From the IMG/VR virus record IMGVR_UViG_2770939586_000001: a stretch of DNA of 64,000 bases; one strand, 5' to 3'. Positions 1-64,000 of this stretch are shown one piece after another. A program made the position numbers and the translations under genes. This stretch comes from a virus (lineage: Duplodnaviria; Caudoviricetes). The notes beneath the pieces were generated by a model. The model was not told the DNA's origin and searched no databases. It saw only the letters and a program-made list of their open reading frames with translations. Position 1 is the first letter of the stretch. The number at the start of each line of letters is the position of its first letter.

Positions 1-30
1 GGCGATTGAAACTTTCAAGGGGTGATATGT

Positions 31-3000
31 ATGCAGCCGATTTCAGATGAGTTTAGAAAGCTTATTAAGAATCATGTCAAAGTCGGACCGCATGAAATGC
101 CTGTGTGTATAGTAGAAGTAGACCGAATGGTATTTGTACCGGGGCGTGTAGAGGAGATTCAGTATCTCGTTGGTGATCCAAACGTAAAGACGGTGCAGGA
201 TAGTAGTATCATAGGAGAAGGAGAAACGATTCCGACAGATGGAATTGTGTTTCCGGTGAAAGGAAAAACACTTGCGGATGTAGGATCGAAGTTCGGGATG
301 CGATTACATCCGATTGACCATGTATGGAAAATGCATACAGGGGTAGATATTGGTGCTCCACAAGGTACACCAATTCTAGCAGCGTGGGGTGGAACGGTCA
401 AAAAAGCCGGATGGCAAAATGGCTATGGTAATACAGTAATAATCGATCATGGGCATGGATATTATACACGTTATGGTCATATGTGTGATAACTGCATCAA
501 TGTAAAAGAGGGAACCATTGTGAAATCTGGGCAGGAAATTGGTGCGGTCGGGAGTACTGGAAAGTCGACGAAACCGCATCTTCACTTTGAAGTACTGTAT
601 AAAGGAGTAGACCCAGCTACTAGCTATGCCCGTGACCCGTTGCCATACCTGCAAAAGAAGCAGACCGTTCCTGCACCCGTGCAGAACACAGGACCTGATG
701 TTGTGACACAAACGCCTATTACGTTTAGTTTAGGGGCGATGGCTTTTTCAGCAACGTTTGATTTATCTAAATGGGCGAGTATGCCGGAGTTGAAACTCCC
801 TGGTAAAGAAGACTTTTATTTTAAGGGTTTAAATCCAAAAGTAACGGGTATTCCGGTTATTTACTTTGAATTTGATCCAGCAAAAATGCTGGAGGAGGGG
901 CTAAGCACCGCAGTTGGTCGTCCGTTGATACTGAATCTTGATTTAGAGAAACGCGCACTACTTGATGTGTCATTTCTCACAAATTTTGTTTCAGACTCAG
1001 GTGATTCTTTTTCTATCATGGTTAACGGAGTAACAAAAGCTGTTTTGAAAAAGTTTAAGCCGGGAGCGACCGTGGATCGGTTATCAGATATTTTATTGGA
1101 AGCGGGGAAGACAGAAATACAGTTCGTAGTATATTGGCATGGTCCTTCTCATCCACAAGACAAAGTTTTGAAACGGTTCGGTTTCAAGTCGATTAATGTA
1201 CGCTACGTGAATGAAATTGTTGGTCAGTCTCAATCTCAATCAGAATCAGACGATCCAACCTTGATTGCTCGTTCGTTAGCCAACGTATTTAACCCTACGC
1301 GGCGGGAGAAAATCTCGCTTCCGGTCGGTGATTTCGTGCCAGCAGAAACGATTCGATTGGATAATGTGAAAGAAGTAGAAATCGATGACAAATTCGAGAT
1401 GGAAGCAGCAGAGGCGAGAATTATCATGTCGAATCCAAAAGGCTTTTATTCGTCTACGTATGATACAGGTTTATTCCCAGAGCTTCGCTATGAAACACCA
1501 TTTTCCTATACGGCTAATGGTGTTCACATGGGACTACTGTCTGAGAATACACCGATTCGTATTCATATGGGATATGGTCGGCACACAATACGAGTGTTTA
1601 CCGGGCTGATTGATAAAGTAGATAGTAATAGCGAGGAAGAAACGATTACCATAACATGCCGGAACATGTACAAGCGGTTGATCGAAAAGGTTGTTACAGA
1701 GGATTTGGAATATGGCTATTCAGCGAGCGATGCATCTGTTGCGAATGTAGCGGCAGCGTTGAATGATGGTACGGATGTTGATAATTTATCGCGACTGAAA
1801 AAAATCATTTACTACGCTCAAAAGTGGGCTAAGCATTATGGTGTGGACCCGATTGTGATTCTGGCTGTTGCTCAAAAGGAAACAGAACTTGGTACAACAG
1901 GTGCAGGTCGGGAGGTTGGGGGAGATTACATCTGTGGATATGGAGTGCCGAGTAAAACAAAAAAACTTCCGCAATTCGCAGGAATCGAAGCTCAATGCAA
2001 AGCGGTTGCCGAACGTATGAAAAAGGTGTGCGGTACAGGAGAAGTTACTCGCGAGTACATCAGGAAACTTTGGATATCGTATGAAAATGGCGATCCTACA
2101 TGGACACCAGATGTGTGGAGTATTTATCAAAAAATGAAGGGAGATGCTCAATTCACAGAAGCAGTGTTCAAGGCAGACTCCGCACCTGTCCCGAGTGGGA
2201 ACACGTCTAATTTATCTGTTAATATCAAGCAGAATTTGTTACGTATGAATCCAAAATCTCGTTCAGGGAAAAAGTTAAAAGGAGTAAAAGGCATTGTTCT
2301 TCACTACACGGCAGGTCCTGGACAAAGCGCCGAGCAAATTCGTAACTACTTCAATAATATTTCAGACCGTTACGCATCTGCTAATTATGTAGTAGATGAT
2401 TCAACTATTGTACAATGCATCCCAGATGATGAGGAGGCTTATCATTGCGGTGCTGAACATTATCAACCAGGTGTGACGGATGCTTTGGGCAATCACCCGA
2501 ATGAAACCACACTCGGTATCGAGATGTGTGTAGATAGCAACAATCAAATTACAGCAGCGACATATCAGAACGCAGTCAACTTGACAGCCTATTTGTGCAA
2601 AAAATACGGCCTAACAGCAGGACAACTATGGCGACATCATGATATTACGGGAAAAGATTGTCCGGCACCATGGGTAGACGATCCGTCGAAATGGGAGAAG
2701 TTTAAAAAAGATGTAGCCGCAAAACTGGATGGACAAGGTGTGACGACTGTTTCGGCACAGGAAGCAGCTGGGTTATCATCGTATTGGTTGAAGTCAGCTA
2801 TTTTACAGGACTTGATTCGTGTCGGCGGCCTTGTTGGTTGGAGAAAGCAATATGAAGATCGAATATATCCTGATTCTATCATCGAAGAAACATATTACAT
2901 CGATGTGAAACCAGAAAAACGAATGGTGGTCAAGGCGAATCCGGCAGAGAATGGGGAATATACTTTCTCAGAAATTCCACTTACTACCATCAAGACGATA

Positions 3001-3645
3001 GATGGATGGAAGAACGGGCTATATCAGCTCCCAACTACATTTTCGGCGTTCAAATACAAGGTGAATGAATGTATCCGTGAAATCACGAAGGACACAAACT
3101 ATCGGACATGGTGTGACCGATATGGAACATTCCGAGCAGAGCCTGTTGAGTATGATTCTCCAGTGGTGGAACGTTTTACAGACATGGAGAATCTATGTGC
3201 GGTCAGTTCTTCAATCGATTACTCACGGGCGAGGTCGCATGTGATTGTAGTAGATGGGACAGGTAAGGCGCGGCATTACATTGACCCAGAGATTCTGCTC
3301 GAGCTGAAAGGAGAGTTGCGCAGCGCAGTATTAGAAGTGTCGTGGGCTAAGACTGATGAACAAAAAGACGAAGATGCACGCCGTGTATTCTGGGATATGA
3401 AACGTATGTGCCGCACACTACAAGTCTCGATCCCAGCGCATCCTCATTTGGACGTACTCGATTGTATTCATATATCTGATGTACGAACATGTACACGGGG
3501 TGACTTTACGATAAAGGGGATTCATACTACGTTTAAAGAAGGTGCGGAGTTTACGCAGACACTTGACCTTACTTGGATGGAAACAAATGAGATGATAACA
3601 AAAAATAATGCGAGATTGATCGCGAGTGAAGCGAAGCAGGCGTAA
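31..3645 (+). CDS. Baseplate hub/tail-associated lysin with M23 peptidase, lysozyme/SLT-like and Amidase_2 domains
   Basis: M23 motifs HTGVD and PHLHFEV; SLT-like AKHYGVDPIVILAVAQKET; amidase IVLHYTA...GIEMC...HHDITGKDCP; hub-like RIHMGY...VFTGLIDKV and C-terminal PHLDVLDCIHISD...FTIKGIHTTF. Start moved to ATG 31. Confidence 0.8.
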   Translation: MQPISDEFRKLIKNHVKVGPHEMPVCIVEVDRMVFVPGRVEEIQYLVGDPNVKTVQDSSIIGEGETIPTDGIVFPVKGKTLADVGSKFGMRLHPIDHVWKMHTGVDIGAPQGTPILAAWGGTVKKAGWQNGYGNTVIIDHGHGYYTRYGHMCDNCINVKEGTIVKSGQEIGAVGSTGKSTKPHLHFEVLYKGVDPATSYARDPLPYLQKKQTVPAPVQNTGPDVVTQTPITFSLGAMAFSATFDLSKWASMPELKLPGKEDFYFKGLNPKVTGIPVIYFEFDPAKMLEEGLSTAVGRPLILNLDLEKRALLDVSFLTNFVSDSGDSFSIMVNGVTKAVLKKFKPGATVDRLSDILLEAGKTEIQFVVYWHGPSHPQDKVLKRFGFKSINVRYVNEIVGQSQSQSESDDPTLIARSLANVFNPTRREKISLPVGDFVPAETIRLDNVKEVEIDDKFEMEAAEARIIMSNPKGFYSSTYDTGLFPELRYETPFSYTANGVHMGLLSENTPIRIHMGYGRHTIRVFTGLIDKVDSNSEEETITITCRNMYKRLIEKVVTEDLEYGYSASDASVANVAAALNDGTDVDNLSRLKKIIYYAQKWAKHYGVDPIVILAVAQKETELGTTGAGREVGGDYICGYGVPSKTKKLPQFAGIEAQCKAVAERMKKVCGTGEVTREYIRKLWISYENGDPTWTPDVWSIYQKMKGDAQFTEAVFKADSAPVPSGNTSNLSVNIKQNLLRMNPKSRSGKKLKGVKGIVLHYTAGPGQSAEQIRNYFNNISDRYASANYVVDDSTIVQCIPDDEEAYHCGAEHYQPGVTDALGNHPNETTLGIEMCVDSNNQITAATYQNAVNLTAYLCKKYGLTAGQLWRHHDITGKDCPAPWVDDPSKWEKFKKDVAAKLDGQGVTTVSAQEAAGLSSYWLKSAILQDLIRVGGLVGWRKQYEDRIYPDSIIEETYYIDVKPEKRMVVKANPAENGEYTFSEIPLTTIKTIDGWKNGLYQLPTTFSAFKYKVNECIREITKDTNYRTWCDRYGTFRAEPVEYDSPVVERFTDMENLCAVSSSIDYSRARSHVIVVDGTGKARHYIDPEILLELKGELRSAVLEVSWAKTDEQKDEDARRVFWDMKRMCRTLQVSIPAHPHLDVLDCIHISDVRTCTRGDFTIKGIHTTFKEGAEFTQTLDLTWMETNEMITKNNARLIASEAKQA

Positions 3646-3663
3646 CATAGCGTCTGCTTTTTT
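3634..3663 (+). terminator. Intrinsic terminator
   Basis: AAGCAGGCG/CGTCTGCTT stem followed by a T-run. Confidence 0.6.
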
Positions 3664-3690
3664 GTATATTCTACTTTCGAGGTGGTATTT

Positions 3691-4137
3691 GTGGCCGGTA
3701 TTGTGAATGACTATCTGATTTATCCTGTCCTTGATCTAATCAAAGCAGGGGTTAAAGATGCGATGTCCAACGTAAAAGATGCTGAAGATGGCATTGACTT
3801 TTTTAACGGTATCCCATCGGTTGAGTTAATTCGGGACCATCCAAATGATTCATCCAAGACGTTTCTTACACAAGTCATTCAGACGTATGAAAATGGATAT
3901 GTGATGAGTGTGCGATTACTTTATGGAGACGACAGTTCACCGTATCACAAATGGCGATTAAGCGGAGTAATATCGAGTCTGATGAATGAAGAGGGAGAAT
4001 TAGTTCTTCAACATGAGCTTGTGTTGCTTTATGGAGAAAGAAACGAAGTGAAGTTTGCAGACGTTACGTGTTTGTATGGTCCTGATGACTGGGAAGATGA
4101 AGGAGAGGATATGATTGACGAAGAGACAGATTATTAA
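3691..4137 (+). CDS. Phage structural-module hypothetical protein
   Basis: ORF with RBS GAGGTGG inside the tail module. Confidence 0.6.
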   Translation: MAGIVNDYLIYPVLDLIKAGVKDAMSNVKDAEDGIDFFNGIPSVELIRDHPNDSSKTFLTQVIQTYENGYVMSVRLLYGDDSSPYHKWRLSGVISSLMNEEGELVLQHELVLLYGERNEVKFADVTCLYGPDDWEDEGEDMIDEETDY

Positions 4138-4528
4138 CGCGAATAGCCAATTTACGGTAGCTGAACTTAGTGGTGGTCGATTAAGCTGGCCGTTCTTTCC
4201 ATCGAAAATAAAGCCGTTTGTAAAAGGTTTTTGCTTGGAAGTTCCGGGAATCAGCGGTGTACATCGCATGACATACTCGCCGCCGATGGATGCGGAGCTG
4301 TTAAGTGTCGCGGTAGGAGCGAGTAGGTATGACTCGAAAGACAACTGGAGTGTAGAGATTAACGGAGAGCGGTTTATTGAGAGTATATATACAAAGGACT
4401 TGCCAGAAGGAATGTATCTAATGGTTGTAAAACCAGTGTTGACCGGAGATGAAATGAAATTCGTGTTTGATAATCAAAGCGGTGAGCCGAAAGAAGTCTG
4501 GTTCAATTACCAGTTTCTGATCGACTAG
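4115..4528 (+). CDS. Putative virion structural protein (beta-sandwich-like)
   Basis: 137-aa ORF overlapping the upstream gene in the tail module. Confidence 0.6.
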   Translation: MTKRQIINANSQFTVAELSGGRLSWPFFPSKIKPFVKGFCLEVPGISGVHRMTYSPPMDAELLSVAVGASRYDSKDNWSVEINGERFIESIYTKDLPEGMYLMVVKPVLTGDEMKFVFDNQSGEPKEVWFNYQFLID

Positions 4529-4536
4529 GTGATCAC

Positions 4537-5814
4537 ATGACGGTGAAATGGCTTGATTTTTATGTAAGAGATGCTGATTTTGGACAAAGGCTTGCGGAAG
4601 AGTTGAAAAGTAAGGGTTGGCAGGTGTTTGAATTTTATCAGATCGTGTACGACTTCCCGATTGATGCACCGCCGGATGAAGCACTTGTACAGGTGGCGCG
4701 ACACTATGTATTTCGGAACGCCGCAGGTGCTTATGTTGGAGTAGCTTATACAGGTAGCGTAACAGTAGGTGTTCCAGTAGATGATGAGGGGATAGTAGAT
4801 TTACTACTTTTCGCAGAAGTATGTCGTGCTGCTGATACGAAAGAATTCGAATGGTATACGTATATGCTCGATGACTTTGAATGGGCGGAGCAAGAAGCAA
4901 CGTTTATCGAATCGGGTGACTTTCTACAACGTGTTCTTGATGTTTCCTCATCAGGGGGGATTCACCAATCCTATATCGCACACATCGGATATAAGGACAT
5001 TGATTCGATACCGGAAGTACAGTCGTATAATACTGCGTATAAAGTAAAAGATACAAAGACTAACTGGTGGCCAGATAGTGAGATTCACGTTATCGGCCAT
5101 TGTACAGATTTACACTTTTTTATACTGCTGCAATATGATGTATCGCCAAAATGGACAGATATGCACTTTCCGTATGTACCACTTTTTTTCGGTAACTTTG
5201 TATTAGCCAGCAAGAAGAAATTACCGAAGGGGTGGAGAGGAAATGTGGCGCTGTTTACCGGATCATGTCGTGTTACCCCAAAAGATTCAATTGTTCCAGT
5301 GGATCAAATACTGTTATCAGATCGTGGTGATGGAATCACAAGTGTAATTGTCAAAGAAAGTATTGATGGCTACTATTATAAAGCACATTACCTGGAATGG
5401 TTTCGTATACCTGAAATATCGCCTCCACATGATGAAATAACGTATAATGAATATAGGAAGGCGATTGATCACGAATCGTATCCTTATCATTTTGAACCGA
5501 ATCCATCAAAGTATGATGAGCATACGCAAACATCGCCGCTGTATATTTTTGATAAGGATAAAGGTGTATACGGGCACCCGCCAGATGTAGTAGTAGTGTC
5601 ACCGATAACAGGGATGACGAATGGAAAGAAACTGCTTGCAGAACATCCGTGTCGAAAGGATAGTCCTGGTGTGTACCAGTATCAAGTTATCGATGCGCCA
5701 CATACGCCGCTAGTAAGACCGTTGGATAATGGAGAGATGTATCCGCAGTACGTAGGGATTGGATTGTTGCGAAAGGGGACAACGTTCCATTCGCGTAGTG
5801 ACATGACAATGTGA
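4537..5814 (+). CDS. Putative tail/baseplate protein, paralog 1
   Basis: Shares DTKTNWWxDSEI, VPL(F/Y)FG and PSxY motifs with the next two genes. Confidence 0.65.
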   Translation: MTVKWLDFYVRDADFGQRLAEELKSKGWQVFEFYQIVYDFPIDAPPDEALVQVARHYVFRNAAGAYVGVAYTGSVTVGVPVDDEGIVDLLLFAEVCRAADTKEFEWYTYMLDDFEWAEQEATFIESGDFLQRVLDVSSSGGIHQSYIAHIGYKDIDSIPEVQSYNTAYKVKDTKTNWWPDSEIHVIGHCTDLHFFILLQYDVSPKWTDMHFPYVPLFFGNFVLASKKKLPKGWRGNVALFTGSCRVTPKDSIVPVDQILLSDRGDGITSVIVKESIDGYYYKAHYLEWFRIPEISPPHDEITYNEYRKAIDHESYPYHFEPNPSKYDEHTQTSPLYIFDKDKGVYGHPPDVVVVSPITGMTNGKKLLAEHPCRKDSPGVYQYQVIDAPHTPLVRPLDNGEMYPQYVGIGLLRKGTTFHSRSDMTM

Positions 5815-5826
5815 GGAGATGATAGG

Positions 5827-7422
5827 ATGCCACACTATGATACACATATGATGCCGGAATCAAAACGGTTGAAAGAGCCGTATTTTCAGGAGAGATTTAC
5901 GGAACTGATTACAGGATATGAAGGAAGTACATGGAAGCTGGAACGAGTATTTTACAAGGCTGTGTACGATTCATCGGCGCTACACGATGAGATAAATGCG
6001 AATAAACCAGATTCTGTTCCGGAACCACAAGCGCTTATTGATGTAGCGGTAGCAAAGCATTATGTGTTCAAAAACGAAAATTTGCCCAAGGCGTACTTTG
6101 GCATTGTGATCATTGGTTCGGTTTGCTACGAGTATGAAAAACTGAAAAAGGAAGGGCAGCTACCGAAAAACGACCTTGACAGTCCTGAAACAGCTGCATT
6201 CTTACAGATGGTTCAAGAGAAGATCGAATCACTTGAACCGTCACCTACAGATGACCCGCCAAAAGTAACGAAATTCTACGATGCGTCTACTATTTACTTT
6301 TATACCTGTGAGCATATGCCTTCTATCGAAAATGAAGGATGGAGCATCATGCCGTGGGATAACTGGCGGTACGGAACGGTAGATGCTGTTGATCGCCGAA
6401 CCATGAATAATGCCGCTGTTGATATCGAAGTCTGGAAAACGCAGTACAATGAGAATGCTGACTTTGTGATTCTGGAGCCAGAGCCATATTGTATGCAGTC
6501 TCCTATCGTAAAATCTACACTACGCTGGTCAGAGCCACCGCTAGAACGTAAATACAATCCATCCTATAAAATCGAGGACACAAAAACAAACTGGTGGTAT
6601 GATTCAGAGATTCGACTCACTGGGTTCATTGATAATTACAGTATGTTCTTTTCGCTTCAAGCTGATAATACGCCAGCATGGGAGGACAATGTTGTTCCGA
6701 AGGTTCCGCTATACTTTGGAGCATTTGAACCGTTGAAAAAAGAAGGAGAAAATGGAGAGCAAGTAGATTCTGAGCCGTTGGGAGATGTAACAGTTCTATT
6801 TGCTGGCGCGTTGCCATTAGTGGGAAAAAGCAAGGTGGAACAGTTCGAAAACATACCGAGATATGACTTTGATAACGATGACAAAAAGTACGTAACGCCG
6901 CCGATGTTCCCTATTCTGAAAAACTATGCAAGACATCCAGGGAATGGATTGAATAATTGTATCGTGCGAAAGGCGAAAGCGGGCGGGCGTTACGAAGGGT
7001 ACTACCTCTCCTTGGATACTGTACCAAATGAAATGCCGCCAAAACGTGCAGGTACGTACAGCACAGAGTTCAGTCGAGAGATGGAGCGCGGTTATCCACG
7101 AGCATGGCAGAACCACATGAATCCAGCGTATAACTACGAACATACACCATCACGTTATACGGATCGTGCGCATGTATCCAAAATCTACATTGACCATCCA
7201 GAGGAAGGAAAACGCGGTTTCTTACGTCATGCGATCGGATCGGTACCAGTTGGTAAGGTGGCGACACGGATTCGATTGGAGAAAGAACCATGTGCTGCGG
7301 TGGAGTCTGGTAATAAATACGACTATTTTAAAATGCATGTATTTGATGGACTTTCCCCTCTAACTGTACGACCAGGAACACCCTACCGTCCAGTTGGTGT
7401 AGGAATTAAGGATACGGAATAG
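5827..7422 (+). CDS. Putative tail/baseplate protein, paralog 2
   Basis: YKIEDTKTNWWYDSEI, VPLYFGAF, TPSRYTDR. Confidence 0.65.
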   Translation: MPHYDTHMMPESKRLKEPYFQERFTELITGYEGSTWKLERVFYKAVYDSSALHDEINANKPDSVPEPQALIDVAVAKHYVFKNENLPKAYFGIVIIGSVCYEYEKLKKEGQLPKNDLDSPETAAFLQMVQEKIESLEPSPTDDPPKVTKFYDASTIYFYTCEHMPSIENEGWSIMPWDNWRYGTVDAVDRRTMNNAAVDIEVWKTQYNENADFVILEPEPYCMQSPIVKSTLRWSEPPLERKYNPSYKIEDTKTNWWYDSEIRLTGFIDNYSMFFSLQADNTPAWEDNVVPKVPLYFGAFEPLKKEGENGEQVDSEPLGDVTVLFAGALPLVGKSKVEQFENIPRYDFDNDDKKYVTPPMFPILKNYARHPGNGLNNCIVRKAKAGGRYEGYYLSLDTVPNEMPPKRAGTYSTEFSREMERGYPRAWQNHMNPAYNYEHTPSRYTDRAHVSKIYIDHPEEGKRGFLRHAIGSVPVGKVATRIRLEKEPCAAVESGNKYDYFKMHVFDGLSPLTVRPGTPYRPVGVGIKDTE

Positions 7423-7439
7423 ATGGGAGATGTGAGGAG

Positions 7440-9230
7440 ATGTTTGTAAAAGAAAAGTTCCTTATGCAGTTGCTGCCGGACAACTTAGAGAGTCTGTTTA
7501 ATGATTGGGGATGGGAGACGATTTTTCGATATCGACTCCATTTCGACTCGGGCCCAGGTAAAAAGGCAAAGGATTATGCACGAGTTCATCTGTTTCGTTC
7601 AACAGGATCAGACGGGGTGATTCGTCACTTCGGAATGATTCATACCCATGGCCGAGAACCATTACCGGGGTTTGGACAAGAAGAAATTATTTCGCACACT
7701 TCCCCGCTTGGAGCGCTGAAAAGAGCGTTCGATGAAACGGGAGGTACATTGATTGATAAATTCTTTCTACCTGTCTATCCGATTACATTACCTTACGTAA
7801 AGGTATTCAATGAATCAGGTGTTCCGGTAGATCCGGCAGGGTACTATATTGAAAACGAAGAGGACCGCAAACGAGGAATTATCTCCATTATTGGAGGAAC
7901 TGAAGCATACAAAGTCACATACGGTATTGACCCTGATGCGCCGGATGTTCCGCGTAAAACATGGTTTTTCCTGCTAGATGAAGTGATTGTCAAGAAAGTA
8001 GATAAAGCAACAAAATCTGAATTTACCGATGTGGAGTTCAATCCAAAACAAGACCCGCAGTATGATGTTGATATGACAGCAATCAAATCATTTGACCCGG
8101 ATAATGGATATGAAGTGTTTGAAGCAGTCATTAATTCGTTCTTGCTGGACGATCCAGATTACGCAGAATCCATGTATTTTATTCGACTTCTCAATCCGTC
8201 ATTTCCCTCTACTGCAACGTATATTGACAAGTACGAAGCAGGATGGGGACGGGATACGGAAATTACGGTATGGGGAAACATTACAAAAAATCGCATTGCC
8301 TTGAATTTGCGTGTCGATCCAGCACCGGGACCTGAAAAGGCGTATTTTGTACCACTGTATATTGGAAAGCTCATTACAATGGGGAAATGGCCGCAACTAA
8401 ACAGTATACTAATTACTGGAACAACGGAGAAGGATGAGATTCGTGTTTTGTCACCGTCAAGCGGACTGACAGCAGATAAACTTTCTGTACGACCAAGCGC
8501 TCCAGCTCCAAAAGTTATTCAGGAACAAATAGGTGTGATTGATCATGGTGGGTGGGCATCCAATGGAAATGATAGCGTGATGCTACATCGTACCATCGGC
8601 GGAGCCAACTATCAGCGCCATGTGTTTCAATTTATCACATTCGATGATAAGGCGGCACCGGACCCGGAGCACAAATACAATCCATCTGCTTACACAGATC
8701 GTTATCACGTCTCTGCGATGGCAATTTCACACTGTAATGATGGAACAATCGGCGTGTTGGATGAAGTGTATGCGGTACACCCTAAAGGTATTGGACAGAG
8801 TGAAGAGCTTGAAATTGTAGAAGATGTTCACAATGAAATGGTCAGTATAGGGGACGGAGAGACGTACATTTTTCACCTGCGGCACGCCCCGATAGAGGGA
8901 ACGCTACGTCTGCGATTGGGGGCGATGCCGGGAGAAACGGAATGTACGGAGATATTGGATGGCGAGTATGCGATTTATACAGAGGAAGGTCTGAAACCTG
9001 ATGGTTCTCCTAACCCTGATAAAGACAAGGAATTGAAGATGATAAAGATTATTAGGAAAGAGAAAACGCCGAAGCTGGGACAGGTATTGTACGCAGATTA
9101 TAAGTTTGAACAGACGTACGTATTCAATCTGCCTACTACACCAATTACCCCGTTTCGTTTGCCAGATGTAACACCATACAATCCGATTGGATGGGCTTTG
9201 TTAAAATCAAATACGAAATTAACACCGTGA
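7440..9230 (+). CDS. Putative tail/baseplate protein, paralog 3
   Basis: WGRDTEI, FVPLYIG, NPSAYTDR; IGDGETYIFHL...PIEGTLRL baseplate-like insert. Confidence 0.65.
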   Translation: MFVKEKFLMQLLPDNLESLFNDWGWETIFRYRLHFDSGPGKKAKDYARVHLFRSTGSDGVIRHFGMIHTHGREPLPGFGQEEIISHTSPLGALKRAFDETGGTLIDKFFLPVYPITLPYVKVFNESGVPVDPAGYYIENEEDRKRGIISIIGGTEAYKVTYGIDPDAPDVPRKTWFFLLDEVIVKKVDKATKSEFTDVEFNPKQDPQYDVDMTAIKSFDPDNGYEVFEAVINSFLLDDPDYAESMYFIRLLNPSFPSTATYIDKYEAGWGRDTEITVWGNITKNRIALNLRVDPAPGPEKAYFVPLYIGKLITMGKWPQLNSILITGTTEKDEIRVLSPSSGLTADKLSVRPSAPAPKVIQEQIGVIDHGGWASNGNDSVMLHRTIGGANYQRHVFQFITFDDKAAPDPEHKYNPSAYTDRYHVSAMAISHCNDGTIGVLDEVYAVHPKGIGQSEELEIVEDVHNEMVSIGDGETYIFHLRHAPIEGTLRLRLGAMPGETECTEILDGEYAIYTEEGLKPDGSPNPDKDKELKMIKIIRKEKTPKLGQVLYADYKFEQTYVFNLPTTPITPFRLPDVTPYNPIGWALLKSNTKLTP

Positions 9231-9248
9231 TAGAAGGAGGGGGAGCTG

Positions 9249-11963
9249 ATGGATAAAGTATCATATCTAGTACAGGCTTCTCCTCTTTCGTTTGCCAGGC
9301 TATCATATTCCATTCAATTTAATGCGAATCCTGTAAATGTAGCAAGTTATGCAGTTCAAGTTGATGTATTAAACAGGCACAACGCATTAGAGGAGAGAAA
9401 CCTGTACACGCCTGTAAAACGCACAACACGCAAGGTGTTTGAGAATAAAGGTAGCGGTATGATGCTTCGGAAGCGGATGCGGCGTATGATTGAGCATAAA
9501 GAGAGTCAAGCAACTATACTGGAATTAATCCTTGATGGCGTAATGATCGGTCAAGATTCGGCAAAACAAAGGGAAAGTATAGGCGATAGTATACCAGAAC
9601 AAATTGTGGGTGCAGAAGTTATACAGAATAGTCAGGTATCTTTATTGGATGGGAAACGATTAGTAGGCAAGTCGGTAATGGACTCGACAACGCCTAAAGT
9701 CGATGTGTCCAAAACAATGTGTATAGGCGATGGAATTGAAAAAGAAGTTTGTACGTCTTGTGAATCTCGAAAACAAGGTGGTAGGTATGATTCGCTCGTT
9801 ACGTTTAGTCTGAAGCGAGACTACCGTGATGGAATCGAAAAGCATATACATACAGCTGCACGTGACGGGGAACAAACAGGATTCTCGAAAAATTTGTATG
9901 ATAGTAGGATTCAGGATAGTCAACATGGACTTCCGATACAACAGAGCAGTGCAGTGGTACAGCGGATCACAATCGGAGTAGAGGCAGAAAGACGATTGGC
10001 TAAAGCCGAAGAGAACGGTGAAGCTATAGAAAGCAGCAATAGGTATACCAGAACAGCAAAACCGCAGCATGTCATGTCTCCTCAATATTCTAATGATTTT
10101 TTAATTAACCGTATTGCTGATACGGTAGAGAAGGCGCAAGATCATGCGGTATCGTATGGGGAGATTGGAACGGAAGAGGGCGGTCAAAGCGGCGTTATAA
10201 CTGCTATGTATGAAGCAAATGAAAAAGAGTTACGTGATGTTCCGGTGAACGAGACTCAGGGCAGAGTCACAGATATAGAAAACGGTGCAGCAACGGTAGA
10301 ATATCAAGGGATTTCCAATAAATCTTGGGAAGGAAATAATGTTCTATATGTTGGTCATATAACTAGGGATACAGAGGGGAATATACCAGATATAGAACAG
10401 GCTATTTTTCATGCAGGAGAAGTTGGAACAATCATAGGAGCAGAAGTAATCGTACATGATGACAATGAAGCACTCAGTAGGTTAGGAACTGTCGGGGTAG
10501 AGAATTTAATTCAAGAATCCAGCTTACATGACGTTGCTGGCGAGGAAAGTAAAAATGAACAAGGTTACGGCGATGCGATCCAAAATGGATGTGAAAAAGA
10601 TATACACAAAGTTGATGTATCCTTACAAGAAGCAGTACAGATTAGGAATGATGAACAAATAACTGAAATAGGAGATGTAAAGGATACATTTTGCAGTCAG
10701 AGTCATCGTTTCTTTGTTGCTGAGAGAGAAGCTGTCCGAACGAATTTGGATGATAGCATGGCGGGGGATAGCGCAATAAATGGTACTGCTTATGCACGAC
10801 TTATTAACTCTACGATTAGCACGGGGGACTCTGTTATACGTGATGAGGAACAAGGGTGGACCGTATTAGAGAATGAAGCTAGCGAGGAAAAAAATATACC
10901 ATCCGTTAGTAAAGTGCAGGATAGCATGAATACCGAAAATGTACGGATAGTCGGTACGAGGCAAGAGCAAGTCGGAATTATGTCGGACGTAGACAAGGTT
11001 AAATCACAGGATATAACAGGAGAAAAAGTAGATAATGCGTGTGATATGAGGAGGAAAATAGTAAATGATGTGATTGAAAAGACAGAAGAAACGGTTTGTA
11101 TGAACGGTTCGGATGGGATAGACGTTAGCAGCACAGAAATGGCAGATATTCATATGGAGGTTTACACTTTCATACAGAAAGATGAACAGATAAGCAAAAT
11201 AAAAGCTATAGATTCAATTGAGCAGAAGAATACGCAGGCGCACAGTTCTCTGACAGATGCGGTTCATGGCAAAAGCGAGCAGGCTTATTTCAATATGGTT
11301 GATGTGGTTTGGGATAAAAGTGAACAGGCTTATCCTGGTATGTTCGATACGCTCTTACATCGAGCGGATATGGGGAATGTAGGGATATTGGTAGGAGAAG
11401 TATTTGCAGGAGATGAAACGTTTTCTTCATCATCAGCTTCGCCTGGAATACATGTACACGCAGAAGAAAAGGCTAGCGCTCATTTTCTTGATACCATGCA
11501 TCAGGGAGATGAAAAACTAAAGACAGAATCCGTTGTCCTGTCTGCTACGTGTGAAATTACGCAAGATCAAGTCATTATTAAACCGATAGTTGGGGTGATG
11601 GAAGAAATAAGACAAGTTTTACCTTCTCTGATGGATACAATTATGTCTCATGGGGAGATGGCTAATGTTCTATATATCGACACAACAATGTCACACGATA
11701 CCTCGATGTTCATGGGAGTCGTCATAGCTGTAGAAGATCAAAAGATGCACAACGGTATCGTTACAGCGGTTGACGGGAGAGAAATAAAATTTAGTGAAGC
11801 TGAACTTGGCTCCAATAAGATTAAGATATGGTTCTTAGGAGAAGGAGAAAGAATGGAAGAGATACCTGATCCAGACTCAGAACCGCAGGAGAAGCGGAGA
11901 ATTTGGCTTATCATGGGTAAACCGAATTTCTGGAACGGGTGGAATTGGAAGAAAACAAGATAA
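9249..11963 (+). CDS. Large degenerate-repeat acidic protein with a Trp-rich C-terminus
   Basis: 904-aa ORF with strong RBS; ~15-aa degenerate repeats; ends KRRIWLIMGKPNFWNGWNWKKTR. Confidence 0.6.
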   Translation: MDKVSYLVQASPLSFARLSYSIQFNANPVNVASYAVQVDVLNRHNALEERNLYTPVKRTTRKVFENKGSGMMLRKRMRRMIEHKESQATILELILDGVMIGQDSAKQRESIGDSIPEQIVGAEVIQNSQVSLLDGKRLVGKSVMDSTTPKVDVSKTMCIGDGIEKEVCTSCESRKQGGRYDSLVTFSLKRDYRDGIEKHIHTAARDGEQTGFSKNLYDSRIQDSQHGLPIQQSSAVVQRITIGVEAERRLAKAEENGEAIESSNRYTRTAKPQHVMSPQYSNDFLINRIADTVEKAQDHAVSYGEIGTEEGGQSGVITAMYEANEKELRDVPVNETQGRVTDIENGAATVEYQGISNKSWEGNNVLYVGHITRDTEGNIPDIEQAIFHAGEVGTIIGAEVIVHDDNEALSRLGTVGVENLIQESSLHDVAGEESKNEQGYGDAIQNGCEKDIHKVDVSLQEAVQIRNDEQITEIGDVKDTFCSQSHRFFVAEREAVRTNLDDSMAGDSAINGTAYARLINSTISTGDSVIRDEEQGWTVLENEASEEKNIPSVSKVQDSMNTENVRIVGTRQEQVGIMSDVDKVKSQDITGEKVDNACDMRRKIVNDVIEKTEETVCMNGSDGIDVSSTEMADIHMEVYTFIQKDEQISKIKAIDSIEQKNTQAHSSLTDAVHGKSEQAYFNMVDVVWDKSEQAYPGMFDTLLHRADMGNVGILVGEVFAGDETFSSSSASPGIHVHAEEKASAHFLDTMHQGDEKLKTESVVLSATCEITQDQVIIKPIVGVMEEIRQVLPSLMDTIMSHGEMANVLYIDTTMSHDTSMFMGVVIAVEDQKMHNGIVTAVDGREIKFSEAELGSNKIKIWFLGEGERMEEIPDPDSEPQEKRRIWLIMGKPNFWNGWNWKKTR

Positions 11964-11976
11964 GGAGATGATATGT

Positions 11977-13692
11977 ATGCGATGGGATTATATGTATGGT
12001 GGTGGACAGTGGCTGGAAAAAGAAGATCCGCCATTTCAACTTGGAAAGGCTGATCCGAGTTACATTGGGAGAGATTCAAGAGGCAATCTTATTTTAAAAA
12101 CCTGGTGCGTATGGGAAAGCAACAATACGATGCCACCTATTATGAGAAAAGTATGTGGCAGTCTTACGTATGAGCTTAAAAATATTTTTCGTCCAGACCG
12201 TTTATTTGCGATTGAGTTTAATTTGAAGGCACTAGTTGCTAGTGATGGTGGGGCCACAGTCCGAATCGGAAATGGGGAGCTGGAAGCGGTATTTAATTTT
12301 ACGCCTACTACGGTCATCTTAAACGGGATTGATCTTAGGATTCATCCAGGTCGGTTCAAAACGTTTACCTTGTTTCAGGCATGCTTAGAGCGGGCAGAAC
12401 TGTACATTGGCACGGAGAAGCGTTTTAACCGCCCGATTCTTAAGCCATCCACATTCAACGGTATTTCGATTGAAGTAAGCGGAAATGCAGAAGTAGTGCT
12501 GCGATACCTTTTCTTCTGTGTGGACTACGTACCGTGTCGACTTGCTACTGTTACGAGTAAGTCGACATGTCAGGTTAGACGATTCGTATTCGCCCAGAAG
12601 ATGGGGGAAGAACTTGTCATGCATACGGTAGAAGAGGACCAATTTGGCAACTTGGTGGAGATTGGGAATACGGGACTGTCCATCTATAAGCCACAGGTGA
12701 AGCTATTCAAAGCAGAATCAGGCGAGGTTATGGCAGTTTTCCGGCGTAACAAAAGCAGCGCACCGCTTGAGATTGTAGGGGGCTATATTGAAACGTTTTC
12801 GGGATACAACAAAAAAGCAATGCCATGGACAAAAGTAGCCAGTCTGAACAAGGCAGAGATCACAGAAATACCATGGGATACAGCGCATACGTATGAAGAG
12901 TTCGATGCGATAGAGGAAAAGACAGAATCTATGCTCGGTGCCATGATAAACGATGATACAGACCCGAAGAGGGATGGGAGTATCACATTAAACTTTGAAG
13001 TGGACTGTGGGATAAAGGATAATCCACTATTACCAGATGAACCGGCAGGAGACTATGACTTCTATATTGACTTGTTCTGGACCATTCCAGATGATCGGGC
13101 AGACCCTAAAAATCCATTTGTAGACCTTGACTTGTGGGCGGTATCAGCGGAGGAAGTAGACGGACAATACGTATATAACCCGGATTCGATACTGGATTAT
13201 ACTACATCAGCGAAAATAGGGACAAATGTAGTTCAGATAGATGACTGGCTGAAAATGAGTCTCGTAAAAGATAATCGGTCGAACCATCGGACAACAGAAG
13301 ATATAGAAAAGGCATGGAGCGCTTATCGGGAAACAATTACGGTGAAAGGGAACTATGGTAGGGTCTTGACGGTGGGCGTGGCGAATTATGCAGCGCTGGA
13401 AAACTACGCGAAGGCTGAGAATGTGTTGTATTTGCGTGAGCGTCATGGAGTGAAAATCGAAATGGTAGTGTGGGATAAAAAGAATAAAGAACGAAAAGGA
13501 CGACTGGTAATAGAACCAGAATGGTTGTATCGAGAAGGAGCCAACAAAGGATGCGTACTTCCAATATTCGATATTATAGTCGATGAAAATAGAGATATTA
13601 AGGTTGAGGAACGACCGCATGATGGCGTGATACCATTACCTATCTACTCCGATGAGTTCAGAAATAATCTAGATGATAAGCTTGGTCACTAG
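11977..13692 (+). CDS. Phage structural-module hypothetical protein
   Basis: Long ORF with RBS AGGAGATGA; contains a DLDLW motif. Confidence 0.6.
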   Translation: MRWDYMYGGGQWLEKEDPPFQLGKADPSYIGRDSRGNLILKTWCVWESNNTMPPIMRKVCGSLTYELKNIFRPDRLFAIEFNLKALVASDGGATVRIGNGELEAVFNFTPTTVILNGIDLRIHPGRFKTFTLFQACLERAELYIGTEKRFNRPILKPSTFNGISIEVSGNAEVVLRYLFFCVDYVPCRLATVTSKSTCQVRRFVFAQKMGEELVMHTVEEDQFGNLVEIGNTGLSIYKPQVKLFKAESGEVMAVFRRNKSSAPLEIVGGYIETFSGYNKKAMPWTKVASLNKAEITEIPWDTAHTYEEFDAIEEKTESMLGAMINDDTDPKRDGSITLNFEVDCGIKDNPLLPDEPAGDYDFYIDLFWTIPDDRADPKNPFVDLDLWAVSAEEVDGQYVYNPDSILDYTTSAKIGTNVVQIDDWLKMSLVKDNRSNHRTTEDIEKAWSAYRETITVKGNYGRVLTVGVANYAALENYAKAENVLYLRERHGVKIEMVVWDKKNKERKGRLVIEPEWLYREGANKGCVLPIFDIIVDENRDIKVEERPHDGVIPLPIYSDEFRNNLDDKLGH

Positions 13693-13699
13693 AACGAAA

Positions 13700-13724
13700 G
13701 AAGGACTCTGGCTGAGAGTCCTTC
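13700..13724. terminator. Terminator hairpin between convergent genes
   Basis: GAAGGACTCT/AGAGTCCTTC 10-bp stem. Confidence 0.7.
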
Positions 13725-13731
13725 ACTTTAC

Positions 13732-14307
13732 TTATCTTGTTTTAGTCGCGCTTCCTCCATTAAGAGTAACATAAGCGCTATGCTTTCCATTTTTCAATTG
13801 GTAACCTGTCACCTTTAGTTTCAAGTCCATGTATTTTCCATTGTACGAAATGGTTACGGGATACTCCCCATTTTTTGTAGCGGTGATGATGCCATTTTTA
13901 TCAACGGAGATTGGCGTTCCTTTTGGGATTTCCCATACGACTTTATCAGTAATTTTAATAGGTTTTGAGCCATACACAGCATCTATGTCAATCTTACTTT
14001 GAACAACTTTATCCTTGCCGATACTTCTTTCAATTGGATCAACTGCTAGTCTAAAATCTGCATTTTCCGTTTTCGTATCATCTTTCGGCTGAGTTGTGGT
14101 CGATGGAGTAGTCGGAGTCGTTGGTGTAGATGGTGTTGTAGGAGTCGTTTTCGGCTTGGTAATAATAATTTGCGTACTCGTTTCCGTAACTTTTAACCCA
14201 TCTTTCTCTGCTAATGCCTTAATATCAGCGATACTATCAGCAAATACGGCAACAGGAGCTAATACTAGAGTGGCTGCCGTTACTGTAGCAGCAATAAACT
14301 TTTTCAT
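13732..14307 (-). CDS. Secreted moron protein: signal peptide, Pro/Thr linker, Ig-like domain
   Basis: MKKFIAATVTAATLVLAPVAVFA signal peptide; PTT repeats; VVWE...ISVDKNGIITATKNGEYPVTISYNGK. RBS supports start 14307. Confidence 0.7.
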   Translation of the reverse strand: MKKFIAATVTAATLVLAPVAVFADSIADIKALAEKDGLKVTETSTQIIITKPKTTPTTPSTPTTPTTPSTTTQPKDDTKTENADFRLAVDPIERSIGKDKVVQSKIDIDAVYGSKPIKITDKVVWEIPKGTPISVDKNGIITATKNGEYPVTISYNGKYMDLKLKVTGYQLKNGKHSAYVTLNGGSATKTR

Positions 14308-14409
14308 GCTTCCCTCTCCCTTTTTACAATATATGTTTGTATTGATTCTATTGTATATATGGGACAAGTAGAAAGTCACTTGTTTTTTGGTAAAGTTTGT
14401 ATAAGGTAG

Positions 14410-15465
14410 GTGAAGGAGATGCTTTATAAATATAGAAGTGGTTTAATTTTTGATGATACGTTCCAAGCGATGAAAAACGACTGGATATACAGCGTTCCAT
14501 CAGCAGTACGGCTTCATACAGACCTGGTACGCTTGTCTCACAGTCGATCAGGAACGATGATGCTACTTAATTTACCACACAACGAATCAGAGTTGGTATT
14601 GGAGGTGGAAGCAAGCTATGGGCCGGTAGATTCTGGTGATATGGGTGGCCTAATCATCTGGAAGTCGCCGGATGAGTGTCTGGAATTTCTCGAAAGCGTG
14701 GATACAAGTCATGGTGACTATTCCCGATGGCGAGCGGTGAAGTACGGGCTACAGTGGGATTTCTATGCACGTATTAATCAAGATTGGGAGTACTTCGATA
14801 CCGGGGAGTTGGATGCTAATAAAATAGGCGTAACGTTGCAAGGAGAAAGCGGCGTTCCACTTGATATAACGAGAGTAACGGTGTGCCGTGGCGAGTATGT
14901 AGGAGTCGGAAATCTGATGGCTGATTCTATAGTGACGTTGAAGGATAAAAACGGGGCCGTGGTTGAAACGCATGTTGTGCCAGATGGTTATAGCGGTGTG
15001 AATATTCGTTTGCCGCTTGCGGTGTTCGAGGGGGAGATCAAGGTTATAGAAGAGGGAGAAACCCAAACAATCGCAACTACATTTTACGGTGGGGACATGT
15101 ATTTGTATGCGACAACTCCATTGAAAATCTATCGGGATGGGGTAGAACTGAACCGGATCGACTTTTCTGACTGGGGGTATTTCCGAAATAGGGATGTAGA
15201 GATGAAACTACAGCTCGTTAATTCGAGTGATAATAATCTGCATAATATAAAAGTAAAGGCATCACAGCACGAATCAGACGTGGCATACCAATGGATTATC
15301 CTAGCAGAAGATATGAATGGTTTACCGGGAGAGTATCGAGGAGATGTAGCGTTCTCGCAGATATCAGGCGATGAAACGAAAGATTTCTGGCTACGGATTG
15401 AGCGGGCGCGGGATTATTTTGGTTTTAATCCACTACAGTTTAAGTTAGATATTACACACGATTAG
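14410..15465 (+). CDS. Tail-associated protein with ConA/beta-sandwich-like N-terminal domain
   Basis: GDMGGLIIW and WDFYAR lectin-like segments; tail module context. Confidence 0.55.
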   Translation: MKEMLYKYRSGLIFDDTFQAMKNDWIYSVPSAVRLHTDLVRLSHSRSGTMMLLNLPHNESELVLEVEASYGPVDSGDMGGLIIWKSPDECLEFLESVDTSHGDYSRWRAVKYGLQWDFYARINQDWEYFDTGELDANKIGVTLQGESGVPLDITRVTVCRGEYVGVGNLMADSIVTLKDKNGAVVETHVVPDGYSGVNIRLPLAVFEGEIKVIEEGETQTIATTFYGGDMYLYATTPLKIYRDGVELNRIDFSDWGYFRNRDVEMKLQLVNSSDNNLHNIKVKASQHESDVAYQWIILAEDMNGLPGEYRGDVAFSQISGDETKDFWLRIERARDYFGFNPLQFKLDITHD

Positions 15466-15472
15466 GGGGCAG

Positions 15473-16804
15473 TTGCTTGTGACACGAATGAGTTTACGAA
15501 GAAAAACAGTGACTCCTCCACTAGACCCACGTATTTCAGCATTAGAAGATGAGATTATACGAGCGCGGCAGTACCGGACATATGATGCACCACATCGGTC
15601 GCTGGATGAGCGCTTAGATGAGATAGAGAGCCGTCTAGGTATTATTGGAACAGGAGATATGAAAAGGTCACAGTATGATCGAAATGCAGATGGGAAAGTA
15701 GATTATGCGGAAATAGCTGACTGGGCATACAGTGTAGATTGGTCCGGAGTGTACAACAAACCACACATTCCTGCTCCATACATACTACCGATGGCAACCC
15801 AATATACACTTGGCGGAATAAAGTCTGGTGGTGACATTGAAGTACAGCAGGATGGAACGATTCGTGTTATTCGTGGTGGTGGAGGAAGTGCTGTCGAAGA
15901 TTCGCTATACAATGGATACATTCGAGTAGATGGACAGGACATTGAAGTGTATCGTCATCCAGATAATGAATACTTTCGACATGTAACGGATAGTCAGATT
16001 CAGTATTGGAATGCAAAGGCGAATAGAGATGTAGCGACACAGTATAATGATGGACTACTTTCATTGCAGGATAAACGTAAGTTAGATGAATTGGTTATAG
16101 GTATCTCAGAAGCAAAAGCAGATGAGAAATATGCGGCAAAATACCATACACATACACTTGTTACTCAGTTCTCAAGTGGTCTTATGAGTCCAGAAGATAA
16201 GCAAAAACTTGATGGATTGCCAAATGTAGAAGCTGGTAATTTTGTTAAGGACACAGAGCTACAGGCGGAGATACAAAGCGTAAAAGTAGAGGCAGATAGC
16301 AAGTATGCAACGAAAGTACATTCCCATAGTCTTGCTTCTCATACATCAAACGGCTTTATGAGTACTATCGACAAACAGAAGCTAGATAGTTTGGACCCAG
16401 CAAGTTATGCAAACACAGAGGACTTGCAAGCATTAGAACTACGGTTAAATAATTTTGAAAACGGGGGCGGTGGTGTGCCAAAGCTAGAAGAAATCACCGG
16501 CACTGTGGCTGTACCTGCTGGAGGAACAGTTCAGCAGTCATTTCCTACTTCATTTGGGAAATTCGATATTCGTACAGTGTGGGCAAAAGGAACAAAAAAT
16601 TCTTCGATTGTTATACAGATTAATGAAAAATCAGATGGGACGCTTCCTGTTTATCGTAGTAATCAAACTACCGAAGTTGAGGATATTGCTCTTGTTCCAT
16701 ACATTGACAAAACAAATGAAAATAAGCTACATCTTCAGATTGAAAATAAGGGCGGAATCAGCGATACGATCAGTTTTGTAATAAAAATTGTTCAATTAAT
16801 TTAA
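15473..16804 (+). CDS. Tail fibre protein
   Basis: Repeated G(L/F)(L/M)SxxDKxKLD units, ATQYTLGGIK, HTH/HSH motifs, GDMKRSQYDRNADGKVD. Confidence 0.75.
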   Translation: MLVTRMSLRRKTVTPPLDPRISALEDEIIRARQYRTYDAPHRSLDERLDEIESRLGIIGTGDMKRSQYDRNADGKVDYAEIADWAYSVDWSGVYNKPHIPAPYILPMATQYTLGGIKSGGDIEVQQDGTIRVIRGGGGSAVEDSLYNGYIRVDGQDIEVYRHPDNEYFRHVTDSQIQYWNAKANRDVATQYNDGLLSLQDKRKLDELVIGISEAKADEKYAAKYHTHTLVTQFSSGLMSPEDKQKLDGLPNVEAGNFVKDTELQAEIQSVKVEADSKYATKVHSHSLASHTSNGFMSTIDKQKLDSLDPASYANTEDLQALELRLNNFENGGGGVPKLEEITGTVAVPAGGTVQQSFPTSFGKFDIRTVWAKGTKNSSIVIQINEKSDGTLPVYRSNQTTEVEDIALVPYIDKTNENKLHLQIENKGGISDTISFVIKIVQLI

Positions 16805-16815
16805 GGGGTGGGAGA

Positions 16816-17667
16816 ATGGGATATAAATTTCTTTCGGGGACTTGTTTAGTGTCTAATATTTACGAAACATTTACAGGACTATTGGCGGCGGCAGGTTGGC
16901 AAAATATTAGTTCTAAACCAGCAACTGACTACGAAGTATGGTATTCTTCTGGTGGGCAGGGTAATAAACGATTAATTATTCAACTAAGGAAAGATTCGAA
17001 CAGTAATGTAGGTTACAGATTTATTGCTGATTATACTCCAGGTGCAGCGGGGGGAGGGGGAACTATACAACGAACAACAGCAGGATGGAGAAGTTGCAGG
17101 TTTTTCTCCAACGCTTTCGCAAGTTCTTATCCTCAATCAAATCAAGTGTCTTACAAGTACCATGCCAATAAAGACAGGTTAATATTCTATTGTGAAGCTA
17201 CTTATTTAGATGTAACGATGTACAACGGTGTTATTTATCTAGGTTCACCAGACGTTATGTACCATAACGAACCTGGTAGTAAATCTTTGTGTTTGTTAGC
17301 CGGTGGTAATTATAGTTATTCAAATTATTACGGAGATATTAGTGATGCTTTAGATGGAAGGATAACATCTAGCGATACCATTTATTGCTCTCCTACTTAT
17401 ATAGGGGGAAGTTATACAGATATCACAAAAAGTCCGAGTCCCCAAGGAAACTATGTATTTACACCTCACTACGTAAAAGATGGCAACAATGATTTACGTG
17501 GTAAGCTAACGGGATTGTATATTATCTATGCCAAAGGAGCATTACATGGAGATATAGTGAAGATTGGAACAAGAAGTTTTTATCTTGCCATGATGACAGG
17601 AAGTTATGGCTTCTTTCGGACATCTACGGTAGCTGAGTACATCACTTTTTTAGCGTTCGAGGTGTAG
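16816..17667 (+). CDS. Tail fibre-associated/receptor-binding protein
   Basis: Tyr/Ser/Gly-rich, lower-GC ORF downstream of the fibre gene. Confidence 0.55.
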   Translation: MGYKFLSGTCLVSNIYETFTGLLAAAGWQNISSKPATDYEVWYSSGGQGNKRLIIQLRKDSNSNVGYRFIADYTPGAAGGGGTIQRTTAGWRSCRFFSNAFASSYPQSNQVSYKYHANKDRLIFYCEATYLDVTMYNGVIYLGSPDVMYHNEPGSKSLCLLAGGNYSYSNYYGDISDALDGRITSSDTIYCSPTYIGGSYTDITKSPSPQGNYVFTPHYVKDGNNDLRGKLTGLYIIYAKGALHGDIVKIGTRSFYLAMMTGSYGFFRTSTVAEYITFLAFEV

Positions 17668-17668
17668 C

Positions 17669-17923
17669 ATGGCTACGTTTAATGGGCTTATTTTAGATGA
17701 GAATGGTGAAGATTTACTTCTCGCATCGCCACCTCCATCGCGTACTCTTGCAGAAGGTATTCTTATTGAGGAAGATAATGAAGATGATATTTTATTAGCT
17801 TCCTCCCCGCCTGCTCGTATTTTTACGGGTGGATTGCTGATCGAAGAAAACACCTGCGAAAACATGTATAAACCACCACGTCAGTTTCCGCTTGAAATAA
17901 GTTGGACCAAAGGAAGTGATTGA
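17669..17923 (+). CDS. Small acidic protein with ~24-aa internal repeat
   Basis: GLILDE...LLLASPPP / GILIEE...ILLASSPP / GLLIEE. Confidence 0.55.
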   Translation: MATFNGLILDENGEDLLLASPPPSRTLAEGILIEEDNEDDILLASSPPARIFTGGLLIEENTCENMYKPPRQFPLEISWTKGSD

Positions 17924-18209
17924 TTTGGAAGAAGTAAAACGAATCACACTATCCCCTAACATAGAACGCGTATTCGCGTATACCAAGCCTCAACATAAAG
18001 TAGAGGTTCATAACTTGGGAGATGGAAATTTATATTTCAGACGCGATGGTGTAGCTACAGTAAATGGAGAAAACTGTGTGAAAATCCCTAGTGGATTTGG
18101 GATGACGTATTCACCTAAAGCAACATGGCTGTCCTTGCACGTAATCAGCGATACAGGCACAGAGGTACAAATTGTACAAGTACGTGGAGAGTTAGACAGG
18201 TACATGTAA
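17916..18209 (+). CDS. Small beta-rich tail protein
   Basis: Overlapping ORF in the fibre cluster. Confidence 0.55.
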   Translation: MIDLEEVKRITLSPNIERVFAYTKPQHKVEVHNLGDGNLYFRRDGVATVNGENCVKIPSGFGMTYSPKATWLSLHVISDTGTEVQIVQVRGELDRYM

Positions 18210-18221
18210 GGAGATGGTAAG

Positions 18222-18998
18222 ATGTATCCGATTAAACTGCCTTCCGGTAGTAGTGTAGGTACTAGTCCACATAATCATGATGATATTTATTACAGAAAAA
18301 ATACGGTAGATATATTACTAGATAATAAAGCTTCACTTAGTTATGAACATGCGACAACGGGTGATGTGTCATTATATATTGATGCAGTGACAGGAAACGA
18401 TACCAATGATGGTATAGCACCAGAAACGGCATTACAGACAATAGGAGCTGCTATTGCCAAGATTCCACAGATCGTAAACCATACAGTTATGATTCATGTT
18501 GTACACGGACATAAATCAGATGAAGTGATTACACTAAGTGGAATAAGTGGTAAAGGTACTATTAAAATATGTGGAGGGAAAGAGGTAGAAGAATCGCAAA
18601 ATTATGTTGTCAAGCAGGTATCTATTCACAACGTTTCGATACCTGTTCAGGTTACTGGAATACGGGCGAATATTGGTGACGGTACCGCTTTCTATGTTAC
18701 AGCATCTATGTCTGTGAAATTATACGGATGTAGTGCAGTAACTCCAATAAGCGTAGGTGGATGTGGTGTTGAAGTGTTATATTCAAATGTAACCACTGAT
18801 TCTTGTGAGTTTTCGAATAAAGAACGAGCAGTAATAGCAAAACAGTGTGCTATCGTCCTAAGTAAAAACAATATAGGGATTGCTAATCATTATGCGTTAT
18901 CTTCTTTTACAGGGGCAACTGTAGTGAAGTTAGGGACACAGCCAGAATACCTCATAGCGGCAGAATTAACAGAGGCAGGTGGTGTGATTCGAACATGA
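18222..18998 (+). CDS. Tail fibre/spike protein with beta-helix-like domain
   Basis: HNHDDIYY fibre motif; LYIDAVTGNDTNDG...ALQTIGAAI pectin-lyase-like start. Confidence 0.7.
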   Translation: MYPIKLPSGSSVGTSPHNHDDIYYRKNTVDILLDNKASLSYEHATTGDVSLYIDAVTGNDTNDGIAPETALQTIGAAIAKIPQIVNHTVMIHVVHGHKSDEVITLSGISGKGTIKICGGKEVEESQNYVVKQVSIHNVSIPVQVTGIRANIGDGTAFYVTASMSVKLYGCSAVTPISVGGCGVEVLYSNVTTDSCEFSNKERAVIAKQCAIVLSKNNIGIANHYALSSFTGATVVKLGTQPEYLIAAELTEAGGVIRT

Positions 18999-19306
18999 AA
19001 GGTATTATATTTAGAGTTGATACAAGGGAAGTCGTTTTAATTATTGACCATGTAAAAAAGACACTACCAGATAGTGTTATTGGTGCAAATGCCTCTATTA
19101 GTGGTATTAACAACACGCAAGTTGATTATACGATAACGCTAGATACAGACTTACAAGTAGGAGAGATACTATCTATAGACGCATATGAGCTATACAAATA
19201 CACATTGGCAGTATCGAATGAAGCCCTGCATATTGATGATGTACCTGATAAGTATCGTGAAGCAGTACAACGGGTGGTAGAAGGACAAATATACGGGAAT
19301 AATTGA
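18995..19306 (+). CDS. Small tail-associated protein (CD1375-like C-terminus)
   Basis: IDDVPDKYREAV motif. Confidence 0.5.
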   Translation: MKGIIFRVDTREVVLIIDHVKKTLPDSVIGANASISGINNTQVDYTITLDTDLQVGEILSIDAYELYKYTLAVSNEALHIDDVPDKYREAVQRVVEGQIYGNN

Positions 19307-19599
19307 ATTTGATAGGTATACGTGAGGAGATGATATGTGTTGTAGTAAATTGCAGTACAGGGGCAACACACGAGGAAAATTTTGAGTTTATACCGCATGT
19401 GCCGACTGTGGAAGAACTGCTCGCTCGAATTCGTCAGGAACGCAATGCAAAACTCTTGGTGTGTGACTGTACTGTACTGCCATGCTCGCCGTTGTCGGAT
19501 GAACAAAGGCAAGCATGGATAGAATACCGGCAGGCTCTAAGAGATTTCACTGAGATATGTGATCTAGCAAATGTAGTGTGGCCGAAGATTCCCGAATAG
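19303..19599 (+). CDS. Tail fibre assembly chaperone
   Basis: IRQERNAKLLVCD...WIEYRQALRD...VVWP motif; start uncertain. Confidence 0.8.
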   Translation: MNLIGIREEMICVVVNCSTGATHEENFEFIPHVPTVEELLARIRQERNAKLLVCDCTVLPCSPLSDEQRQAWIEYRQALRDFTEICDLANVVWPKIPE

Positions 19600-19691
19600 A
19601 TTAAATTTGGTTATTAATATAGTATGGAACAAAAAGCCGCCCTTCATTTTGAGGAGCGACTTTTTGTTTATGATTTCCTAAAGTATTTTTA

Positions 19692-20414
19692 TTAACGATT
19701 AGAGAGAAGGAATTTGAACATAATTTTAAGATCTTCTTTATTGGCTTCAAATGTGCGTAGTTTTTCATTTGCTGACTCTTCTAAAACTTGTTTAATCTCC
19801 TCATATCCATTTAAGATGCTGAATGCTTGAAGATAATCAAGTAACCCATCCTGTTTACTTATCTCTTCCTCAAGGGCTGTTATTGCATCTAATCGCCCTT
19901 TTTTATCCCAATAAATAGAAATGTTGTTTTTAATTAACTTTAGGCCGTGTTCTTCAATATACTGATCATTTTTTTCGTGGTTGTTTTCATCCAAATCCAG
20001 AATTATTACTGGTTCTTCAAGTGCTAATAAATTGTACCATTGAGGTTGCATTTTATGAAAAGCTAAGTAATTAGCGAGGAGCCGCATTCCTTGGCTTACT
20101 AAATCAGCTGTTGTGTATGGCGTCCCATTGATTAAGTAAATATAAGGGGCCTCACTTTTATTTGTTTTACTTTTAGTAGTCATTACTTCTATTAAATCAT
20201 TCATTAATTGAGAACGACTAACAGCACGCGGCATTTTATCAAAATCAATATCGGTTGACTCATTCTCCTTTTCTATCGTTGTTTTAACTCCAAGATCTGA
20301 TAATATAGAGTATTTACCTAAGCACATCATGTCTAAACGAGATAAATTTTCTTTTTCTAGTACCAAACTTGTCCTAATTTTCTCTGGACTGCCGTCTGTG
20401 TTGATTACCTTCAT
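19692..20414 (-). CDS. AT-rich hypothetical protein, possible ribbon-helix-helix N-terminus
   Basis: RTSLVLEKENLSRLD...SRSQLMNDLIE; RBS AAGGAG. Confidence 0.45.
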   Translation of the reverse strand: MKVINTDGSPEKIRTSLVLEKENLSRLDMMCLGKYSILSDLGVKTTIEKENESTDIDFDKMPRAVSRSQLMNDLIEVMTTKSKTNKSEAPYIYLINGTPYTTADLVSQGMRLLANYLAFHKMQPQWYNLLALEEPVIILDLDENNHEKNDQYIEEHGLKLIKNNISIYWDKKGRLDAITALEEEISKQDGLLDYLQAFSILNGYEEIKQVLEESANEKLRTFEANKEDLKIMFKFLLSNR

Positions 20415-20543
20415 TTCTAAGCACTCCTTTTTATCAAAATAATTATTACTTAATTTATTACTAAAATCATAAATATTAAGGAGGTAAATGTCAATACTTT
20501 CTTGATGAATTGTAAATCACTTAAAAGATAGGGATATTTTTCA

Positions 20544-21059
20544 TTGGGATTGTCGATGTTAGATGGAGAAGAGGTGATATTTTTGGAATATGTGCTACCG
20601 ATCATAGTAGTGGCAGGAGCCATACTGATTCTATCTTGTTTAAAACCGATTGAGCCAACATTTTCGAAAGTTGACTGGTCACAGCGAAGAAAATGCCAAT
20701 CAAACCCGGAAAAGCTAATGTTTGATGCGTTGGCAAAATGGGATGTAGTAATTCTGACCCAAGTTCCGATTAAGCAGTATCAAATTGACTTATTCTTACC
20801 TAAGTATAAATTGGCTATTGAGTGCGACAGCATATTTCACGATACGCCAGAAGCGCAGGAGCGTGACAGGAAAAAAGATGTTGCTATTACGGAGGCGGGA
20901 TGGAAAGTTATCAGGGTACGGGATGAAGAAATAAAGAAGGATATGACAGGCGTATTATCTAAAGTTGCTCAAGCGATGGATTGGACACCGGAAGAAGCTA
21001 ATAAGAAAGACGATGAATCTGCGATAAAAGATCAAATTCAGCAAAAGGCATCCCGATAA
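20544..21059 (+). CDS. Membrane-anchored DUF559/Vsr-like endonuclease
   Basis: N-terminal TM segment; PE...QVPI..YQIDLF...LAIECD..FH...DRKKD...GWKVIR. Confidence 0.75.
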   Translation: MGLSMLDGEEVIFLEYVLPIIVVAGAILILSCLKPIEPTFSKVDWSQRRKCQSNPEKLMFDALAKWDVVILTQVPIKQYQIDLFLPKYKLAIECDSIFHDTPEAQERDRKKDVAITEAGWKVIRVRDEEIKKDMTGVLSKVAQAMDWTPEEANKKDDESAIKDQIQQKASR

Positions 21060-21074
21060 TGATGGATGCCTTTT
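21043..21074. terminator. Intrinsic terminator
   Basis: AAAAGGCATCC/GGATGCCTTTT. Confidence 0.65.
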
Positions 21075-21142
21075 CTTATGGTAATAATTATTTTCCAATC
21101 GCGGATAATACAGTTATACATAATGAAAGGAGTATGGTTCAA

Positions 21143-21490
21143 ATGGAAAAAAGAGATTTTTCTTGGGAACACTATGAGCAACTTTTAAAACAAAACAGGA
21201 AGTTAGCCCAAGAAAATAAATGGTTACATGAACGTATGGTAGAGAAAGATGAGAATATCCAAGAGAAGGACGAATTAATTTTTGCACAGAATCTTTATTT
21301 AGATGATGCAGATGAAAAAGTTTCCAAACTTACTGAAACAGTAAAAGATAATCAAAGCAAAGGAGCTTCCATACTAAAAGCATCAAGCGATACACTAAAG
21401 GGAGTAGAGGAAGTAACTTCAGACGTTAAGATTAGGATAGTGCCCTTGGATGGAACTTCTTGTAGTCCTGCAATTTCTTCTCCATCGTAA
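21143..21490 (+). CDS. Coiled-coil hypothetical protein
   Basis: RBS AAGGAG; heptad pattern; overlaps the 3' end of the recombinase. Confidence 0.5.
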   Translation: MEKRDFSWEHYEQLLKQNRKLAQENKWLHERMVEKDENIQEKDELIFAQNLYLDDADEKVSKLTETVKDNQSKGASILKASSDTLKGVEEVTSDVKIRIVPLDGTSCSPAISSPS

Positions 21491-22268
21491 CAGCCGTATA
21501 GCGTTCAGTGGTTGCGATAGTTTCATGCCCCATAAACTCCTGAATAGTACGTAGATCAGCCCCGTTACTGAGCAAATCAGTCGCAAATGAGTGGCGCAAC
21601 TTATGCGGCGTGATGTTCGCATTACCGCGCCATTTCCGAATTACTTCCCCAACTTGCCATGCGCATAGTTGGGGTTTCTTTTTGCCTGGGAACAGATACA
21701 TCGGATCGCCGTTGCCATCTACCCTCCTCTCATGTAGCCATTCTGCAATCATGTCCATTGTTGCTGGAGCCAGTGGCACAATGCGCTCCTTATTGCCTTT
21801 GCCAAATACCAGAATATATCCTTGGTGATTAATGTCGCTTACCCTGATACCGACAAGTTCACTACGCCGTACACCGGTGCAGTACAGAAGTTCAATCATC
21901 AGTTTATCACGCAGGTTGTCGATTTTATCTACGGTTGCGTCAATATCCTGTACATCAACTGGGCGTGGCAGCTTCTTCTCCTGCTTTGCGCCTTCAACTA
22001 GGATAGCAGGATTGTTTTGGAGGCTTCCTTTTTTAACAAGAAACTTGAAGTATGTCTTGATAGCTGAAAGTTTACGGTTAGAAGTGGCGGCGCTACAGCC
22101 TTGCTTGCGTACACCAATGATGAAATCGGAAATGTCATGTGGAGTCACTTCGGAGTAAGGCTTGGTGATGGAGGAAAGGAACTGGTTAATATCGCGACAG
22201 TAGCCATCAAGTGTGTTCTCAGACAGGTTACGCTCATAGCGCAGGTAATTTTTGAAATCCTCAATCAT
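21432..22268 (-). CDS. XerC/D-family tyrosine recombinase
   Basis: LLYCTGVRRSEL, GKGNKER, HKLRHSFAT, MGH...TTERY catalytic set; SAM-like N-domain. Start moved to fit the RBS. Confidence 0.93.
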   Translation of the reverse strand: MIEDFKNYLRYERNLSENTLDGYCRDINQFLSSITKPYSEVTPHDISDFIIGVRKQGCSAATSNRKLSAIKTYFKFLVKKGSLQNNPAILVEGAKQEKKLPRPVDVQDIDATVDKIDNLRDKLMIELLYCTGVRRSELVGIRVSDINHQGYILVFGKGNKERIVPLAPATMDMIAEWLHERRVDGNGDPMYLFPGKKKPQLCAWQVGEVIRKWRGNANITPHKLRHSFATDLLSNGADLRTIQEFMGHETIATTERYTAVTMEKKLQDYKKFHPRALS

Positions 22269-22333
22269 ACGTATCATCTCCTTATATCTACTTTCCGACA
22301 CCTACTTTATCATCTGCCATAATATTTTACAAC

Positions 22334-22348
22334 AATATTCAGAAAATA
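22334..22348. promoter_or_regulatory. CodY-box-like site
   Basis: AATATTCAGAAAATA, 2 mismatches to AATTTTCWGAAAATT; AT-rich context limits specificity. Confidence 0.35.
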
Positions 22349-22374
22349 ATTATCGGGATAATTTTTCGTTTCGA

Positions 22375-22412
22375 CTGAAATTCTGTGGAGATGTCCCGTA
22401 TAGAGTATACGA
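22375..22412 (+). promoter_or_regulatory. Phage promoter motif, copy 1
   Basis: CTGAAA-N16-CGTATAGAGTATACGA. Confidence 0.75.
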
Positions 22413-22454
22413 ACAGAAAATGAGGGGGAGGTGAAATAAAAAAATCAGTTTCCA

Positions 22455-22492
22455 CTAAAATTTATTCTTTGTGCAACGTATAGAGTATGTGA
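22455..22492 (+). promoter_or_regulatory. Phage promoter motif, copy 2
   Basis: CTAAAA-N16-CGTATAGAGTATGTGA, just before an RBS. Confidence 0.8.
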
Positions 22493-22512
22493 GCAAGCAA
22501 AAAGGAGATGAC

Positions 22513-22833
22513 ATGATGAGAAAAAAGATTTGGTACTGGATTATTCCGTCATATCGTCGATTACATGATGATCGCGAAATGATGCTTGCCCATCTTGAAG
22601 CGACTCACCACAACCTGCATTTGTACGAGCGACTGTATCAGGAGATGGCAGACGTGGTTGTAAAGCAAGATGAATGTATCCGGTTCCTGCGTGATGACCG
22701 GGACAAGTCGGGAGAGAAAGTAGATAAGTTGGCAAAGATGATCAATGAGGTGATCGAAGAAGATGGTGTAAGTGAAGTACAGGCAGCTACTGCGCAGGAG
22801 ATTACCGATGGAATCAGGCAGGTTGGAGTATGA
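22513..22833 (+). CDS. Coiled-coil hypothetical protein
   Basis: RBS AAAGGAG; first gene of the early operon. Confidence 0.6.
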   Translation: MMRKKIWYWIIPSYRRLHDDREMMLAHLEATHHNLHLYERLYQEMADVVVKQDECIRFLRDDRDKSGEKVDKLAKMINEVIEEDGVSEVQAATAQEITDGIRQVGV

Positions 22834-23285
22834 AAGCGTACCTGAATCGGCAAGAACGCGAGAACATTGTCACCATGCTGGTGTTCGAGCTGACGATGGA
22901 CAGCCTACTTCAAGCAAGTCCGCGAGTGCAGAAACTGTTTGGTAAGCATTGGTCTGATATGAAGCGGGCGCGGACGTATATTCACAAAGCGTTGAAGGAG
23001 GGGCTTGCCGAATCGCTTGACCAGAAGGAGATTTTACGCATTCACAAAATCGCGCAGAAATGTGACTTCATCGTGCGTGAACGTGCCGGGAAGCCGTTAC
23101 CGGATAAACGGGTGGTAGCGGTGCCGGATACGTTGATAGCGGATTTGGCTGAGTTGGCGATTGCTAACCATTGTCGGGACTGCAAGCGGTGTGATTGGCA
23201 GGAGTGTCGCGTGTTTACGGTGATGCAGGAAGCAGATATTCCGGCAGCACATATGGAGACGGGCGATTGTCCGTATCGGCAGTAA
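22830..23285 (+). CDS. DUF5651-like Cys-rich phage protein
   Basis: YLNRQERE start; CxxC...C...C...CPY end. Confidence 0.65.
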   Translation: MKAYLNRQERENIVTMLVFELTMDSLLQASPRVQKLFGKHWSDMKRARTYIHKALKEGLAESLDQKEILRIHKIAQKCDFIVRERAGKPLPDKRVVAVPDTLIADLAELAIANHCRDCKRCDWQECRVFTVMQEADIPAAHMETGDCPYRQ

Positions 23286-23308
23286 TCATGATGAATGGCG
23301 GTGGATGT

Positions 23309-23809
23309 GTGAGCCATGAATTTTACATTACGCCGGAGGAATACAAAAGAGCACAGCAGAATGGCATTGATGCTGCAAACCTAGAACGGCGTATTCATTT
23401 GTTGGGTTGGAAGAAGGAAAGGGCTATGAATACCCCTTTGAGAGAAAAGTTGGACCGGGGTGAGTGGGCGAAAATTGCAGAACAAAACGGCATCAAGTAC
23501 GACACGTTCATGAGCCGTGTGAACGTCTATGGATGGGATGAGGAACGAGCTGCTACCCAACCGTTACAGGATAGAAAAGCGGCGGCATTGAAAGGTACAG
23601 AAAAGAATCGAGTATATGATCCTGCACATGTAGAGTTGGCGGCTAAAAACGGAATTGCGTACCATACTTTTGTGCGCAGGATAAAGCGAGGATGGGATTC
23701 TGAGAGAGCGGCTACAGAACCAGTCATGACAGCGAGTACAGCAGGTAGAAAAGGTAAGGAGAAAACCATAGAGTTGTATGGTGACTGGAATAGATTTTCG
23801 TTTAAGTAA
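23309..23809 (+). CDS. Phage DNA-binding protein with three HTH-like repeats
   Basis: Three A..NGI...R(I/V)...GW..ERA units. Confidence 0.65.
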   Translation: MSHEFYITPEEYKRAQQNGIDAANLERRIHLLGWKKERAMNTPLREKLDRGEWAKIAEQNGIKYDTFMSRVNVYGWDEERAATQPLQDRKAAALKGTEKNRVYDPAHVELAAKNGIAYHTFVRRIKRGWDSERAATEPVMTASTAGRKGKEKTIELYGDWNRFSFK

Positions 23810-23823
23810 AGGAGATGTGATGC

Positions 23824-24414
23824 ATGACGAGTAAAGAAGAAGTTGCTGTTGCACTACGCTACATGCTGCCCACATTCGATGCAGAAAGCTATGTATTTGC
23901 CTGCATAGGGACGGACCGTTCGACAGGAGATAGTCTGGGGCCGTTAGTTGGCAGTAAGCTAGCGGCGGACGGATATGATGTGATTGGCACATTAGATAAG
24001 CCGCTACATGCGGTGAATTTAGAAGAACGATTAAGCCAAGTGCCAGCGGGGAAAACGGTGATTGCGATTGATGCCTGCTTAGGGAGTATGAGGAAGGTTG
24101 GTACAGTTAGCGTAACGGAGGGACCGCTCAAGCCAGGTGCCGGAGTTGGCAAGAAGCTAGTAGAAGTAGGAGATTACCATATCAAAGCGTTTGTAAATGT
24201 CGGAACACCTAACTACGCAGAAAATTATTTTAATTTAGCAAATACCAGATTGTCGATTGTATTTAAACTTGCAAGTGTCATCTGTGATGCCATTATGGAG
24301 GTGATTGCACCTGTGGTTTTCGAAGAAGTTGCGGCGAGTGAAGATACAGACAGATTTTCAGCTGGATTATCCGATCAGCAAGAGCAGAAGATTGTAGATG
24401 AATGTATCGGTTGA
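23824..24414 (+). CDS. yyaC: Spore protease YyaC (GPR-like)
   Basis: CIGTDRSTGDSLGPLVG, GTLDKPLHAVNL, IAIDACLG, PLKPGAGV, TRLSIV. Confidence 0.9.
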   Translation: MTSKEEVAVALRYMLPTFDAESYVFACIGTDRSTGDSLGPLVGSKLAADGYDVIGTLDKPLHAVNLEERLSQVPAGKTVIAIDACLGSMRKVGTVSVTEGPLKPGAGVGKKLVEVGDYHIKAFVNVGTPNYAENYFNLANTRLSIVFKLASVICDAIMEVIAPVVFEEVAASEDTDRFSAGLSDQQEQKIVDECIG

Positions 24415-24552
24415 GGTGGCGAGATATACGCAGGAGAAAGCGTATGGGACGTAAATGGAGATATGCTACATCAGCGCGATGAGTGTGCGGTGAGATACGT
24501 GAAAGGGATAGCGTGCGAGAAAATAGCTGAGTGATGTTGGGAGGATGAACAT

Positions 24553-24825
24553 TTGAATACTGTCACACGCAAAGATATAGCGTTCAGATTGGGCATCGTA
24601 ACACGAACTAAAAAGCCGCATGTGCCACTGATTGAAGCTGTACTGTCTGAATTAGATGTGAGACCACTTAATAGAAGTCGGACAAGGGCAGAGTTTGAGG
24701 AAAGCTCTATCCAGCAGGTGCGTCAGTGGTTTTATGAGCGAGTAGGAATTGAGTTTCCAGAGTTTATAGAAGCAAATAGCCAGCGTTTTCAAGTTCGGTA
24801 TTTGCCAGAAGAGGATGCATCATAA
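24553..24825 (+). CDS. Hypothetical DNA-binding protein
   Basis: RBS GGGAGG; TRKDIAFRLG HTH-like start. Confidence 0.5.
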   Translation: MNTVTRKDIAFRLGIVTRTKKPHVPLIEAVLSELDVRPLNRSRTRAEFEESSIQQVRQWFYERVGIEFPEFIEANSQRFQVRYLPEEDAS

Positions 24826-24902
24826 AAAATGACCTGCCGAAGCAGGCCGCTCGAAAATCAGTCTATGCCAACATTGTAGCAGGGTTCTTGTTTCAGTAGC
24901 AA
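24823..24902 (-). ncRNA. Candidate ~45-nt antisense RNA unit (SigA-like promoter plus cUUCGg terminator)
   Basis: Minus strand: TTGCTA-N18-TACAAT with TGn extension, then GGCCTGC-TTCG-GCAGGTC and ATTTTTT. Confidence 0.45.
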
Positions 24903-24939
24903 ATAGCCTTGAAATTTGCATACACAGGAGATGATATGC

Positions 24940-25125
24940 ATGGAATTAACCGAGCAGCAACGAGCTGATATTAAACACCTGCTTACCAATTTATCTGGTA
25001 GTTTTTATGATGCTGGATACTTGGCTGGCATGAAAGATTTAGGAGATGCAGTTGGGATTGATATGAATGAAATCGTGGAAGAAGTCGCGGATCAGTATTA
25101 CAGGGAGATGGAGGAAATAGTATGA
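24940..25125 (+). CDS. Hypothetical protein
   Basis: RBS AGGAGATGA. Confidence 0.55.
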   Translation: MELTEQQRADIKHLLTNLSGSFYDAGYLAGMKDLGDAVGIDMNEIVEEVADQYYREMEEIV

Positions 25126-27029
25126 TAATTCGTCAACTGGAAGTGAGAAACTTCAAAGGTGCAAAACATGCCATTTGTGCGTTTGGTGAGCAGGTGAAAA
25201 TCAGCGGCGACAACTACACAGGCAAGACTTCAATTGCGGAAGCCATCGTATTCGCGCTGTACGGCCTGAATCTGGATGGAAGCAGCCGGACAGATTCGCT
25301 GGTCAACAAGGATGAGCGTAAAGCAGAAGTGTCCGTTACGGTAGAAGTAGATGGGCGCACCTTCGAGATTCGACGGGAGCAGACGCGGCAAAAGAAAGTG
25401 CTGCTGAATAAGGTGCAGGTTACACAAGCTGAGATTGAATCTGTCATTGGACCTGCTGAAAATTTCATGGCATCATTCTGGCCGACTCACGTATTAGGCA
25501 TGAGTGATAAAGAAGCACGAAACTTCTTCATGAAGTTTGTGCAACTGATTGAACCGGGAGTGGTACTGTCTGAAATGGACCAAGTGTTCCGTGATGCTTT
25601 GCAAGGTTTGGAGATGCATGACCCGGAGAGCCGCAAGAAAGAACTGAACGCTGAGATTAAGGAGATGCAGGCTGACCTATTCTATATTGAGGGTGCGGTT
25701 GCTACGCATCAAGTGACAATGCAGATGGATGTGCCGGAGAAAGTAGATACACAGGAGATGGAATTACCGCTTGAGCAAGTAGAGAAGCAACTGTTTGCCG
25801 TAAGTGAAAAGCCAGCGTTACAGGATACGTCAGGATTAGAAGATAGGATTAAGGAATACGAACGCAATATGTATACCGTTTTACCACCACAACCAGTGTT
25901 GCAGGATATGGCACCGTTTGAGCAGGCTGTACGAGACGCAGAGTGTAAGCTGTATGAAGCAGAACGTATGCCGGAGCCAAAAGCGCCGGATGTGACTGAT
26001 ATTCAGCATAAAATCGCAACGTTACGTGCAGAGTACAAAGTTGTGAAGCATGAACTTGATCAACTTGCTATACCGCTTCAGGTAGGGGATACATGCCCGA
26101 CATGCCAGCAGAGCTTTAGTGAGCAGGCGTATGCATTGGCTATGAAAAAGCTAGATGAGCGCAAGAAAGCGTATGAAGATGAGTTGTCGGAAATGGAAGA
26201 TGCGGGTGGCAGTCTTCAAGCGCAACTAAAAGCAAAACAAGCGGCGTACAAACGCGAAGTAGAAGCTTATCAATCGCAGAAAGAGCAAAAGATTGCAGAA
26301 GCAACGCAGGCGATTGAGAAAGCAAAAGCAGACCTGCAAGCTGTGAAAAAGGCTAATGCTGACGCTATGAGCCAGTATGAGGAGCAAAAGCAACAAGTTG
26401 CGGCTGAATGGATGCAGAAGGTAGAGGAAGCTAAACAAGCGCTGCGTGATGTTCAGGAAGGAAACAATCAGCTCATTGTTGAGTGCGAGAGGGTAGAGAA
26501 GCAACGAAAAGCAGATTTACAGCAGCAACGTACAGAGTTGCAGCAATCGCTCGATGAACGACGCAAAATCAACGCCGAGCGTGAAAGTATTCTTCAGCGT
26601 AAGGAAGAAGCGGCGCAGGCGATTGAGAAGATGCAGGCATCAGCCGAGAATGACAAGTCTGTGATTGAACGGAATGAGCTGGCGATTAAGGCTATCAATG
26701 AATATGTTGCCAAACATGCGGAGATGCAGGCTGGACAGATTGAGCAGTACTTTACGAATGTATCAATCAAGCTGTTTGATGTGACAAAGACAACAGGTGA
26801 GATTAAGCCGGTATTCAAGTTGCTGTACAATGACAAGCCAATCAATATTCTATCGCTGTCTGAGCGTATTCGGCTGGGGCTAGAAGTGGCCGGTATGGTG
26901 AAGCAAGTGACTGGGAAGGTATACCCTACATTTGTAGATAACGCCGAGAGTATCACGCATTTTGATGCGATACCAGGGCAACTGTTCACAGCCACAGTAG
27001 TAGCAGGGCAGTCGTTGCAGGTTGAGTAA
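25122..27029 (+). CDS. SbcC/Rad50-like ATPase
   Basis: Walker A GDNYTGKTS, coiled coil with CPTC hook, LSLSE signature, FVDNAE Walker B. Confidence 0.88.
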   Translation: MIIRQLEVRNFKGAKHAICAFGEQVKISGDNYTGKTSIAEAIVFALYGLNLDGSSRTDSLVNKDERKAEVSVTVEVDGRTFEIRREQTRQKKVLLNKVQVTQAEIESVIGPAENFMASFWPTHVLGMSDKEARNFFMKFVQLIEPGVVLSEMDQVFRDALQGLEMHDPESRKKELNAEIKEMQADLFYIEGAVATHQVTMQMDVPEKVDTQEMELPLEQVEKQLFAVSEKPALQDTSGLEDRIKEYERNMYTVLPPQPVLQDMAPFEQAVRDAECKLYEAERMPEPKAPDVTDIQHKIATLRAEYKVVKHELDQLAIPLQVGDTCPTCQQSFSEQAYALAMKKLDERKKAYEDELSEMEDAGGSLQAQLKAKQAAYKREVEAYQSQKEQKIAEATQAIEKAKADLQAVKKANADAMSQYEEQKQQVAAEWMQKVEEAKQALRDVQEGNNQLIVECERVEKQRKADLQQQRTELQQSLDERRKINAERESILQRKEEAAQAIEKMQASAENDKSVIERNELAIKAINEYVAKHAEMQAGQIEQYFTNVSIKLFDVTKTTGEIKPVFKLLYNDKPINILSLSERIRLGLEVAGMVKQVTGKVYPTFVDNAESITHFDAIPGQLFTATVVAGQSLQVE

Positions 27030-27157
27030 TGGAAACATGTGTTGTGTGTGGTGATCCAATTGAGCCGGGGGAGAAAACTCTTCCGGTTCATGATGGGGCT
27101 ACTGGAGAGAAGAAAGACGTAGCGTGTTCAGGGTGCCGAAGTGAATTTGTGAATTGA
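27029..27157 (+). CDS. 42-aa zinc-finger protein (not in ORF track)
   Basis: METCVVCGDPIEPGEK...VACSGCRSEFVN; TAATG translational coupling. Confidence 0.6.
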   Translation: METCVVCGDPIEPGEKTLPVHDGATGEKKDVACSGCRSEFVN

Positions 27158-27170
27158 GGAGATGAGATGC

Positions 27171-27728
27171 ATGGGCGAGAAACCACAAAACTTTTACGAG
27201 AAGATGGCTTCCGTAGATGTGGGTGAATTCATCGAGAAAAAAGCTGGATTTAGCTATCTTTCTTGGTCGTGGGCGGTTGACCAGCTACGCCGTCATGATC
27301 CAACAGCTACATGGGAGGTAAAGCGGTTTGATAGTATGCCGTACTTAAAAACAGACTGCGGGTATTTTGTAGAAGTAGCAGTGACATGCAACGGAGTCGA
27401 ACTATCTCAAATTCATCCTGTACTTGATAACCGTAACAAACCTATCGAAAAACCAAACTCCTTTCAAATCAATACAAGTATCCAGCGGTGCTTAGCTAAA
27501 GCAATAGCGCTACACGGCTTAGGTTTGTACATCTATTCAGGAGAAGATTTACCACCTTCCGAACCACAAGAACCAACACCGTCTATCAAAGAGAATTGGA
27601 AAAAACTCATGGGTGATACAGACAAGTTCGATGCACAGTATCAAAAATGGGTGAGTGAAGGTCGCTCAAATGAATGGATTGAGCAATTTTTAACAGACAA
27701 GTTAGCAGATAAGCAGGGAGGACAATAG
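27171..27728 (+). CDS. Sak3/DUF1071 single-strand annealing protein
   Basis: [45 protein letters not shown]. Confidence 0.88.
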
Positions 27729-27729
27729 C

Positions 27730-28194
27730 ATGAACAGATCAATTTTGCTCGGTAGACTTACGAAAGACGTGGAGATGCGTTATACGCAGAACGGAACTGC
27801 GATTTGCACGTTCACACTGGCAGTAGATCGACGCTTTAAGCGTGATGGTGAACCAGACGCAGACTTCCTTAACATCGTAGTCTGGAGCAAGCTGGCTGAG
27901 CTTTGTGCCCAGTATTTGAAGAAAGGTCGTCAGGCAGCCGTAGAGGGTCGGATTCAGACACGCAACTACGAGAATAACGAAGGCAGGCGCATCTATGTAA
28001 CCGAGATTGTGGCGGAGAACGTAACATTTATCGGTGGTCATGGTGATAGCGGAAATAGTAATGGTAACGGTGGACAAGGGCAGCAACCCAGTGGTAATCA
28101 AGGTGGCAGACGTTCAGGTGGTTCGTTTAACGACAACCCGTTTGCAGATGACCAGCGACCAATCGACATCTCGGATGATGATTTGCCTTTTTAA
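27730..28194 (+). CDS. ssb: Single-stranded DNA-binding protein
   Basis: OB-fold motifs; DISDDDLPF tail. Confidence 0.95.
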
Positions 28195-28228
28195 TACAGT
28201 AAAGTACTAAAGCGAAAGGGGGAGCCAG

Positions 28229-28447
28229 ATGATTGTTAACCCTGCTGTGTTAAGTTTAGCCGCAGAAATGGTGCTTGATGAAGCGATTCGCAACTATCGA
28301 ATCGACACCCTGCATAAGAAAATCGATCATGCGCTTGAGCATGGCGATCGTCTGATGTTTGATGAAGCGACAAGTAAATTAAAGAGTTTAATTGATGAAA
28401 GTTCCGTACGTAGCGATTCGCACAAGTACTTTATGGAGATGAATTGA
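28229..28447 (+). CDS. IDEAL-domain protein
   Basis: AEMVLDEA...KIDHALEHGDRLMF. Confidence 0.75.
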   Translation: MIVNPAVLSLAAEMVLDEAIRNYRIDTLHKKIDHALEHGDRLMFDEATSKLKSLIDESSVRSDSHKYFMEMN

Positions 28448-28448
28448 T

Positions 28449-28787
28449 TTGGCTAAATTCCCTGATTATCGACTGATTGACTGCTACAAGTCGCGGTATC
28501 TGAACAAAACGTTTATCGAGACGCTTCTCTATTGCGTAACGTGTGATCTGCATTTCTCGGTGAATATTTTGGATGTGAACGGCCATGGTGTCATATGTAC
28601 CCGGTGCCAAAGTGATGATCTTGTGGAAGTGGGAACGACTGAGGTAAAACTGGTGGAAATATGGGATGAGGGTTCTGTTGGAGTTTCGTGGGATGATCCG
28701 ACAGCTATCCGAATGGACGATGGCGAAGAGATTGAGCCTACATGGGCATATTACGGTGTTCGTCCTCAGTCTGAGTACGATGAATAA
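28449..28787 (+). CDS. Zinc-ribbon hypothetical protein
   Basis: CVTC...CTRC. Confidence 0.5.
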   Translation: MAKFPDYRLIDCYKSRYLNKTFIETLLYCVTCDLHFSVNILDVNGHGVICTRCQSDDLVEVGTTEVKLVEIWDEGSVGVSWDDPTAIRMDDGEEIEPTWAYYGVRPQSEYDE

Positions 28788-28850
28788 TAGCTTGGCTGTT
28801 CAGTCCTACTATATGGGGCTGGACAGCCAAATATGCGCGGAGGTCAGCAT

Positions 28851-29783
28851 ATGAGTAAGACCGTTGAAGAAGTAGGGCGCATGAGTTTTACGGGTAATAT
28901 TATCCCGGCTAATTGGCTGAAAACATTACGTCACGATAGCGGAAAGCCAAATATGGTTGCGATCATGGTTCTGTCCGAAATCGTGTACTGGTATCGACCG
29001 ATGGAAATTCGAGACGAATCAACCGGAGAATTGCAGAAGCCTCAGAAGAAGTTCAAAGCCGACAAGTTGCAACGCAGCTATCAAAGTTTCGCTGACCAAT
29101 TTGGCTTTTCCAAACGACAGGTTAAAGAGTCAATGGATTTTTTAGAGAAGACAGGAGTCATTACACGCGAGTTTCGTACTATCACAGAAGCCGGAACCGT
29201 GCTGAACAATGTTCTGTACATCGACATAAACGTAGAAATGTTAAAAGCTGTAACGTACCAAACGGAGGAGTCTCCTTCACCAGAATGTACCACCCTCCCA
29301 CATTCTAACGTACCACCCTCCCACGTTTCGCTGTCACCCTCTCCTACGTTTGAACGGGGGACAAATACAGAGATTACTACAGAGACTACTACAAAGAGTA
29401 AAAGAGAAGAAGAGGAGGACGATCCGTTCCGGTTCTACCAGGAAAACATCATGTTGAACATCAAGCCATTTGTTGCTGAGGAAATCAGCTACTGGATTGA
29501 TAGCGGTAAGTTTGATAAGCCGAACACAGTGATTGTCGAAGCCATGAAGATAGCGGTACGGAAGGAAGCAGTCAAGAACAAATGGGACTATGCCAACAAA
29601 CTGCTGATGGATTGGAGTGACAAAGGGTTGCGAACGATTGAAGTAATTCGCAATGAGATCCAAGATATGAGCAAAACGTACAGCTCACGTAAAAAGGCAA
29701 GTAAGCAGGCATCCACGTTTGATGCAATAGAGAGTATGAAGCAGCGAATAAAAAACGGGGAGTTCGATAAGGATGACGCTTGA
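28851..29783 (+). CDS. Replication initiator (wHTH plus DnaD-like domain)
   Basis: FTGNIIP..W, LSEIVYWYRP, LQRSY; C-terminal WDYANKLLMDWSDKGLRTIE. Confidence 0.8.
   Translation: MSKTVEEVGRMSFTGNIIPANWLKTLRHDSGKPNMVAIMVLSEIVYWYRPMEIRDESTGELQKPQKKFKADKLQRSYQSFADQFGFSKRQVKESMDFLEKTGVITREFRTITEAGTVLNNVLYIDINVEMLKAVTYQTEESPSPECTTLPHSNVPPSHVSLSPSPTFERGTNTEITTETTTKSKREEEEDDPFRFYQENIMLNIKPFVAEEISYWIDSGKFDKPNTVIVEAMKIAVRKEAVKNKWDYANKLLMDWSDKGLRTIEVIRNEIQDMSKTYSSRKKASKQASTFDAIESMKQRIKNGEFDKDDA
29287..29400 (+). repeat. Iteron-like repeats, probable replication origin
   Basis: GTACCACCCTCCCAC at 29287 and 29310, a degenerate copy at 29333 (23-bp period), then 12-bp ACAGAGA(T/C)TACT repeats, all within the initiator gene. 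Confidence 0.65.
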
Positions 29784-30027
29784 ACAGACGGTCGATGTTC
29801 TCGAAAAAATAGCGGCTGCCTATCATAGCTTTGAAGTCACAGAAAAACGTATTATCCTGTGGCATGAATTTCTTGAACCGCACGATATGGAGTTGGTAAA
29901 CAAAAACCTACGCCGACATATCGAGTCAAAGCCGTTCCCTCCAGCCATATCAGACCTGGTAAAGCCTGATGAAGATTATGAGCGTGAGTATGTACCGTTA
30001 GGAGAGATAGACTTGTTGGGAGAGTGA
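29773..30027 (+). CDS. Helicase loader/inhibitor (SPP1 G39P-like)
   Basis: IAAAY...WHEFL...NLRRHI...FPPAISDL. Confidence 0.75.
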   Translation: MTLEQTVDVLEKIAAAYHSFEVTEKRIILWHEFLEPHDMELVNKNLRRHIESKPFPPAISDLVKPDEDYEREYVPLGEIDLLGE

Positions 30028-30033
30028 TGAATC

Positions 30034-31407
30034 TTGAGCATCAAGGATTACAAGACACCTACGGACCAACAAGCGGAAATAGCTGTACTCAGCGCCATGT
30101 TGAACAGTGAACAATGTCTGGATGATGCATTATCGAGCATAGACGAGAACTATTTCTACTATGACGAGACGAAAAAAGCGTTCAAGGTGATCGTATCCCT
30201 CTCTACTGACACGCAGCCGAATGTGCAGAGCGTGTTAAAGCGTATGGAGACGCAGAGAGAGAAAACGTTAATCAAACGAGCTGATATGTCATTCAAGGGT
30301 GTAGAAGCGTTTAGTGCCGCCTTAAAAGACCTTGCAGACACATACCTAAAGCGAGAACAGTACTATACGGCTATGAAGATTTTGGGGATGACGCAGGATA
30401 CTAACTCTCACCCAGAAGAAATCCTGTCGGTCATGGATGCTGGGATGAGTAAGGTATTTTCGAGTGATGCAAAGGACGAGATTATCGAGCCGGAGGTATA
30501 TGCAACGGAAGCACTGGAACATTTTCGAGAAGTGTGCCAAGCGCCGGAGGAAGCATACGGAATACGGTTATCTATTGAGTTGCCAAATGGTCAAGTAATC
30601 GGGTTCCCGGGCATTGATGAAACGATACTAGGCTTACATGGTGGAGACTTAATCTTCATAGCAGCCCAGACCGGCAAAGGGAAAACAGCGGTTGCTCAGA
30701 ATATTGCACGTATCGTATCCATCCACCAAAAGTACAGGACGTACTATGAGAATACCGAGATGCGAAAACTGGAGATGGCAGCGCGGCTAGCTGCTCAACT
30801 TTCGCAGGTGCCGGCGAAGGAGATTATGTCCGGCAGGCTTACGGGAACAGCGCAGGAGATTCAGGCAAAGAAGCAAAAGGTTGAGAAGGCGTACCAAAAA
30901 ATACGAGATTCGCAGCTGTATTTATCCCGTTTGCCGAATCTTACCGTGGCAAAATCGAGGGGGCTGGCAAAGAAATTCCGTAACAAGTACGGCAGTCTGG
31001 ATATGCTTGTGATCGACTATGTAGGGCGTATGAACCTAGATACGCCAGAGTTCAGCAAATTACAGGACTATCAAAAGCTTATTCGGGTAGCGAAGAAAAG
31101 CAAGGAATTGGCGATGGAGTTAAACGCACCCGTCGTTCTCTTGGGACAGTTGAATGATGATGAACAGATTGAGGGTGCAAAGGCGATGGCCAACGAATGT
31201 GATGCCGTATATTTCTTCAAACCACTCAATAGCAAAGATGAGGACCTGTTGCGGAAGTCGTTTCGTGATGAGGAGAAGGCAAAGCGAGTGACGCATAAGA
31301 TCGAGAAACGGAAGGTCCGTAGAGACGACAGTGATATTCCGATATGGTGTCATTTTGATAAGAAGCGGCAGTTTATTACGGAAGTTGTGCCGGAGATAAG
31401 GGGATGA
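30034..31407 (+). CDS. DnaB-like replicative helicase
   Basis: AEIAVLSAML N-domain, AAQTGKGKT, TEM, VIDYV, GQLN. Confidence 0.88.
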   Translation: MSIKDYKTPTDQQAEIAVLSAMLNSEQCLDDALSSIDENYFYYDETKKAFKVIVSLSTDTQPNVQSVLKRMETQREKTLIKRADMSFKGVEAFSAALKDLADTYLKREQYYTAMKILGMTQDTNSHPEEILSVMDAGMSKVFSSDAKDEIIEPEVYATEALEHFREVCQAPEEAYGIRLSIELPNGQVIGFPGIDETILGLHGGDLIFIAAQTGKGKTAVAQNIARIVSIHQKYRTYYENTEMRKLEMAARLAAQLSQVPAKEIMSGRLTGTAQEIQAKKQKVEKAYQKIRDSQLYLSRLPNLTVAKSRGLAKKFRNKYGSLDMLVIDYVGRMNLDTPEFSKLQDYQKLIRVAKKSKELAMELNAPVVLLGQLNDDEQIEGAKAMANECDAVYFFKPLNSKDEDLLRKSFRDEEKAKRVTHKIEKRKVRRDDSDIPIWCHFDKKRQFITEVVPEIRG

Positions 31408-31414
31408 GATTGAA

Positions 31415-31747
31415 ATGCGAATTGACGAAATCGAGGAAGGGATAATGTATCACAACGGAAAAGGACTGATGAGAATAGTAATTCAAGCTCCGAAGCCAGG
31501 AGAAGCCGGAAATGTCACATACAGAAAGTATGGTTCAGATAAGCTGCAGAGCTGCTGGATCACAACATTTGCAGATTGGGCGAAAGGTACTGTGCAGGAA
31601 AGAGAATTGTCATTTTCACTGAAATGCTCATGTGGAATTGAGATGGATGGATTTTTTGGAAAAGTAGGCTCTGAAGAAACGTTGCACTGCGATTGCGGAA
31701 ACGTATGGAAGATTCAGCGACCGACAAACAAGCGAGTAGGTGTGTGA
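31415..31747 (+). CDS. Hypothetical protein with zinc ribbon
   Basis: CSCG...CDCG. Confidence 0.55.
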   Translation: MRIDEIEEGIMYHNGKGLMRIVIQAPKPGEAGNVTYRKYGSDKLQSCWITTFADWAKGTVQERELSFSLKCSCGIEMDGFFGKVGSEETLHCDCGNVWKIQRPTNKRVGV

Positions 31748-32153
31748 TATGGAAAAATCGTGTGATTATTGCGGTAATAGCATGCATGTGCATTTACGAA
31801 AAATCGTTTACATGAATTGCATGGAGGTTGAGCATGTTCCAGTTTATCGGTGTTCGGGTTGCGATCACAATGAGCTTATGGATCAGGTAAAAGATGAGTT
31901 AAAGCGGCTTTTGATTCACTTGCAGCCGGAGAAAGGAACTGTGTCGTTTGCTGATTATTCTTCGTTTACACGTATGCTTTTGTCTAAATGCAATCAGGAA
32001 GCCGAGTTAGGTGTAGATGACTGGTTAGACATGTATCTGCTTGTTCTTTCGTTGAATGATGTTGAGTGGTTGAATGAAATAAAAATTAAGCTACAAAGAT
32101 ACAGCGCAAGTTTGGTGGTGAAACCATCTTATATCCAGAATACAAGTGGGTAG
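31740..32153 (+). CDS. YgiT-type zinc-finger protein
   Basis: CDYCG...VEHVPVYRCSGC; DDWLDMY. Confidence 0.65.
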   Translation: MCDMEKSCDYCGNSMHVHLRKIVYMNCMEVEHVPVYRCSGCDHNELMDQVKDELKRLLIHLQPEKGTVSFADYSSFTRMLLSKCNQEAELGVDDWLDMYLLVLSLNDVEWLNEIKIKLQRYSASLVVKPSYIQNTSG

Positions 32154-32173
32154 ATGTAGCGGTCAACGGAGCG

Positions 32174-33190
32174 ATGAACCGTAATCGACTATGCGATATA
32201 ACGAAACTTGGAGATCCAACCGGATACCGCGATGCATACATGACATACTTTCGCTACCCAGATGAAATGGCAGTATACTTCCAGAACAATCAGCGAGAGT
32301 CGAAGGGTGGACATTGGTATCCGAGCGTCATGGGCTACAAAGGACCTGCTTACACCGATTGGATACCAATTGATATAGACGCAACAACAATCGAGGAAGC
32401 GCAGGACGGTGCTGTTCAAGCGATTGAAATACTGGAGATGTATGGGATTGACACAAACGCTTGTCGATTCTACTTTTCTGGGGCGAAAGGGTTCCATATT
32501 ATGATCCCGGCTACGATGGCAGGGTTGAGGTCGGGTGATGACATTCACAAGCGATTGCTGTATCTGGTTACGAACCTGATGAGTGGTCGAGTTGATATTG
32601 ACATGAAAATTTATGACAAGGTGCGGATATTCCGTTTGCCCAACACGATTAACGGAAAGTCCAGTCTGTATAAAGTAGAGTTGTATGAGTTTGAGTTACG
32701 GAATATGAGTGTAGAACAAATTCGGGAGATGGCAAAAAATCCGCGTGAGGAACTGGATGTTGAAGAAGAGTACGAGCTGAATGAGTACCTGCATGAACTG
32801 AATCAGGCATATGAGCAGCTGCAGAAAGATGGGGCACAGCCATACGCAGGAGTGAATGGTGATAAAGCTACTATTCGTGTAAAGCTGTGCATGCATTCCA
32901 TCATGCAGGGGATTCCAGAAGGAAGCAGGGATAATGCGGGGCTACGTGTGGTTACACACCTGAAGCATGCTGGACTCAATCCTAAGATGGTATGGGTTGC
33001 TTTCGATGAGTGGAACAACGGTAATAATCCACCGTTGGATACAGATGACATGGAGCGCATTTATCGGCAGGGGATGGAGCGGGAATATGACTTCGGTTGC
33101 CGGGATGCGGTTTTGCAGGAGCACTGTGATAAGCGGTGCAAGCTGTGGAAAGAAGAGTATACAATCAATAATGTGAGTAGGAGATGGTAG
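32174..33190 (+). CDS. AEP-family primase-polymerase with PriCT-like domain
   Basis: IDID, FSGAKGFH, RIFRLPNTINGK, EGSRDNA...WN..NNPPL. True start is probably upstream (~32126). Confidence 0.85.
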   Translation: MNRNRLCDITKLGDPTGYRDAYMTYFRYPDEMAVYFQNNQRESKGGHWYPSVMGYKGPAYTDWIPIDIDATTIEEAQDGAVQAIEILEMYGIDTNACRFYFSGAKGFHIMIPATMAGLRSGDDIHKRLLYLVTNLMSGRVDIDMKIYDKVRIFRLPNTINGKSSLYKVELYEFELRNMSVEQIREMAKNPREELDVEEEYELNEYLHELNQAYEQLQKDGAQPYAGVNGDKATIRVKLCMHSIMQGIPEGSRDNAGLRVVTHLKHAGLNPKMVWVAFDEWNNGNNPPLDTDDMERIYRQGMEREYDFGCRDAVLQEHCDKRCKLWKEEYTINNVSRRW

Positions 33191-33462
33191 TAATGGTAGA
33201 TGAGAAGAAACCAAGAATACATGAACTGAAAACTGAGCCACAGTACTTTCAGGCTGTGCTCGATGGTCACAAGCGATTCGAGATCAGGAAGAATGATCGG
33301 GATTTTAAAGTGGGCGACACACTTGTTTTGAAAGAGTACAACGCCGACGTACACGCTTTTACAGGTCGGAAGGTGGAAGTGACAGTCACATACATGACGG
33401 ACTATGCACAACAGCAGGGGTATCTGGTGCTAGGAATCGGGGGGAAAGTAGAAATTGCATGA
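33184..33462 (+). CDS. ASCH/DUF3850 protein
   Basis: IHELKTEPQYFQAVLDGHKRFEIRKNDRDFKVGDTLVLKE. Confidence 0.9.
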   Translation: MVVMVDEKKPRIHELKTEPQYFQAVLDGHKRFEIRKNDRDFKVGDTLVLKEYNADVHAFTGRKVEVTVTYMTDYAQQQGYLVLGIGGKVEIA

Positions 33463-33683
33463 GTGACTTCGGAGACATGCTGATGGATGCTGTACCGCCA
33501 CAGGAGGAAACGTTACCCGAACCGATTGACACATGTACACCTGAGTACAAGGCGACGCTTGAGCGTGTTGTGAAAGGTGCAGAGTTTATTGCTTCACTGC
33601 CTACTGGAGATGCGCGGTACAAGCCTGCGATGGTGAAATATGACAAGCTATGCGAGGAAGCGAGGAGGTTGAGAGATACGTGA
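33459..33683 (+). CDS. Hypothetical protein
   Basis: Coupled ORF; ERVVKGAEFI motif. Confidence 0.55.
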   Translation: MSDFGDMLMDAVPPQEETLPEPIDTCTPEYKATLERVVKGAEFIASLPTGDARYKPAMVKYDKLCEEARRLRDT

Positions 33684-34090
33684 CAAAGAAGGAGAAGCGA
33701 GCGTTACGCTTGCAGATATGCCGGATGCTGGACACAGAATGTGCAAAGTGCAAAAAGGTAGATCAGGCACTGGATGGAAAGAAAAATAGTGAACGGGACA
33801 GTGCAAAAAACCAGTTTCAGAACTATTGTATTACAGAGTGCTCAACTGGAGAAAGACTCCGATCTATCGCTTCAGAATTAACTGGGGAAAAAATAAAACC
33901 ACCAAAGAAAAAGTCATTTCTTGCTGCAACAAGACAGCGTGAAGAGTTAACACCACAAAGCTATGTAGCTGACAAAGAGAAGGGCATGAAAGATTGGCAG
34001 ATTGCTATGCAGTACGACATTAGCACGTCACGCTTTGGCAAGATCAAGAAATGTTGGCGCGAGCAAGGACTGCTGGAGGTAGGAGTATGA
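33680..34090 (+). CDS. Zinc-finger plus HTH phage protein
   Basis: CAKC...C...C..G..LR; C-terminal HTH; RBS GAGGAGG. Confidence 0.6.
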   Translation: MTKKEKRALRLQICRMLDTECAKCKKVDQALDGKKNSERDSAKNQFQNYCITECSTGERLRSIASELTGEKIKPPKKKSFLAATRQREELTPQSYVADKEKGMKDWQIAMQYDISTSRFGKIKKCWREQGLLEVGV

Positions 34091-34605
34091 GTCATGCGAA
34101 CCGAGGTATGGCCTTCGAAAAACTACTCGACTACACCAATAAGATGTATGAAAACGCAGGAATGGCACTGATTAATAAGCGACCAACACCAGTGAAAATT
34201 ATGGGCCAGAATAGTCGCGGTATGATACATGGTTATCTGGAGAAGCCATCAACCGTTGATTATGATGGCGTGTGCAAAGGCAGAGCTATCGTATTTGAGG
34301 CGAAAAGCACGAAGGAGTTAACGCGCTTTCCGCTGGGTAATATCCATGAGCACCAGGTCGAATATATGAGGAAGTGTCATAAGTGCGGTGCAATTGCTTT
34401 TCTGTTAGTAGAGTTTGCTGCGCATCAAACGGTATATCTACTTCCGTACACACTATTGGCGCAGTATTGGGAAAAGGCGAAGAATGGCAAGCGGGGAACA
34501 AAGAGTATTCCGTTACAGGAGATGGATGTGTACGCTTATCAGGTGAATAAAGGGCGTGTGCCAGTAGATTATCTGACGGTTGTGGAGAAAGTTTGGAGCA
34601 TGTAG
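34087..34605 (+). CDS. recU: Holliday junction resolvase RecU
   Basis: ANRGMAFE, KRPTP, STVDYDG, FEAKST, IHEHQ. Confidence 0.92.
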   Translation: MSHANRGMAFEKLLDYTNKMYENAGMALINKRPTPVKIMGQNSRGMIHGYLEKPSTVDYDGVCKGRAIVFEAKSTKELTRFPLGNIHEHQVEYMRKCHKCGAIAFLLVEFAAHQTVYLLPYTLLAQYWEKAKNGKRGTKSIPLQEMDVYAYQVNKGRVPVDYLTVVEKVWSM

Positions 34606-34624
34606 AAAATTTTTTCGAGTTTGG

Positions 34625-34662
34625 CTGAAAAAATACAAGGATAGCCCGTATAGGGTATGTGA
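34625..34662 (+). promoter_or_regulatory. Phage promoter motif, copy 3
   Basis: CTGAAA-N16-CGTATAGGGTATGTGA. Confidence 0.8.
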
Positions 34663-34703
34663 GGGTAAAAACGATACAAACCTCAGAACAGGAGATGACA
34701 TGC

Positions 34704-35219
34704 ATGAGTGATGTGTATTTTGAAGAAGCACCGGAAGTACAGGAGATTTCTGGGCGCTTGATTGACCAGCACCATCCACATATGCAGGATGCAAAGGAAG
34801 TGATCGGCTACCGTTTTCGCTGCGGTCAGAGCGATTGGGCAGGTAAAGCAAAGAAATTGACGGCTTTTGAACGGTTTGAGACTGGTTTTATGCTCATGGT
34901 ATTCATAAACAAAGAAGCATGGACAGCACTAAGTGAAGCCCAGCAAGTTGCTTTAGTTGACCATGAACTTTGTCACTTCTCGCGTAAAAGTGAACGGATA
35001 TATGACAAGGAGAAAGAGGAGTGGGTAGACAAGTGGCTGCCGAAAGAAGATCCGTCTAACTGGGTGATTCGGGAACACGATGTGGAGGAATTCAGCGATA
35101 TAATTAAGCGGCATGGTCTCTGGGAGACGGGGATCGAGAAGTTTGCGTCTGTGGTTCGTAATGCTGAGCATCAAATGGATTTGGATGATATAGAACGAAA
35201 TTTACGTGTTATTAAATAA
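34704..35219 (+). CDS. Putative phage metallopeptidase
   Basis: ALVDHELCH and HDVEEF..II.RHG.W. Confidence 0.8.
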   Translation: MSDVYFEEAPEVQEISGRLIDQHHPHMQDAKEVIGYRFRCGQSDWAGKAKKLTAFERFETGFMLMVFINKEAWTALSEAQQVALVDHELCHFSRKSERIYDKEKEEWVDKWLPKEDPSNWVIREHDVEEFSDIIKRHGLWETGIEKFASVVRNAEHQMDLDDIERNLRVIK

Positions 35220-35344
35220 TGTGTACAAGCCTGCTAGCGGTATAAATGTTAGCAGGCTTGTACTGCGATACGCAGCAAGAGACACCCAAAGAACCTGCTT
35301 TGTTAACACAAAAATATTAAATTGTAAGGCAGGGAGGATATAGG

Positions 35345-35788
35345 ATGAGTCAGTCGTTCTTACCGGAAATTGATAGAAAAGCCACGAAAAAAAGAGTGGA
35401 AGAAGTGTTGGAGACAGTACGTATCTATAGGCGAGTTGGATTTGTGCGCCGGGAAATAAATAATGTATCGAATTATGAGTCTCAGTTCAGCAGTAAAACC
35501 AATAAGATAGATAAACCTGTAGAAAATTGTGCGATCTGGAATGTGGAGCATGAAGGTAAAATTGTCGAGTTGTCTAACCGTATCGAGTTTGCTGTAAATA
35601 AATTACCACAAAGACAAAAAGAGATTATAGAAAAGCGATACCTGGGTGAAGAAAGCAATTTTGACTATCTGGTTGCTAATGAAGTTAGGCTGAGTGAGCG
35701 TACATACAGACGTGAGAAATCACGTGCGATTTATATATTAGCGTTAATGCTAAAGTTAGAGGTTCTAGAAAATGCAGGCGATAAATAG
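35345..35788 (+). CDS. ArpU-family late transcriptional activator
   Basis: FLPEIDRKATKKRVEEVLE; AVNKLP...IIEKRYL...SERTYRREKSRA. Confidence 0.88.
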   Translation: MSQSFLPEIDRKATKKRVEEVLETVRIYRRVGFVRREINNVSNYESQFSSKTNKIDKPVENCAIWNVEHEGKIVELSNRIEFAVNKLPQRQKEIIEKRYLGEESNFDYLVANEVRLSERTYRREKSRAIYILALMLKLEVLENAGDK

Positions 35789-35797
35789 ATAGTGCAG

Positions 35798-35866
35798 CAT
35801 GACCGGATGTTGACCGAAACATGACCGGATTTTGGCACGCTATTCATGATTTAGCGTGTTAAGATG
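35798..35866 (+). promoter_or_regulatory. ArpU/RinA-type activator site and extended -10
   Basis: TGACCG at 35800, 35811 and 35822, TGGCAC at 35833 (11-bp phasing), then TGtTAAGAT. Confidence 0.7.
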
Positions 35867-35889
35867 ATATTGTCAGAAGAAAAGCAGAG

Positions 35890-35920
35890 AAGCCGTTCCT
35901 AAAAGGGAGCGGCTTTTTTT
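35890..35920 (+). terminator. Intrinsic terminator in the leader of the late cassette
   Basis: AAGCCGTTCC/GGAGCGGCTT stem plus T-run. Confidence 0.7.
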
Positions 35921-36001
35921 GCTGGAAAGGGGATGCGCTACATGTAGTGGGAGATCTGACTTTATCCCAAAACATTAACTTTAAAAAGAGGAGTGAAAAG
36001 C

Positions 36002-36697
36002 ATGTGCAAATGCAATTCAAGAGTCAATGTCATTATTAATGAATGTTGCGATTGTGGTTCACCAGGTACAGGAAGTGATCCGTCCCATAACCACGATGAT
36101 CGCTACTACACAAAAGGAGAAACGGATACTCTACTTGCTGAAAAAGCACCGTTACATCACACGCATACAGCATCAGAAATCCAAGACTTCGTACCGGCCG
36201 TTGAACAGATTGTAAATACGTTGCCACAAAAAGGCGCAAATGTTCAAGTAAACGGCGTTCCGGTTATTCCCCCAACGGTAAACTTCAAAAACGGTGACGG
36301 CATCGTTCTGAACGTAGAAGAACGGGGTAACGTAGCTGATATTACAGTATCATCTGACATCGAAACTACTCAGCTTACCAAACTTGGTCAGCGTGCCGGG
36401 GATACATTCATCCATCCAATCACTAAGCCAAGCGCATTACTGGATTACAGCCCGATTGAAGTACTTAAATTCGCACTGACTCAGCAGGGTGCTCAGTTGT
36501 ACGCAATGGGTTTCAACAACACGGATGCTGATCAATTCAATTTTGATCCTCTCTATACGCAATTTACAGGTGTAATGAAGCCGGTGAATCAGAAAGATTA
36601 CCTGATGGAAAAGACTACATGGTCAGAATCAGGAGTGTTGTTCCAGGTCGATATTGATTCTAATGTCGCTAAATTAGAAAGCGTATTAAGCGCGTAA
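36002..36697 (+). CDS. Fibre-like protein with Cys-rich N-terminus
   Basis: MCKCN...CCDC; HNHDDRYYTK and HHTHTASEIQDF fibre motifs. Confidence 0.6.
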   Translation: MCKCNSRVNVIINECCDCGSPGTGSDPSHNHDDRYYTKGETDTLLAEKAPLHHTHTASEIQDFVPAVEQIVNTLPQKGANVQVNGVPVIPPTVNFKNGDGIVLNVEERGNVADITVSSDIETTQLTKLGQRAGDTFIHPITKPSALLDYSPIEVLKFALTQQGAQLYAMGFNNTDADQFNFDPLYTQFTGVMKPVNQKDYLMEKTTWSESGVLFQVDIDSNVAKLESVLSA

Positions 36698-36711
36698 AGG
36701 GGGAATAACAT

Positions 36712-37386
36712 ATGCCAATGCCAAATACAAGTGGTCAACTACGTAGTAAAATCCAAGATATGCAAATAGGCGACTATATCAAAACATACTGGACAGTAGG
36801 TAGTTGGGATGTCGAGTATTTAAAAACAACAGGAATATATACTGAATATCCCGTAACAGGTGTTCCTTGGGCATCCAATGGATTTTTTTATTTCATAAAA
36901 GCAGATAAAGGATTATTGATCTCCGACAGAGTCATTTTCCATACTAAATCATGGGACTTTTTAAATGGTGAAAAAGTAGTCCAAGGAAGACACTTGGTGA
37001 AATCATTTGATGGAATTCAAGGTATTATACGCTCTCTCGGTGGAGGAAATGCCTACACAGATGCAAACGGAAATATGAGTCTTACTGATAAAGGATTAGG
37101 AGCATGGCCAACAAACAATGAATGGGATGAATACATTGTCCGTAAAGATTATGGAACAGGAGCCGGACGAGATGACGTATGGCATTGGAATAATGTAGCT
37201 ACATGGTGCCAAGAAACGCCTGTAAATGGATTTGTTCCTTACAATGGATCATCAGCGCAAAATCCAGCTAATAACGTACGAGTTGGTAGAGGACAAGGGG
37301 GTCTAAAACATGTACTGACTCGGCTATCAGGCGATAGTTTAAATCTATATGGATTCCGTCCAGTATTTGAATATAAGGAGGTTTAA
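36712..37386 (+). CDS. C-type-lectin-fold-like adhesin
   Basis: LISDR...SWD.LN...GG...NEWD...WHW...RVGRG...GFRPVFE. Confidence 0.55.
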   Translation: MPMPNTSGQLRSKIQDMQIGDYIKTYWTVGSWDVEYLKTTGIYTEYPVTGVPWASNGFFYFIKADKGLLISDRVIFHTKSWDFLNGEKVVQGRHLVKSFDGIQGIIRSLGGGNAYTDANGNMSLTDKGLGAWPTNNEWDEYIVRKDYGTGAGRDDVWHWNNVATWCQETPVNGFVPYNGSSAQNPANNVRVGRGQGGLKHVLTRLSGDSLNLYGFRPVFEYKEV

Positions 37387-37389
37387 TAG

Positions 37390-39651
37390 ATGGCTACAAT
37401 AGGACAACAATTAATAACGCCTGAAACAGGATGGAAAAGGTATGATGATACTTGTCCTGCTTTCATGTATAAAGGCACGTGGACTTCTACTCTTCTTGGC
37501 GGCGGTCCTTATGGAGGAACCTGTTATCAATCTTCTGTATCGACAGATAAAATTAAGTTTAATTTTATAGGAACAAAGATTCGCATTATTGGCTATCAAT
37601 CATCAAGTAGAACCAATCCGATTTCAATTAGCATAGATGGTATTATTGAAACGTTTTCTGAATTAAGTATAGGAACAATCGGTGGATCTGGAGGCTCTAT
37701 GTTGGTGTATGAAAAAACAGGGTTATCTCATTCCACACACCAAGTCGAAATTACTCCGGGTGGGACAACTACCGCTCTTGACGCTATTGATATTGATGAT
37801 ACAGGTCGACTACTCCACCCTCAAGAAAAACTAGACCCAAAAGACATCGCTGTTATTGGGGATAGAATCCGTTGTCATTATCAAGCAAGCAGTGGAAAAG
37901 TAGGGGTATTTAGTGGACTAGGACAAGAAACAAGCGATTTTATCCCTGCCGCTTCTTCTGCTACTCCAAATGGTGACTTTTACTGGATTTATTCAAAAGA
38001 TGACCACCTTGGAAACAAGGTATTCGTGGCCGATCGAAATGTACAACATAGCATTAGTTGGGATACGTTGAACGCCATGGGGATTGCGACACACAGTGGA
38101 ACACAAACTGCATTTTCTATTTATGGTGGAACAGCTATAAGTAGTGGAGATGCAAGCGTAAGTCCAGCTACTAATGCTTTTGATGGTAATTATCCTATCC
38201 CGCTAAGCGGAAGTGCAAATGGGACTCGCTGGGTATCCTTGCAAGCAGGTACAACAAAAGGTGTAGCGTGGATTGGTTATGATTTTAAACAACCAAAGAA
38301 TATTTGTTGTATTCGATTAATACAACATTCTTCAACTATATCATACGGTGTAACCAGTATCATTGTCCAAAGTTCTGATGATGGAGTTGCTTGGACTAAT
38401 GTTTATCAAAAAGATAATCTATCTCTTGGATCATACCCGTCTAATGATTATATTGATTTTACATCTACTGGTCCAAAACGATTTTGGAGATTACTAGCTA
38501 ATTCTGATGCGACAGGTGGTTGGTATGTGTATGAAATGCAAATGTTTGAGCAATCCAATGTTAACACAAACTACAAATTCAACACTCGACTTCTTACAGG
38601 CGGTATTCTTTCAACAGATACAGACAATGAGTGGGATCAAATTGTTGTTAATTCTAACTTAGGAGGAACTATTGCAGCAGGAGATAATGGAATATGGAAC
38701 TGGAATGGACAGTATTCATTGAGCAGTTCAACTGTAAATAGTACAAATACACAGCGTGTTATACGTGGAGGTACAGCAGTAAATAGATGGGGTGCATATA
38801 ATACAGGTGGATATGGAACAGATACCGGTTTCCGTCCTGTATTAGTAATGAGTGTACTAGGGGAAGAAGAAAAACCACGTACTCCAAAATACGTAGCCCA
38901 AATTGGAACAGATATCTATCTACCAAATGGAACATTACAAGGTCCACGTGGCACAGATGCAGAATTAAAAGCGCTGATGGAGACAAATGGTGCTGACCTT
39001 TCTACAATTGCTTGGGATACATTACGAGGAATTGCAAAAGAAGCTGGTAAACCATTGAAGGTGTTACGCTTCACAGACGACACTGCAGCTACAGTACCTA
39101 CATTACGTGTTACGCAAGTGCCAGATGCTCAGTTCATTACACCAAAATCAAGTATTCGAATCTCATCTATTTCTGGTATCAGCTCTGTAAAAGTAACCGG
39201 CACGAAAACAGGGGCAGCGAATGAACGCTATGTAGTGGCCAAGTCCAATGTAGAGACAGGTGCACCAGATTGGTATGTTAAAACAGCAGCGGGATGGGTA
39301 AGCCTTGGTAAACTTGACCGTACAATCCGTGCTGATGTCGATAAAGTCGCACAACAAGGTATGACACAAGAAGAACTGAACGCCATTACCACTGCGGAAT
39401 GGGCACAGCTATTTGATAACGGACATGGTACTCCGCAATACAATTGGATTGCATTCGGGTACCTACAATCCCAGCAGTCATCTACAGATGTATGCGAGAA
39501 CGATCAGCTTGTTATGGAAGTAAATATGCAAGGAAAATGGGTAAAAGCTGTTCACGGAACTGATTACAACTATGAGTATGACGGTCCAGAAAAACTACAA
39601 GTTCATATTCTTGCGGATGGGGATTATAAGTTTAACCGAGTCCCTCTGTAA
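37390..39651 (+). CDS. Multidomain adhesin: CLec-like domain with inserted F5/8 (discoidin) domain
   Basis: Same ADR...SWD.LN/NEWD/GFRPV motifs; AFDGN...WIGYDF...SSDDGVAW...RFWRL discoidin signature. Confidence 0.7.
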   Translation: MATIGQQLITPETGWKRYDDTCPAFMYKGTWTSTLLGGGPYGGTCYQSSVSTDKIKFNFIGTKIRIIGYQSSSRTNPISISIDGIIETFSELSIGTIGGSGGSMLVYEKTGLSHSTHQVEITPGGTTTALDAIDIDDTGRLLHPQEKLDPKDIAVIGDRIRCHYQASSGKVGVFSGLGQETSDFIPAASSATPNGDFYWIYSKDDHLGNKVFVADRNVQHSISWDTLNAMGIATHSGTQTAFSIYGGTAISSGDASVSPATNAFDGNYPIPLSGSANGTRWVSLQAGTTKGVAWIGYDFKQPKNICCIRLIQHSSTISYGVTSIIVQSSDDGVAWTNVYQKDNLSLGSYPSNDYIDFTSTGPKRFWRLLANSDATGGWYVYEMQMFEQSNVNTNYKFNTRLLTGGILSTDTDNEWDQIVVNSNLGGTIAAGDNGIWNWNGQYSLSSSTVNSTNTQRVIRGGTAVNRWGAYNTGGYGTDTGFRPVLVMSVLGEEEKPRTPKYVAQIGTDIYLPNGTLQGPRGTDAELKALMETNGADLSTIAWDTLRGIAKEAGKPLKVLRFTDDTAATVPTLRVTQVPDAQFITPKSSIRISSISGISSVKVTGTKTGAANERYVVAKSNVETGAPDWYVKTAAGWVSLGKLDRTIRADVDKVAQQGMTQEELNAITTAEWAQLFDNGHGTPQYNWIAFGYLQSQQSSTDVCENDQLVMEVNMQGKWVKAVHGTDYNYEYDGPEKLQVHILADGDYKFNRVPL

Positions 39652-39971
39652 ACCAAGCGCCGATAAAGGCGTATTTTTTATGCTCACCTTCAGGAGTCGC
39701 TTAATTGCGGCTCCTATTTTTTTATGTCTACAATACTGCGGATCACGTATCCCAAGCACGTACGGATGGTGGCGAAACGAGAGATGTCAGATGAGCAGAG
39801 GGAAGCGGCGAGTAAAGATTTAAGAAGATGCATACTAAAAACAACGATAAATAATGGTGATACCATCTTTCTGATAAGAAGGTGGTATTTTATTTCCAAT
39901 TAAGACGAAATAATTGGTAAAATGAGACATGGGTGGTTCATATTTTGGAAGTTTTAGAGGGAGAATTTAAA

Positions 39972-40592
39972 ATGAAAATAGAGTTCAACTTTCTTGAAGA
40001 CCTCTTTGGGATTAAAAGGGATAAATTTATTCCTCTTAAGATAAAAGGGGATATGGAGTACGAATTACAAATACGAGTACAGGAAATCGAAAATGAAGGT
40101 TTTAAAATATTAAGAACAGAAAGGAATAAAAATGGGGAAATTGTTATTATCTATCGCCATTTCTTCTATGATGGAAACGATGAAGATATGATCACTATCG
40201 AGGCGATTGTTATAACAAAGAAAGGGATAATAATTCCTTACCCTGTTATGTATGTGAATCGAAGAGAGGCAGATAAAAGTTTGTATATTGCTGATATTAG
40301 AGTATTTGGCGAAAGTATTAACAAAGGCTATGGATCGCTAATGATGAAGGAGTTACTTCAGATCGCAAGAAGCCAAAAAGAAAAAGTGTTTTTTGTAACT
40401 GGTAATATGGATTACGGAGATGAGGAGCATTATAAGCGCTTAATTCATTTTTATGAAAAGTATGGTTTTACTTGCCGTGACGGAAAAATACTATGGATAA
40501 ATGATGGAGTTAAATTGTCTGGAGAACAGGTTGATGCCATTTTTAGTCGAGTTGTCTTAGAGGATCCAGAGATATTTGAATACGAAAAGTAG
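39972..40592 (+). CDS. GNAT-family acetyltransferase (AT-rich moron)
   Basis: LYIADI...INKGYGSLMM...LIHFYEKYGF. Confidence 0.8.
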   Translation: MKIEFNFLEDLFGIKRDKFIPLKIKGDMEYELQIRVQEIENEGFKILRTERNKNGEIVIIYRHFFYDGNDEDMITIEAIVITKKGIIIPYPVMYVNRREADKSLYIADIRVFGESINKGYGSLMMKELLQIARSQKEKVFFVTGNMDYGDEEHYKRLIHFYEKYGFTCRDGKILWINDGVKLSGEQVDAIFSRVVLEDPEIFEYEK

Positions 40593-40819
40593 TGGTGTTA
40601 AATGGGTGTTTTTTGGCTGAATATTGGTAGGCTGCTTGGATAGAGTGCTTGATGATAGTAGAAGAAGATGAGTAGTCCTTTTTGATTTTCAATAATATAA
40701 TCTTTATTAGTTTGTAGATTGAAAAAGTGACGATTTTCTACAAGTTTCAAGGAAAATAGTTCTTCTTGTCGAAGTTTAGCAGTAGATTAAGAAACACTTT
40801 TGATAGGGGGAATTATAAG

Positions 40820-41668
40820 TTGAAGGTTTTTTTAAGTTGGTCAGGAGAATTAAGTAGAAGGGTGGCTTTAGTCTTTAGAGAATGGTTACCTTCTGTTATA
40901 CAGGCTGTAGAACCTTATGTTTCCTCTGAAGATATTGATAAAGGAGCACGTTGGAGTAGTGATATTGCACAAGAACTAGAAGTTTCATCTTATGGTATTA
41001 TATGTATTACAAAGGAGAATATCGAGGCTCCTTGGATTAACTTTGAAGCCGGAGCTTTAGCTAAAACATTTGATAAAGCGTATGTTTCTCCTTTTTTATT
41101 TGGGATTAAAAGGTTTGAAGTATCAGGTCCTCTCTTGCAATTTCAATCTACTCTATATGAGAAAGACGATGTGAAGAAATTAATAGATGGTATTAACAAA
41201 GCTTGTGATTTACAAGGGCTAGACAGTTTGAGATTAGATAAGGTATTTGAAATGTGGTGGCCAGCTTTAAAGGAAGAATTAGACAACCTACTTGTCAATA
41301 GTGATGATTATTTAATTTCGGATGAGAAAGAAAATTCTGGCGAAATAAACAGTATGCTTGAGGAGGTTTTGGAGCTTACACGAAATCAGCAAAAGTTACT
41401 TCGTTCTCCTCATGATATATTGCCACCGGAGTATTTAGCCAAAGTTATAGGGGAGTTAAGCCCTTCTACAGTTCACCCTGGTGCTATTGCTGATTTAAGA
41501 AGAGGCTTAACGATAGGTGAAGCTTTGATTAAAAAATATGAGGAAACACGAGAAATGGATATTAACGAATTTCAACATATGCTTCGTATGTTGAGAAGAC
41601 CACTGGTTCATTTAACAAAACGAACAAAACATATCGAACAACGTATACAACTAGAGCTAGATATGTAA
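40820..41668 (+). CDS. TIR-domain protein (AT-rich moron)
   Basis: KVFLSWSG, DIDKGARW, PWINFEAGAL with the catalytic-position Glu; RBS supports TTG 40820. Confidence 0.85.
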   Translation: MKVFLSWSGELSRRVALVFREWLPSVIQAVEPYVSSEDIDKGARWSSDIAQELEVSSYGIICITKENIEAPWINFEAGALAKTFDKAYVSPFLFGIKRFEVSGPLLQFQSTLYEKDDVKKLIDGINKACDLQGLDSLRLDKVFEMWWPALKEELDNLLVNSDDYLISDEKENSGEINSMLEEVLELTRNQQKLLRSPHDILPPEYLAKVIGELSPSTVHPGAIADLRRGLTIGEALIKKYEETREMDINEFQHMLRMLRRPLVHLTKRTKHIEQRIQLELDM

Positions 41669-41763
41669 TGTTAGATTTATATAAAATTATTAAAGAAAAT
41701 TTAATGTCGCTCTTCGGAGTGCCCTTTTTTCTTTTGCAAACAAAAACCCTGCATCTCGCAGGA

Positions 41764-41946
41764 TTAAATACTCTTCTTCATGCCGCACTGTCTGCATTCT
41801 CTAAGGAAAATCGTATCCTTCACAGAGCTTTTGAAATGGGCGTTACCACAATTATCACAGCGGCCACTAACCGCATCAGGGTGCTCTTTGTAGTCGTAAA
41901 CAATGGTTGTGTCATAACCTTTGTATTCTTGGTTGATTTCAGTCAA
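41764..41946 (-). CDS. Small zinc-ribbon protein
   Basis: CDNCG...RECRQCG; RBS GAAGGTGA. Confidence 0.7.
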   Translation of the reverse strand: MTEINQEYKGYDTTIVYDYKEHPDAVSGRCDNCGNAHFKSSVKDTIFLRECRQCGMKKSI

Positions 41947-42169
41947 TGTCGATCACCTTCACGTTGGATTTAACTTTTATATCATATCAGATTAGATCGA
42001 TATTAAGTAAGAATCAAACACAGCATATTTAGTCAAAAGCCTTGCTTATTCGAGCAGGGCTTTTTGTAATATTTTACAGATATTAATTACAAATATAGCA
42101 GGATATAATGTTTAACAAATAGTAAACAAATGACCGAGAGAGGAGGAAAAACTCCACTCTTTTTTGTGC

Positions 42170-42382
42170 CTATTCCCAAGTCCAGTCGTACAGTTGTTCC
42201 ATCGTGCAGCCGACTATGTGTGCGATGGTTCGAGCTGTTTCTAACGACATGGTACGAGTGCCGTTCACGTACTGACTTATTTGTGAACGGCTTTTGTTCA
42301 TGCGGTGTGCCAGATCCTGCTGAGTCATCTTGGCTTCACGCAATCGCTGACGTAATAGGCACTTTCCTGCACGGAAAGCCAT
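42170..42382 (-). CDS. XRE-family HTH regulator
   Basis: MTQQDLA...SRSQISQY...IAHIVGC.MEQLY.W. Confidence 0.85.
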   Translation of the reverse strand: MAFRAGKCLLRQRLREAKMTQQDLAHRMNKSRSQISQYVNGTRTMSLETARTIAHIVGCTMEQLYDWTWE

Positions 42383-42404
42383 TTGTTACTATTTACCCCC
42401 AGAA

Positions 42405-42671
42405 ATGAGATACCATTATATTACTACAATTTTGCGCATATTGACACCAAGAGGCGGTAGCACGGTGACTTTTGAAGAACTGTACCGGATAGCAGAAGTA
42501 TATTTCCTTATCAAGCAAAAAAGAAAGCGAGCAAGAAGTAGGTTTTTGAAGGTTACAGATTGGAAGGTTACGGATGAGGGATATATCTTTTATGCATTGT
42601 TTCAGGGGGGAAATAGGCAAATACATCTACATACAGTAACTATTCGATTTGATGGTTTGATTGTCGAATAG
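42405..42671 (+). CDS. Hypothetical protein
   Basis: ORF divergent from the XRE gene; start probably GTG ~42465. Confidence 0.4.
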   Translation: MRYHYITTILRILTPRGGSTVTFEELYRIAEVYFLIKQKRKRARSRFLKVTDWKVTDEGYIFYALFQGGNRQIHLHTVTIRFDGLIVE

Positions 42672-42841
42672 TATTTTTTTATGTCTAATTATGTCGCGCA
42701 TGTGTAAAAACATATGTCAAATAGTATGAAGATTATGTAATTAATGGTAGTATTTTCGAGAATAAGTAGAACAAAGGGAGTGGTTAACATGTACTATAAT
42801 TGAAAAACCTGCACCGCTATTGTATGGCGCAGGTCGCAGAT

Positions 42842-43069
42842 TTAGTTATCAGAATCGTCTTCTTCTAAAACTAACAACTCACTTAACGGAACATTGAAAA
42901 AGTCACATAGCGTGATGATTGTTTTATAGTCGATGCGATCATTTTTATCATTATAAAATCTAGTAAGAGTAGGGTTGCTTATTCCGGTTAAGCGCGAAAG
43001 TTCATTAATACTTTTAATTTTTCGCATCCCCATAAGTATATGCAATCTGCTCTTTATTTTTCTAGCCAC
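42842..43069 (-). CDS. Cro/CI-type HTH regulator (YozG/HTH_26-like)
   Basis: SINELSRLTGIS..TL...TIITLCDFFNV. Confidence 0.85.
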   Translation of the reverse strand: MARKIKSRLHILMGMRKIKSINELSRLTGISNPTLTRFYNDKNDRIDYKTIITLCDFFNVPLSELLVLEEDDSDN

Positions 43070-43122
43070 GGTATCACCATCCTTGATTTAAATATATAAC
43101 AGATCAATACATAATGGAATAA

Positions 43123-43178
43123 TAGTGTTAAAAATTTAACGTTAGTGTTAAATTTTATGAAGTTAGTATTGAAATTTT
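43123..43178. promoter_or_regulatory. Three operator-like direct repeats between divergent HTH genes
   Basis: TAGTGTTAAAAATTT (43123), TAGTGTTAAATTTT (43143), TAGTATTGAAATTTT (43164). Confidence 0.55.
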
Positions 43179-43243
43179 TAACTAAATAGTTATAATTGGA
43201 TTTATACAGAAAGTTACCAAGATATTCAAATGGGGGTGTAAAA

Positions 43244-43462
43244 ATGAACAAAGTGAAAAATAATCTTTCTGTATTGATGGGGAAACGTAAGATTCGTTCT
43301 ATTAATCAGCTAAGTAAAGAAACGGGCCTTCGTCATGAAGCGCTAAATAGATTGTACGCGGAAGATCAAGAGTACAACCCAAGTGTAAAAACGCTGATTA
43401 TTCTGTGTGATTTCTTCGAGTGTGACTTGCACGAATTGATAGAGTATACACCAGCGCAGTAG
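43244..43462 (+). CDS. Cro/CI-type HTH regulator, paralog of 42842-43069
   Basis: SINQLSKETGL...TLIILCDFFEC. Confidence 0.85.
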   Translation: MNKVKNNLSVLMGKRKIRSINQLSKETGLRHEALNRLYAEDQEYNPSVKTLIILCDFFECDLHELIEYTPAQ

Positions 43463-43819
43463 TAGCTACGCTTAGGAGATAAAGGAGGGGGATTGGGATT
43501 ACTTTAGGGAAACATGCAGAGGTAGTGAAGCAACTAGAAATGAATGTAGATGATAATCCCTTGATTAAGATGACTGAATTATATGTAAAATGCGGTGCGG
43601 CACTGGCTGATGTACAGGAAGCCAGACAGTTGTTATCCGATTGCTCATTAAACCCTATCGTGCAGCGCTAACTTTGGCAGCACGAGTTGTCCAGCTACAC
43701 CCTAGATTACTACATACTATTCCAACTGTTGCGTTTGTATGTGAAAAAAATCTACTTTTAATCTACTTTTGTAAATGGACAGGCTTTGGTTGATATGGAT
43801 GCAAAAAGGGGTGAGAGTC

Positions 43820-44359
43820 TTGGAGACGGACAAGCATTTAATCTATATATTTGCGGGTGGAGATGATGCAAGCGCCTATCAGAAGTTGAAGTCTGATGTG
43901 GCAGCGAAGGTGTACAGTTGTAGCACGCAAGTAAAAGGTGAGGAACTGGACGATATTATACAGGATGCAGCGTTGAAACTGTATTTATCCATTGATAGAT
44001 ATGACAGTAAAAAAGCGGCAGTATCAACGTTTCGTGATCACATTATCACAAATGTTTTGATTGACCGGATACGCCGCTGGCGGGCACATAAAAGCCAGGT
44101 GTTGACATGGGATGAAGTAGATGAAACAGAAGATGGATGTGAGCAAGTAGATTTTGATATGGATTTTGAGCGATGGTTTCGCACGTTGCTTCCACATGAG
44201 AAAAAGATTGTACGTATGCGATTGGATGGCAAGAAAAACTGTGTAATTGCAGATGAACTGGGATGTTCGAACGCTTCTATTACGGCATATAGGAAAGTGA
44301 TTCAGAAGAAGTGGAATAGCTTTTTCTATTATGGGGGAGATGAGAATCATGCAATATAA
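43820..44359 (+). CDS. ECF-like sigma-70 factor
   Basis: Region 2 DDIIQDAALKLY..IDRYD...ITNVLIDRIRR; region 4 LLPHEKKIV...IADELG; no region 3. Confidence 0.75.
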   Translation: METDKHLIYIFAGGDDASAYQKLKSDVAAKVYSCSTQVKGEELDDIIQDAALKLYLSIDRYDSKKAAVSTFRDHIITNVLIDRIRRWRAHKSQVLTWDEVDETEDGCEQVDFDMDFERWFRTLLPHEKKIVRMRLDGKKNCVIADELGCSNASITAYRKVIQKKWNSFFYYGGDENHAI

Positions 44360-45218
44360 CGAGCATTTGGGAGATGTAGAAACGTTTGTAGAGAAGAATC
44401 AAAAGTTGGTATGGAAATGTGTGCAGCAGTATAAGATGGTAGCTCGTACAAAGTGTATCGAGTTAGAAGAACTATTTCAGATCGGTATGATAGGAATGTT
44501 AAAAGCGTATGAGAAGTACGATCCAAGTAAATTTGAGAATGTGAACAACTTTACCACATATGGTGTTCCTATGATTCATGGAGAGATTTTACGTTTCTTA
44601 CGTGATTTCTATCCTGTTAGGGTTCCTCGTGGAAAAATGGAACTGCTTAGGAAAATACGATGCGCCGGTATGATGAATTTATCTGCTCAGGAGATTGCGG
44701 AACATTTCGATGTTTCGGAGAAGGAGGTAGAACAAGCGCTAGAGATGCGCTATGTAGAGCAGGTTCAATCTATGGATGCAGAGATTATAGATTATGAAAA
44801 TAAAGAGATTACGCTGCATGACAAAATTTCTGTATCGGCCGATTATACAGGTGTGTTCGTGTATGATTTTTTAAAATCGCTATCCGAGCGCGAGCAAACC
44901 ATCATAGAAATGCGGACATGGGATGCTACACAGGTGGAAATCGCACAGGCGGTAGGGATAGGTCAGGTTCAAGTATCACGTATGCTGACCAGAATAAAAA
45001 ATAAGTATCTCGCGTATTGTAACGGGGAAACGGTTAGTCCTGCGATTGAGCTGCAACGAAAAGTAACACGTGAGCGGTATGAGATAATGGCAGCCGAAGG
45101 GAGGAGTAACAAAGAAATCGCGCAGGAATTCGGATGCCATATTAAAACGCTGAAGCATCATCAAAGAAAGTGGAAGCAAGCGGAACAGGCGGTGGATCTG
45201 TATGAAGCCACTGTTTGA
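44349..45218 (+). CDS. SigF/SigG/SigB-like sigma factor with extra C-terminal HTH
   Basis: EELFQIGMIGMLKAYEKYDP, FTTYGVPMIHGEILRFLRD, LSEREQ...TQVEIAQAVGIGQVQVSR. Confidence 0.9.
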   Translation: MQYNEHLGDVETFVEKNQKLVWKCVQQYKMVARTKCIELEELFQIGMIGMLKAYEKYDPSKFENVNNFTTYGVPMIHGEILRFLRDFYPVRVPRGKMELLRKIRCAGMMNLSAQEIAEHFDVSEKEVEQALEMRYVEQVQSMDAEIIDYENKEITLHDKISVSADYTGVFVYDFLKSLSEREQTIIEMRTWDATQVEIAQAVGIGQVQVSRMLTRIKNKYLAYCNGETVSPAIELQRKVTRERYEIMAAEGRSNKEIAQEFGCHIKTLKHHQRKWKQAEQAVDLYEATV

Positions 45219-45996
45219 TATAGACGGCAGGAAGTACCGAAAGGTGGGCTTTGTTAACAGATTAATACGTGGTCAAAGGTATAGTACGGTGTATGACTTG
45301 TTCATGGGAAGCGGAAGTATCTTGCTGAACATGGCGTGCAAGGCAGGTGTGTATGCTGGGGTAGATTCTGACCATTTATTAGCGGAATTATACCGTTATA
45401 TGCTTGTTTGTTCGCCGTTCTTTACAACGGAGTTGGCACATGAACGAGCGGTGGAAATGCGTACAAGCCATTATGCTGAATATATAGCTAGTTCACTTAA
45501 GGATCGCAGGTTAGTTAAGATTTGTATGCGTGATCAGTCTGTAGCAGAAAAGTTCATATTGAGTGTGGTGTTATTGCTGCAGGGTAGGCAGAAGAAGCGA
45601 TTAATTTTCATGGAGGAAGAGCTTTTACGAATTGTACAGTGGCTAAACGAGTTGGTGCGTAAGCTACAAAGTCGTAAATATGCATTCTTAGTAAGCGATT
45701 TGGAGGATTTTGCAGGTTGCGTAGCGGAAACAGAAAATGATTTGTTAATACTCGATCCACCGTGTATTCTGACTGGTGATTCAGAAAGTTATACCAGCAC
45801 GCATGAGTTTATTCTGTACGATATGCTGGCGGCAACGAAGAACGATTTCATTTTGTTCGGCCATCTGGAGAGAGATGGCGTTGCGAATGATAAACTACGA
45901 TATTTCGTAAGGTATTTCGGGCTGAAAAGCATACATGTACCTGTTGAGGGACCGAGTGATGGTAGATCGGTAGAGGTCATGGTAACGAATATTTGA
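45202..45996 (+). CDS. Divergent Dam/D12-type adenine methyltransferase
   Basis: DLFMGSGS motif I; motif IV reads DPPC instead of DPPY; ends EVMVTN. Confidence 0.65.
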   Translation: MKPLFDIDGRKYRKVGFVNRLIRGQRYSTVYDLFMGSGSILLNMACKAGVYAGVDSDHLLAELYRYMLVCSPFFTTELAHERAVEMRTSHYAEYIASSLKDRRLVKICMRDQSVAEKFILSVVLLLQGRQKKRLIFMEEELLRIVQWLNELVRKLQSRKYAFLVSDLEDFAGCVAETENDLLILDPPCILTGDSESYTSTHEFILYDMLAATKNDFILFGHLERDGVANDKLRYFVRYFGLKSIHVPVEGPSDGRSVEVMVTNI

Positions 45997-46016
45997 TAAG
46001 GAATTTTTCATTGTGG

Positions 46017-46054
46017 CTGAAAAAACGTGGAGATGGTTCGTATAGAGTATGTAG
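46017..46054 (+). promoter_or_regulatory. Phage promoter motif, copy 4
   Basis: CTGAAA-N16-CGTATAGAGTATGTAG. Confidence 0.8.
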
Positions 46055-46072
46055 AAAGGAGATGTATGCTAA

Positions 46073-48006
46073 GTGAAAATAGTTAAACTTTTGTTCGGAG
46101 AAAACGGATATGAGCGCATTTATAACGTGCTGGAGCGCACGGCGCGTGATGGAGATATGGTGTTGGTCAATGGGAAGGACTTGCATAAGGTTACAGCGAT
46201 GGATAGCAGCGGCAATATTTTGACAGAAGGATGCGCGGCGTTTGTGCCGGAGGATTACCAGGTTGTGGAGTTTAGTGGTCGGGGAGAATTGGATGATGTG
46301 AGGTACAGGGAGGAGCAATGGCAGGAGAACACACACGATTTAATCTTAGTAGTTAACCCGGAAGAACATGTTAGACTTGTGCCGGACTTAACCCGTCAGG
46401 AGGTCATCGAGAAGGCGAAGCAGGATATTGAGGAGTTGAAAAAAACAAGCCTAGTCCAGGGTTATTCATATTATCTGCACGATGGGAAAAGATGTGATGC
46501 AAAGTTTAGTAGAGAAAATAACAAAGTTGTGTGCGAGATGTTAGGCATAAATACGTATGCTAAATATGCTCAAGGAGAAGCAACGTTCGGTCCAACTGAC
46601 TGCTTCAACTGGCATATCGGTTGCGCCATCGCATTACGCCAAGCATCGGGACTGAGTGTACCACGCTACTATACACATGCGCCACAACCCACAGAGGTAC
46701 AGGTCGGTGATATTGTGACTCACAAGATCGACAACCGGGTATTTGAAGTAGAAAAAGTAGACGGGGAAAAGTGCTCTATCGTACATCATATCCCGTCCGT
46801 ATATCGTATTTAATTGTGCTGGATGATTCTCGTCTGGTGCAAGTAAAACAGCATGATGAATCTCCAGCAGATGTAGAAGAATGGATTTCAACCAATGAAA
46901 TGCTTCAACGAATCCAAGATGGTGAAGTATACATTTGCTCGAAACATGAGGAACGGAAGGAAACGGGCCGGAGTACAAAGGTTATGAAGAAAGGCTGCAA
47001 GATATTCTGGCAGGAATCGAATGTTCAATTTGTAAACGGCGGATCACTTGTGCGTCCACTCAAATGGAAGAAGATAAGCGAAGAAGTTCCGACTGATATG
47101 GACTGGATTTCTACACAAGAGATGTTTGCACAAAGTCAGGTAGGAGAGCGATATGAAGTCCAGTTTCCAGACACTCATCCAGCGCGAGACTGTTACAACG
47201 GTTGGGCAGAGCGATTGGAGAGTGATCAAATTGTATGGCAAGGTACGTCATCGTTGACACATCCGGTAAATCCGATAACGTGCAAGTGGAGAAAAGTGAA
47301 GGAGAGTGGAATAGAACTCACTACATCACAGTTGCTTGAGCAGTTACAAGAGGGGCAACGGGCACAAATGGTGAATGGACAGCCTCACTGGAATGTTTGT
47401 GATGTCTGGAAAGAAGAAAATGCTATCTGGTATTTAGATGGTGATGGAGAACGCGCGTTACTTCCGATGTCTGACGGGGTGATGGCTGCTAAGTGGAAGT
47501 TGATCGAGGTAAAGCAACCGGAGATCACAGAGCGCCAGCAGGCTATCAGTTTAGCTAAACAACTACTTGAAAATGAGTTAACCAATGCGAATCAGCGTTA
47601 TTTTGCGATAAATGGTAGTTTATGCGATGCCGAGTTCATTGTGAATCGTGACAAGCGTACTATCGCCTGCCTGATGCGTGGTATCAACACGAAGAAGGTT
47701 CATGCGCGAGGAATCGCCAAGTGTATGCCGTCTGATTGCTTCAACGTGCATATCGGCAAAGCGATAGCGTTGTGTCGTGCTATTGGTAATGATGTACCTG
47801 ATTACTTACTGAGTGCGCCCAATCCAACAGAACCGCAGGTAGGAGATGTGATAGAGTTTCACACGAGAAAAGGCATGCCATTCAAAAAAGACAAAGTTAT
47901 AGAAGTTACGGTCACATCAAGCGGGGTATTCTGTGAGGCTAGTAAAGGTACGATAAAGTTTATCCCTGGATATGGAGACCGTGTTGTAGATGATAGCCGT
48001 GAGTAA
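46073..48006 (+). CDS. Multi-repeat phage protein split by a -1 frameshift near 46763-46771 (ORFs 46073-46813 and 46771-48006)
   Basis: The DCFNxHIGxAIAL...APxPTExQVGD...DDSR domain occurs twice, and the first copy's DDSR end lies in the second frame; three ~70-aa repeats lie between the copies. Confidence 0.65.
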
Positions 48007-48175
48007 GGAGAGAAATATATCGGGTGAGTCTGAGCTACGTTACTGCACGCCAGCGGAGTCTTTGAAGCAGGCATTGAAAGAAATGAAACTTATGCGAGAA
48101 GGTAAGCTACCGAAAAAGCCATGGGATGAGTTTTATAAGGAAATTAAAGAGTGGAAGGAGGAAGAGGGGCTATAA
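47990..48175 (+). CDS. Small hypothetical protein
   Basis: YCTPAESLKQALKEMKLMREGKLPKKPWDEF; RBS suggests an ATA start at 48017. Confidence 0.55.
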   Translation: MIAVSKERNISGESELRYCTPAESLKQALKEMKLMREGKLPKKPWDEFYKEIKEWKEEEGL

Positions 48176-48492
48176 ACCAAAATTTGCAGGGTGATTGGAT
48201 TGTTTTGGACAAAGAAAAGCTACGGGCGAAAATAATCAAACTCCCGGTCAAAAACGGAGCGATCATGTTAGATCACAATAACCCGGATCATCGTGATTTG
48301 TTTGAAGATGACGAAGAAGGAGATGACAGAATGGTAGATGTGATTAAAAAGCGTGTTGTGTACGTAGATATGGCCGGGCTGGAACCACAGCAAGTAGAGG
48401 AAGAAGTGACGTTACTCCAGTTTCAGGGGCTATTGGTAAAGGAGTCGCAGGGGCTTGTGAAGATTGTGGAAGTGCCGGATTTTAGTGGATAA
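48151..48492 (+). CDS. Hypothetical protein, possibly two fused small genes
   Basis: Internal RBS AAGGAG before MVDVIKK. Confidence 0.45.
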   Translation: MEGGRGAINQNLQGDWIVLDKEKLRAKIIKLPVKNGAIMLDHNNPDHRDLFEDDEEGDDRMVDVIKKRVVYVDMAGLEPQQVEEEVTLLQFQGLLVKESQGLVKIVEVPDFSG

Positions 48493-48499
48493 TTATATG

Positions 48500-48530
48500 A
48501 GGAGCCTGCCTTCTAACAGTTCAGGCTCCT
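48500..48530. terminator. Terminator hairpin between convergent genes
   Basis: AGGAGCCTG/CAGGCTCCT. Confidence 0.6.
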
Positions 48531-48536
48531 TGTTCT

Positions 48537-49382
48537 TTATTTAAAAAGCTTGTTGAAGTCCACTTCAAGCCCCGCCTGTGAGAGTTCACGAGCTAGTTCT
48601 ATTTCCCAGCTTCCCGCCATGGTTGTATATACGACTCCCTGAATATCAGACAGTATTTCAAGGTCTCCCTTTATTAAAGCGCAAACTTTGTTACGACCTA
48701 AGCGGCCCATAAAAAAGCCTAATTCAAAGATAACATTTTGCCTTGCACGACTTTTAGCTTCTTCAGGCTGTTCTTTTTTATAACCTATATCGTCAGGGGT
48801 TAAAAGCACTATTGCAAATGAGACATCTGAGTTAGCTTCAAACTTCTCAATAATAGTTCTCCCCTGATTAGCTTGTTCATGTAGGATAACAGGTTCAAAG
48901 TCTAATTTCTCTAGAAACCTAGTTACAGTCAGCTTTGTTTCGTTATCTTGTCCATGAACAATGAAGATTTTACGGTTACTGGTTACTGGATTTTGAGGAA
49001 TGTCACTTTCGTAATCGACCTGGATAGCTTCAGTATAAAGTTCTAGTCTATGTAAAATAGATTCTAATCTTTCAACTTTTTCGTTAGCATCTTTCCTGAA
49101 ATCTTTTACTTCATCCTGAAAAGTATAATCACCCATTATCATAAAAGGACCAACGTAGTTATATTCTTCTGCTATGGAATCGTCACTAAAAAGAGTGAGT
49201 AATAAATCATAATTATAATTGCTCCATTTTGTCTTTTCACTTTCTGCTTTTCGGAGGTCTTCTTGACCATATATAGAGAAATCTCCTAGTTGCTTACCTT
49301 TTTCAATTTGTTTAAGAATTTTATTAGCGGCCTCTTCTCTAGAAACATTGAGCGAGGGGAGTTTCCTGCTTTTCTTGGTCAT
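48537..49382 (-). CDS. CAP12/Pycsar-type TIR nucleotide-binding domain protein
   Basis: KIFIVHG, TIIEKFE, FAIVLLTPDD, RARQNVIFELGFFMGRLGR, SDIQGV. Confidence 0.88.
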   Translation of the reverse strand: MTKKSRKLPSLNVSREEAANKILKQIEKGKQLGDFSIYGQEDLRKAESEKTKWSNYNYDLLLTLFSDDSIAEEYNYVGPFMIMGDYTFQDEVKDFRKDANEKVERLESILHRLELYTEAIQVDYESDIPQNPVTSNRKIFIVHGQDNETKLTVTRFLEKLDFEPVILHEQANQGRTIIEKFEANSDVSFAIVLLTPDDIGYKKEQPEEAKSRARQNVIFELGFFMGRLGRNKVCALIKGDLEILSDIQGVVYTTMAGSWEIELARELSQAGLEVDFNKLFK

Positions 49383-49475
49383 TGAACTTCCTCCCTATTT
49401 AATATTTTAAATCTATCATAAATCGCTTTCCTTCATATGTAAATTCAGATTGTATTTATATTTTAAATAATTTCA

Positions 49476-49513
49476 CTAAAAAAATCGCTTCGACACTCGT
49501 ATAGAGTAGTTGA
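49476..49513 (+). promoter_or_regulatory. Phage promoter motif, copy 5
   Basis: CTAAAA-N16-CGTATAGAGTAGTTGA. Confidence 0.75.
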
Positions 49514-49538
49514 AGCGATTTTTTTGTGAGGTGATAAG

Positions 49539-49919
49539 GTGACGGTTAGAAAAAACGTGCTTAAGCTAGTCGAGAACAGCCCACATGTCAGCAAGAATAC
49601 AGCGCTGTTGGTCATGTGGTACTGGCGGTTGTTCGATGGCTGGGAAGCGAAAGATGATGTTGTGTTTACATCACCAGAGGAGATTTGCAGGGAGTTTCGA
49701 CAGCTAGAATCGGACGGTATTATTGATGCAGTAACAGGAGAGATTACGCCACTAGAGATCGGACAGGTTGTAAGGTTGGATACGTGGCGAGAAGAGTACG
49801 CCAAATACAAAGGCCAGAAAGCAGAAGTATGCGATGTGTTTGAAACGGAGCCACGATATCTTGTGAAAGTGGAGTCTTGTTCTCGGTTCTTTGTCTACTC
49901 AGGGGAGATTGAACGATGA
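49539..49919 (+). CDS. Hypothetical protein (SH3-like C-terminus)
   Basis: RBS GAGGTGA; IGQVVRL...GQKAEV...RYLVKV. Confidence 0.55.
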   Translation: MTVRKNVLKLVENSPHVSKNTALLVMWYWRLFDGWEAKDDVVFTSPEEICREFRQLESDGIIDAVTGEITPLEIGQVVRLDTWREEYAKYKGQKAEVCDVFETEPRYLVKVESCSRFFVYSGEIER

Positions 49920-50179
49920 AACAATCTGAACGCTTGGTTTTGTTAGAGGAGAATAAACAGGAGATTGAGCGCTTAAACACTGAGTTACAGCGGAGAAAAG
50001 GGATTGTGAGTGACTTGCTGGACGGATGCAATCATACAGACGGCAATGGGGATAGGCTTACAGATGAAACATTTACACAAGAAGAAGCGATTTCTATGCG
50101 AGTAAAATCATGCAAAATATGTGGTGCGTTACTTGAGCTCAGCACCAGCATTTTTACAAGTATGTTCGAGAGGGTGTAG
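49916..50179 (+). CDS. Hypothetical protein (coiled coil, CxH...CxxC)
   Basis: Coupled ORF. Confidence 0.55.
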   Translation: MKQSERLVLLEENKQEIERLNTELQRRKGIVSDLLDGCNHTDGNGDRLTDETFTQEEAISMRVKSCKICGALLELSTSIFTSMFERV

Positions 50180-50183
50180 AAAT

Positions 50184-50366
50184 ATGAAGTTCATCGAGAA
50201 TCGGAGAACAATCGTGCCGAAACGTGATATGTCAGTAAATAAACCGGCAGAGGTCAAAACATATATCTTGCCGCCGGAGGAGTTGAAAAAATACAGATCA
50301 ATGCCGCAGCCAGAACAGGAACGAACGTATCACACATGGGAAAGAAGCTCGAAATGGCAGGGGTGA
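50184..50366 (+). CDS. Hypothetical protein
   Basis: VKTYILPPEELKKYR motif; RBS GAGGG. Confidence 0.5.
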   Translation: MKFIENRRTIVPKRDMSVNKPAEVKTYILPPEELKKYRSMPQPEQERTYHTWERSSKWQG

Positions 50367-50370
50367 TAGG

Positions 50371-50904
50371 ATGAGCCGCCAAGAAATTGAAAATCATCTA
50401 GCAACCTGGGATGTACGAAAGGAAGTAGTCGAGCGTATCAAACGTTCCGGACTTCCGATTCCACTGAAGCCAACAGAGCCGGAAGCGATGAGTACAGAAT
50501 GGAACGAGATGAACCAGCAGCATGGCGGGCTTAGCAATATTCCATTTGATGAGTTGGGCAATTTTCTCGGCAAGTGGGATGCGCTGACAGCTTATGCTCG
50601 GTATGTGGAAGCAGTGGCTGATTTGGAGCAGACGGCAATCAAAGAACGGAAAGACCACGTAAAAAGTCAATTGTATGTGCTAAGTGAGGGAACACGCGAG
50701 ATACGGTATGCATCATGCCAGAGTGATCCGTTGTATGTAGGATTACAGCATAAGTTTGAGATTGCAGAAGCGACATATACGGCAATGCGGGCGCTACGTG
50801 AAGGATATGAGGGTAAAGTCAATGTTATTAGTCGGGAGATTACCAGGAGAGGAAATGAATTGCAAGGGACGCGGCTATCAAGTAACCGGGGAGGAGGAGC
50901 TTGA
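50371..50904 (+). CDS. Helical protein, UvsY-like recombination mediator candidate
   Basis: Long helices with DP.Y...ISREITRR. Confidence 0.4.
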   Translation: MSRQEIENHLATWDVRKEVVERIKRSGLPIPLKPTEPEAMSTEWNEMNQQHGGLSNIPFDELGNFLGKWDALTAYARYVEAVADLEQTAIKERKDHVKSQLYVLSEGTREIRYASCQSDPLYVGLQHKFEIAEATYTAMRALREGYEGKVNVISREITRRGNELQGTRLSSNRGGGA

Positions 50905-51059
50905 TGAAGGTGTATCTAGGGCGGGAGCGCTGCGACGATTGCTTACGTGTGAAAAAAGTTTTGACGTTTGAACGCGGTAATAGCCAGATACATCTTTGTA
51001 AGGTGTGCGTAACAAGCTGGTCAAAGCGATTTCATAATAATTTTCGAGAAGAAAAGTAG
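50904..51059 (+). CDS. 51-aa zinc-finger protein (not in ORF track)
   Basis: MKVYLGRERCDDC...IHLCKVC; RBS GGAGGAGG; TGATG coupling. Confidence 0.6.
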   Translation: MKVYLGRERCDDCLRVKKVLTFERGNSQIHLCKVCVTSWSKRFHNNFREEK

Positions 51060-51067
51060 ATGTTTGA

Positions 51068-51105
51068 CTGAAATTTTGTTTACCTACTCCGTATAGAGTA
51101 TGTGA
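51068..51105 (+). promoter_or_regulatory. Phage promoter motif, copy 6
   Basis: CTGAAA-N16-CGTATAGAGTATGTGA. Confidence 0.82.
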
Positions 51106-51120
51106 AAGGAGATGAAATGC

Positions 51121-52008
51121 ATGAAACGTAAGACAATTAAGGCTGTGCTTGCTAAGAAACACGCTGAGTTTGTAGAAAGTATCAAAGATGAGGAAGTTCA
51201 GCGTCTGGTCCAGAAAAACGCTATCATCACAGGTGGCTGCATTACATCTATGCTGCTGAATGAGAAAGTCAACGACTTTGACTATTACTTTACTAACAAG
51301 GAGACAGTGCTGGCAGTCGCACGGTACTACGTGGACGAGTTCAACAAGAGAAACGACTACAATGCACGCGTGGAAGAGATGGAGAGTGGTCGAGTACGGG
51401 TAGTTGTTCAAAGTCAGGGGATTGCAGCGGAAGAAGGATTCGAGGATACGGAATCAGAAGATGAACCGGCTACGTTGTTTGAAGATGATGAATCTACGGT
51501 GGGAGAGCTTAAGGAGAAGGATGGTGACAAGTACCGTCCAGTGTTCTTATCGTCAAATGCGATTACGCTGACAGGCAAAATCCAGTTGGTGTTGCGATTC
51601 TATGGGGAGCCGGATGAAATCCACGAGAATTACGACTACGCCCATACAAAATGCTACTGGCGGGCGGAGAACGGACATCTTGATTTACCTGCATCAGCGT
51701 TAGAAGCGATTCTTGCAAAAGAGTTGATATACACAGGCTCTAAGTATCCACTGGCTTCTATCATTAGGTCGAAGAAATTTGTGCAGCGGGGATGGAGAAT
51801 CAATGCTGGACAGTTTGTAAAAATGGCGCTTCATCTAAATGAAATGGACTTGAAAGACCCGAATGTATTGGAAGAACAGCTTACGGGTGTTGATTTTGCT
51901 TACTTTCAAGCAGTGATTAACAGTATCAAAAAGCGCATGGAAGAAGATGAGCATTTTAAGTTGGACAATGCTTATCTGTTTGAAGTAATTAACCGCATTT
52001 TTGACTAG
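51121..52008 (+). CDS. Pol-beta-superfamily nucleotidyltransferase-like protein
   Basis: IITGGCITS...NDFDYYF, IQLV, YDYAH, RSKKFVQRGW. Confidence 0.65.
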   Translation: MKRKTIKAVLAKKHAEFVESIKDEEVQRLVQKNAIITGGCITSMLLNEKVNDFDYYFTNKETVLAVARYYVDEFNKRNDYNARVEEMESGRVRVVVQSQGIAAEEGFEDTESEDEPATLFEDDESTVGELKEKDGDKYRPVFLSSNAITLTGKIQLVLRFYGEPDEIHENYDYAHTKCYWRAENGHLDLPASALEAILAKELIYTGSKYPLASIIRSKKFVQRGWRINAGQFVKMALHLNEMDLKDPNVLEEQLTGVDFAYFQAVINSIKKRMEEDEHFKLDNAYLFEVINRIFD

Positions 52009-52091
52009 GAGTAGATCGTGATGGGTATGGAACCACGCATGACAATCCAGCAGAACGCGAAACAAAATAAAAATTGATGGGGGTAAATAAC

Positions 52092-52352
52092 ATGGAAATC
52101 TTAAAAGTTTCAGCAAAGTCGAATCCGAATTCTGTAGCAGGGGCATTGGCAGGTGTTCTTCGTGAACGTGGTTCTGCTGAGATGCAAGCAATCGGGGCAG
52201 GGGCATTGAACCAGGCAGTTAAAGCTGTCGCCATCGCACGTGGATTTGTAGCACCAAGTGGAGTAGATCTAATCTGCATCCCAGCTTTCGCGGATATTAT
52301 GATTGATGGGGAAGAACGGACGGCGATTAAGCTGATTGTTGAGCCACGGTAA
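52092..52352 (+). CDS. spoVS: Stage V sporulation protein S
   Basis: MEILKVSAKSNPNSVAGALAG...AIGAGALNQAVKAVAIARGF...PAF...GEERTAIKLIV. Confidence 0.95.
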   Translation: MEILKVSAKSNPNSVAGALAGVLRERGSAEMQAIGAGALNQAVKAVAIARGFVAPSGVDLICIPAFADIMIDGEERTAIKLIVEPR

Positions 52353-52431
52353 TTGATGTTAGGGCTGAACCTGTAAGTAGTTTTTTCAAGTTCAGCTCCC
52401 TTTTTAGATATTCTTAACAGGAGATGTAGCC

Positions 52432-53796
52432 ATGACAAACGAGGAGATGATTGCAAGGGCTAGAGCAGGAGATGAGTCAATATTTGAGGAATTTTTCACT
52501 AAAAACGAGCCTTTCACTTATCACATTGCGCGAAAGTTTTCGAATACAGGGTTGGATGTTGAGGATTTAGCGTCAATAGCAAAGGTAGGAATGCTGAAGG
52601 CGTACCATTCATTTGATCTGGATAAAGCCATTAAGTTCGCTACTTATGCGGCACGGTGTATGTCGAATGAGATTCTGATGTTTCTACGGAAGAATAATAA
52701 GCATATAGGATTGGTGAGTCTGGATGCAGCGCTGAACATTGATTTTGATGGCAATGAATTGACACTGGCTGATGTACTGGAAGATACGTCTGCGCTAACA
52801 CCGGATTCCAGGGTTATGAGTGAAGCGTTAATGAAGGTGACGGAAGGGTTTCTTCAGACGTTGTCGGAGAGGGATCGAGGAATCTTCTTGTCATGCGTAG
52901 TTGAGGAGAAGAAACAGGATCATATCGCAAGTGAATTTGATATTTCGCAATCGTATATTTCGAGATTAGTTAAACGCTTGATTAAAAAGTTTCAAAAATA
53001 TGCACGTAGAGTAGGTTTTATTGACGGTCAGGAGAATATGACAGCGAAGCAAATTGAATTAGGAGATGAAGCACAGGAGGAGACTAACGTGAAAGCGTGG
53101 CAATGTGCGGAGTGCGGTTCTGACAATAAACCGGCTGGCGCGGGATCAAATACAACACTTTGCAGGTCATGTCGAAGCGAAAAAATGCGGCAAGGTAAAA
53201 AAGAATATGAAATCTCCTGTGTCGAATGTGGTGAAATATTTATAGCAAGGTCGAAGATAGCAAAGTATTGTACGCAGTGCAAGGAGAACAAGCAAAGTGG
53301 AAAAGTAGATGACACGCAAGCAAAACAAGTTCCAGTATACGTTCATTCAGATGTAGAAGGAGATGGTAAAGTGGAATATGTACAAGTACCAGCAAATGAA
53401 ACAGAAAGTGTGATCTATCCTCTGAGCAAGGTTGCGGAGCAGTTGAGAGTGTCTACAAGCGCATTACGTAAATGGTGCATGGGTTTGGAAAAGCAAGGAT
53501 ATGTATTCAAGGATAATTCTGGAGCTGGGCGTTTTATGAATAGCCAGGATATTTTCATGCTGCGGCAGATACAGAAGAAGATGGGAAAAGGTACATCTAT
53601 TGAAGAAGTGGTAACGGATGTGCTAGCTCGTTACGGTAAAAGAAAAGAGGACGGAGAGACGGCATTTCATCGCTTAATGCGTGGAGATACTCTATACTTG
53701 TCAGCGCAAGATGCACGTAAGATATGCGAAGCGCTGGATGTGCTGGGTGTTTGCTATGATCAGGAGAATGTGACAGCACTAAAAATGCTAGGTTAA
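52432..53796 (+). CDS. SigE/SigK-like sigma factor fused to two zinc ribbons and a MerR-like HTH
   Basis: KFATYAARCMSNEILMFLRK, DFDGNELTLADVL, ISQSYISR; four CxxC; VAEQLRVSTSALRKWC..LE..GY.F. Confidence 0.85.
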   Translation: MTNEEMIARARAGDESIFEEFFTKNEPFTYHIARKFSNTGLDVEDLASIAKVGMLKAYHSFDLDKAIKFATYAARCMSNEILMFLRKNNKHIGLVSLDAALNIDFDGNELTLADVLEDTSALTPDSRVMSEALMKVTEGFLQTLSERDRGIFLSCVVEEKKQDHIASEFDISQSYISRLVKRLIKKFQKYARRVGFIDGQENMTAKQIELGDEAQEETNVKAWQCAECGSDNKPAGAGSNTTLCRSCRSEKMRQGKKEYEISCVECGEIFIARSKIAKYCTQCKENKQSGKVDDTQAKQVPVYVHSDVEGDGKVEYVQVPANETESVIYPLSKVAEQLRVSTSALRKWCMGLEKQGYVFKDNSGAGRFMNSQDIFMLRQIQKKMGKGTSIEEVVTDVLARYGKRKEDGETAFHRLMRGDTLYLSAQDARKICEALDVLGVCYDQENVTALKMLG

Positions 53797-53828
53797 AACC
53801 AAGCCGGGGCCATGCCTCGGTTTTTTGT

Positions 53829-54104
53829 TTGCCTACCCTATCTATAAAAGGAGATGTATTGTATATGCCAGATTTAGAAGGAATGTTTACGGAAAAGATC
53901 GTCGTGAATGGTGAATATATCAAAGGTGATATTGTTCGAGCGTCTAACATTGATTTGCGCTATGTCATAGTAAATGGGCAAGGAAGCAAGCTTGTCGGGA
54001 ACTGGACAAGTCAGCAGTTAATGGACATGTCTGAGGAACTGAAGTGCATCGCACTGAAAATTGGCGTTTTGAATAGTTTAGATTCATCTTTGCCAGAAGC
54101 ATAG
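53829..54104 (+). CDS. Hypothetical protein
   Basis: RBS AAAGGAG; start probably ~53859-53865. Confidence 0.45.
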   Translation: MPTLSIKGDVLYMPDLEGMFTEKIVVNGEYIKGDIVRASNIDLRYVIVNGQGSKLVGNWTSQQLMDMSEELKCIALKIGVLNSLDSSLPEA

Positions 54105-54187
54105 AAAGTAGAACATGCATTTCCTTCTTTATGGGCAAGAGAGTATACTTAAAGTAGATGCTTTCTTGTCCGAAAGGAGATGAGTAG

Positions 54188-54901
54188 ATGAATAAGGAGA
54201 TTTTTGAACGGTGTAAAGTAGATAAATTATATTTAGAACAATTTATGCGGGAGAACGAGAATCTAATCTGGTTCTCGATCCGCAAATATATTGGGGAGCC
54301 AGCAGAAGTAGCAGACAAGTATCGAATTGATAAAGATGATTTGCTGCAGCTTGGGAGGCTGGCGATGTTGAAGTGTATCAAGCGATTTGACCCGGACCGA
54401 AGAGTGAAGTTCAGCTCATTCACGGTAACGGCCATCGTTAGAGAAGTACGATGTTTCCTGCGTGACAAAACTAGTGTGATTCGACCAACACGTTCGGCCA
54501 GTGAGCTGTTGAATCGGATTAAGCAGACGATATGCGAGTTGGAATATGTACCATCTACACGCGATATTGCGGAACTGCTGGACGTAGATGAGCAGCGGGT
54601 TGTAAAAGCCATGAAAGTAGCAGGAGATACCGTATATGCTGAATTTGATATGCCGATACCGAAACGAGCAGAAGATGATGTGATAGACAGTATGTATACG
54701 CAGGAAATATTGCAGGATATGGCGTGTCGTATGACGGATGTAGAGTTTAACATTGTGCTCGGGAGACTGAATGGTATGTCTTATAGGCAGCTATCTGAGA
54801 AGTGTAAAGTATCGAAGAAAGCAGTAGTTCGAACGATGAGGAAGGCTAGGGAGGTGCTACGAGATGTGTATACTCTAATGAATGAGTTGGACAAGGATTG
54901 A
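54188..54901 (+). CDS. SigF/SigG-like sigma factor
   Basis: DDLLQLGRLAMLKCIKRFDP...KFSSF...IVREVRCFLRD; region 3 PSTRDIAELL; region 4 HTH. Confidence 0.85.
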   Translation: MNKEIFERCKVDKLYLEQFMRENENLIWFSIRKYIGEPAEVADKYRIDKDDLLQLGRLAMLKCIKRFDPDRRVKFSSFTVTAIVREVRCFLRDKTSVIRPTRSASELLNRIKQTICELEYVPSTRDIAELLDVDEQRVVKAMKVAGDTVYAEFDMPIPKRAEDDVIDSMYTQEILQDMACRMTDVEFNIVLGRLNGMSYRQLSEKCKVSKKAVVRTMRKAREVLRDVYTLMNELDKD

Positions 54902-54913
54902 GGTGAACAGGAG

Positions 54914-55444
54914 ATGGCGGTAGATAACTGTCCGCAGAAGGAGAGTTTTGACGCACGGTTGCAGGCGCAAAAAGAAGCGCAGGAGAAGTTTGAACGGCAA
55001 GTAGAAGTAGATATGCAGCGAATTGAGAAACAGATGACAGACGGAATGACACGGCTTGAAACTCGCATGGGGGCATTGGAACGTAAACAGGAGGACAGCG
55101 CGATAGAAGTGGCCCGGCAGTTTGCGGAAACATCGAAGCAGATGATTATCATGGAAACAAGAATCAAGGATGTGGGTGAGAAAGTAGATAGTACATCTGC
55201 TCAAAACTTTGTCTTGCTCCAGTCCATGCAGGAGCAGCTGGCCGCAAACAATGAGTGGCTTAGGACAACGGTGGACCGTGATAAGCAAGTTGATAATGAC
55301 CTAGTGCAGCAAGGAGTCGAGTCGCAACGCCAGCAGGTAAAACATTTTCAAGATTTAAGCATTACGATGCTGGCTAAGCTGGGGGCTGCTGGTGCGGCGA
55401 TTGCTGCTGCCATTGCGGCAGCGTGGCAATATTTTACGAAGTAA
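54914..55444 (+). CDS. Coiled-coil protein with C-terminal TM (XhlA/holin-like)
   Basis: Heptads followed by LGAAGAAIAAAIAAAWQYF; directly upstream of the endolysin. Confidence 0.55.
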   Translation: MAVDNCPQKESFDARLQAQKEAQEKFERQVEVDMQRIEKQMTDGMTRLETRMGALERKQEDSAIEVARQFAETSKQMIIMETRIKDVGEKVDSTSAQNFVLLQSMQEQLAANNEWLRTTVDRDKQVDNDLVQQGVESQRQQVKHFQDLSITMLAKLGAAGAAIAAAIAAAWQYFTK

Positions 55445-55461
55445 GAGGGAGGCTGAAATAA

Positions 55462-56265
55462 TTGGCAGTTACATGGGACTGGCTCGTAAAGAAAAACTTT
55501 CGCCTAAATGACGCGAACTTGCATCCGGCTGTCCGACAGAAAGCGTGGGATGTTATTTTTGAATTATGGCAGCAAGGCATCTACGTTCTCATTACACAAG
55601 GATACCGCTCAATCGCTGAACAGAATGACTTATATGCACAAGGACGGACAAAACCGGGGAAAATTGTGACGAATGCAAGAGGAGGACAATCCTACCACAA
55701 CTACGGTCTAGCGATTGACTTCGTCTTGTACACAAAAGACGGGAAAGACGTGACATGGGACGATAGCAGTGCTGAATGGAAGCAAGTGGTGCGGGTGTTT
55801 AAGTCGAAAGAATTTGCCTGGGGTGGTGATTTCAGGACGTTTAAGGATACGCCTCATTTCGAGATGACGTTTGGCTATACGTACAGCCAGTTGCAGAACG
55901 GGAAAGGACCGGTACGTCCAGCGACCGTCGTTGTCATACCGGAACCTGCAAAAGCAGTGTCGAGTGCTGTGCTAAATCAGGAGTCGACCTGTACTATTAT
56001 TGTAAATGGCGCAAAGCTGGATGCACGCGGTATCATGCGTGATAACCTCTCATATTTGCCTGTACGAGCTGTTGGAAATGCGACAGGAGTGACAGTAGGA
56101 TTTGAAAACGGAAAGGCACTGCTGGGCAAAGGAGTGCTTCAGACAACGATTCTAATCGGAGATTCAGGCTATGCACATACACGAGAGATCGCAGATGTGC
56201 TGGGATATAAAGTTGATTGGGATGGAAAGACTCAGACAGTCACACTGACGAAGGGTGCTCGATAG
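55462..56265 (+). CDS. Endolysin, M15 L-Ala-D-Glu peptidase with C-terminal cell-binding domain
   Basis: QGYRS..EQ..LYAQGRT, SYHNYGLAIDF, WGGDF..FKD.PHFE; YLPVRAV...LGYKVDWD copper-amine-oxidase-N-like domain. Confidence 0.9.
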   Translation: MAVTWDWLVKKNFRLNDANLHPAVRQKAWDVIFELWQQGIYVLITQGYRSIAEQNDLYAQGRTKPGKIVTNARGGQSYHNYGLAIDFVLYTKDGKDVTWDDSSAEWKQVVRVFKSKEFAWGGDFRTFKDTPHFEMTFGYTYSQLQNGKGPVRPATVVVIPEPAKAVSSAVLNQESTCTIIVNGAKLDARGIMRDNLSYLPVRAVGNATGVTVGFENGKALLGKGVLQTTILIGDSGYAHTREIADVLGYKVDWDGKTQTVTLTKGAR

Positions 56266-56266
56266 T

Positions 56267-56467
56267 ATGCGAAAGTTCGAATATGTATTTGCATTCGCCG
56301 TACTTGCCGTACTGACAGCTGCCCTGTTTATCGCTATGCTTGTTCTCAGAGACAAGGATATGACGATGACGATTCTCACGGTGCTGATTGGGGCACTGTC
56401 TGCTGTTACAGCATTCTTTTTCACTAAACATGTGCCAAAACAGAAAGACAACGAGAAAGACATGTAG
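56267..56467 (+). CDS. Two-TM holin-like protein
   Basis: Two hydrophobic helices and a charged tail, after the endolysin. Confidence 0.65.
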   Translation: MRKFEYVFAFAVLAVLTAALFIAMLVLRDKDMTMTILTVLIGALSAVTAFFFTKHVPKQKDNEKDM

Positions 56468-56473
56468 CAATAA

Positions 56474-56512
56474 TAAAATCCCCACTACCCTATTTGGGCG
56501 GTGGGGATTTTA
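56474..56512. terminator. Bidirectional terminator
   Basis: TAAAATCCCCAC/GTGGGGATTTTA. Confidence 0.75.
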
Positions 56513-56680
56513 CTATTTTTTCTTTCTCCTGATTAACTTCTCGTATTCATTCAACAAAGCATCTAACATCTGACTCGCCGTCAGAACCTCCGGGTCACTC
56601 AGACTCTTTTCTGTCGCTAAAGAATTTAGTGTTCTTCTTAATTCCTCGATCTGTTTTAAAAGCTCTTCGATTTCATTCAT
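56513..56680 (-). CDS. Spo0E-family aspartyl-phosphate phosphatase (55 aa, not in ORF track)
   Basis: MNEIEELLKQIEELRRTLNSLATEKSLSDPEVLTASQMLDALLNEYEKLIRRKKK; SQxLD signature; RBS AGGAGG. Confidence 0.88.
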   Translation of the reverse strand: MNEIEELLKQIEELRRTLNSLATEKSLSDPEVLTASQMLDALLNEYEKLIRRKKK

Positions 56681-56708
56681 GCTGTATCCTCCTGATTGTG
56701 AGTGCTAT

Positions 56709-56737
56709 TACTTTCTCCAACCAAAGGAAATATAAAC
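56709..56737 (-). promoter_or_regulatory. SigF-like promoter of the Spo0E-like gene
   Basis: GTTTA-N14-GGAGAAAGTA matches GYWTA...GGnrAnAnTw. Confidence 0.55.
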
Positions 56738-56809
56738 AATAAACAGCAAATTAAAACACTGTTTCTCTTTATTGCAGAGTAATTTTTTGTTTTAAAAAAC
56801 AACCGAACT

Positions 56810-56825
56810 ATTTACTTAAGTAAAT
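56810..56825. promoter_or_regulatory. Perfect 16-bp palindrome, operator candidate
   Basis: ATTTACTTAAGTAAAT. Confidence 0.45.
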
Positions 56826-56910
56826 GGTTTACATTTATATTAATTAAAAAAATCTTGAAATCTAATATCTTTAGGTTATAATTAATCCAAGGTTTACCAT
56901 ATGGAGGTGG

Positions 56911-58032
56911 ATGAAGATGTCTTTAAAAGTTTTAGAAACGTTGGGATTTATTAAAAAGAATATTCTAACCACAAGTGAAGTTGCCGAATTATTAGGTGTA
57001 ACTAGGCAAAGGATCAACGCTATAGTTAAGACTAAAGATTTAGTCCCTTTCAAAAAGACAGGGGAAACCAGTTTATTTTTACTTGATGACGTAATCAATT
57101 ATAAAGAAAACAAGAGATCAGGCCCTCGAACTTCTATCGCTAGCATGGCTCCGGAGCTGTTTGATCGTTCCGGATCTACATATGACAGCATTGATTTTTT
57201 CAGAGAGAATCGACATAAGCTTGGCCAAATTGTTCACGCATATGCTTTCTTTAATCCTATCGATGCAGCAATTCATAACTTCTATGTTCCCTCACAACAT
57301 TTTAAGAGAGGTGTATTTTTAAATATAGAAACACCTCACCTAGTTTTGGTAGATACAGAGGGGAATGAAATGTGGATTAGCGGATGCAACTGCGGTTACG
57401 GAGGTACCGGTCCTCACGGTAGTCAAACGGTATTACAAGAATGTGGTTTTCCACAAAAAGAAATTGATAACATTTTCAGATATAGGGTTGTGAAGCTGTT
57501 CAAAGACCCTGATGGAAATGTAGATGTTCATGTTGCTAATAGCGATTACGATGGAGGTACATTTGACGAAGGCACAACGTCAATTTATTTCCGTAATGAT
57601 AATTTGGTTCTAATGCACAAACCTAGTCGGTGGAGCAAAGAAAAAAATGAAATTAAAACAGCCGAAAGATACCAATCATTTATTCCGAATCCTGTTCGAT
57701 TCGAAATTTATCCCACTTATGAACAAGCGAAAGAAATGGGATATGTTCTACCTGGGTTGGACGGAAGCGATTTCAGTAGAGAAGAGGTTTATCGCGTAAT
57801 TATTAAAGATTCGTCAGGAAGAGAGCTATGGTTAAATCCACACATTCATACACAAACACCGATCTTAGCTCAAGCTGATTTACGTTCTCTTCTAGAACTT
57901 TGCGGTTTTGATGTACCGGAAGAAAGTGCAAATAAAGGTTGGTTATCATCTTGGTTAAGTACAAATATACGGAGATTTCAACCGAATCCCGTAATCATTT
58001 CAAAGAGAAAAGAAGTTAAAATTAAGATTTAA
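56911..58032 (+). CDS. Excisionase-type HTH fused to an unrecognised domain
   Basis: LTTSEVAELLGVTRQRI; CNCGYGGTGPHG motif. Confidence 0.65.
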   Translation: MKMSLKVLETLGFIKKNILTTSEVAELLGVTRQRINAIVKTKDLVPFKKTGETSLFLLDDVINYKENKRSGPRTSIASMAPELFDRSGSTYDSIDFFRENRHKLGQIVHAYAFFNPIDAAIHNFYVPSQHFKRGVFLNIETPHLVLVDTEGNEMWISGCNCGYGGTGPHGSQTVLQECGFPQKEIDNIFRYRVVKLFKDPDGNVDVHVANSDYDGGTFDEGTTSIYFRNDNLVLMHKPSRWSKEKNEIKTAERYQSFIPNPVRFEIYPTYEQAKEMGYVLPGLDGSDFSREEVYRVIIKDSSGRELWLNPHIHTQTPILAQADLRSLLELCGFDVPEESANKGWLSSWLSTNIRRFQPNPVIISKRKEVKIKI

Positions 58033-58050
58033 AACTAAAAGAAACTTTTC

Positions 58051-58079
58051 GTATAAATTACCTCCTATGCGGAAGATTA
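58051..58079 (+). promoter_or_regulatory. SigG/SigF-like forespore promoter
   Basis: GTATA-N17-AAGATTA upstream of the SASP gene. Confidence 0.5.
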
Positions 58080-58123
58080 AAACTACAAAACACCAAGAAT
58101 AACCACATAGGAGGAAATCGTAT

Positions 58124-58333
58124 ATGTCACAGCAACAAAATAGAAATCGTAATAACAATGAACTGGTTGCTCCACAAGCACTGGATATGATGAAGTATGA
58201 AATAGCTTCTGAATTCGGTGTACAACTCGGACCGGATACAACTTCTCGCCAGAACGGTTCTGTCGGAGGCGAAATTACAAAGCGCCTGGTTCAGATAGCA
58301 GAGCAACAATTAAGTGGTAAATACGTGCAATAA
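58124..58333 (+). CDS. Alpha/beta-type small acid-soluble spore protein
   Basis: [30 protein letters not shown]. Confidence 0.95.
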
Positions 58334-58487
58334 TCTGAGCACACAAACATACGATAAACTATGTAGGATACAGTCAAAAGCCTCCCGGATGAGTGGGAGG
58401 CTTATTTGCTGTTAGTCCTTACTTTTATGTATTTTATTCCCTTTTTATCCTGTTACTTGTATAATAGGACAAAAGGGGATGATTAAG

Positions 58488-58652
58488 ATGGAATATCGAT
58501 TACAAGTCGACGAGCAAGGTCGAGTCCTGATCCCAGAGGAAGTACGTGATAAGCTTGGATACGGTCCGTTGTCGTTTCGAGCGGAAGAAAATAAAATTGT
58601 CATTTCAGAAGTGGAGCCAGATGTAACGTTTGTTATGATGTCGAAAAGGTAG
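58488..58652 (+). CDS. AbrB/SpoVT/MazE-family DNA-binding protein (54 aa, not in ORF track)
   Basis: MEYRLQVDEQGRVLIPEEVRDKLG...LSFRAEENKIVI; RBS AAGGGG; TATAAT upstream. Confidence 0.8.
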   Translation: MEYRLQVDEQGRVLIPEEVRDKLGYGPLSFRAEENKIVISEVEPDVTFVMMSKR

Positions 58653-58664
58653 AGAGTAGGTAGT

Positions 58665-58697
58665 AAAAAGAGGACTCGTGTTGTGAGTCCTCTTTTT
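58665..58697. terminator. Bidirectional terminator
   Basis: AAAAAGAGGACTC/GAGTCCTCTTTTT. Confidence 0.8.
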
Positions 58698-58723
58698 CGT
58701 AAAATGGCCTGTATTGCGAAATC

Positions 58724-59902
58724 CTATAATCTTTCAGCAACCTCATAAACGACATTAATGGTCACACTGTTTCCTGACTGCTTATAAAGCTGGCTATCTG
58801 AATTTACCTGCTGTGCTTTATCGAATGCCCAATCAGGAAAACCTTGTAATCGCCAGCACTCTCGTGGAGTTAGCTTTCTAATCTTCGCACCTTTTAGTAG
58901 GTGGTTATTTTGCTCGTAGCTGTTTTTTGTGAGCGTTGGTGCTATTTCGTGTAAACCACCTTCGTTAAAACCACGCCCTCGTTGTAAAATCCCCGTTCTC
59001 GCTCCGTGATTATCCAGTCCTTTGTAGTACGATGCAGGCAGACAAGTTGACATATTATCATCACGTAATTTCAATTCACCATTCACAACCAAGCATGGAA
59101 CTTTATCCAATCGCGTAGCTTGTAATGTTCCTGTTTCGTCTTCCTTTACAGTAACTGAGCATCCGTGTGTTTTCTGAATCACTACCGCTTTCGATTCGTC
59201 TACCATGTACAACCCTGTTTTCGCTCCCAGTCCTCCACCTTCTGATTTCAGTGTTCTGGCTAATCCGTTTGCATCGTACACCCTATGAGCGTCAGATACA
59301 CCTTTGGTTAACTCCTTTAATTTCTTTTCGTTTTGGACAACAGCTTCCCCGTCTGCTCTGATGATAGGAAATACTTCTCTGGTACTTGCTCCTCTAAGAT
59401 GTCCGATAATGAACACGCGCTCCCTGTTTTGCGGGACTCCGAAATCTTTGCTGTTAAGCACTTGCCATTCCGCATCGTACCCCAGTTCATCCAACGTGTT
59501 GAGGATAACTCGGAAAGTCTCCCCCCCTGCGTGATTGAGCAAGCCTTTGACGTTTTCAAGAAATAGATATTTGGGTTTAATGATCGATGCGAAACGAGCG
59601 ATTTCAAAAAAGAGAGTTCCGCGAGTATCACTGAATCCCCCACGTTTTCCTGCAATGCTAAAAGCTTGGCAAGGGAATCCGCCGCAGATGACATCGATAC
59701 CTCTTCCTGCAAGCAATCGAAGATCGTCATCTGATACACTAGTGATGTCATGTGCTGTCCACTCCCCTTCTGTATCATGTATAGCTTCGTAAGACTTACG
59801 GGCGAATTTGTCTATTTCTACATAGCCAACGCAACTATGTCCTGCCATTTCCATCCCGAGTCTAAATCCACCGATTCCAGCAAATAAGTCCAAGAATTTT
59901 AT
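58724..59902 (-). CDS. DNA cytosine-5 methyltransferase
   Basis: DLFAGIGG, GGFPCQ, ENV, QNRER, LTPRECWRLQGF, GNSV. RBS GAGGGGG points to an ATA start at 59902 (IKFLDLF). Confidence 0.93.
   Translation of the reverse strand: MKFLDLFAGIGGFRLGMEMAGHSCVGYVEIDKFARKSYEAIHDTEGEWTAHDITSVSDDDLRLLAGRGIDVICGGFPCQAFSIAGKRGGFSDTRGTLFFEIARFASIIKPKYLFLENVKGLLNHAGGETFRVILNTLDELGYDAEWQVLNSKDFGVPQNRERVFIIGHLRGASTREVFPIIRADGEAVVQNEKKLKELTKGVSDAHRVYDANGLARTLKSEGGGLGAKTGLYMVDESKAVVIQKTHGCSVTVKEDETGTLQATRLDKVPCLVVNGELKLRDDNMSTCLPASYYKGLDNHGARTGILQRGRGFNEGGLHEIAPTLTKNSYEQNNHLLKGAKIRKLTPRECWRLQGFPDWAFDKAQQVNSDSQLYKQSGNSVTINVVYEVAERL
59317..59751 (-). CDS. Nested alternative-frame ORF, M.EcoHK31I-beta-like
   Basis: 144-aa ORF within the MTase gene with its own RBS AAGGGGAG; WMNWGTM.NG and CSLSDILEEQVPEKYFLS. 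Confidence 0.6.
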   Translation of the reverse strand: MTSLVYQMTIFDCLQEEVSMSSAADSLAKLLALQENVGDSVILAELSFLKSLVSHRSLNPNIYFLKTSKACSITQGGRLSELSSTRWMNWGTMRNGKCLTAKISESRKTGSACSLSDILEEQVPEKYFLSSEQTGKLLSKTKRN

Positions 59903-60061
59903 TCGTTACACCCCCCTCAACCTTTCGCTTTATCGCCGAATGGTAACTATCTACTCTTTTGATCGACTTTCAATTCTGTGTAGATAGTTAAGCGTGGTGG
60001 TAATCCCATATCCTCACGAACTACTTGACGCTGAAACTCGATTTGCGCGGCATCTCCCGAT

Positions 60062-60286
60062 CTAGTTTTGCGCATTCGTATTCATATTCTTCTCCGGGAT
60101 GATGGTGGAAACAACGTGTTTGTAGATAAGCACCTGCTGCTTGTTTTCTTTCTCAAACAGGATGCAGAAAGTATCAAACGAAACGATGCGGCCTTTCATC
60201 GGTACACCGTTTGTCAGAAAAATTGTGACCGTTATTTTCTCTTTACGAGCGTTGTTCAGGAATGTGTCCTGTAATTTATTTTCCAT
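60062..60286 (-). CDS. hfq: RNA chaperone Hfq
   Basis: LQDTFLN..RKEKI.VTIFLTNGV..KG.I.SFD.F...LIYKH.VSTI.P. Confidence 0.92.
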   Translation of the reverse strand: MENKLQDTFLNNARKEKITVTIFLTNGVPMKGRIVSFDTFCILFEKENKQQVLIYKHVVSTIIPEKNMNTNAQN

Positions 60287-60305
60287 ACATATCATCTCCT
60301 CATGG

Positions 60306-60632
60306 TCATTTCAGCCGGCCACTCAATTCCTCGAACCATTCCCGGTCATTTGTAGCTAGTGCCAGATCAACCAGTTGTAGAAGCCAGTCGCGCTTTCTCC
60401 TGCGCAACTCTGCTTCCGTGATCGGTTTCAGAACGGTGAGTCTATCGGTTTCTACCTTTACACTTCCTTTATGCAGCGGACGAAGATTTACTTGGGCGGC
60501 GTTCTTTCCGCATTTTTCAACTACGCCGACGTACTCTTCTCCTTTGTACTTCCACGTCACAACATCTCCCTTTTGAATCGGGCGCTTCTGCAAAAGATAG
60601 CATGTCCCGTTCAATTCCATGTACTGTTTCAA
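60306..60632 (-). CDS. SH3-like plus IDEAL-domain protein
   Basis: KGDVV...GVVEK; LVDLALATNDREWFEEL. Confidence 0.7.
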   Translation of the reverse strand: MKQYMELNGTCYLLQKRPIQKGDVVTWKYKGEEYVGVVEKCGKNAAQVNLRPLHKGSVKVETDRLTVLKPITEAELRRRKRDWLLQLVDLALATNDREWFEELSGRLK

Positions 60633-60655
60633 CGTTTCACCTCCTCACTTTCTGT

Positions 60656-60693
60656 TCACATACTCTATACGGAGTAGGTAGGTGGAATTTCAG
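60656..60693 (-). promoter_or_regulatory. Phage promoter motif, copy 7
   Basis: CTGAAA-N16-CGTATAGAGTATGTGA on the minus strand. Confidence 0.82.
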
Positions 60694-60747
60694 CCGAAAC
60701 AAAAGAAAATATAAAAATTCAAATCCCTGATCTAATTTTCGATTCGA

Positions 60748-60785
60748 CTAAAATTTCATCTTCATGCTGCGTATGGAGTAGGTAG
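60748..60785 (+). promoter_or_regulatory. Phage promoter motif, copy 8
   Basis: CTAAAA-N16-CGTATGGAGTAGGTAG. Confidence 0.72.
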
Positions 60786-60822
60786 GAGGAAAAATAGTCC
60801 TTCGAGAAAGGAGATGATATGC

Positions 60823-61602
60823 ATGGACAAGTTGCAGATTATCAATCGTGATGGTCAATTGTTGGTAGATAGTCGGGAAGTGGCGGAGATGGTTGGAAAG
60901 GAACATGGTCACTTATTGCGTGATATTAAAAATTACATGGAAGTATTAGGTAAATCCAATTTTGGATTGGCTGATTTTTTCATCGAGGATACGTACACTG
61001 ACGGTCAAGGAAAGCCAAGGCCGTGTTATCTTATCACCCGCAAAGGCTGCGACATGGTAGCGAACAAGATGACGGGGGAGAAGGGGGTTCTTTTCACGGC
61101 GGCCTATGTTACTCGGTTTGAGGAGATGGAGAAAAAGTTATACCAAGTACACGTACCCCAAACGCTACCAGAAGCGTTACGCGCATATGCTGATGAAGTG
61201 GAGCGGCGTGAACTGGCAGAGAATAAGCTCGCCATCGCTGAACCGAAAGCGGAGAAGCACGACAAATTTATCAATGCTAGCAGCTTGCAGGGAATCAAGG
61301 AAGTTGGCAAGGTACTGGGCATTGGACAAAAGAAGTTCTTCGAGTTTCTGCGCCAGGTTAAGATTCTGGATGGAAAGAACTTGCCGATGCAGGATTATCT
61401 GAACCGTGGATGGTTCGAGGTAAAGGAAGCAACTATTGGACATGGAGAAGATGATGCAGCGTTTAATGTGGTAGTTACAAAAGTAACACCGATCGGATTA
61501 TCAGCGCTGAGTGACGTAGTGGAGAAATACGGCGGCGCTGATACGCTGAATGATCTGAAAGTAAAAGAAGTAGCTGGATACGTGAGAGCAAAGCAAATGT
61601 AG
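60823..61602 (+). CDS. Rha-family/KilAC antirepressor
   Basis: VDSREVAEMVGKEH..LLRDI, TGEKGVLFTAAYV..FEEME, PQTLPEALR, PKA...TKVTP.G. Confidence 0.9.
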   Translation: MDKLQIINRDGQLLVDSREVAEMVGKEHGHLLRDIKNYMEVLGKSNFGLADFFIEDTYTDGQGKPRPCYLITRKGCDMVANKMTGEKGVLFTAAYVTRFEEMEKKLYQVHVPQTLPEALRAYADEVERRELAENKLAIAEPKAEKHDKFINASSLQGIKEVGKVLGIGQKKFFEFLRQVKILDGKNLPMQDYLNRGWFEVKEATIGHGEDDAAFNVVVTKVTPIGLSALSDVVEKYGGADTLNDLKVKEVAGYVRAKQM

Positions 61603-61877
61603 AAGTAAACGGCAGGAGACAAGCCGGAGGAGATGGATAACTCAGACTGGACGTTTAGTTCGGTCTTTTTTTGTTTCATCAAAACAAAGGAATAAATTGG
61701 ACCGATACGAAAAAATACGATTACCTTATAATGTACGGTGTATCCATGTAACAAGAGAAAATGAGATTGTTTTAAATAAAAATAGAATCGTTTTACGATC
61801 CTGTACAAATATAACCAATAGATATACATGCAGTACATACATGATTTTCAAATCATGCCAAAAAGTTGTGATGTTCT

Positions 61878-61915
61878 TTAAAAAAATCGTGATATGCCTC
61901 GTATAGAGTATGTGA
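61878..61915 (+). promoter_or_regulatory. Phage promoter motif, copy 9
   Basis: TTAAAA-N16-CGTATAGAGTATGTGA. Confidence 0.75.
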
Positions 61916-61966
61916 ATGGAAATAGTACAATCCGAAAACCGCATACGATGTATCGAGGTGAAGCCT

Positions 61967-62092
61967 ATGCAAATCTTGCAAGAGGAGTTCGGTGAACAAA
62001 GCATCTACGAATGGCTGGCTTATCGCTTAAAACAAATGCACAGAGAAGTGTACGGGGATGAAGATATCACAATTGTTTGGACCAAAGAATAG
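61967..62092 (+). CDS. 41-aa ORF upstream of the serine recombinase (not in ORF track)
   Basis: RBS GAGGTGA; MQILQEEFGEQSIYEWLAYRLKQMHREVYGDEDITIVWTKE. Confidence 0.55.
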   Translation: MQILQEEFGEQSIYEWLAYRLKQMHREVYGDEDITIVWTKE

Positions 62093-62157
62093 TTTGTTTT
62101 ACTTTAGCCATCCGATGAGATGGCTTTCTTTTTCAAAACCTGGAGGATAAATCAATC

Positions 62158-63711
62158 ATGAAAAATATTCCGGTTGCTATCTATGCACGTGTCTCAACAG
62201 GAAAAGTTGAGCAAAGTGAATCGACAGAGCATCAGATTAGTCAGTTGACGGCTCATTTGAAAAGTATGGGAGAAGAGTATTACACAGAGCCTGCATTACA
62301 TTATGTAGATGAAGCGCTTAGTGGATATTATACAAAAATGGAAGAACGCCCCGCCTTTAAACGAATGATGGAAGATGCGAAAGAGGGGAAGTTTAAAGTG
62401 CTTTTACTGCGGGAGATATCTCGGGTAGGGCGCGACGACGAAGAGAATTTACGATTTGTGAATCGTTTTGCATCGTTAAGTATTCGAATTAAATCATTGC
62501 ATGACGGTTTCGATTCCAGCGTACCTGGATCTGAACTTGGATTTAAAGTTAAAAATATGATTGCGCAGATTGAATCAGAGCGTATTAGCGCTCGTGTAAG
62601 TGCGGGAATGCGTGAAAAGTCAAAAAAAGGTGTTTGGGTAAGTTCTATGGTCCCTATTGGATATGTACGGGATAAGGAGACTAAGAAGCTAATTATAGAT
62701 GAAGCGTATGCGCCAATTATACGAGATATTTTTCATTGGTATGTAATTGAAAAGCGCGGTACGCCAACCATTTGTGAGTTGCTTAACCAGCGGGGAGATC
62801 GAACCAAGAATGGGAAGCTTTTTGTTCGTTCTCATATTCGGCAAATCATTCAAAATCCTGTCTATATTGGGTGCGTTGTGTACGGTAGCAAACGTGCAAA
62901 GTTAAATCGTGAGTATGATGAAAAGGGGAACCTTATCCGTAAAAACCAAAAATTTGTCAAAACGAATGATCCAATTGTTGTAGAAGATGCACATTCATCT
63001 ATCATTGATAAAAGTATTTTTTATAAGGCACAAGAAATTATGAAAACGCGAGGTAGTATCATTGACCGAACTACGCCACGACGAGCTACATATCCTCTTA
63101 TTGGAATCGTGAAATGCGGAAAATGTGGAATAGGGATGGTAACGTCAAAAGCACTTAAATCAAAAAAAAGTGATGTGTACCTGCGTTATTACCGATGCGG
63201 TAATTACCACAAAGGGGGAAAGGCAGCCTGTACAGGTGTTGCTATTCGTGCTGATAAATTAGAGAATGAGCTTTTTACTCGGTTATTCCATCATCTGTCT
63301 GCCCTTGATATGCAACATATGAAATCGCAAGGTAAGGCAGAAATAAGAACTCTGGAATCCAAAGTAAAGAGAATGGAGACGGATAAAAAGAAACTGGAAA
63401 AAAAGCAGACCGATATAGCGCTACGTGCTGATTTATTTGCTGGGGAAGTATTCGAAAATACAATGTTGGCCCTTAAAAGGCAAATCGAAAATTTAGACCA
63501 ACGAATACTTGCTGTTCGTGGTCAACTAAATGAAATGTGCAGCAAGGGCGAAAACACATTGTTATTATCTCAGTTGTTGGAACGTATGAAGCAAGCAAGT
63601 TTAGATGACTTGCAGGCGCTTCGAGCCATTTTTGATGAGTTGATCGAAAAAGTCGTTGTAGCAGACTCGCAAACCATCGCATTAGTGAACTATAAGTATA
63701 GATTTGAATAA
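62158..63711 (+). CDS. Large serine recombinase
   Basis: YARVST, ISRVGR, ESERISAR, recombinase domain NPVYIG, zinc ribbon CGKCG...YYRC...C, coiled coil. Confidence 0.94.
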   Translation: MKNIPVAIYARVSTGKVEQSESTEHQISQLTAHLKSMGEEYYTEPALHYVDEALSGYYTKMEERPAFKRMMEDAKEGKFKVLLLREISRVGRDDEENLRFVNRFASLSIRIKSLHDGFDSSVPGSELGFKVKNMIAQIESERISARVSAGMREKSKKGVWVSSMVPIGYVRDKETKKLIIDEAYAPIIRDIFHWYVIEKRGTPTICELLNQRGDRTKNGKLFVRSHIRQIIQNPVYIGCVVYGSKRAKLNREYDEKGNLIRKNQKFVKTNDPIVVEDAHSSIIDKSIFYKAQEIMKTRGSIIDRTTPRRATYPLIGIVKCGKCGIGMVTSKALKSKKSDVYLRYYRCGNYHKGGKAACTGVAIRADKLENELFTRLFHHLSALDMQHMKSQGKAEIRTLESKVKRMETDKKKLEKKQTDIALRADLFAGEVFENTMLALKRQIENLDQRILAVRGQLNEMCSKGENTLLLSQLLERMKQASLDDLQALRAIFDELIEKVVVADSQTIALVNYKYRFE

Positions 63712-64000
63712 AAAATTTTTCAGTTATGCACATAAGGGAAAAACATTGCTTCTTACCGGCTATGTCAAAGAAATGAACAAAGCGCAGTTGATGATGACGG
63801 TATTCGTGCCTACCGTGCGGGACTCAGCAGCAGCTGCCGCCGTACGCAGCGGTCATTTCCGTGTTCCGCTGGATGTCGCAGAATGCATAAGCGATATGCA
63901 GTTGAAACGGGAAGATTTTGATACGCTTGTCGATATGGCACTCGATAGTAAGGATCGGAACTGGTTTGAAGAGCTGGCAGATAGACGGAAACAGGTGTAG
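63704..64000 (+). CDS. IDEAL-domain protein
   Basis: LVDMALDSKDRNWFEEL, paralogous to 60306-60632. Confidence 0.65.
   Translation: MNKKFFSYAHKGKTLLLTGYVKEMNKAQLMMTVFVPTVRDSAAAAAVRSGHFRVPLDVAECISDMQLKREDFDTLVDMALDSKDRNWFEELADRRKQV

Follow-up and report, generated by a model that had tools for sequence, protein, structure and literature searches.

What is the role of a two-part sequence that recurs ahead of genes along a 64,000-nucleotide stretch of prophage DNA (hereafter the window), and which factor reads it? A preliminary description of the window had listed nine copies and had proposed that they are promoters of a regulon served by a dedicated sigma factor of the phage.

A two-part repeat and its distribution

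We searched the window for YTRAAA-N16-CGTATRGRGTA, a 33-base signal made of two blocks and a fixed 16-nt spacer. Exact matches were obtained at all nine listed places (9/9), and 100 dinucleotide-preserving shuffles of the window contained none (mean 0.00, maximum 0). Over the whole genome (4,116,770 bp) the pattern matched ten times, and a control pattern read backwards gave 0 matches over the same length. The additional copy, an exact match on the minus strand ~38 kb left of the window (G000:2250729-2250761), lies inside the same prophage, which measures 112 kb; the set therefore counts ten copies, not nine. The rest of the genome (~4.0 Mb) showed no copy with either the pattern or a weight matrix. 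On this matrix (44 positions) the ten sites scored 42.9-55.1 bits and nothing elsewhere on either strand reached 18 bits, a gap that is overstated because the matrix was trained on those ten sites. As an independent check, the relaxed pattern TRAAA-N16-CGTAT matched 11 times inside the provisional prophage bounds (counting one at G000:2352777, beyond the refined right prophage end) and 29 times outside. Other spacings (N13-N20) gave 21-52 matches outside the prophage, thus the relaxed motif is not enriched in the host.

The motif was absent from the other genomes of the family (0/10), and a collection of representatives of 185,579 species held 33 single matches in unrelated taxa, which we read as chance. 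The motif is private to the phage, and the proposal of a private signal is borne out both by these counts and by the comparison with the host chromosome, which lacks the full motif.

Placement of the copies and the genes behind them

The nine copies of the window, all exact matches, are listed below with the genes that they head and the divergent recombinase gene.

21432..22301, minus strand: XerC/D-like tyrosine recombinase gene (XerC model score 267 bits), divergently oriented to tandem copies 1 and 2
22375..22407, plus strand: copy 1, upstream member of the tandem pair, preceding the replication operon; 105 nt to the first RBS-led start
22455..22487, plus strand: copy 2, heading a 12-kb replication/recombination operon (SMC-like ATPase, Sak, SSB, DnaD-like, G39P-like, DnaB, primase, RecU); 25 nt to the start codon
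34625..34657, plus strand: copy 3, heading a phage metallopeptidase gene (34659-35219) and ArpU (35345-35788)
46017..46049, plus strand: copy 4, heading two paralogous genes (46073-46813 and 46771-48006), function unassigned
49476..49508, plus strand: copy 5, heading a function-unassigned gene (49539-49919); its -10 block is flanked by a 14-bp inverted repeat
51068..51100, plus strand: copy 6, heading an NTase-like gene (51112), SpoVS (52074) and a SigE/K-like sigma gene (52432-53796)
60661..60693, minus strand: copy 7, heading a leftward operon of IDEAL protein, Hfq and C5 DNA methylase
60748..60780, plus strand: copy 8, back to back with copy 7, heading a Rha/ANT antirepressor gene (60814-61602)
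61878..61910, plus strand: copy 9, heading a small ORF and a large serine recombinase gene (62158-63711), which adjoins the right prophage end at ~63731

The gene identities given in the preliminary description were confirmed by Pfam, except for the repeat protein at 46073, which has no Pfam match and was assigned from PHROG family matches. Copies are indeed followed by ArpU and by two sigma genes of the sporulation type. As had also been described for the nine, every copy (10/10) is intergenic and oriented toward the next gene. The end of the second, or -10, block lies 20-56 nt ahead of an RBS-led start codon, the exception being the first member of the tandem pair, at 105 nt. A matrix scan of the head-tail region found no copy, in keeping with the earlier observation on the tail genes, and no copy precedes structural genes. 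Terminator-like hairpins at 53801 (3' of the copy 6 unit) and 61644 (3' of the antirepressor gene) end preceding or driven units.

The AATTTT(T)C-type tract reported upstream of several copies is found 14-18 nt 5' of the first, or -35, block at five sites (22375, 34625, 46017, 60693 and 60748); site 49476 has a partial ATTTT at -16, and at site 51068 the tract lies farther 5', at -29. A homopolymer tract directly follows the -35 block, a T-tract at 5/10 sites and an A-tract at 5/10. This tract, the A-rich -35 block and the CGTA of the -10 block together give an ECF-like layout; the -35 block lacks the AAC typical of ECF promoters. The conserved -10 block spans 11-16 bp, much longer than the known need of an ECF sigma, so a second factor may also bind there.

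Comparison of the motif between phages rests on one independent relative, G011 (L067 being the same phage), which is 98,984 bp long, syntenic at 66-84%, roughly 70-80%, nucleotide identity and heteroimmune. It carries five motif copies, three of them at orthologous gaps:

G011 68991: orthologue of copy 2
G011 84371: orthologue of copy 3
G011 94136: orthologue of copy 4

In the -10 block, CGTAT and the terminal GTA do not vary over the 15 sites of both phages. G011 keeps the two blocks and the length of the spacer, whose sequence drifts, with identities of 3/16, 8/16 and 12/16 in the orthologous pairs. Conservation within the -10 block is asymmetric: its left arm is invariant and its right arm degenerate in 14/15 sites. 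The CI-like and Cro-like proteins of the window phage had no tblastn counterpart in G011, whose immunity is different and relies on an HTH_3 pair (HTH_3 repressor); since G011 has the same motif, the motif is therefore not an immunity operator.

Candidate readers of the motif

As far as the sequence goes, the copies thus exist, are private to the phage, sit and point like promoters and are kept as two fixed-distance blocks in a heteroimmune relative. The phage encodes four sigma factors of its own, listed here with the regulatory region ahead of the first two.

42842..43069, minus strand: CI-like HTH_26 repressor gene, divergent from PR (Pfam and PHROG family matches)
43169..43196, plus strand: PR, sigma-A-type promoter, TTGAAA-N16-TATAAT (11/12)
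43196..43462, plus strand: Cro-like HTH_26 gene, first of the PR operon, probable ATG at 43245 (Pfam)
43820..44359, plus strand: sigma-1, an orphan ECF-like sigma and proposed motif reader (longest ORF start 43775)
44331..45218, plus strand: sigma-2, SigF/G-like with an extra C-terminal HTH, overlapping the end of sigma-1 and a rival reader (Pfam)
52432..53796, plus strand: sigma-3, SigE/K-like with a C-terminal extension of ~260 aa, behind copy 6 (Pfam and PHROG family matches)
54188..54901, plus strand: sigma-4, SigF/B-like (Pfam)

The evidence inclines us to the reading that the ten copies form a phage-specific class of middle promoters, read by host core RNA polymerase only when it carries a phage sigma, most probably sigma-1. 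The genes behind PR are the cro-like gene, a small ORF, sigma-1, sigma-2 and a methylase-like gene. In G011 a sigma-A-type promoter (TTGAAA-N17-TAAAAT) likewise precedes a cro-like gene, and the sigma-1 stop codon is followed by a terminator-like hairpin (-16 kcal/mol, z -3.64) and then by a motif copy heading three other sigma genes. Sigma-1 lies behind a sigma-A-type promoter in both phages, and given the hairpin and motif arrangement of G011 it is therefore the only sigma never found behind a motif copy. The preliminary description had named the gene at 43820-44359 as the best local candidate for the dedicated sigma; operon logic in two phages keeps it the best candidate, with the co-transcribed sigma-2 as its rival.

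Sigma-1 itself has the Pfam Sigma70_r2 domain and a GerE-type HTH, scores 54.6 bits against TIGR02937 (cut-off 42.9), finds SigW as its sole match among solved structures (E 1.5e-4) and falls far under every SigW/SigM model cut-off. Its structure model has low confidence (pLDDT 54.5) and gives no fold-level support. Relatives are scarce: 3 clusters at E<=1e-5 among 5.8 billion, 1 cluster at E<=1e-30 among 1.84 billion representatives, none detected among 50,697 phage records, and plasmid matches only at ~28% identity. Sigma-1 thus appears to be as private as the motif. A 107-kb contig encodes a 79%-identical homologue (P0002), the window and G011 proteins are 67% identical, and three distinct homologues share the helices of regions 2 and 4 without any change.

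It is possible, if rather improbable, that the promoters are read by another phage sigma, mainly sigma-2, made from the same PR transcript, and secondarily sigma-3. The SigE/K-family -10 element is CATA-N3-TA, and this element of the sigma-3 family resembles TATAGAGTA; SigD/FliA-type promoters (CTAAA-N16-CCGATAT) have the same spacing as the motif. In G011 a motif copy stands directly 5' of the sigma-3-like gene, which would fit autoregulation. Sigma-2 is translationally coupled to sigma-1 in the window and co-made with it; G011 encodes it too, with the recognition helix of region 4 conserved, so that it fits the co-occurrence nearly as well. However, the motifs are identical between the two phages, yet sigma-2 is only 49% identical, as against 67% for sigma-1 with its invariant DNA-reading helices. 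Moreover, the sigma-2 and sigma-3-like genes of G011 lie behind the hairpin and a motif copy and would therefore need another factor to start, and in the window sigma-3 has no predicted promoter besides the motif copy. Three phages with the nearest sigma-2 homologues, all lacking sigma-1, gave 0 relaxed motif matches, an absence that weighs little because those homologues are only 32-35% identical. Finally, a -10 element that opens with CGT is an ECF trait (PMC5758882).

A host alternative sigma, SigW or another host ECF, is an unlikely reader; it would tie the phage programme to a host stress signal. There is precedent in S. aureus, where conserved int promoters of prophages are a target of an alternative sigma of the host (PMC2869324). 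ECF promoters are given as tGAAACnTTTt and CGTA with spacers of 14-17 bp, and B. subtilis SigW promoters as TGAAAC-N16-CGTA, in which a T-tract may follow the -35 element (PMC5758882), so that the motif resembles the SigW type in its CGTA-initial -10, A-rich -35, homopolymer tract at the spacer start and spacer within the ECF range. The host indeed has a SigW orthologue (259.6 bits, cut-off 243.1), its gene is preceded by TGAAAC-N16-CGTA, and this arrangement is enriched in the host (20 sites versus 2-8 at N12-N15). The motif, however, is one base tighter, as had been noted, and its -35 block ends in A or T, not in C: TGAAAC occurs in 0/10 copies. Host SigW promoters were rejected as the identity of the copies on this spacing and missing C. 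In addition, conservation of the -10 block runs 7-12 bp further than in SigW promoters and this long invariant block has no host counterpart, the host genome holds no copy of the phage motif, and the full motif precedes 0/19 host sigma genes (one has a weak TAAAA-N16-CGTA at -290), the host ECF genes carrying AAC-type sites instead. Nor does the sigma-1 gene have an autoregulatory copy ahead of it, unlike SigW.

Still less likely, the copies would be operators that are superimposed on weak host promoters and bound by a phage repressor, here the Xer-like recombinase. In SPbeta, ten SPBRE-containing promoter regions are bound by MrpR, a protein of tyrosine-recombinase fold that has lost recombinase function (PMC10516654). 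A tyrosine recombinase gene is divergent from the tandem copies here and co-occurs with the motif in both phages (77% identical in G011), the -10 block exceeds the length that a sigma requires, and one copy is near-palindromic, CGTATAGAGTATACG. Against this, all of R-K-H-R-H-Y in the local recombinase align with XerD 1a0p, and with its catalytic residues kept and a good XerC/D match it was rejected as an MrpR-like binder. The asymmetric conservation, the exact 16-nt block distance with a free spacer, which is promoter behaviour, and the sharing of the motif by a heteroimmune relative also speak against an operator. Moreover, the blocks overlie no usable sigma-A -10 element: a sigma-70-type promoter scan called none of the motif sites, and the best sigma-A register, CTGAAA-N18-TATAGA, lacks the final T, which rules out sigma-A promoters as the identity of the copies. 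Hardly credible is a signal other than for transcription (a mobile miniature repeat, recombination sites or packaging-related sites), which could be suggested by a highly conserved short repeat limited to one mobile element with recombinases encoded nearby, since the copies have no terminal inverted repeats or target duplications, always face a gene at promoter-like distance, keep spacer length with free sequence, recur at orthologous gaps in G011 and are missing elsewhere in the genome.

A proposed cascade and its known counterparts

We infer that transcription starts at the copies and that sigma-1 reads them, and likewise each step of the following sequence of events. In the lysogen, the CI-like repressor would shut the single sigma-A-type promoter PR. 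Upon infection or induction, PR would yield Cro and sigma-1, and the sigma-1 holoenzyme would fire the ten promoters. Each of these has an A/T tract, then CTRAAA as its -35 block and, after a 16-nt spacer, CGTATAGAGTA as its -10 block; initiation is expected ~6-8 nt past CGTA. Their targets would be, besides the replication/recombination genes, those for the antirepressor, the serine recombinase, Hfq, methylases and ArpU, together with more sigma genes of the sporulation type; the latter sigmas and ArpU would then turn on the late genes.

SPO1 gp28, an early product that activates middle genes, and phiEco32 gp36 are phage sigmas with their own promoter class. By the sigma-1 reading, an early phage sigma would similarly redirect host core polymerase to a set of highly conserved promoters that only the phage has, placed before its genes for replication and its later regulators. 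Unlike those phages, this one is temperate and integrated, its sigma lies behind cro in a repressor-controlled operon and is without detectable relatives in the phage records, and the regulon takes in the antirepressor and the integrase. In the PBSX Xre-Xpf circuit, and with the ArpU/RinA late activators of temperate Firmicute phages, late (packaging, lysis) operons are the targets. The proposed cascade, which includes an ArpU gene, shares with them a repressor-controlled sigma-like factor that unlocks a downstream operon class; in contrast, the motif class covers replication, regulation and integration genes.

The likeness to SPbeta (PMC10516654) includes about ten conserved copies in promoter regions of a large Bacillus-type prophage, control of early functions and integration by a large serine recombinase. 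SPBRE is, however, a 15-bp repressor site bound by a recombinase fold without catalysis, whereas the motif has two parts and a free spacer of fixed length, the catalytic residues of the local recombinase are intact, and we propose sigma activation rather than repression. Like Bacillus phages whose sporulation-like sigmas are discussed as acting on host sporulation genes (PMC9429907), this phage has SigF/G-like and SigE/K-like sigma genes; here it also encodes SpoVS and an alpha/beta SASP. The motif, by contrast, is absent from the host and seems better assigned to the ECF-like sigma. All together, the locus would represent a known style of phage gene control, own sigma and own promoters, in an unstudied phage and with a new promoter consensus.

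Distribution of the motif

An exact pattern scan of the window for the two-part element YTRAAA-N16-CGTATRGRGTA, whose parts we call the -35 block and the -10 block, recovered nine copies, all at the positions reported in the preliminary description and used here as their names; 100 dinucleotide-preserving shuffles gave no match. That set of nine is complete for the window only: in the whole 4.12-Mb host genome (G000) the pattern occurs ten times and a backwards-read control never. The additional copy lies outside the window:

G000:2250729-2250761, minus strand: tenth motif copy, 38 kb left of the window, inside the prophage

The class is sharply bounded, since near-matches of the 11-bp downstream block are hardly more frequent than by chance: this block alone has nine mismatch-free occurrences in the window, and with one or two mismatches 55 were observed against 37.5 expected. 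A 44-column weight matrix gave the ten sites 42.9-55.1 bits and everything else on both strands less than 18 bits, a gap inflated by training on these same ten sites. Relaxed pattern and matrix scans found no degenerate copies of note; the sequence CGTATAAATTA at 58050, ahead of the SASP gene, is not accompanied by a proper -35 block. The relaxed core TRAAA-N16-CGTAT occurred 11 times within the provisional prophage bounds (once beyond the refined right end) and 29 times outside, which falls within the range of 21-52 obtained outside the prophage for each of the other spacings from N13 to N20; the relaxed core is therefore not enriched in the host. As no full copy was found outside the prophage either, the comparison with the host chromosome proposed in the preliminary description favoured a phage-specific element.

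In public collections the strict pattern turned up 33 genome contigs, all unrelated, with one isolated match each, and one IMG/VR provirus, G011, with several. The 33 genome matches and four viral contigs with one exact match each (L050, L052, L053 and L055) showed no similarity to the prophage and were taken as chance.

The prophage and its gene content

Pfam and PHROG scans revealed a large siphovirus-type prophage, with the window in its right part (window coordinates unless stated otherwise):

up to ~19,600: terminase, portal, head and tail genes, including a 2908-aa tape measure
following the tail genes, in order: Xer-like tyrosine recombinase (beside the tandem copies 22375/22455), 12-kb replication/recombination operon, metallopeptidase and ArpU, CI/Cro-type switch
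further prophage genes: four sigma genes, SpoVS, SASP, Hfq, methylases, antirepressor, and a large serine recombinase at the right end
43169-43196: PR, sigma-A-type promoter between the divergent CI-like and Cro-like genes
43820-44359: sigma-1, ECF-like
44331-45218: sigma-2, SigF/G-like
52432-53796: sigma-3, SigE/K-like
54188-54901: sigma-4, SigF/B-like
52074-52352, 58124-58333, 60062-60295, 28229-28447 and 60306-60632: sporulation-related look-alike genes
40766-41668 and 48537-49382 (minus strand): two TIR-domain genes
56855-56882: second sigma-A-type promoter
-22648/-22615 (before the portal gene), -37026, -33880 and 54153/54183: examples of the heptamer AGTAGAT

Comparison with congeneric genomes showed that left-flank homology ends near G000:2,240,101 and right-flank homology begins near 2,352,306 (window ~63,731). 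Both flanks are contiguous in two congeners (G001 and G004), so the insert measures ~112.2 kb; it contains all ten motif copies. The prophage splits a small host gene within its 5' part; this gene is intact in G004 as a 104-aa ORF (L073:251-565) with a weak IDEAL-domain match (E 0.0045). The right junction of the prophage is directly adjoined by the large serine recombinase gene. SPbeta is a gene-splitting element in spsM, and the present phage recalls such elements in being integrated within a host gene. In a search for a phage RNA polymerase, no match to an RNA polymerase family was found among the ORFs submitted to Pfam and PHROGs, several large ORFs having no match of any kind.

Other features of the prophage deserve mention. 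Look-alikes of sporulation-related host genes are dense: SpoVS, an alpha/beta-type SASP, Hfq and two IDEAL-domain proteins occur together with the SigE/K-like and SigF/G-like sigmas. Sigma-3 carries a C-terminal extension of ~260 aa, which is a fusion or else an insertion and whose PHROG matches, to HNH-endonuclease families and families of unknown function, are weak. The TIR domains are one TIR_2 and one CAP12/Pycsar-effector TIR (E 3.4e-42), the latter gene under a sigma-A-like promoter of its own (TTTACA-N17-TATGAT, minus strand, 49443); both genes look like defence morons expressed in the lysogen. Behind the second sigma-A-type promoter, which is near-consensus (TTGAAA-N16-TATAAT, 11/12), lies the gene of a 373-aa protein with an excisionase-type HTH (56911-58032), a possible directionality factor or regulator whose expression would not depend on the motif class. 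The C5 DNA methylase 3' of the tenth motif copy seems split into two overlapping ORFs (L010:18730-19961, minus strand, outside the window), perhaps by a frameshift. The heptamer AGTAGAT has 4.9 times the density inside the prophage that it has elsewhere in the genome (55 versus 402 copies); tandem pairs immediately precede the ribosome sites of genes such as portal and sigma-4, and may be late promoters or activator sites, the signal being unclean with many further copies inside genes. Independently of the motif, the most repeated 10-mer of the prophage is the start context AGGAGATGAT(ATG), found 15 times (for example at 5814, 11963, 19325, 24926, 52442 and 60809).

Anatomy of the sites

All ten copies lie between genes and are aimed at the next gene. 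The distance from the end of the -10 block (CGTATAGAGTA) to a start codon with a good Shine-Dalgarno sequence is 20-56 nt, and 105 nt for the upstream member of the pair 22375/22455. Copies 60693 (minus) and 60748 (plus) are arranged back to back, and terminator-like hairpins at 53801 and 61644 close the units begun at 51068 and 60748, respectively.

G011 is a syntenic relative of 98,984 bp with 66-84% nucleotide identity to the prophage over 44 kb of alignments, ending at the equivalent of window 47.9 kb. It has five motif copies, three of them in gaps orthologous to those of 22455, 34625 and 46017. In these three pairs both blocks are kept, while spacer identity, counted on the alignments, is 3/16, 12/16 and 8/16; kept blocks with a drifting spacer are what one would expect of a promoter that is recognised at two points of contact lying apart.

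We aligned the ten sites of this genome with the five of G011. From the 5' end, the alignment shows a variable A/T-rich stretch (AATTTT(T)C at several sites), a loose TTTCG-like lead-in, the -35 block CT(G/A)AAA, and a spacer that in all 15 sites measures exactly 16 nt when counted from CTRAAA (15 nt from the hexamer TRAAAN), free in sequence but for one conserved T. In the -10 block, CGTAT and the final GTA are invariant (15/15), and a weaker TGTGA follows. These sites resemble ECF promoters: the -10 starts with CGT, within a CGTAT at every site, the fixed spacer falls in the 14-17 bp range, and a homopolymer tract starts the spacer at all ten sites of this genome (five T-tracts, five A-tracts). 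The AAC of ECF -35 elements was not found in register at any of the 15 sites, which all read RAAA followed by A or T. The passages of PMC5758882 on B. subtilis SigW give TGAAAC and CGTA as its elements, with a T-tract by the -35 and ECF spacers of 14-17 bp; compared with the features named there, the phage motif differs only in the final C of the -35. By contrast, none of the nine window sites was called by a consensus scan for sigma-A promoters (TTGACA-N16-18-TATAAT, at least 9 of 12 matches with A2 and T6 of the -10), and judged by sequence they are poor sigma-A promoters.

The likeness to SigW promoters, with a spacing one base tighter, had been proposed in the preliminary description and holds against the host's own sites. 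The host SigW orthologue scores above the curated cut-off and its gene is preceded by TGAAAC-N16-CGTA, an element enriched in the host (20 sites, versus 2-8 at N12-N15, 14 at N17 and 7 at N18-19). This element has no match inside the prophage, which places the copies outside the host SigW regulon; the phage motif never reads TGAAAC, has a spacing shorter by one base, and is absent from the host, including the regions upstream of 19 host sigma genes.

Conservation at and after the -10 extends over 11-16 bp, more than an ECF sigma is known to need, so that a second factor may bind there. Copy 49476 alone has a 14-bp inverted repeat (AAAAAAATCGCTTC ... GAAGCGATTTTTTT, 49477-49524) flanking its -10 block, which might form a hairpin at the RNA or DNA level.

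A candidate reader and the circuit it would run

All together, the copies are best explained as middle promoters of a class private to the phage and recognised by a phage-encoded sigma, for which the orphan ECF-like sigma-1 is the likeliest candidate. Sigma-1 consists of domains of sigma regions 2 and 4 (Sigma70_r2 at residues 36-101, a GerE-type HTH at 140-180) and nothing else, with no region 3 match, and has a length of 179-194 aa, which agrees with ECF group 4 (regions 2 and 4 only, no region 3 or 1.1, ~170-200 aa). It passed only the general sigma-70/ECF model (TIGR02937, 54.6 bits versus a cut-off of 42.9); its best equivalog scores were 46 bits (cut-off 264), 41 bits (190) and 35 bits (209), which place it in no described ECF subgroup. 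The G011 homologue also matches Sigma70_ECF and r4_2. SigW is the only solved structure that sigma-1 matched, weakly, and the predicted model of sigma-1 (mean pLDDT 54.5, four-row alignment) was too poor for a fold search.

Relatives of sigma-1 are few. A word-indexed search of 5.8 billion clusters gave three clusters, and 1.84 billion representatives gave two proteins at E<=1e-10 and one cluster at E<=1e-30. No match was found in 50,697 phage records, where sigma-2, by contrast, has relatives in 212, nor by single-protein scans of viral contigs or a phage nucleotide search. An alignment-based viral scan retrieved only G011 and one 26%-identical stray; a metagenome scan gave one contig, the same phage as G011 (99.9% identity); 18 genomes of the order gave only host ECFs (29-32% identity), and plasmids four matches (~28%). 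The homologue P0002, 79% identical, is encoded on a 107-kb contig. Three distinct homologues are 66-76% identical overall, and their region 2 and region 4 helices are invariant, matching the invariance of the motif.

Operon layout points the same way. PR is near-consensus (TTGAAA-N16-TATAAT) and heads cro, a small ORF, sigma-1, sigma-2 and a methylase-like gene. The G011 layout is the same, with a TTGAAA-N17-TAAAAT promoter in the equivalent place, except that there a terminator-like hairpin (-16 kcal/mol, z -3.64) comes after the sigma-1 stop codon and a motif copy then heads three more sigma genes. Sigma-1 is thus the sole sigma with a host-type promoter in both phages, and never stands behind a motif copy. 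In G011 the four sigma genes are consecutive after cro (L064:10477-13342): sigma-1, a SigE/K-like sigma, sigma-2 and another. No motif copy precedes sigma-1 as an autoregulatory promoter, PR standing there instead. No cotranscribed anti-sigma was detected (the adjacent small ORF has no Pfam match, and in G011 sigma-1 follows cro with no ORF in between), although one may have escaped detection.

A dedicated phage sigma, with the gene at 43820-44359 as best candidate, had already been suggested; the layout in two phages and the invariant helices argue for it, with sigma-2 as a less likely rival. A reading of the sites by sigma-2 is possible, as it is cotranscribed with sigma-1 in the window and its recognition helix is kept in G011, although the motif has no match in the three phages carrying its nearest homologues, a weak argument at only 32-35% identity. 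An immunity operator for CI/Cro was rejected: G011 homologues are 67% (sigma-1), 49% (sigma-2), 77% (Xer-like) and 82% (peptidase) identical, whereas tblastn found no CI-like or Cro-like counterparts there, the switch being a different HTH_3 pair, and a motif common to two heteroimmune phages argues against such an operator. The Xer-like protein co-occurs with the motif and could recall MrpR, described in PMC10516654 as a catalytically dead recombinase-fold repressor binding the SPBRE repeats of SPbeta, but the Xer-like protein, the only tyrosine recombinase nearby, has its catalytic residues intact and matches XerC/D well (R, K, H, R, H and Y align with XerD; 267 bits on the XerC model) and motif conservation is asymmetric, so that this role was rejected.

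With sigma-1 as reader, PR would drive sigma-1, which would turn on replication, the antirepressor, the integrase, ArpU and the sporulation-type sigmas, and the ArpU/sporulation-type sigma stage would lead to the late genes. The same cascade logic is known from SPO1 gp28 and similar systems; the present case differs in its temperate phage, new sigma lineage and new consensus. Tentatively, and with some doubt, we propose a joint reading in which a 112-kb temperate phage is silenced by promoter orthogonality rather than by many operators. The early and middle programme (replication, antirepressor, integrase, methylases, Hfq, ArpU and three sporulation-type sigma genes) would be written in a private promoter dialect legible only to sigma-1, so that PR would be the one sigma-A promoter in need of repression, and the antirepressor, made via sigma-1, would render the switch self-locking. 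If true, the prophage would hold a four-sigma cascade and, in sigma-1 and its promoters, a natural pair that is fully orthogonal.

A literature search for a temperate-phage ECF-like sigma running early or middle genes found nothing on point, which is no proof that none has been published. The general picture of phage transcription control would not change, because phage sigma cascades are well known. If the proposal is right, a large temperate phage of a spore former would have a clean, compact, sigma-gated lysis-lysogeny circuit, in which a single repressed promoter leads to a private sigma and this to ten promoters of the same class, among them the ones that serve the antirepressor, the integrase and further sporulation-type sigmas. 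A sigma lineage with almost no public relatives would thereby gain both a function and a promoter consensus, and the proposal would also provide a ready-made orthogonal sigma/promoter pair for Bacillus-type hosts, and a handle on the expression timing of phage-borne sporulation-like sigmas, SpoVS, SASP and Hfq.
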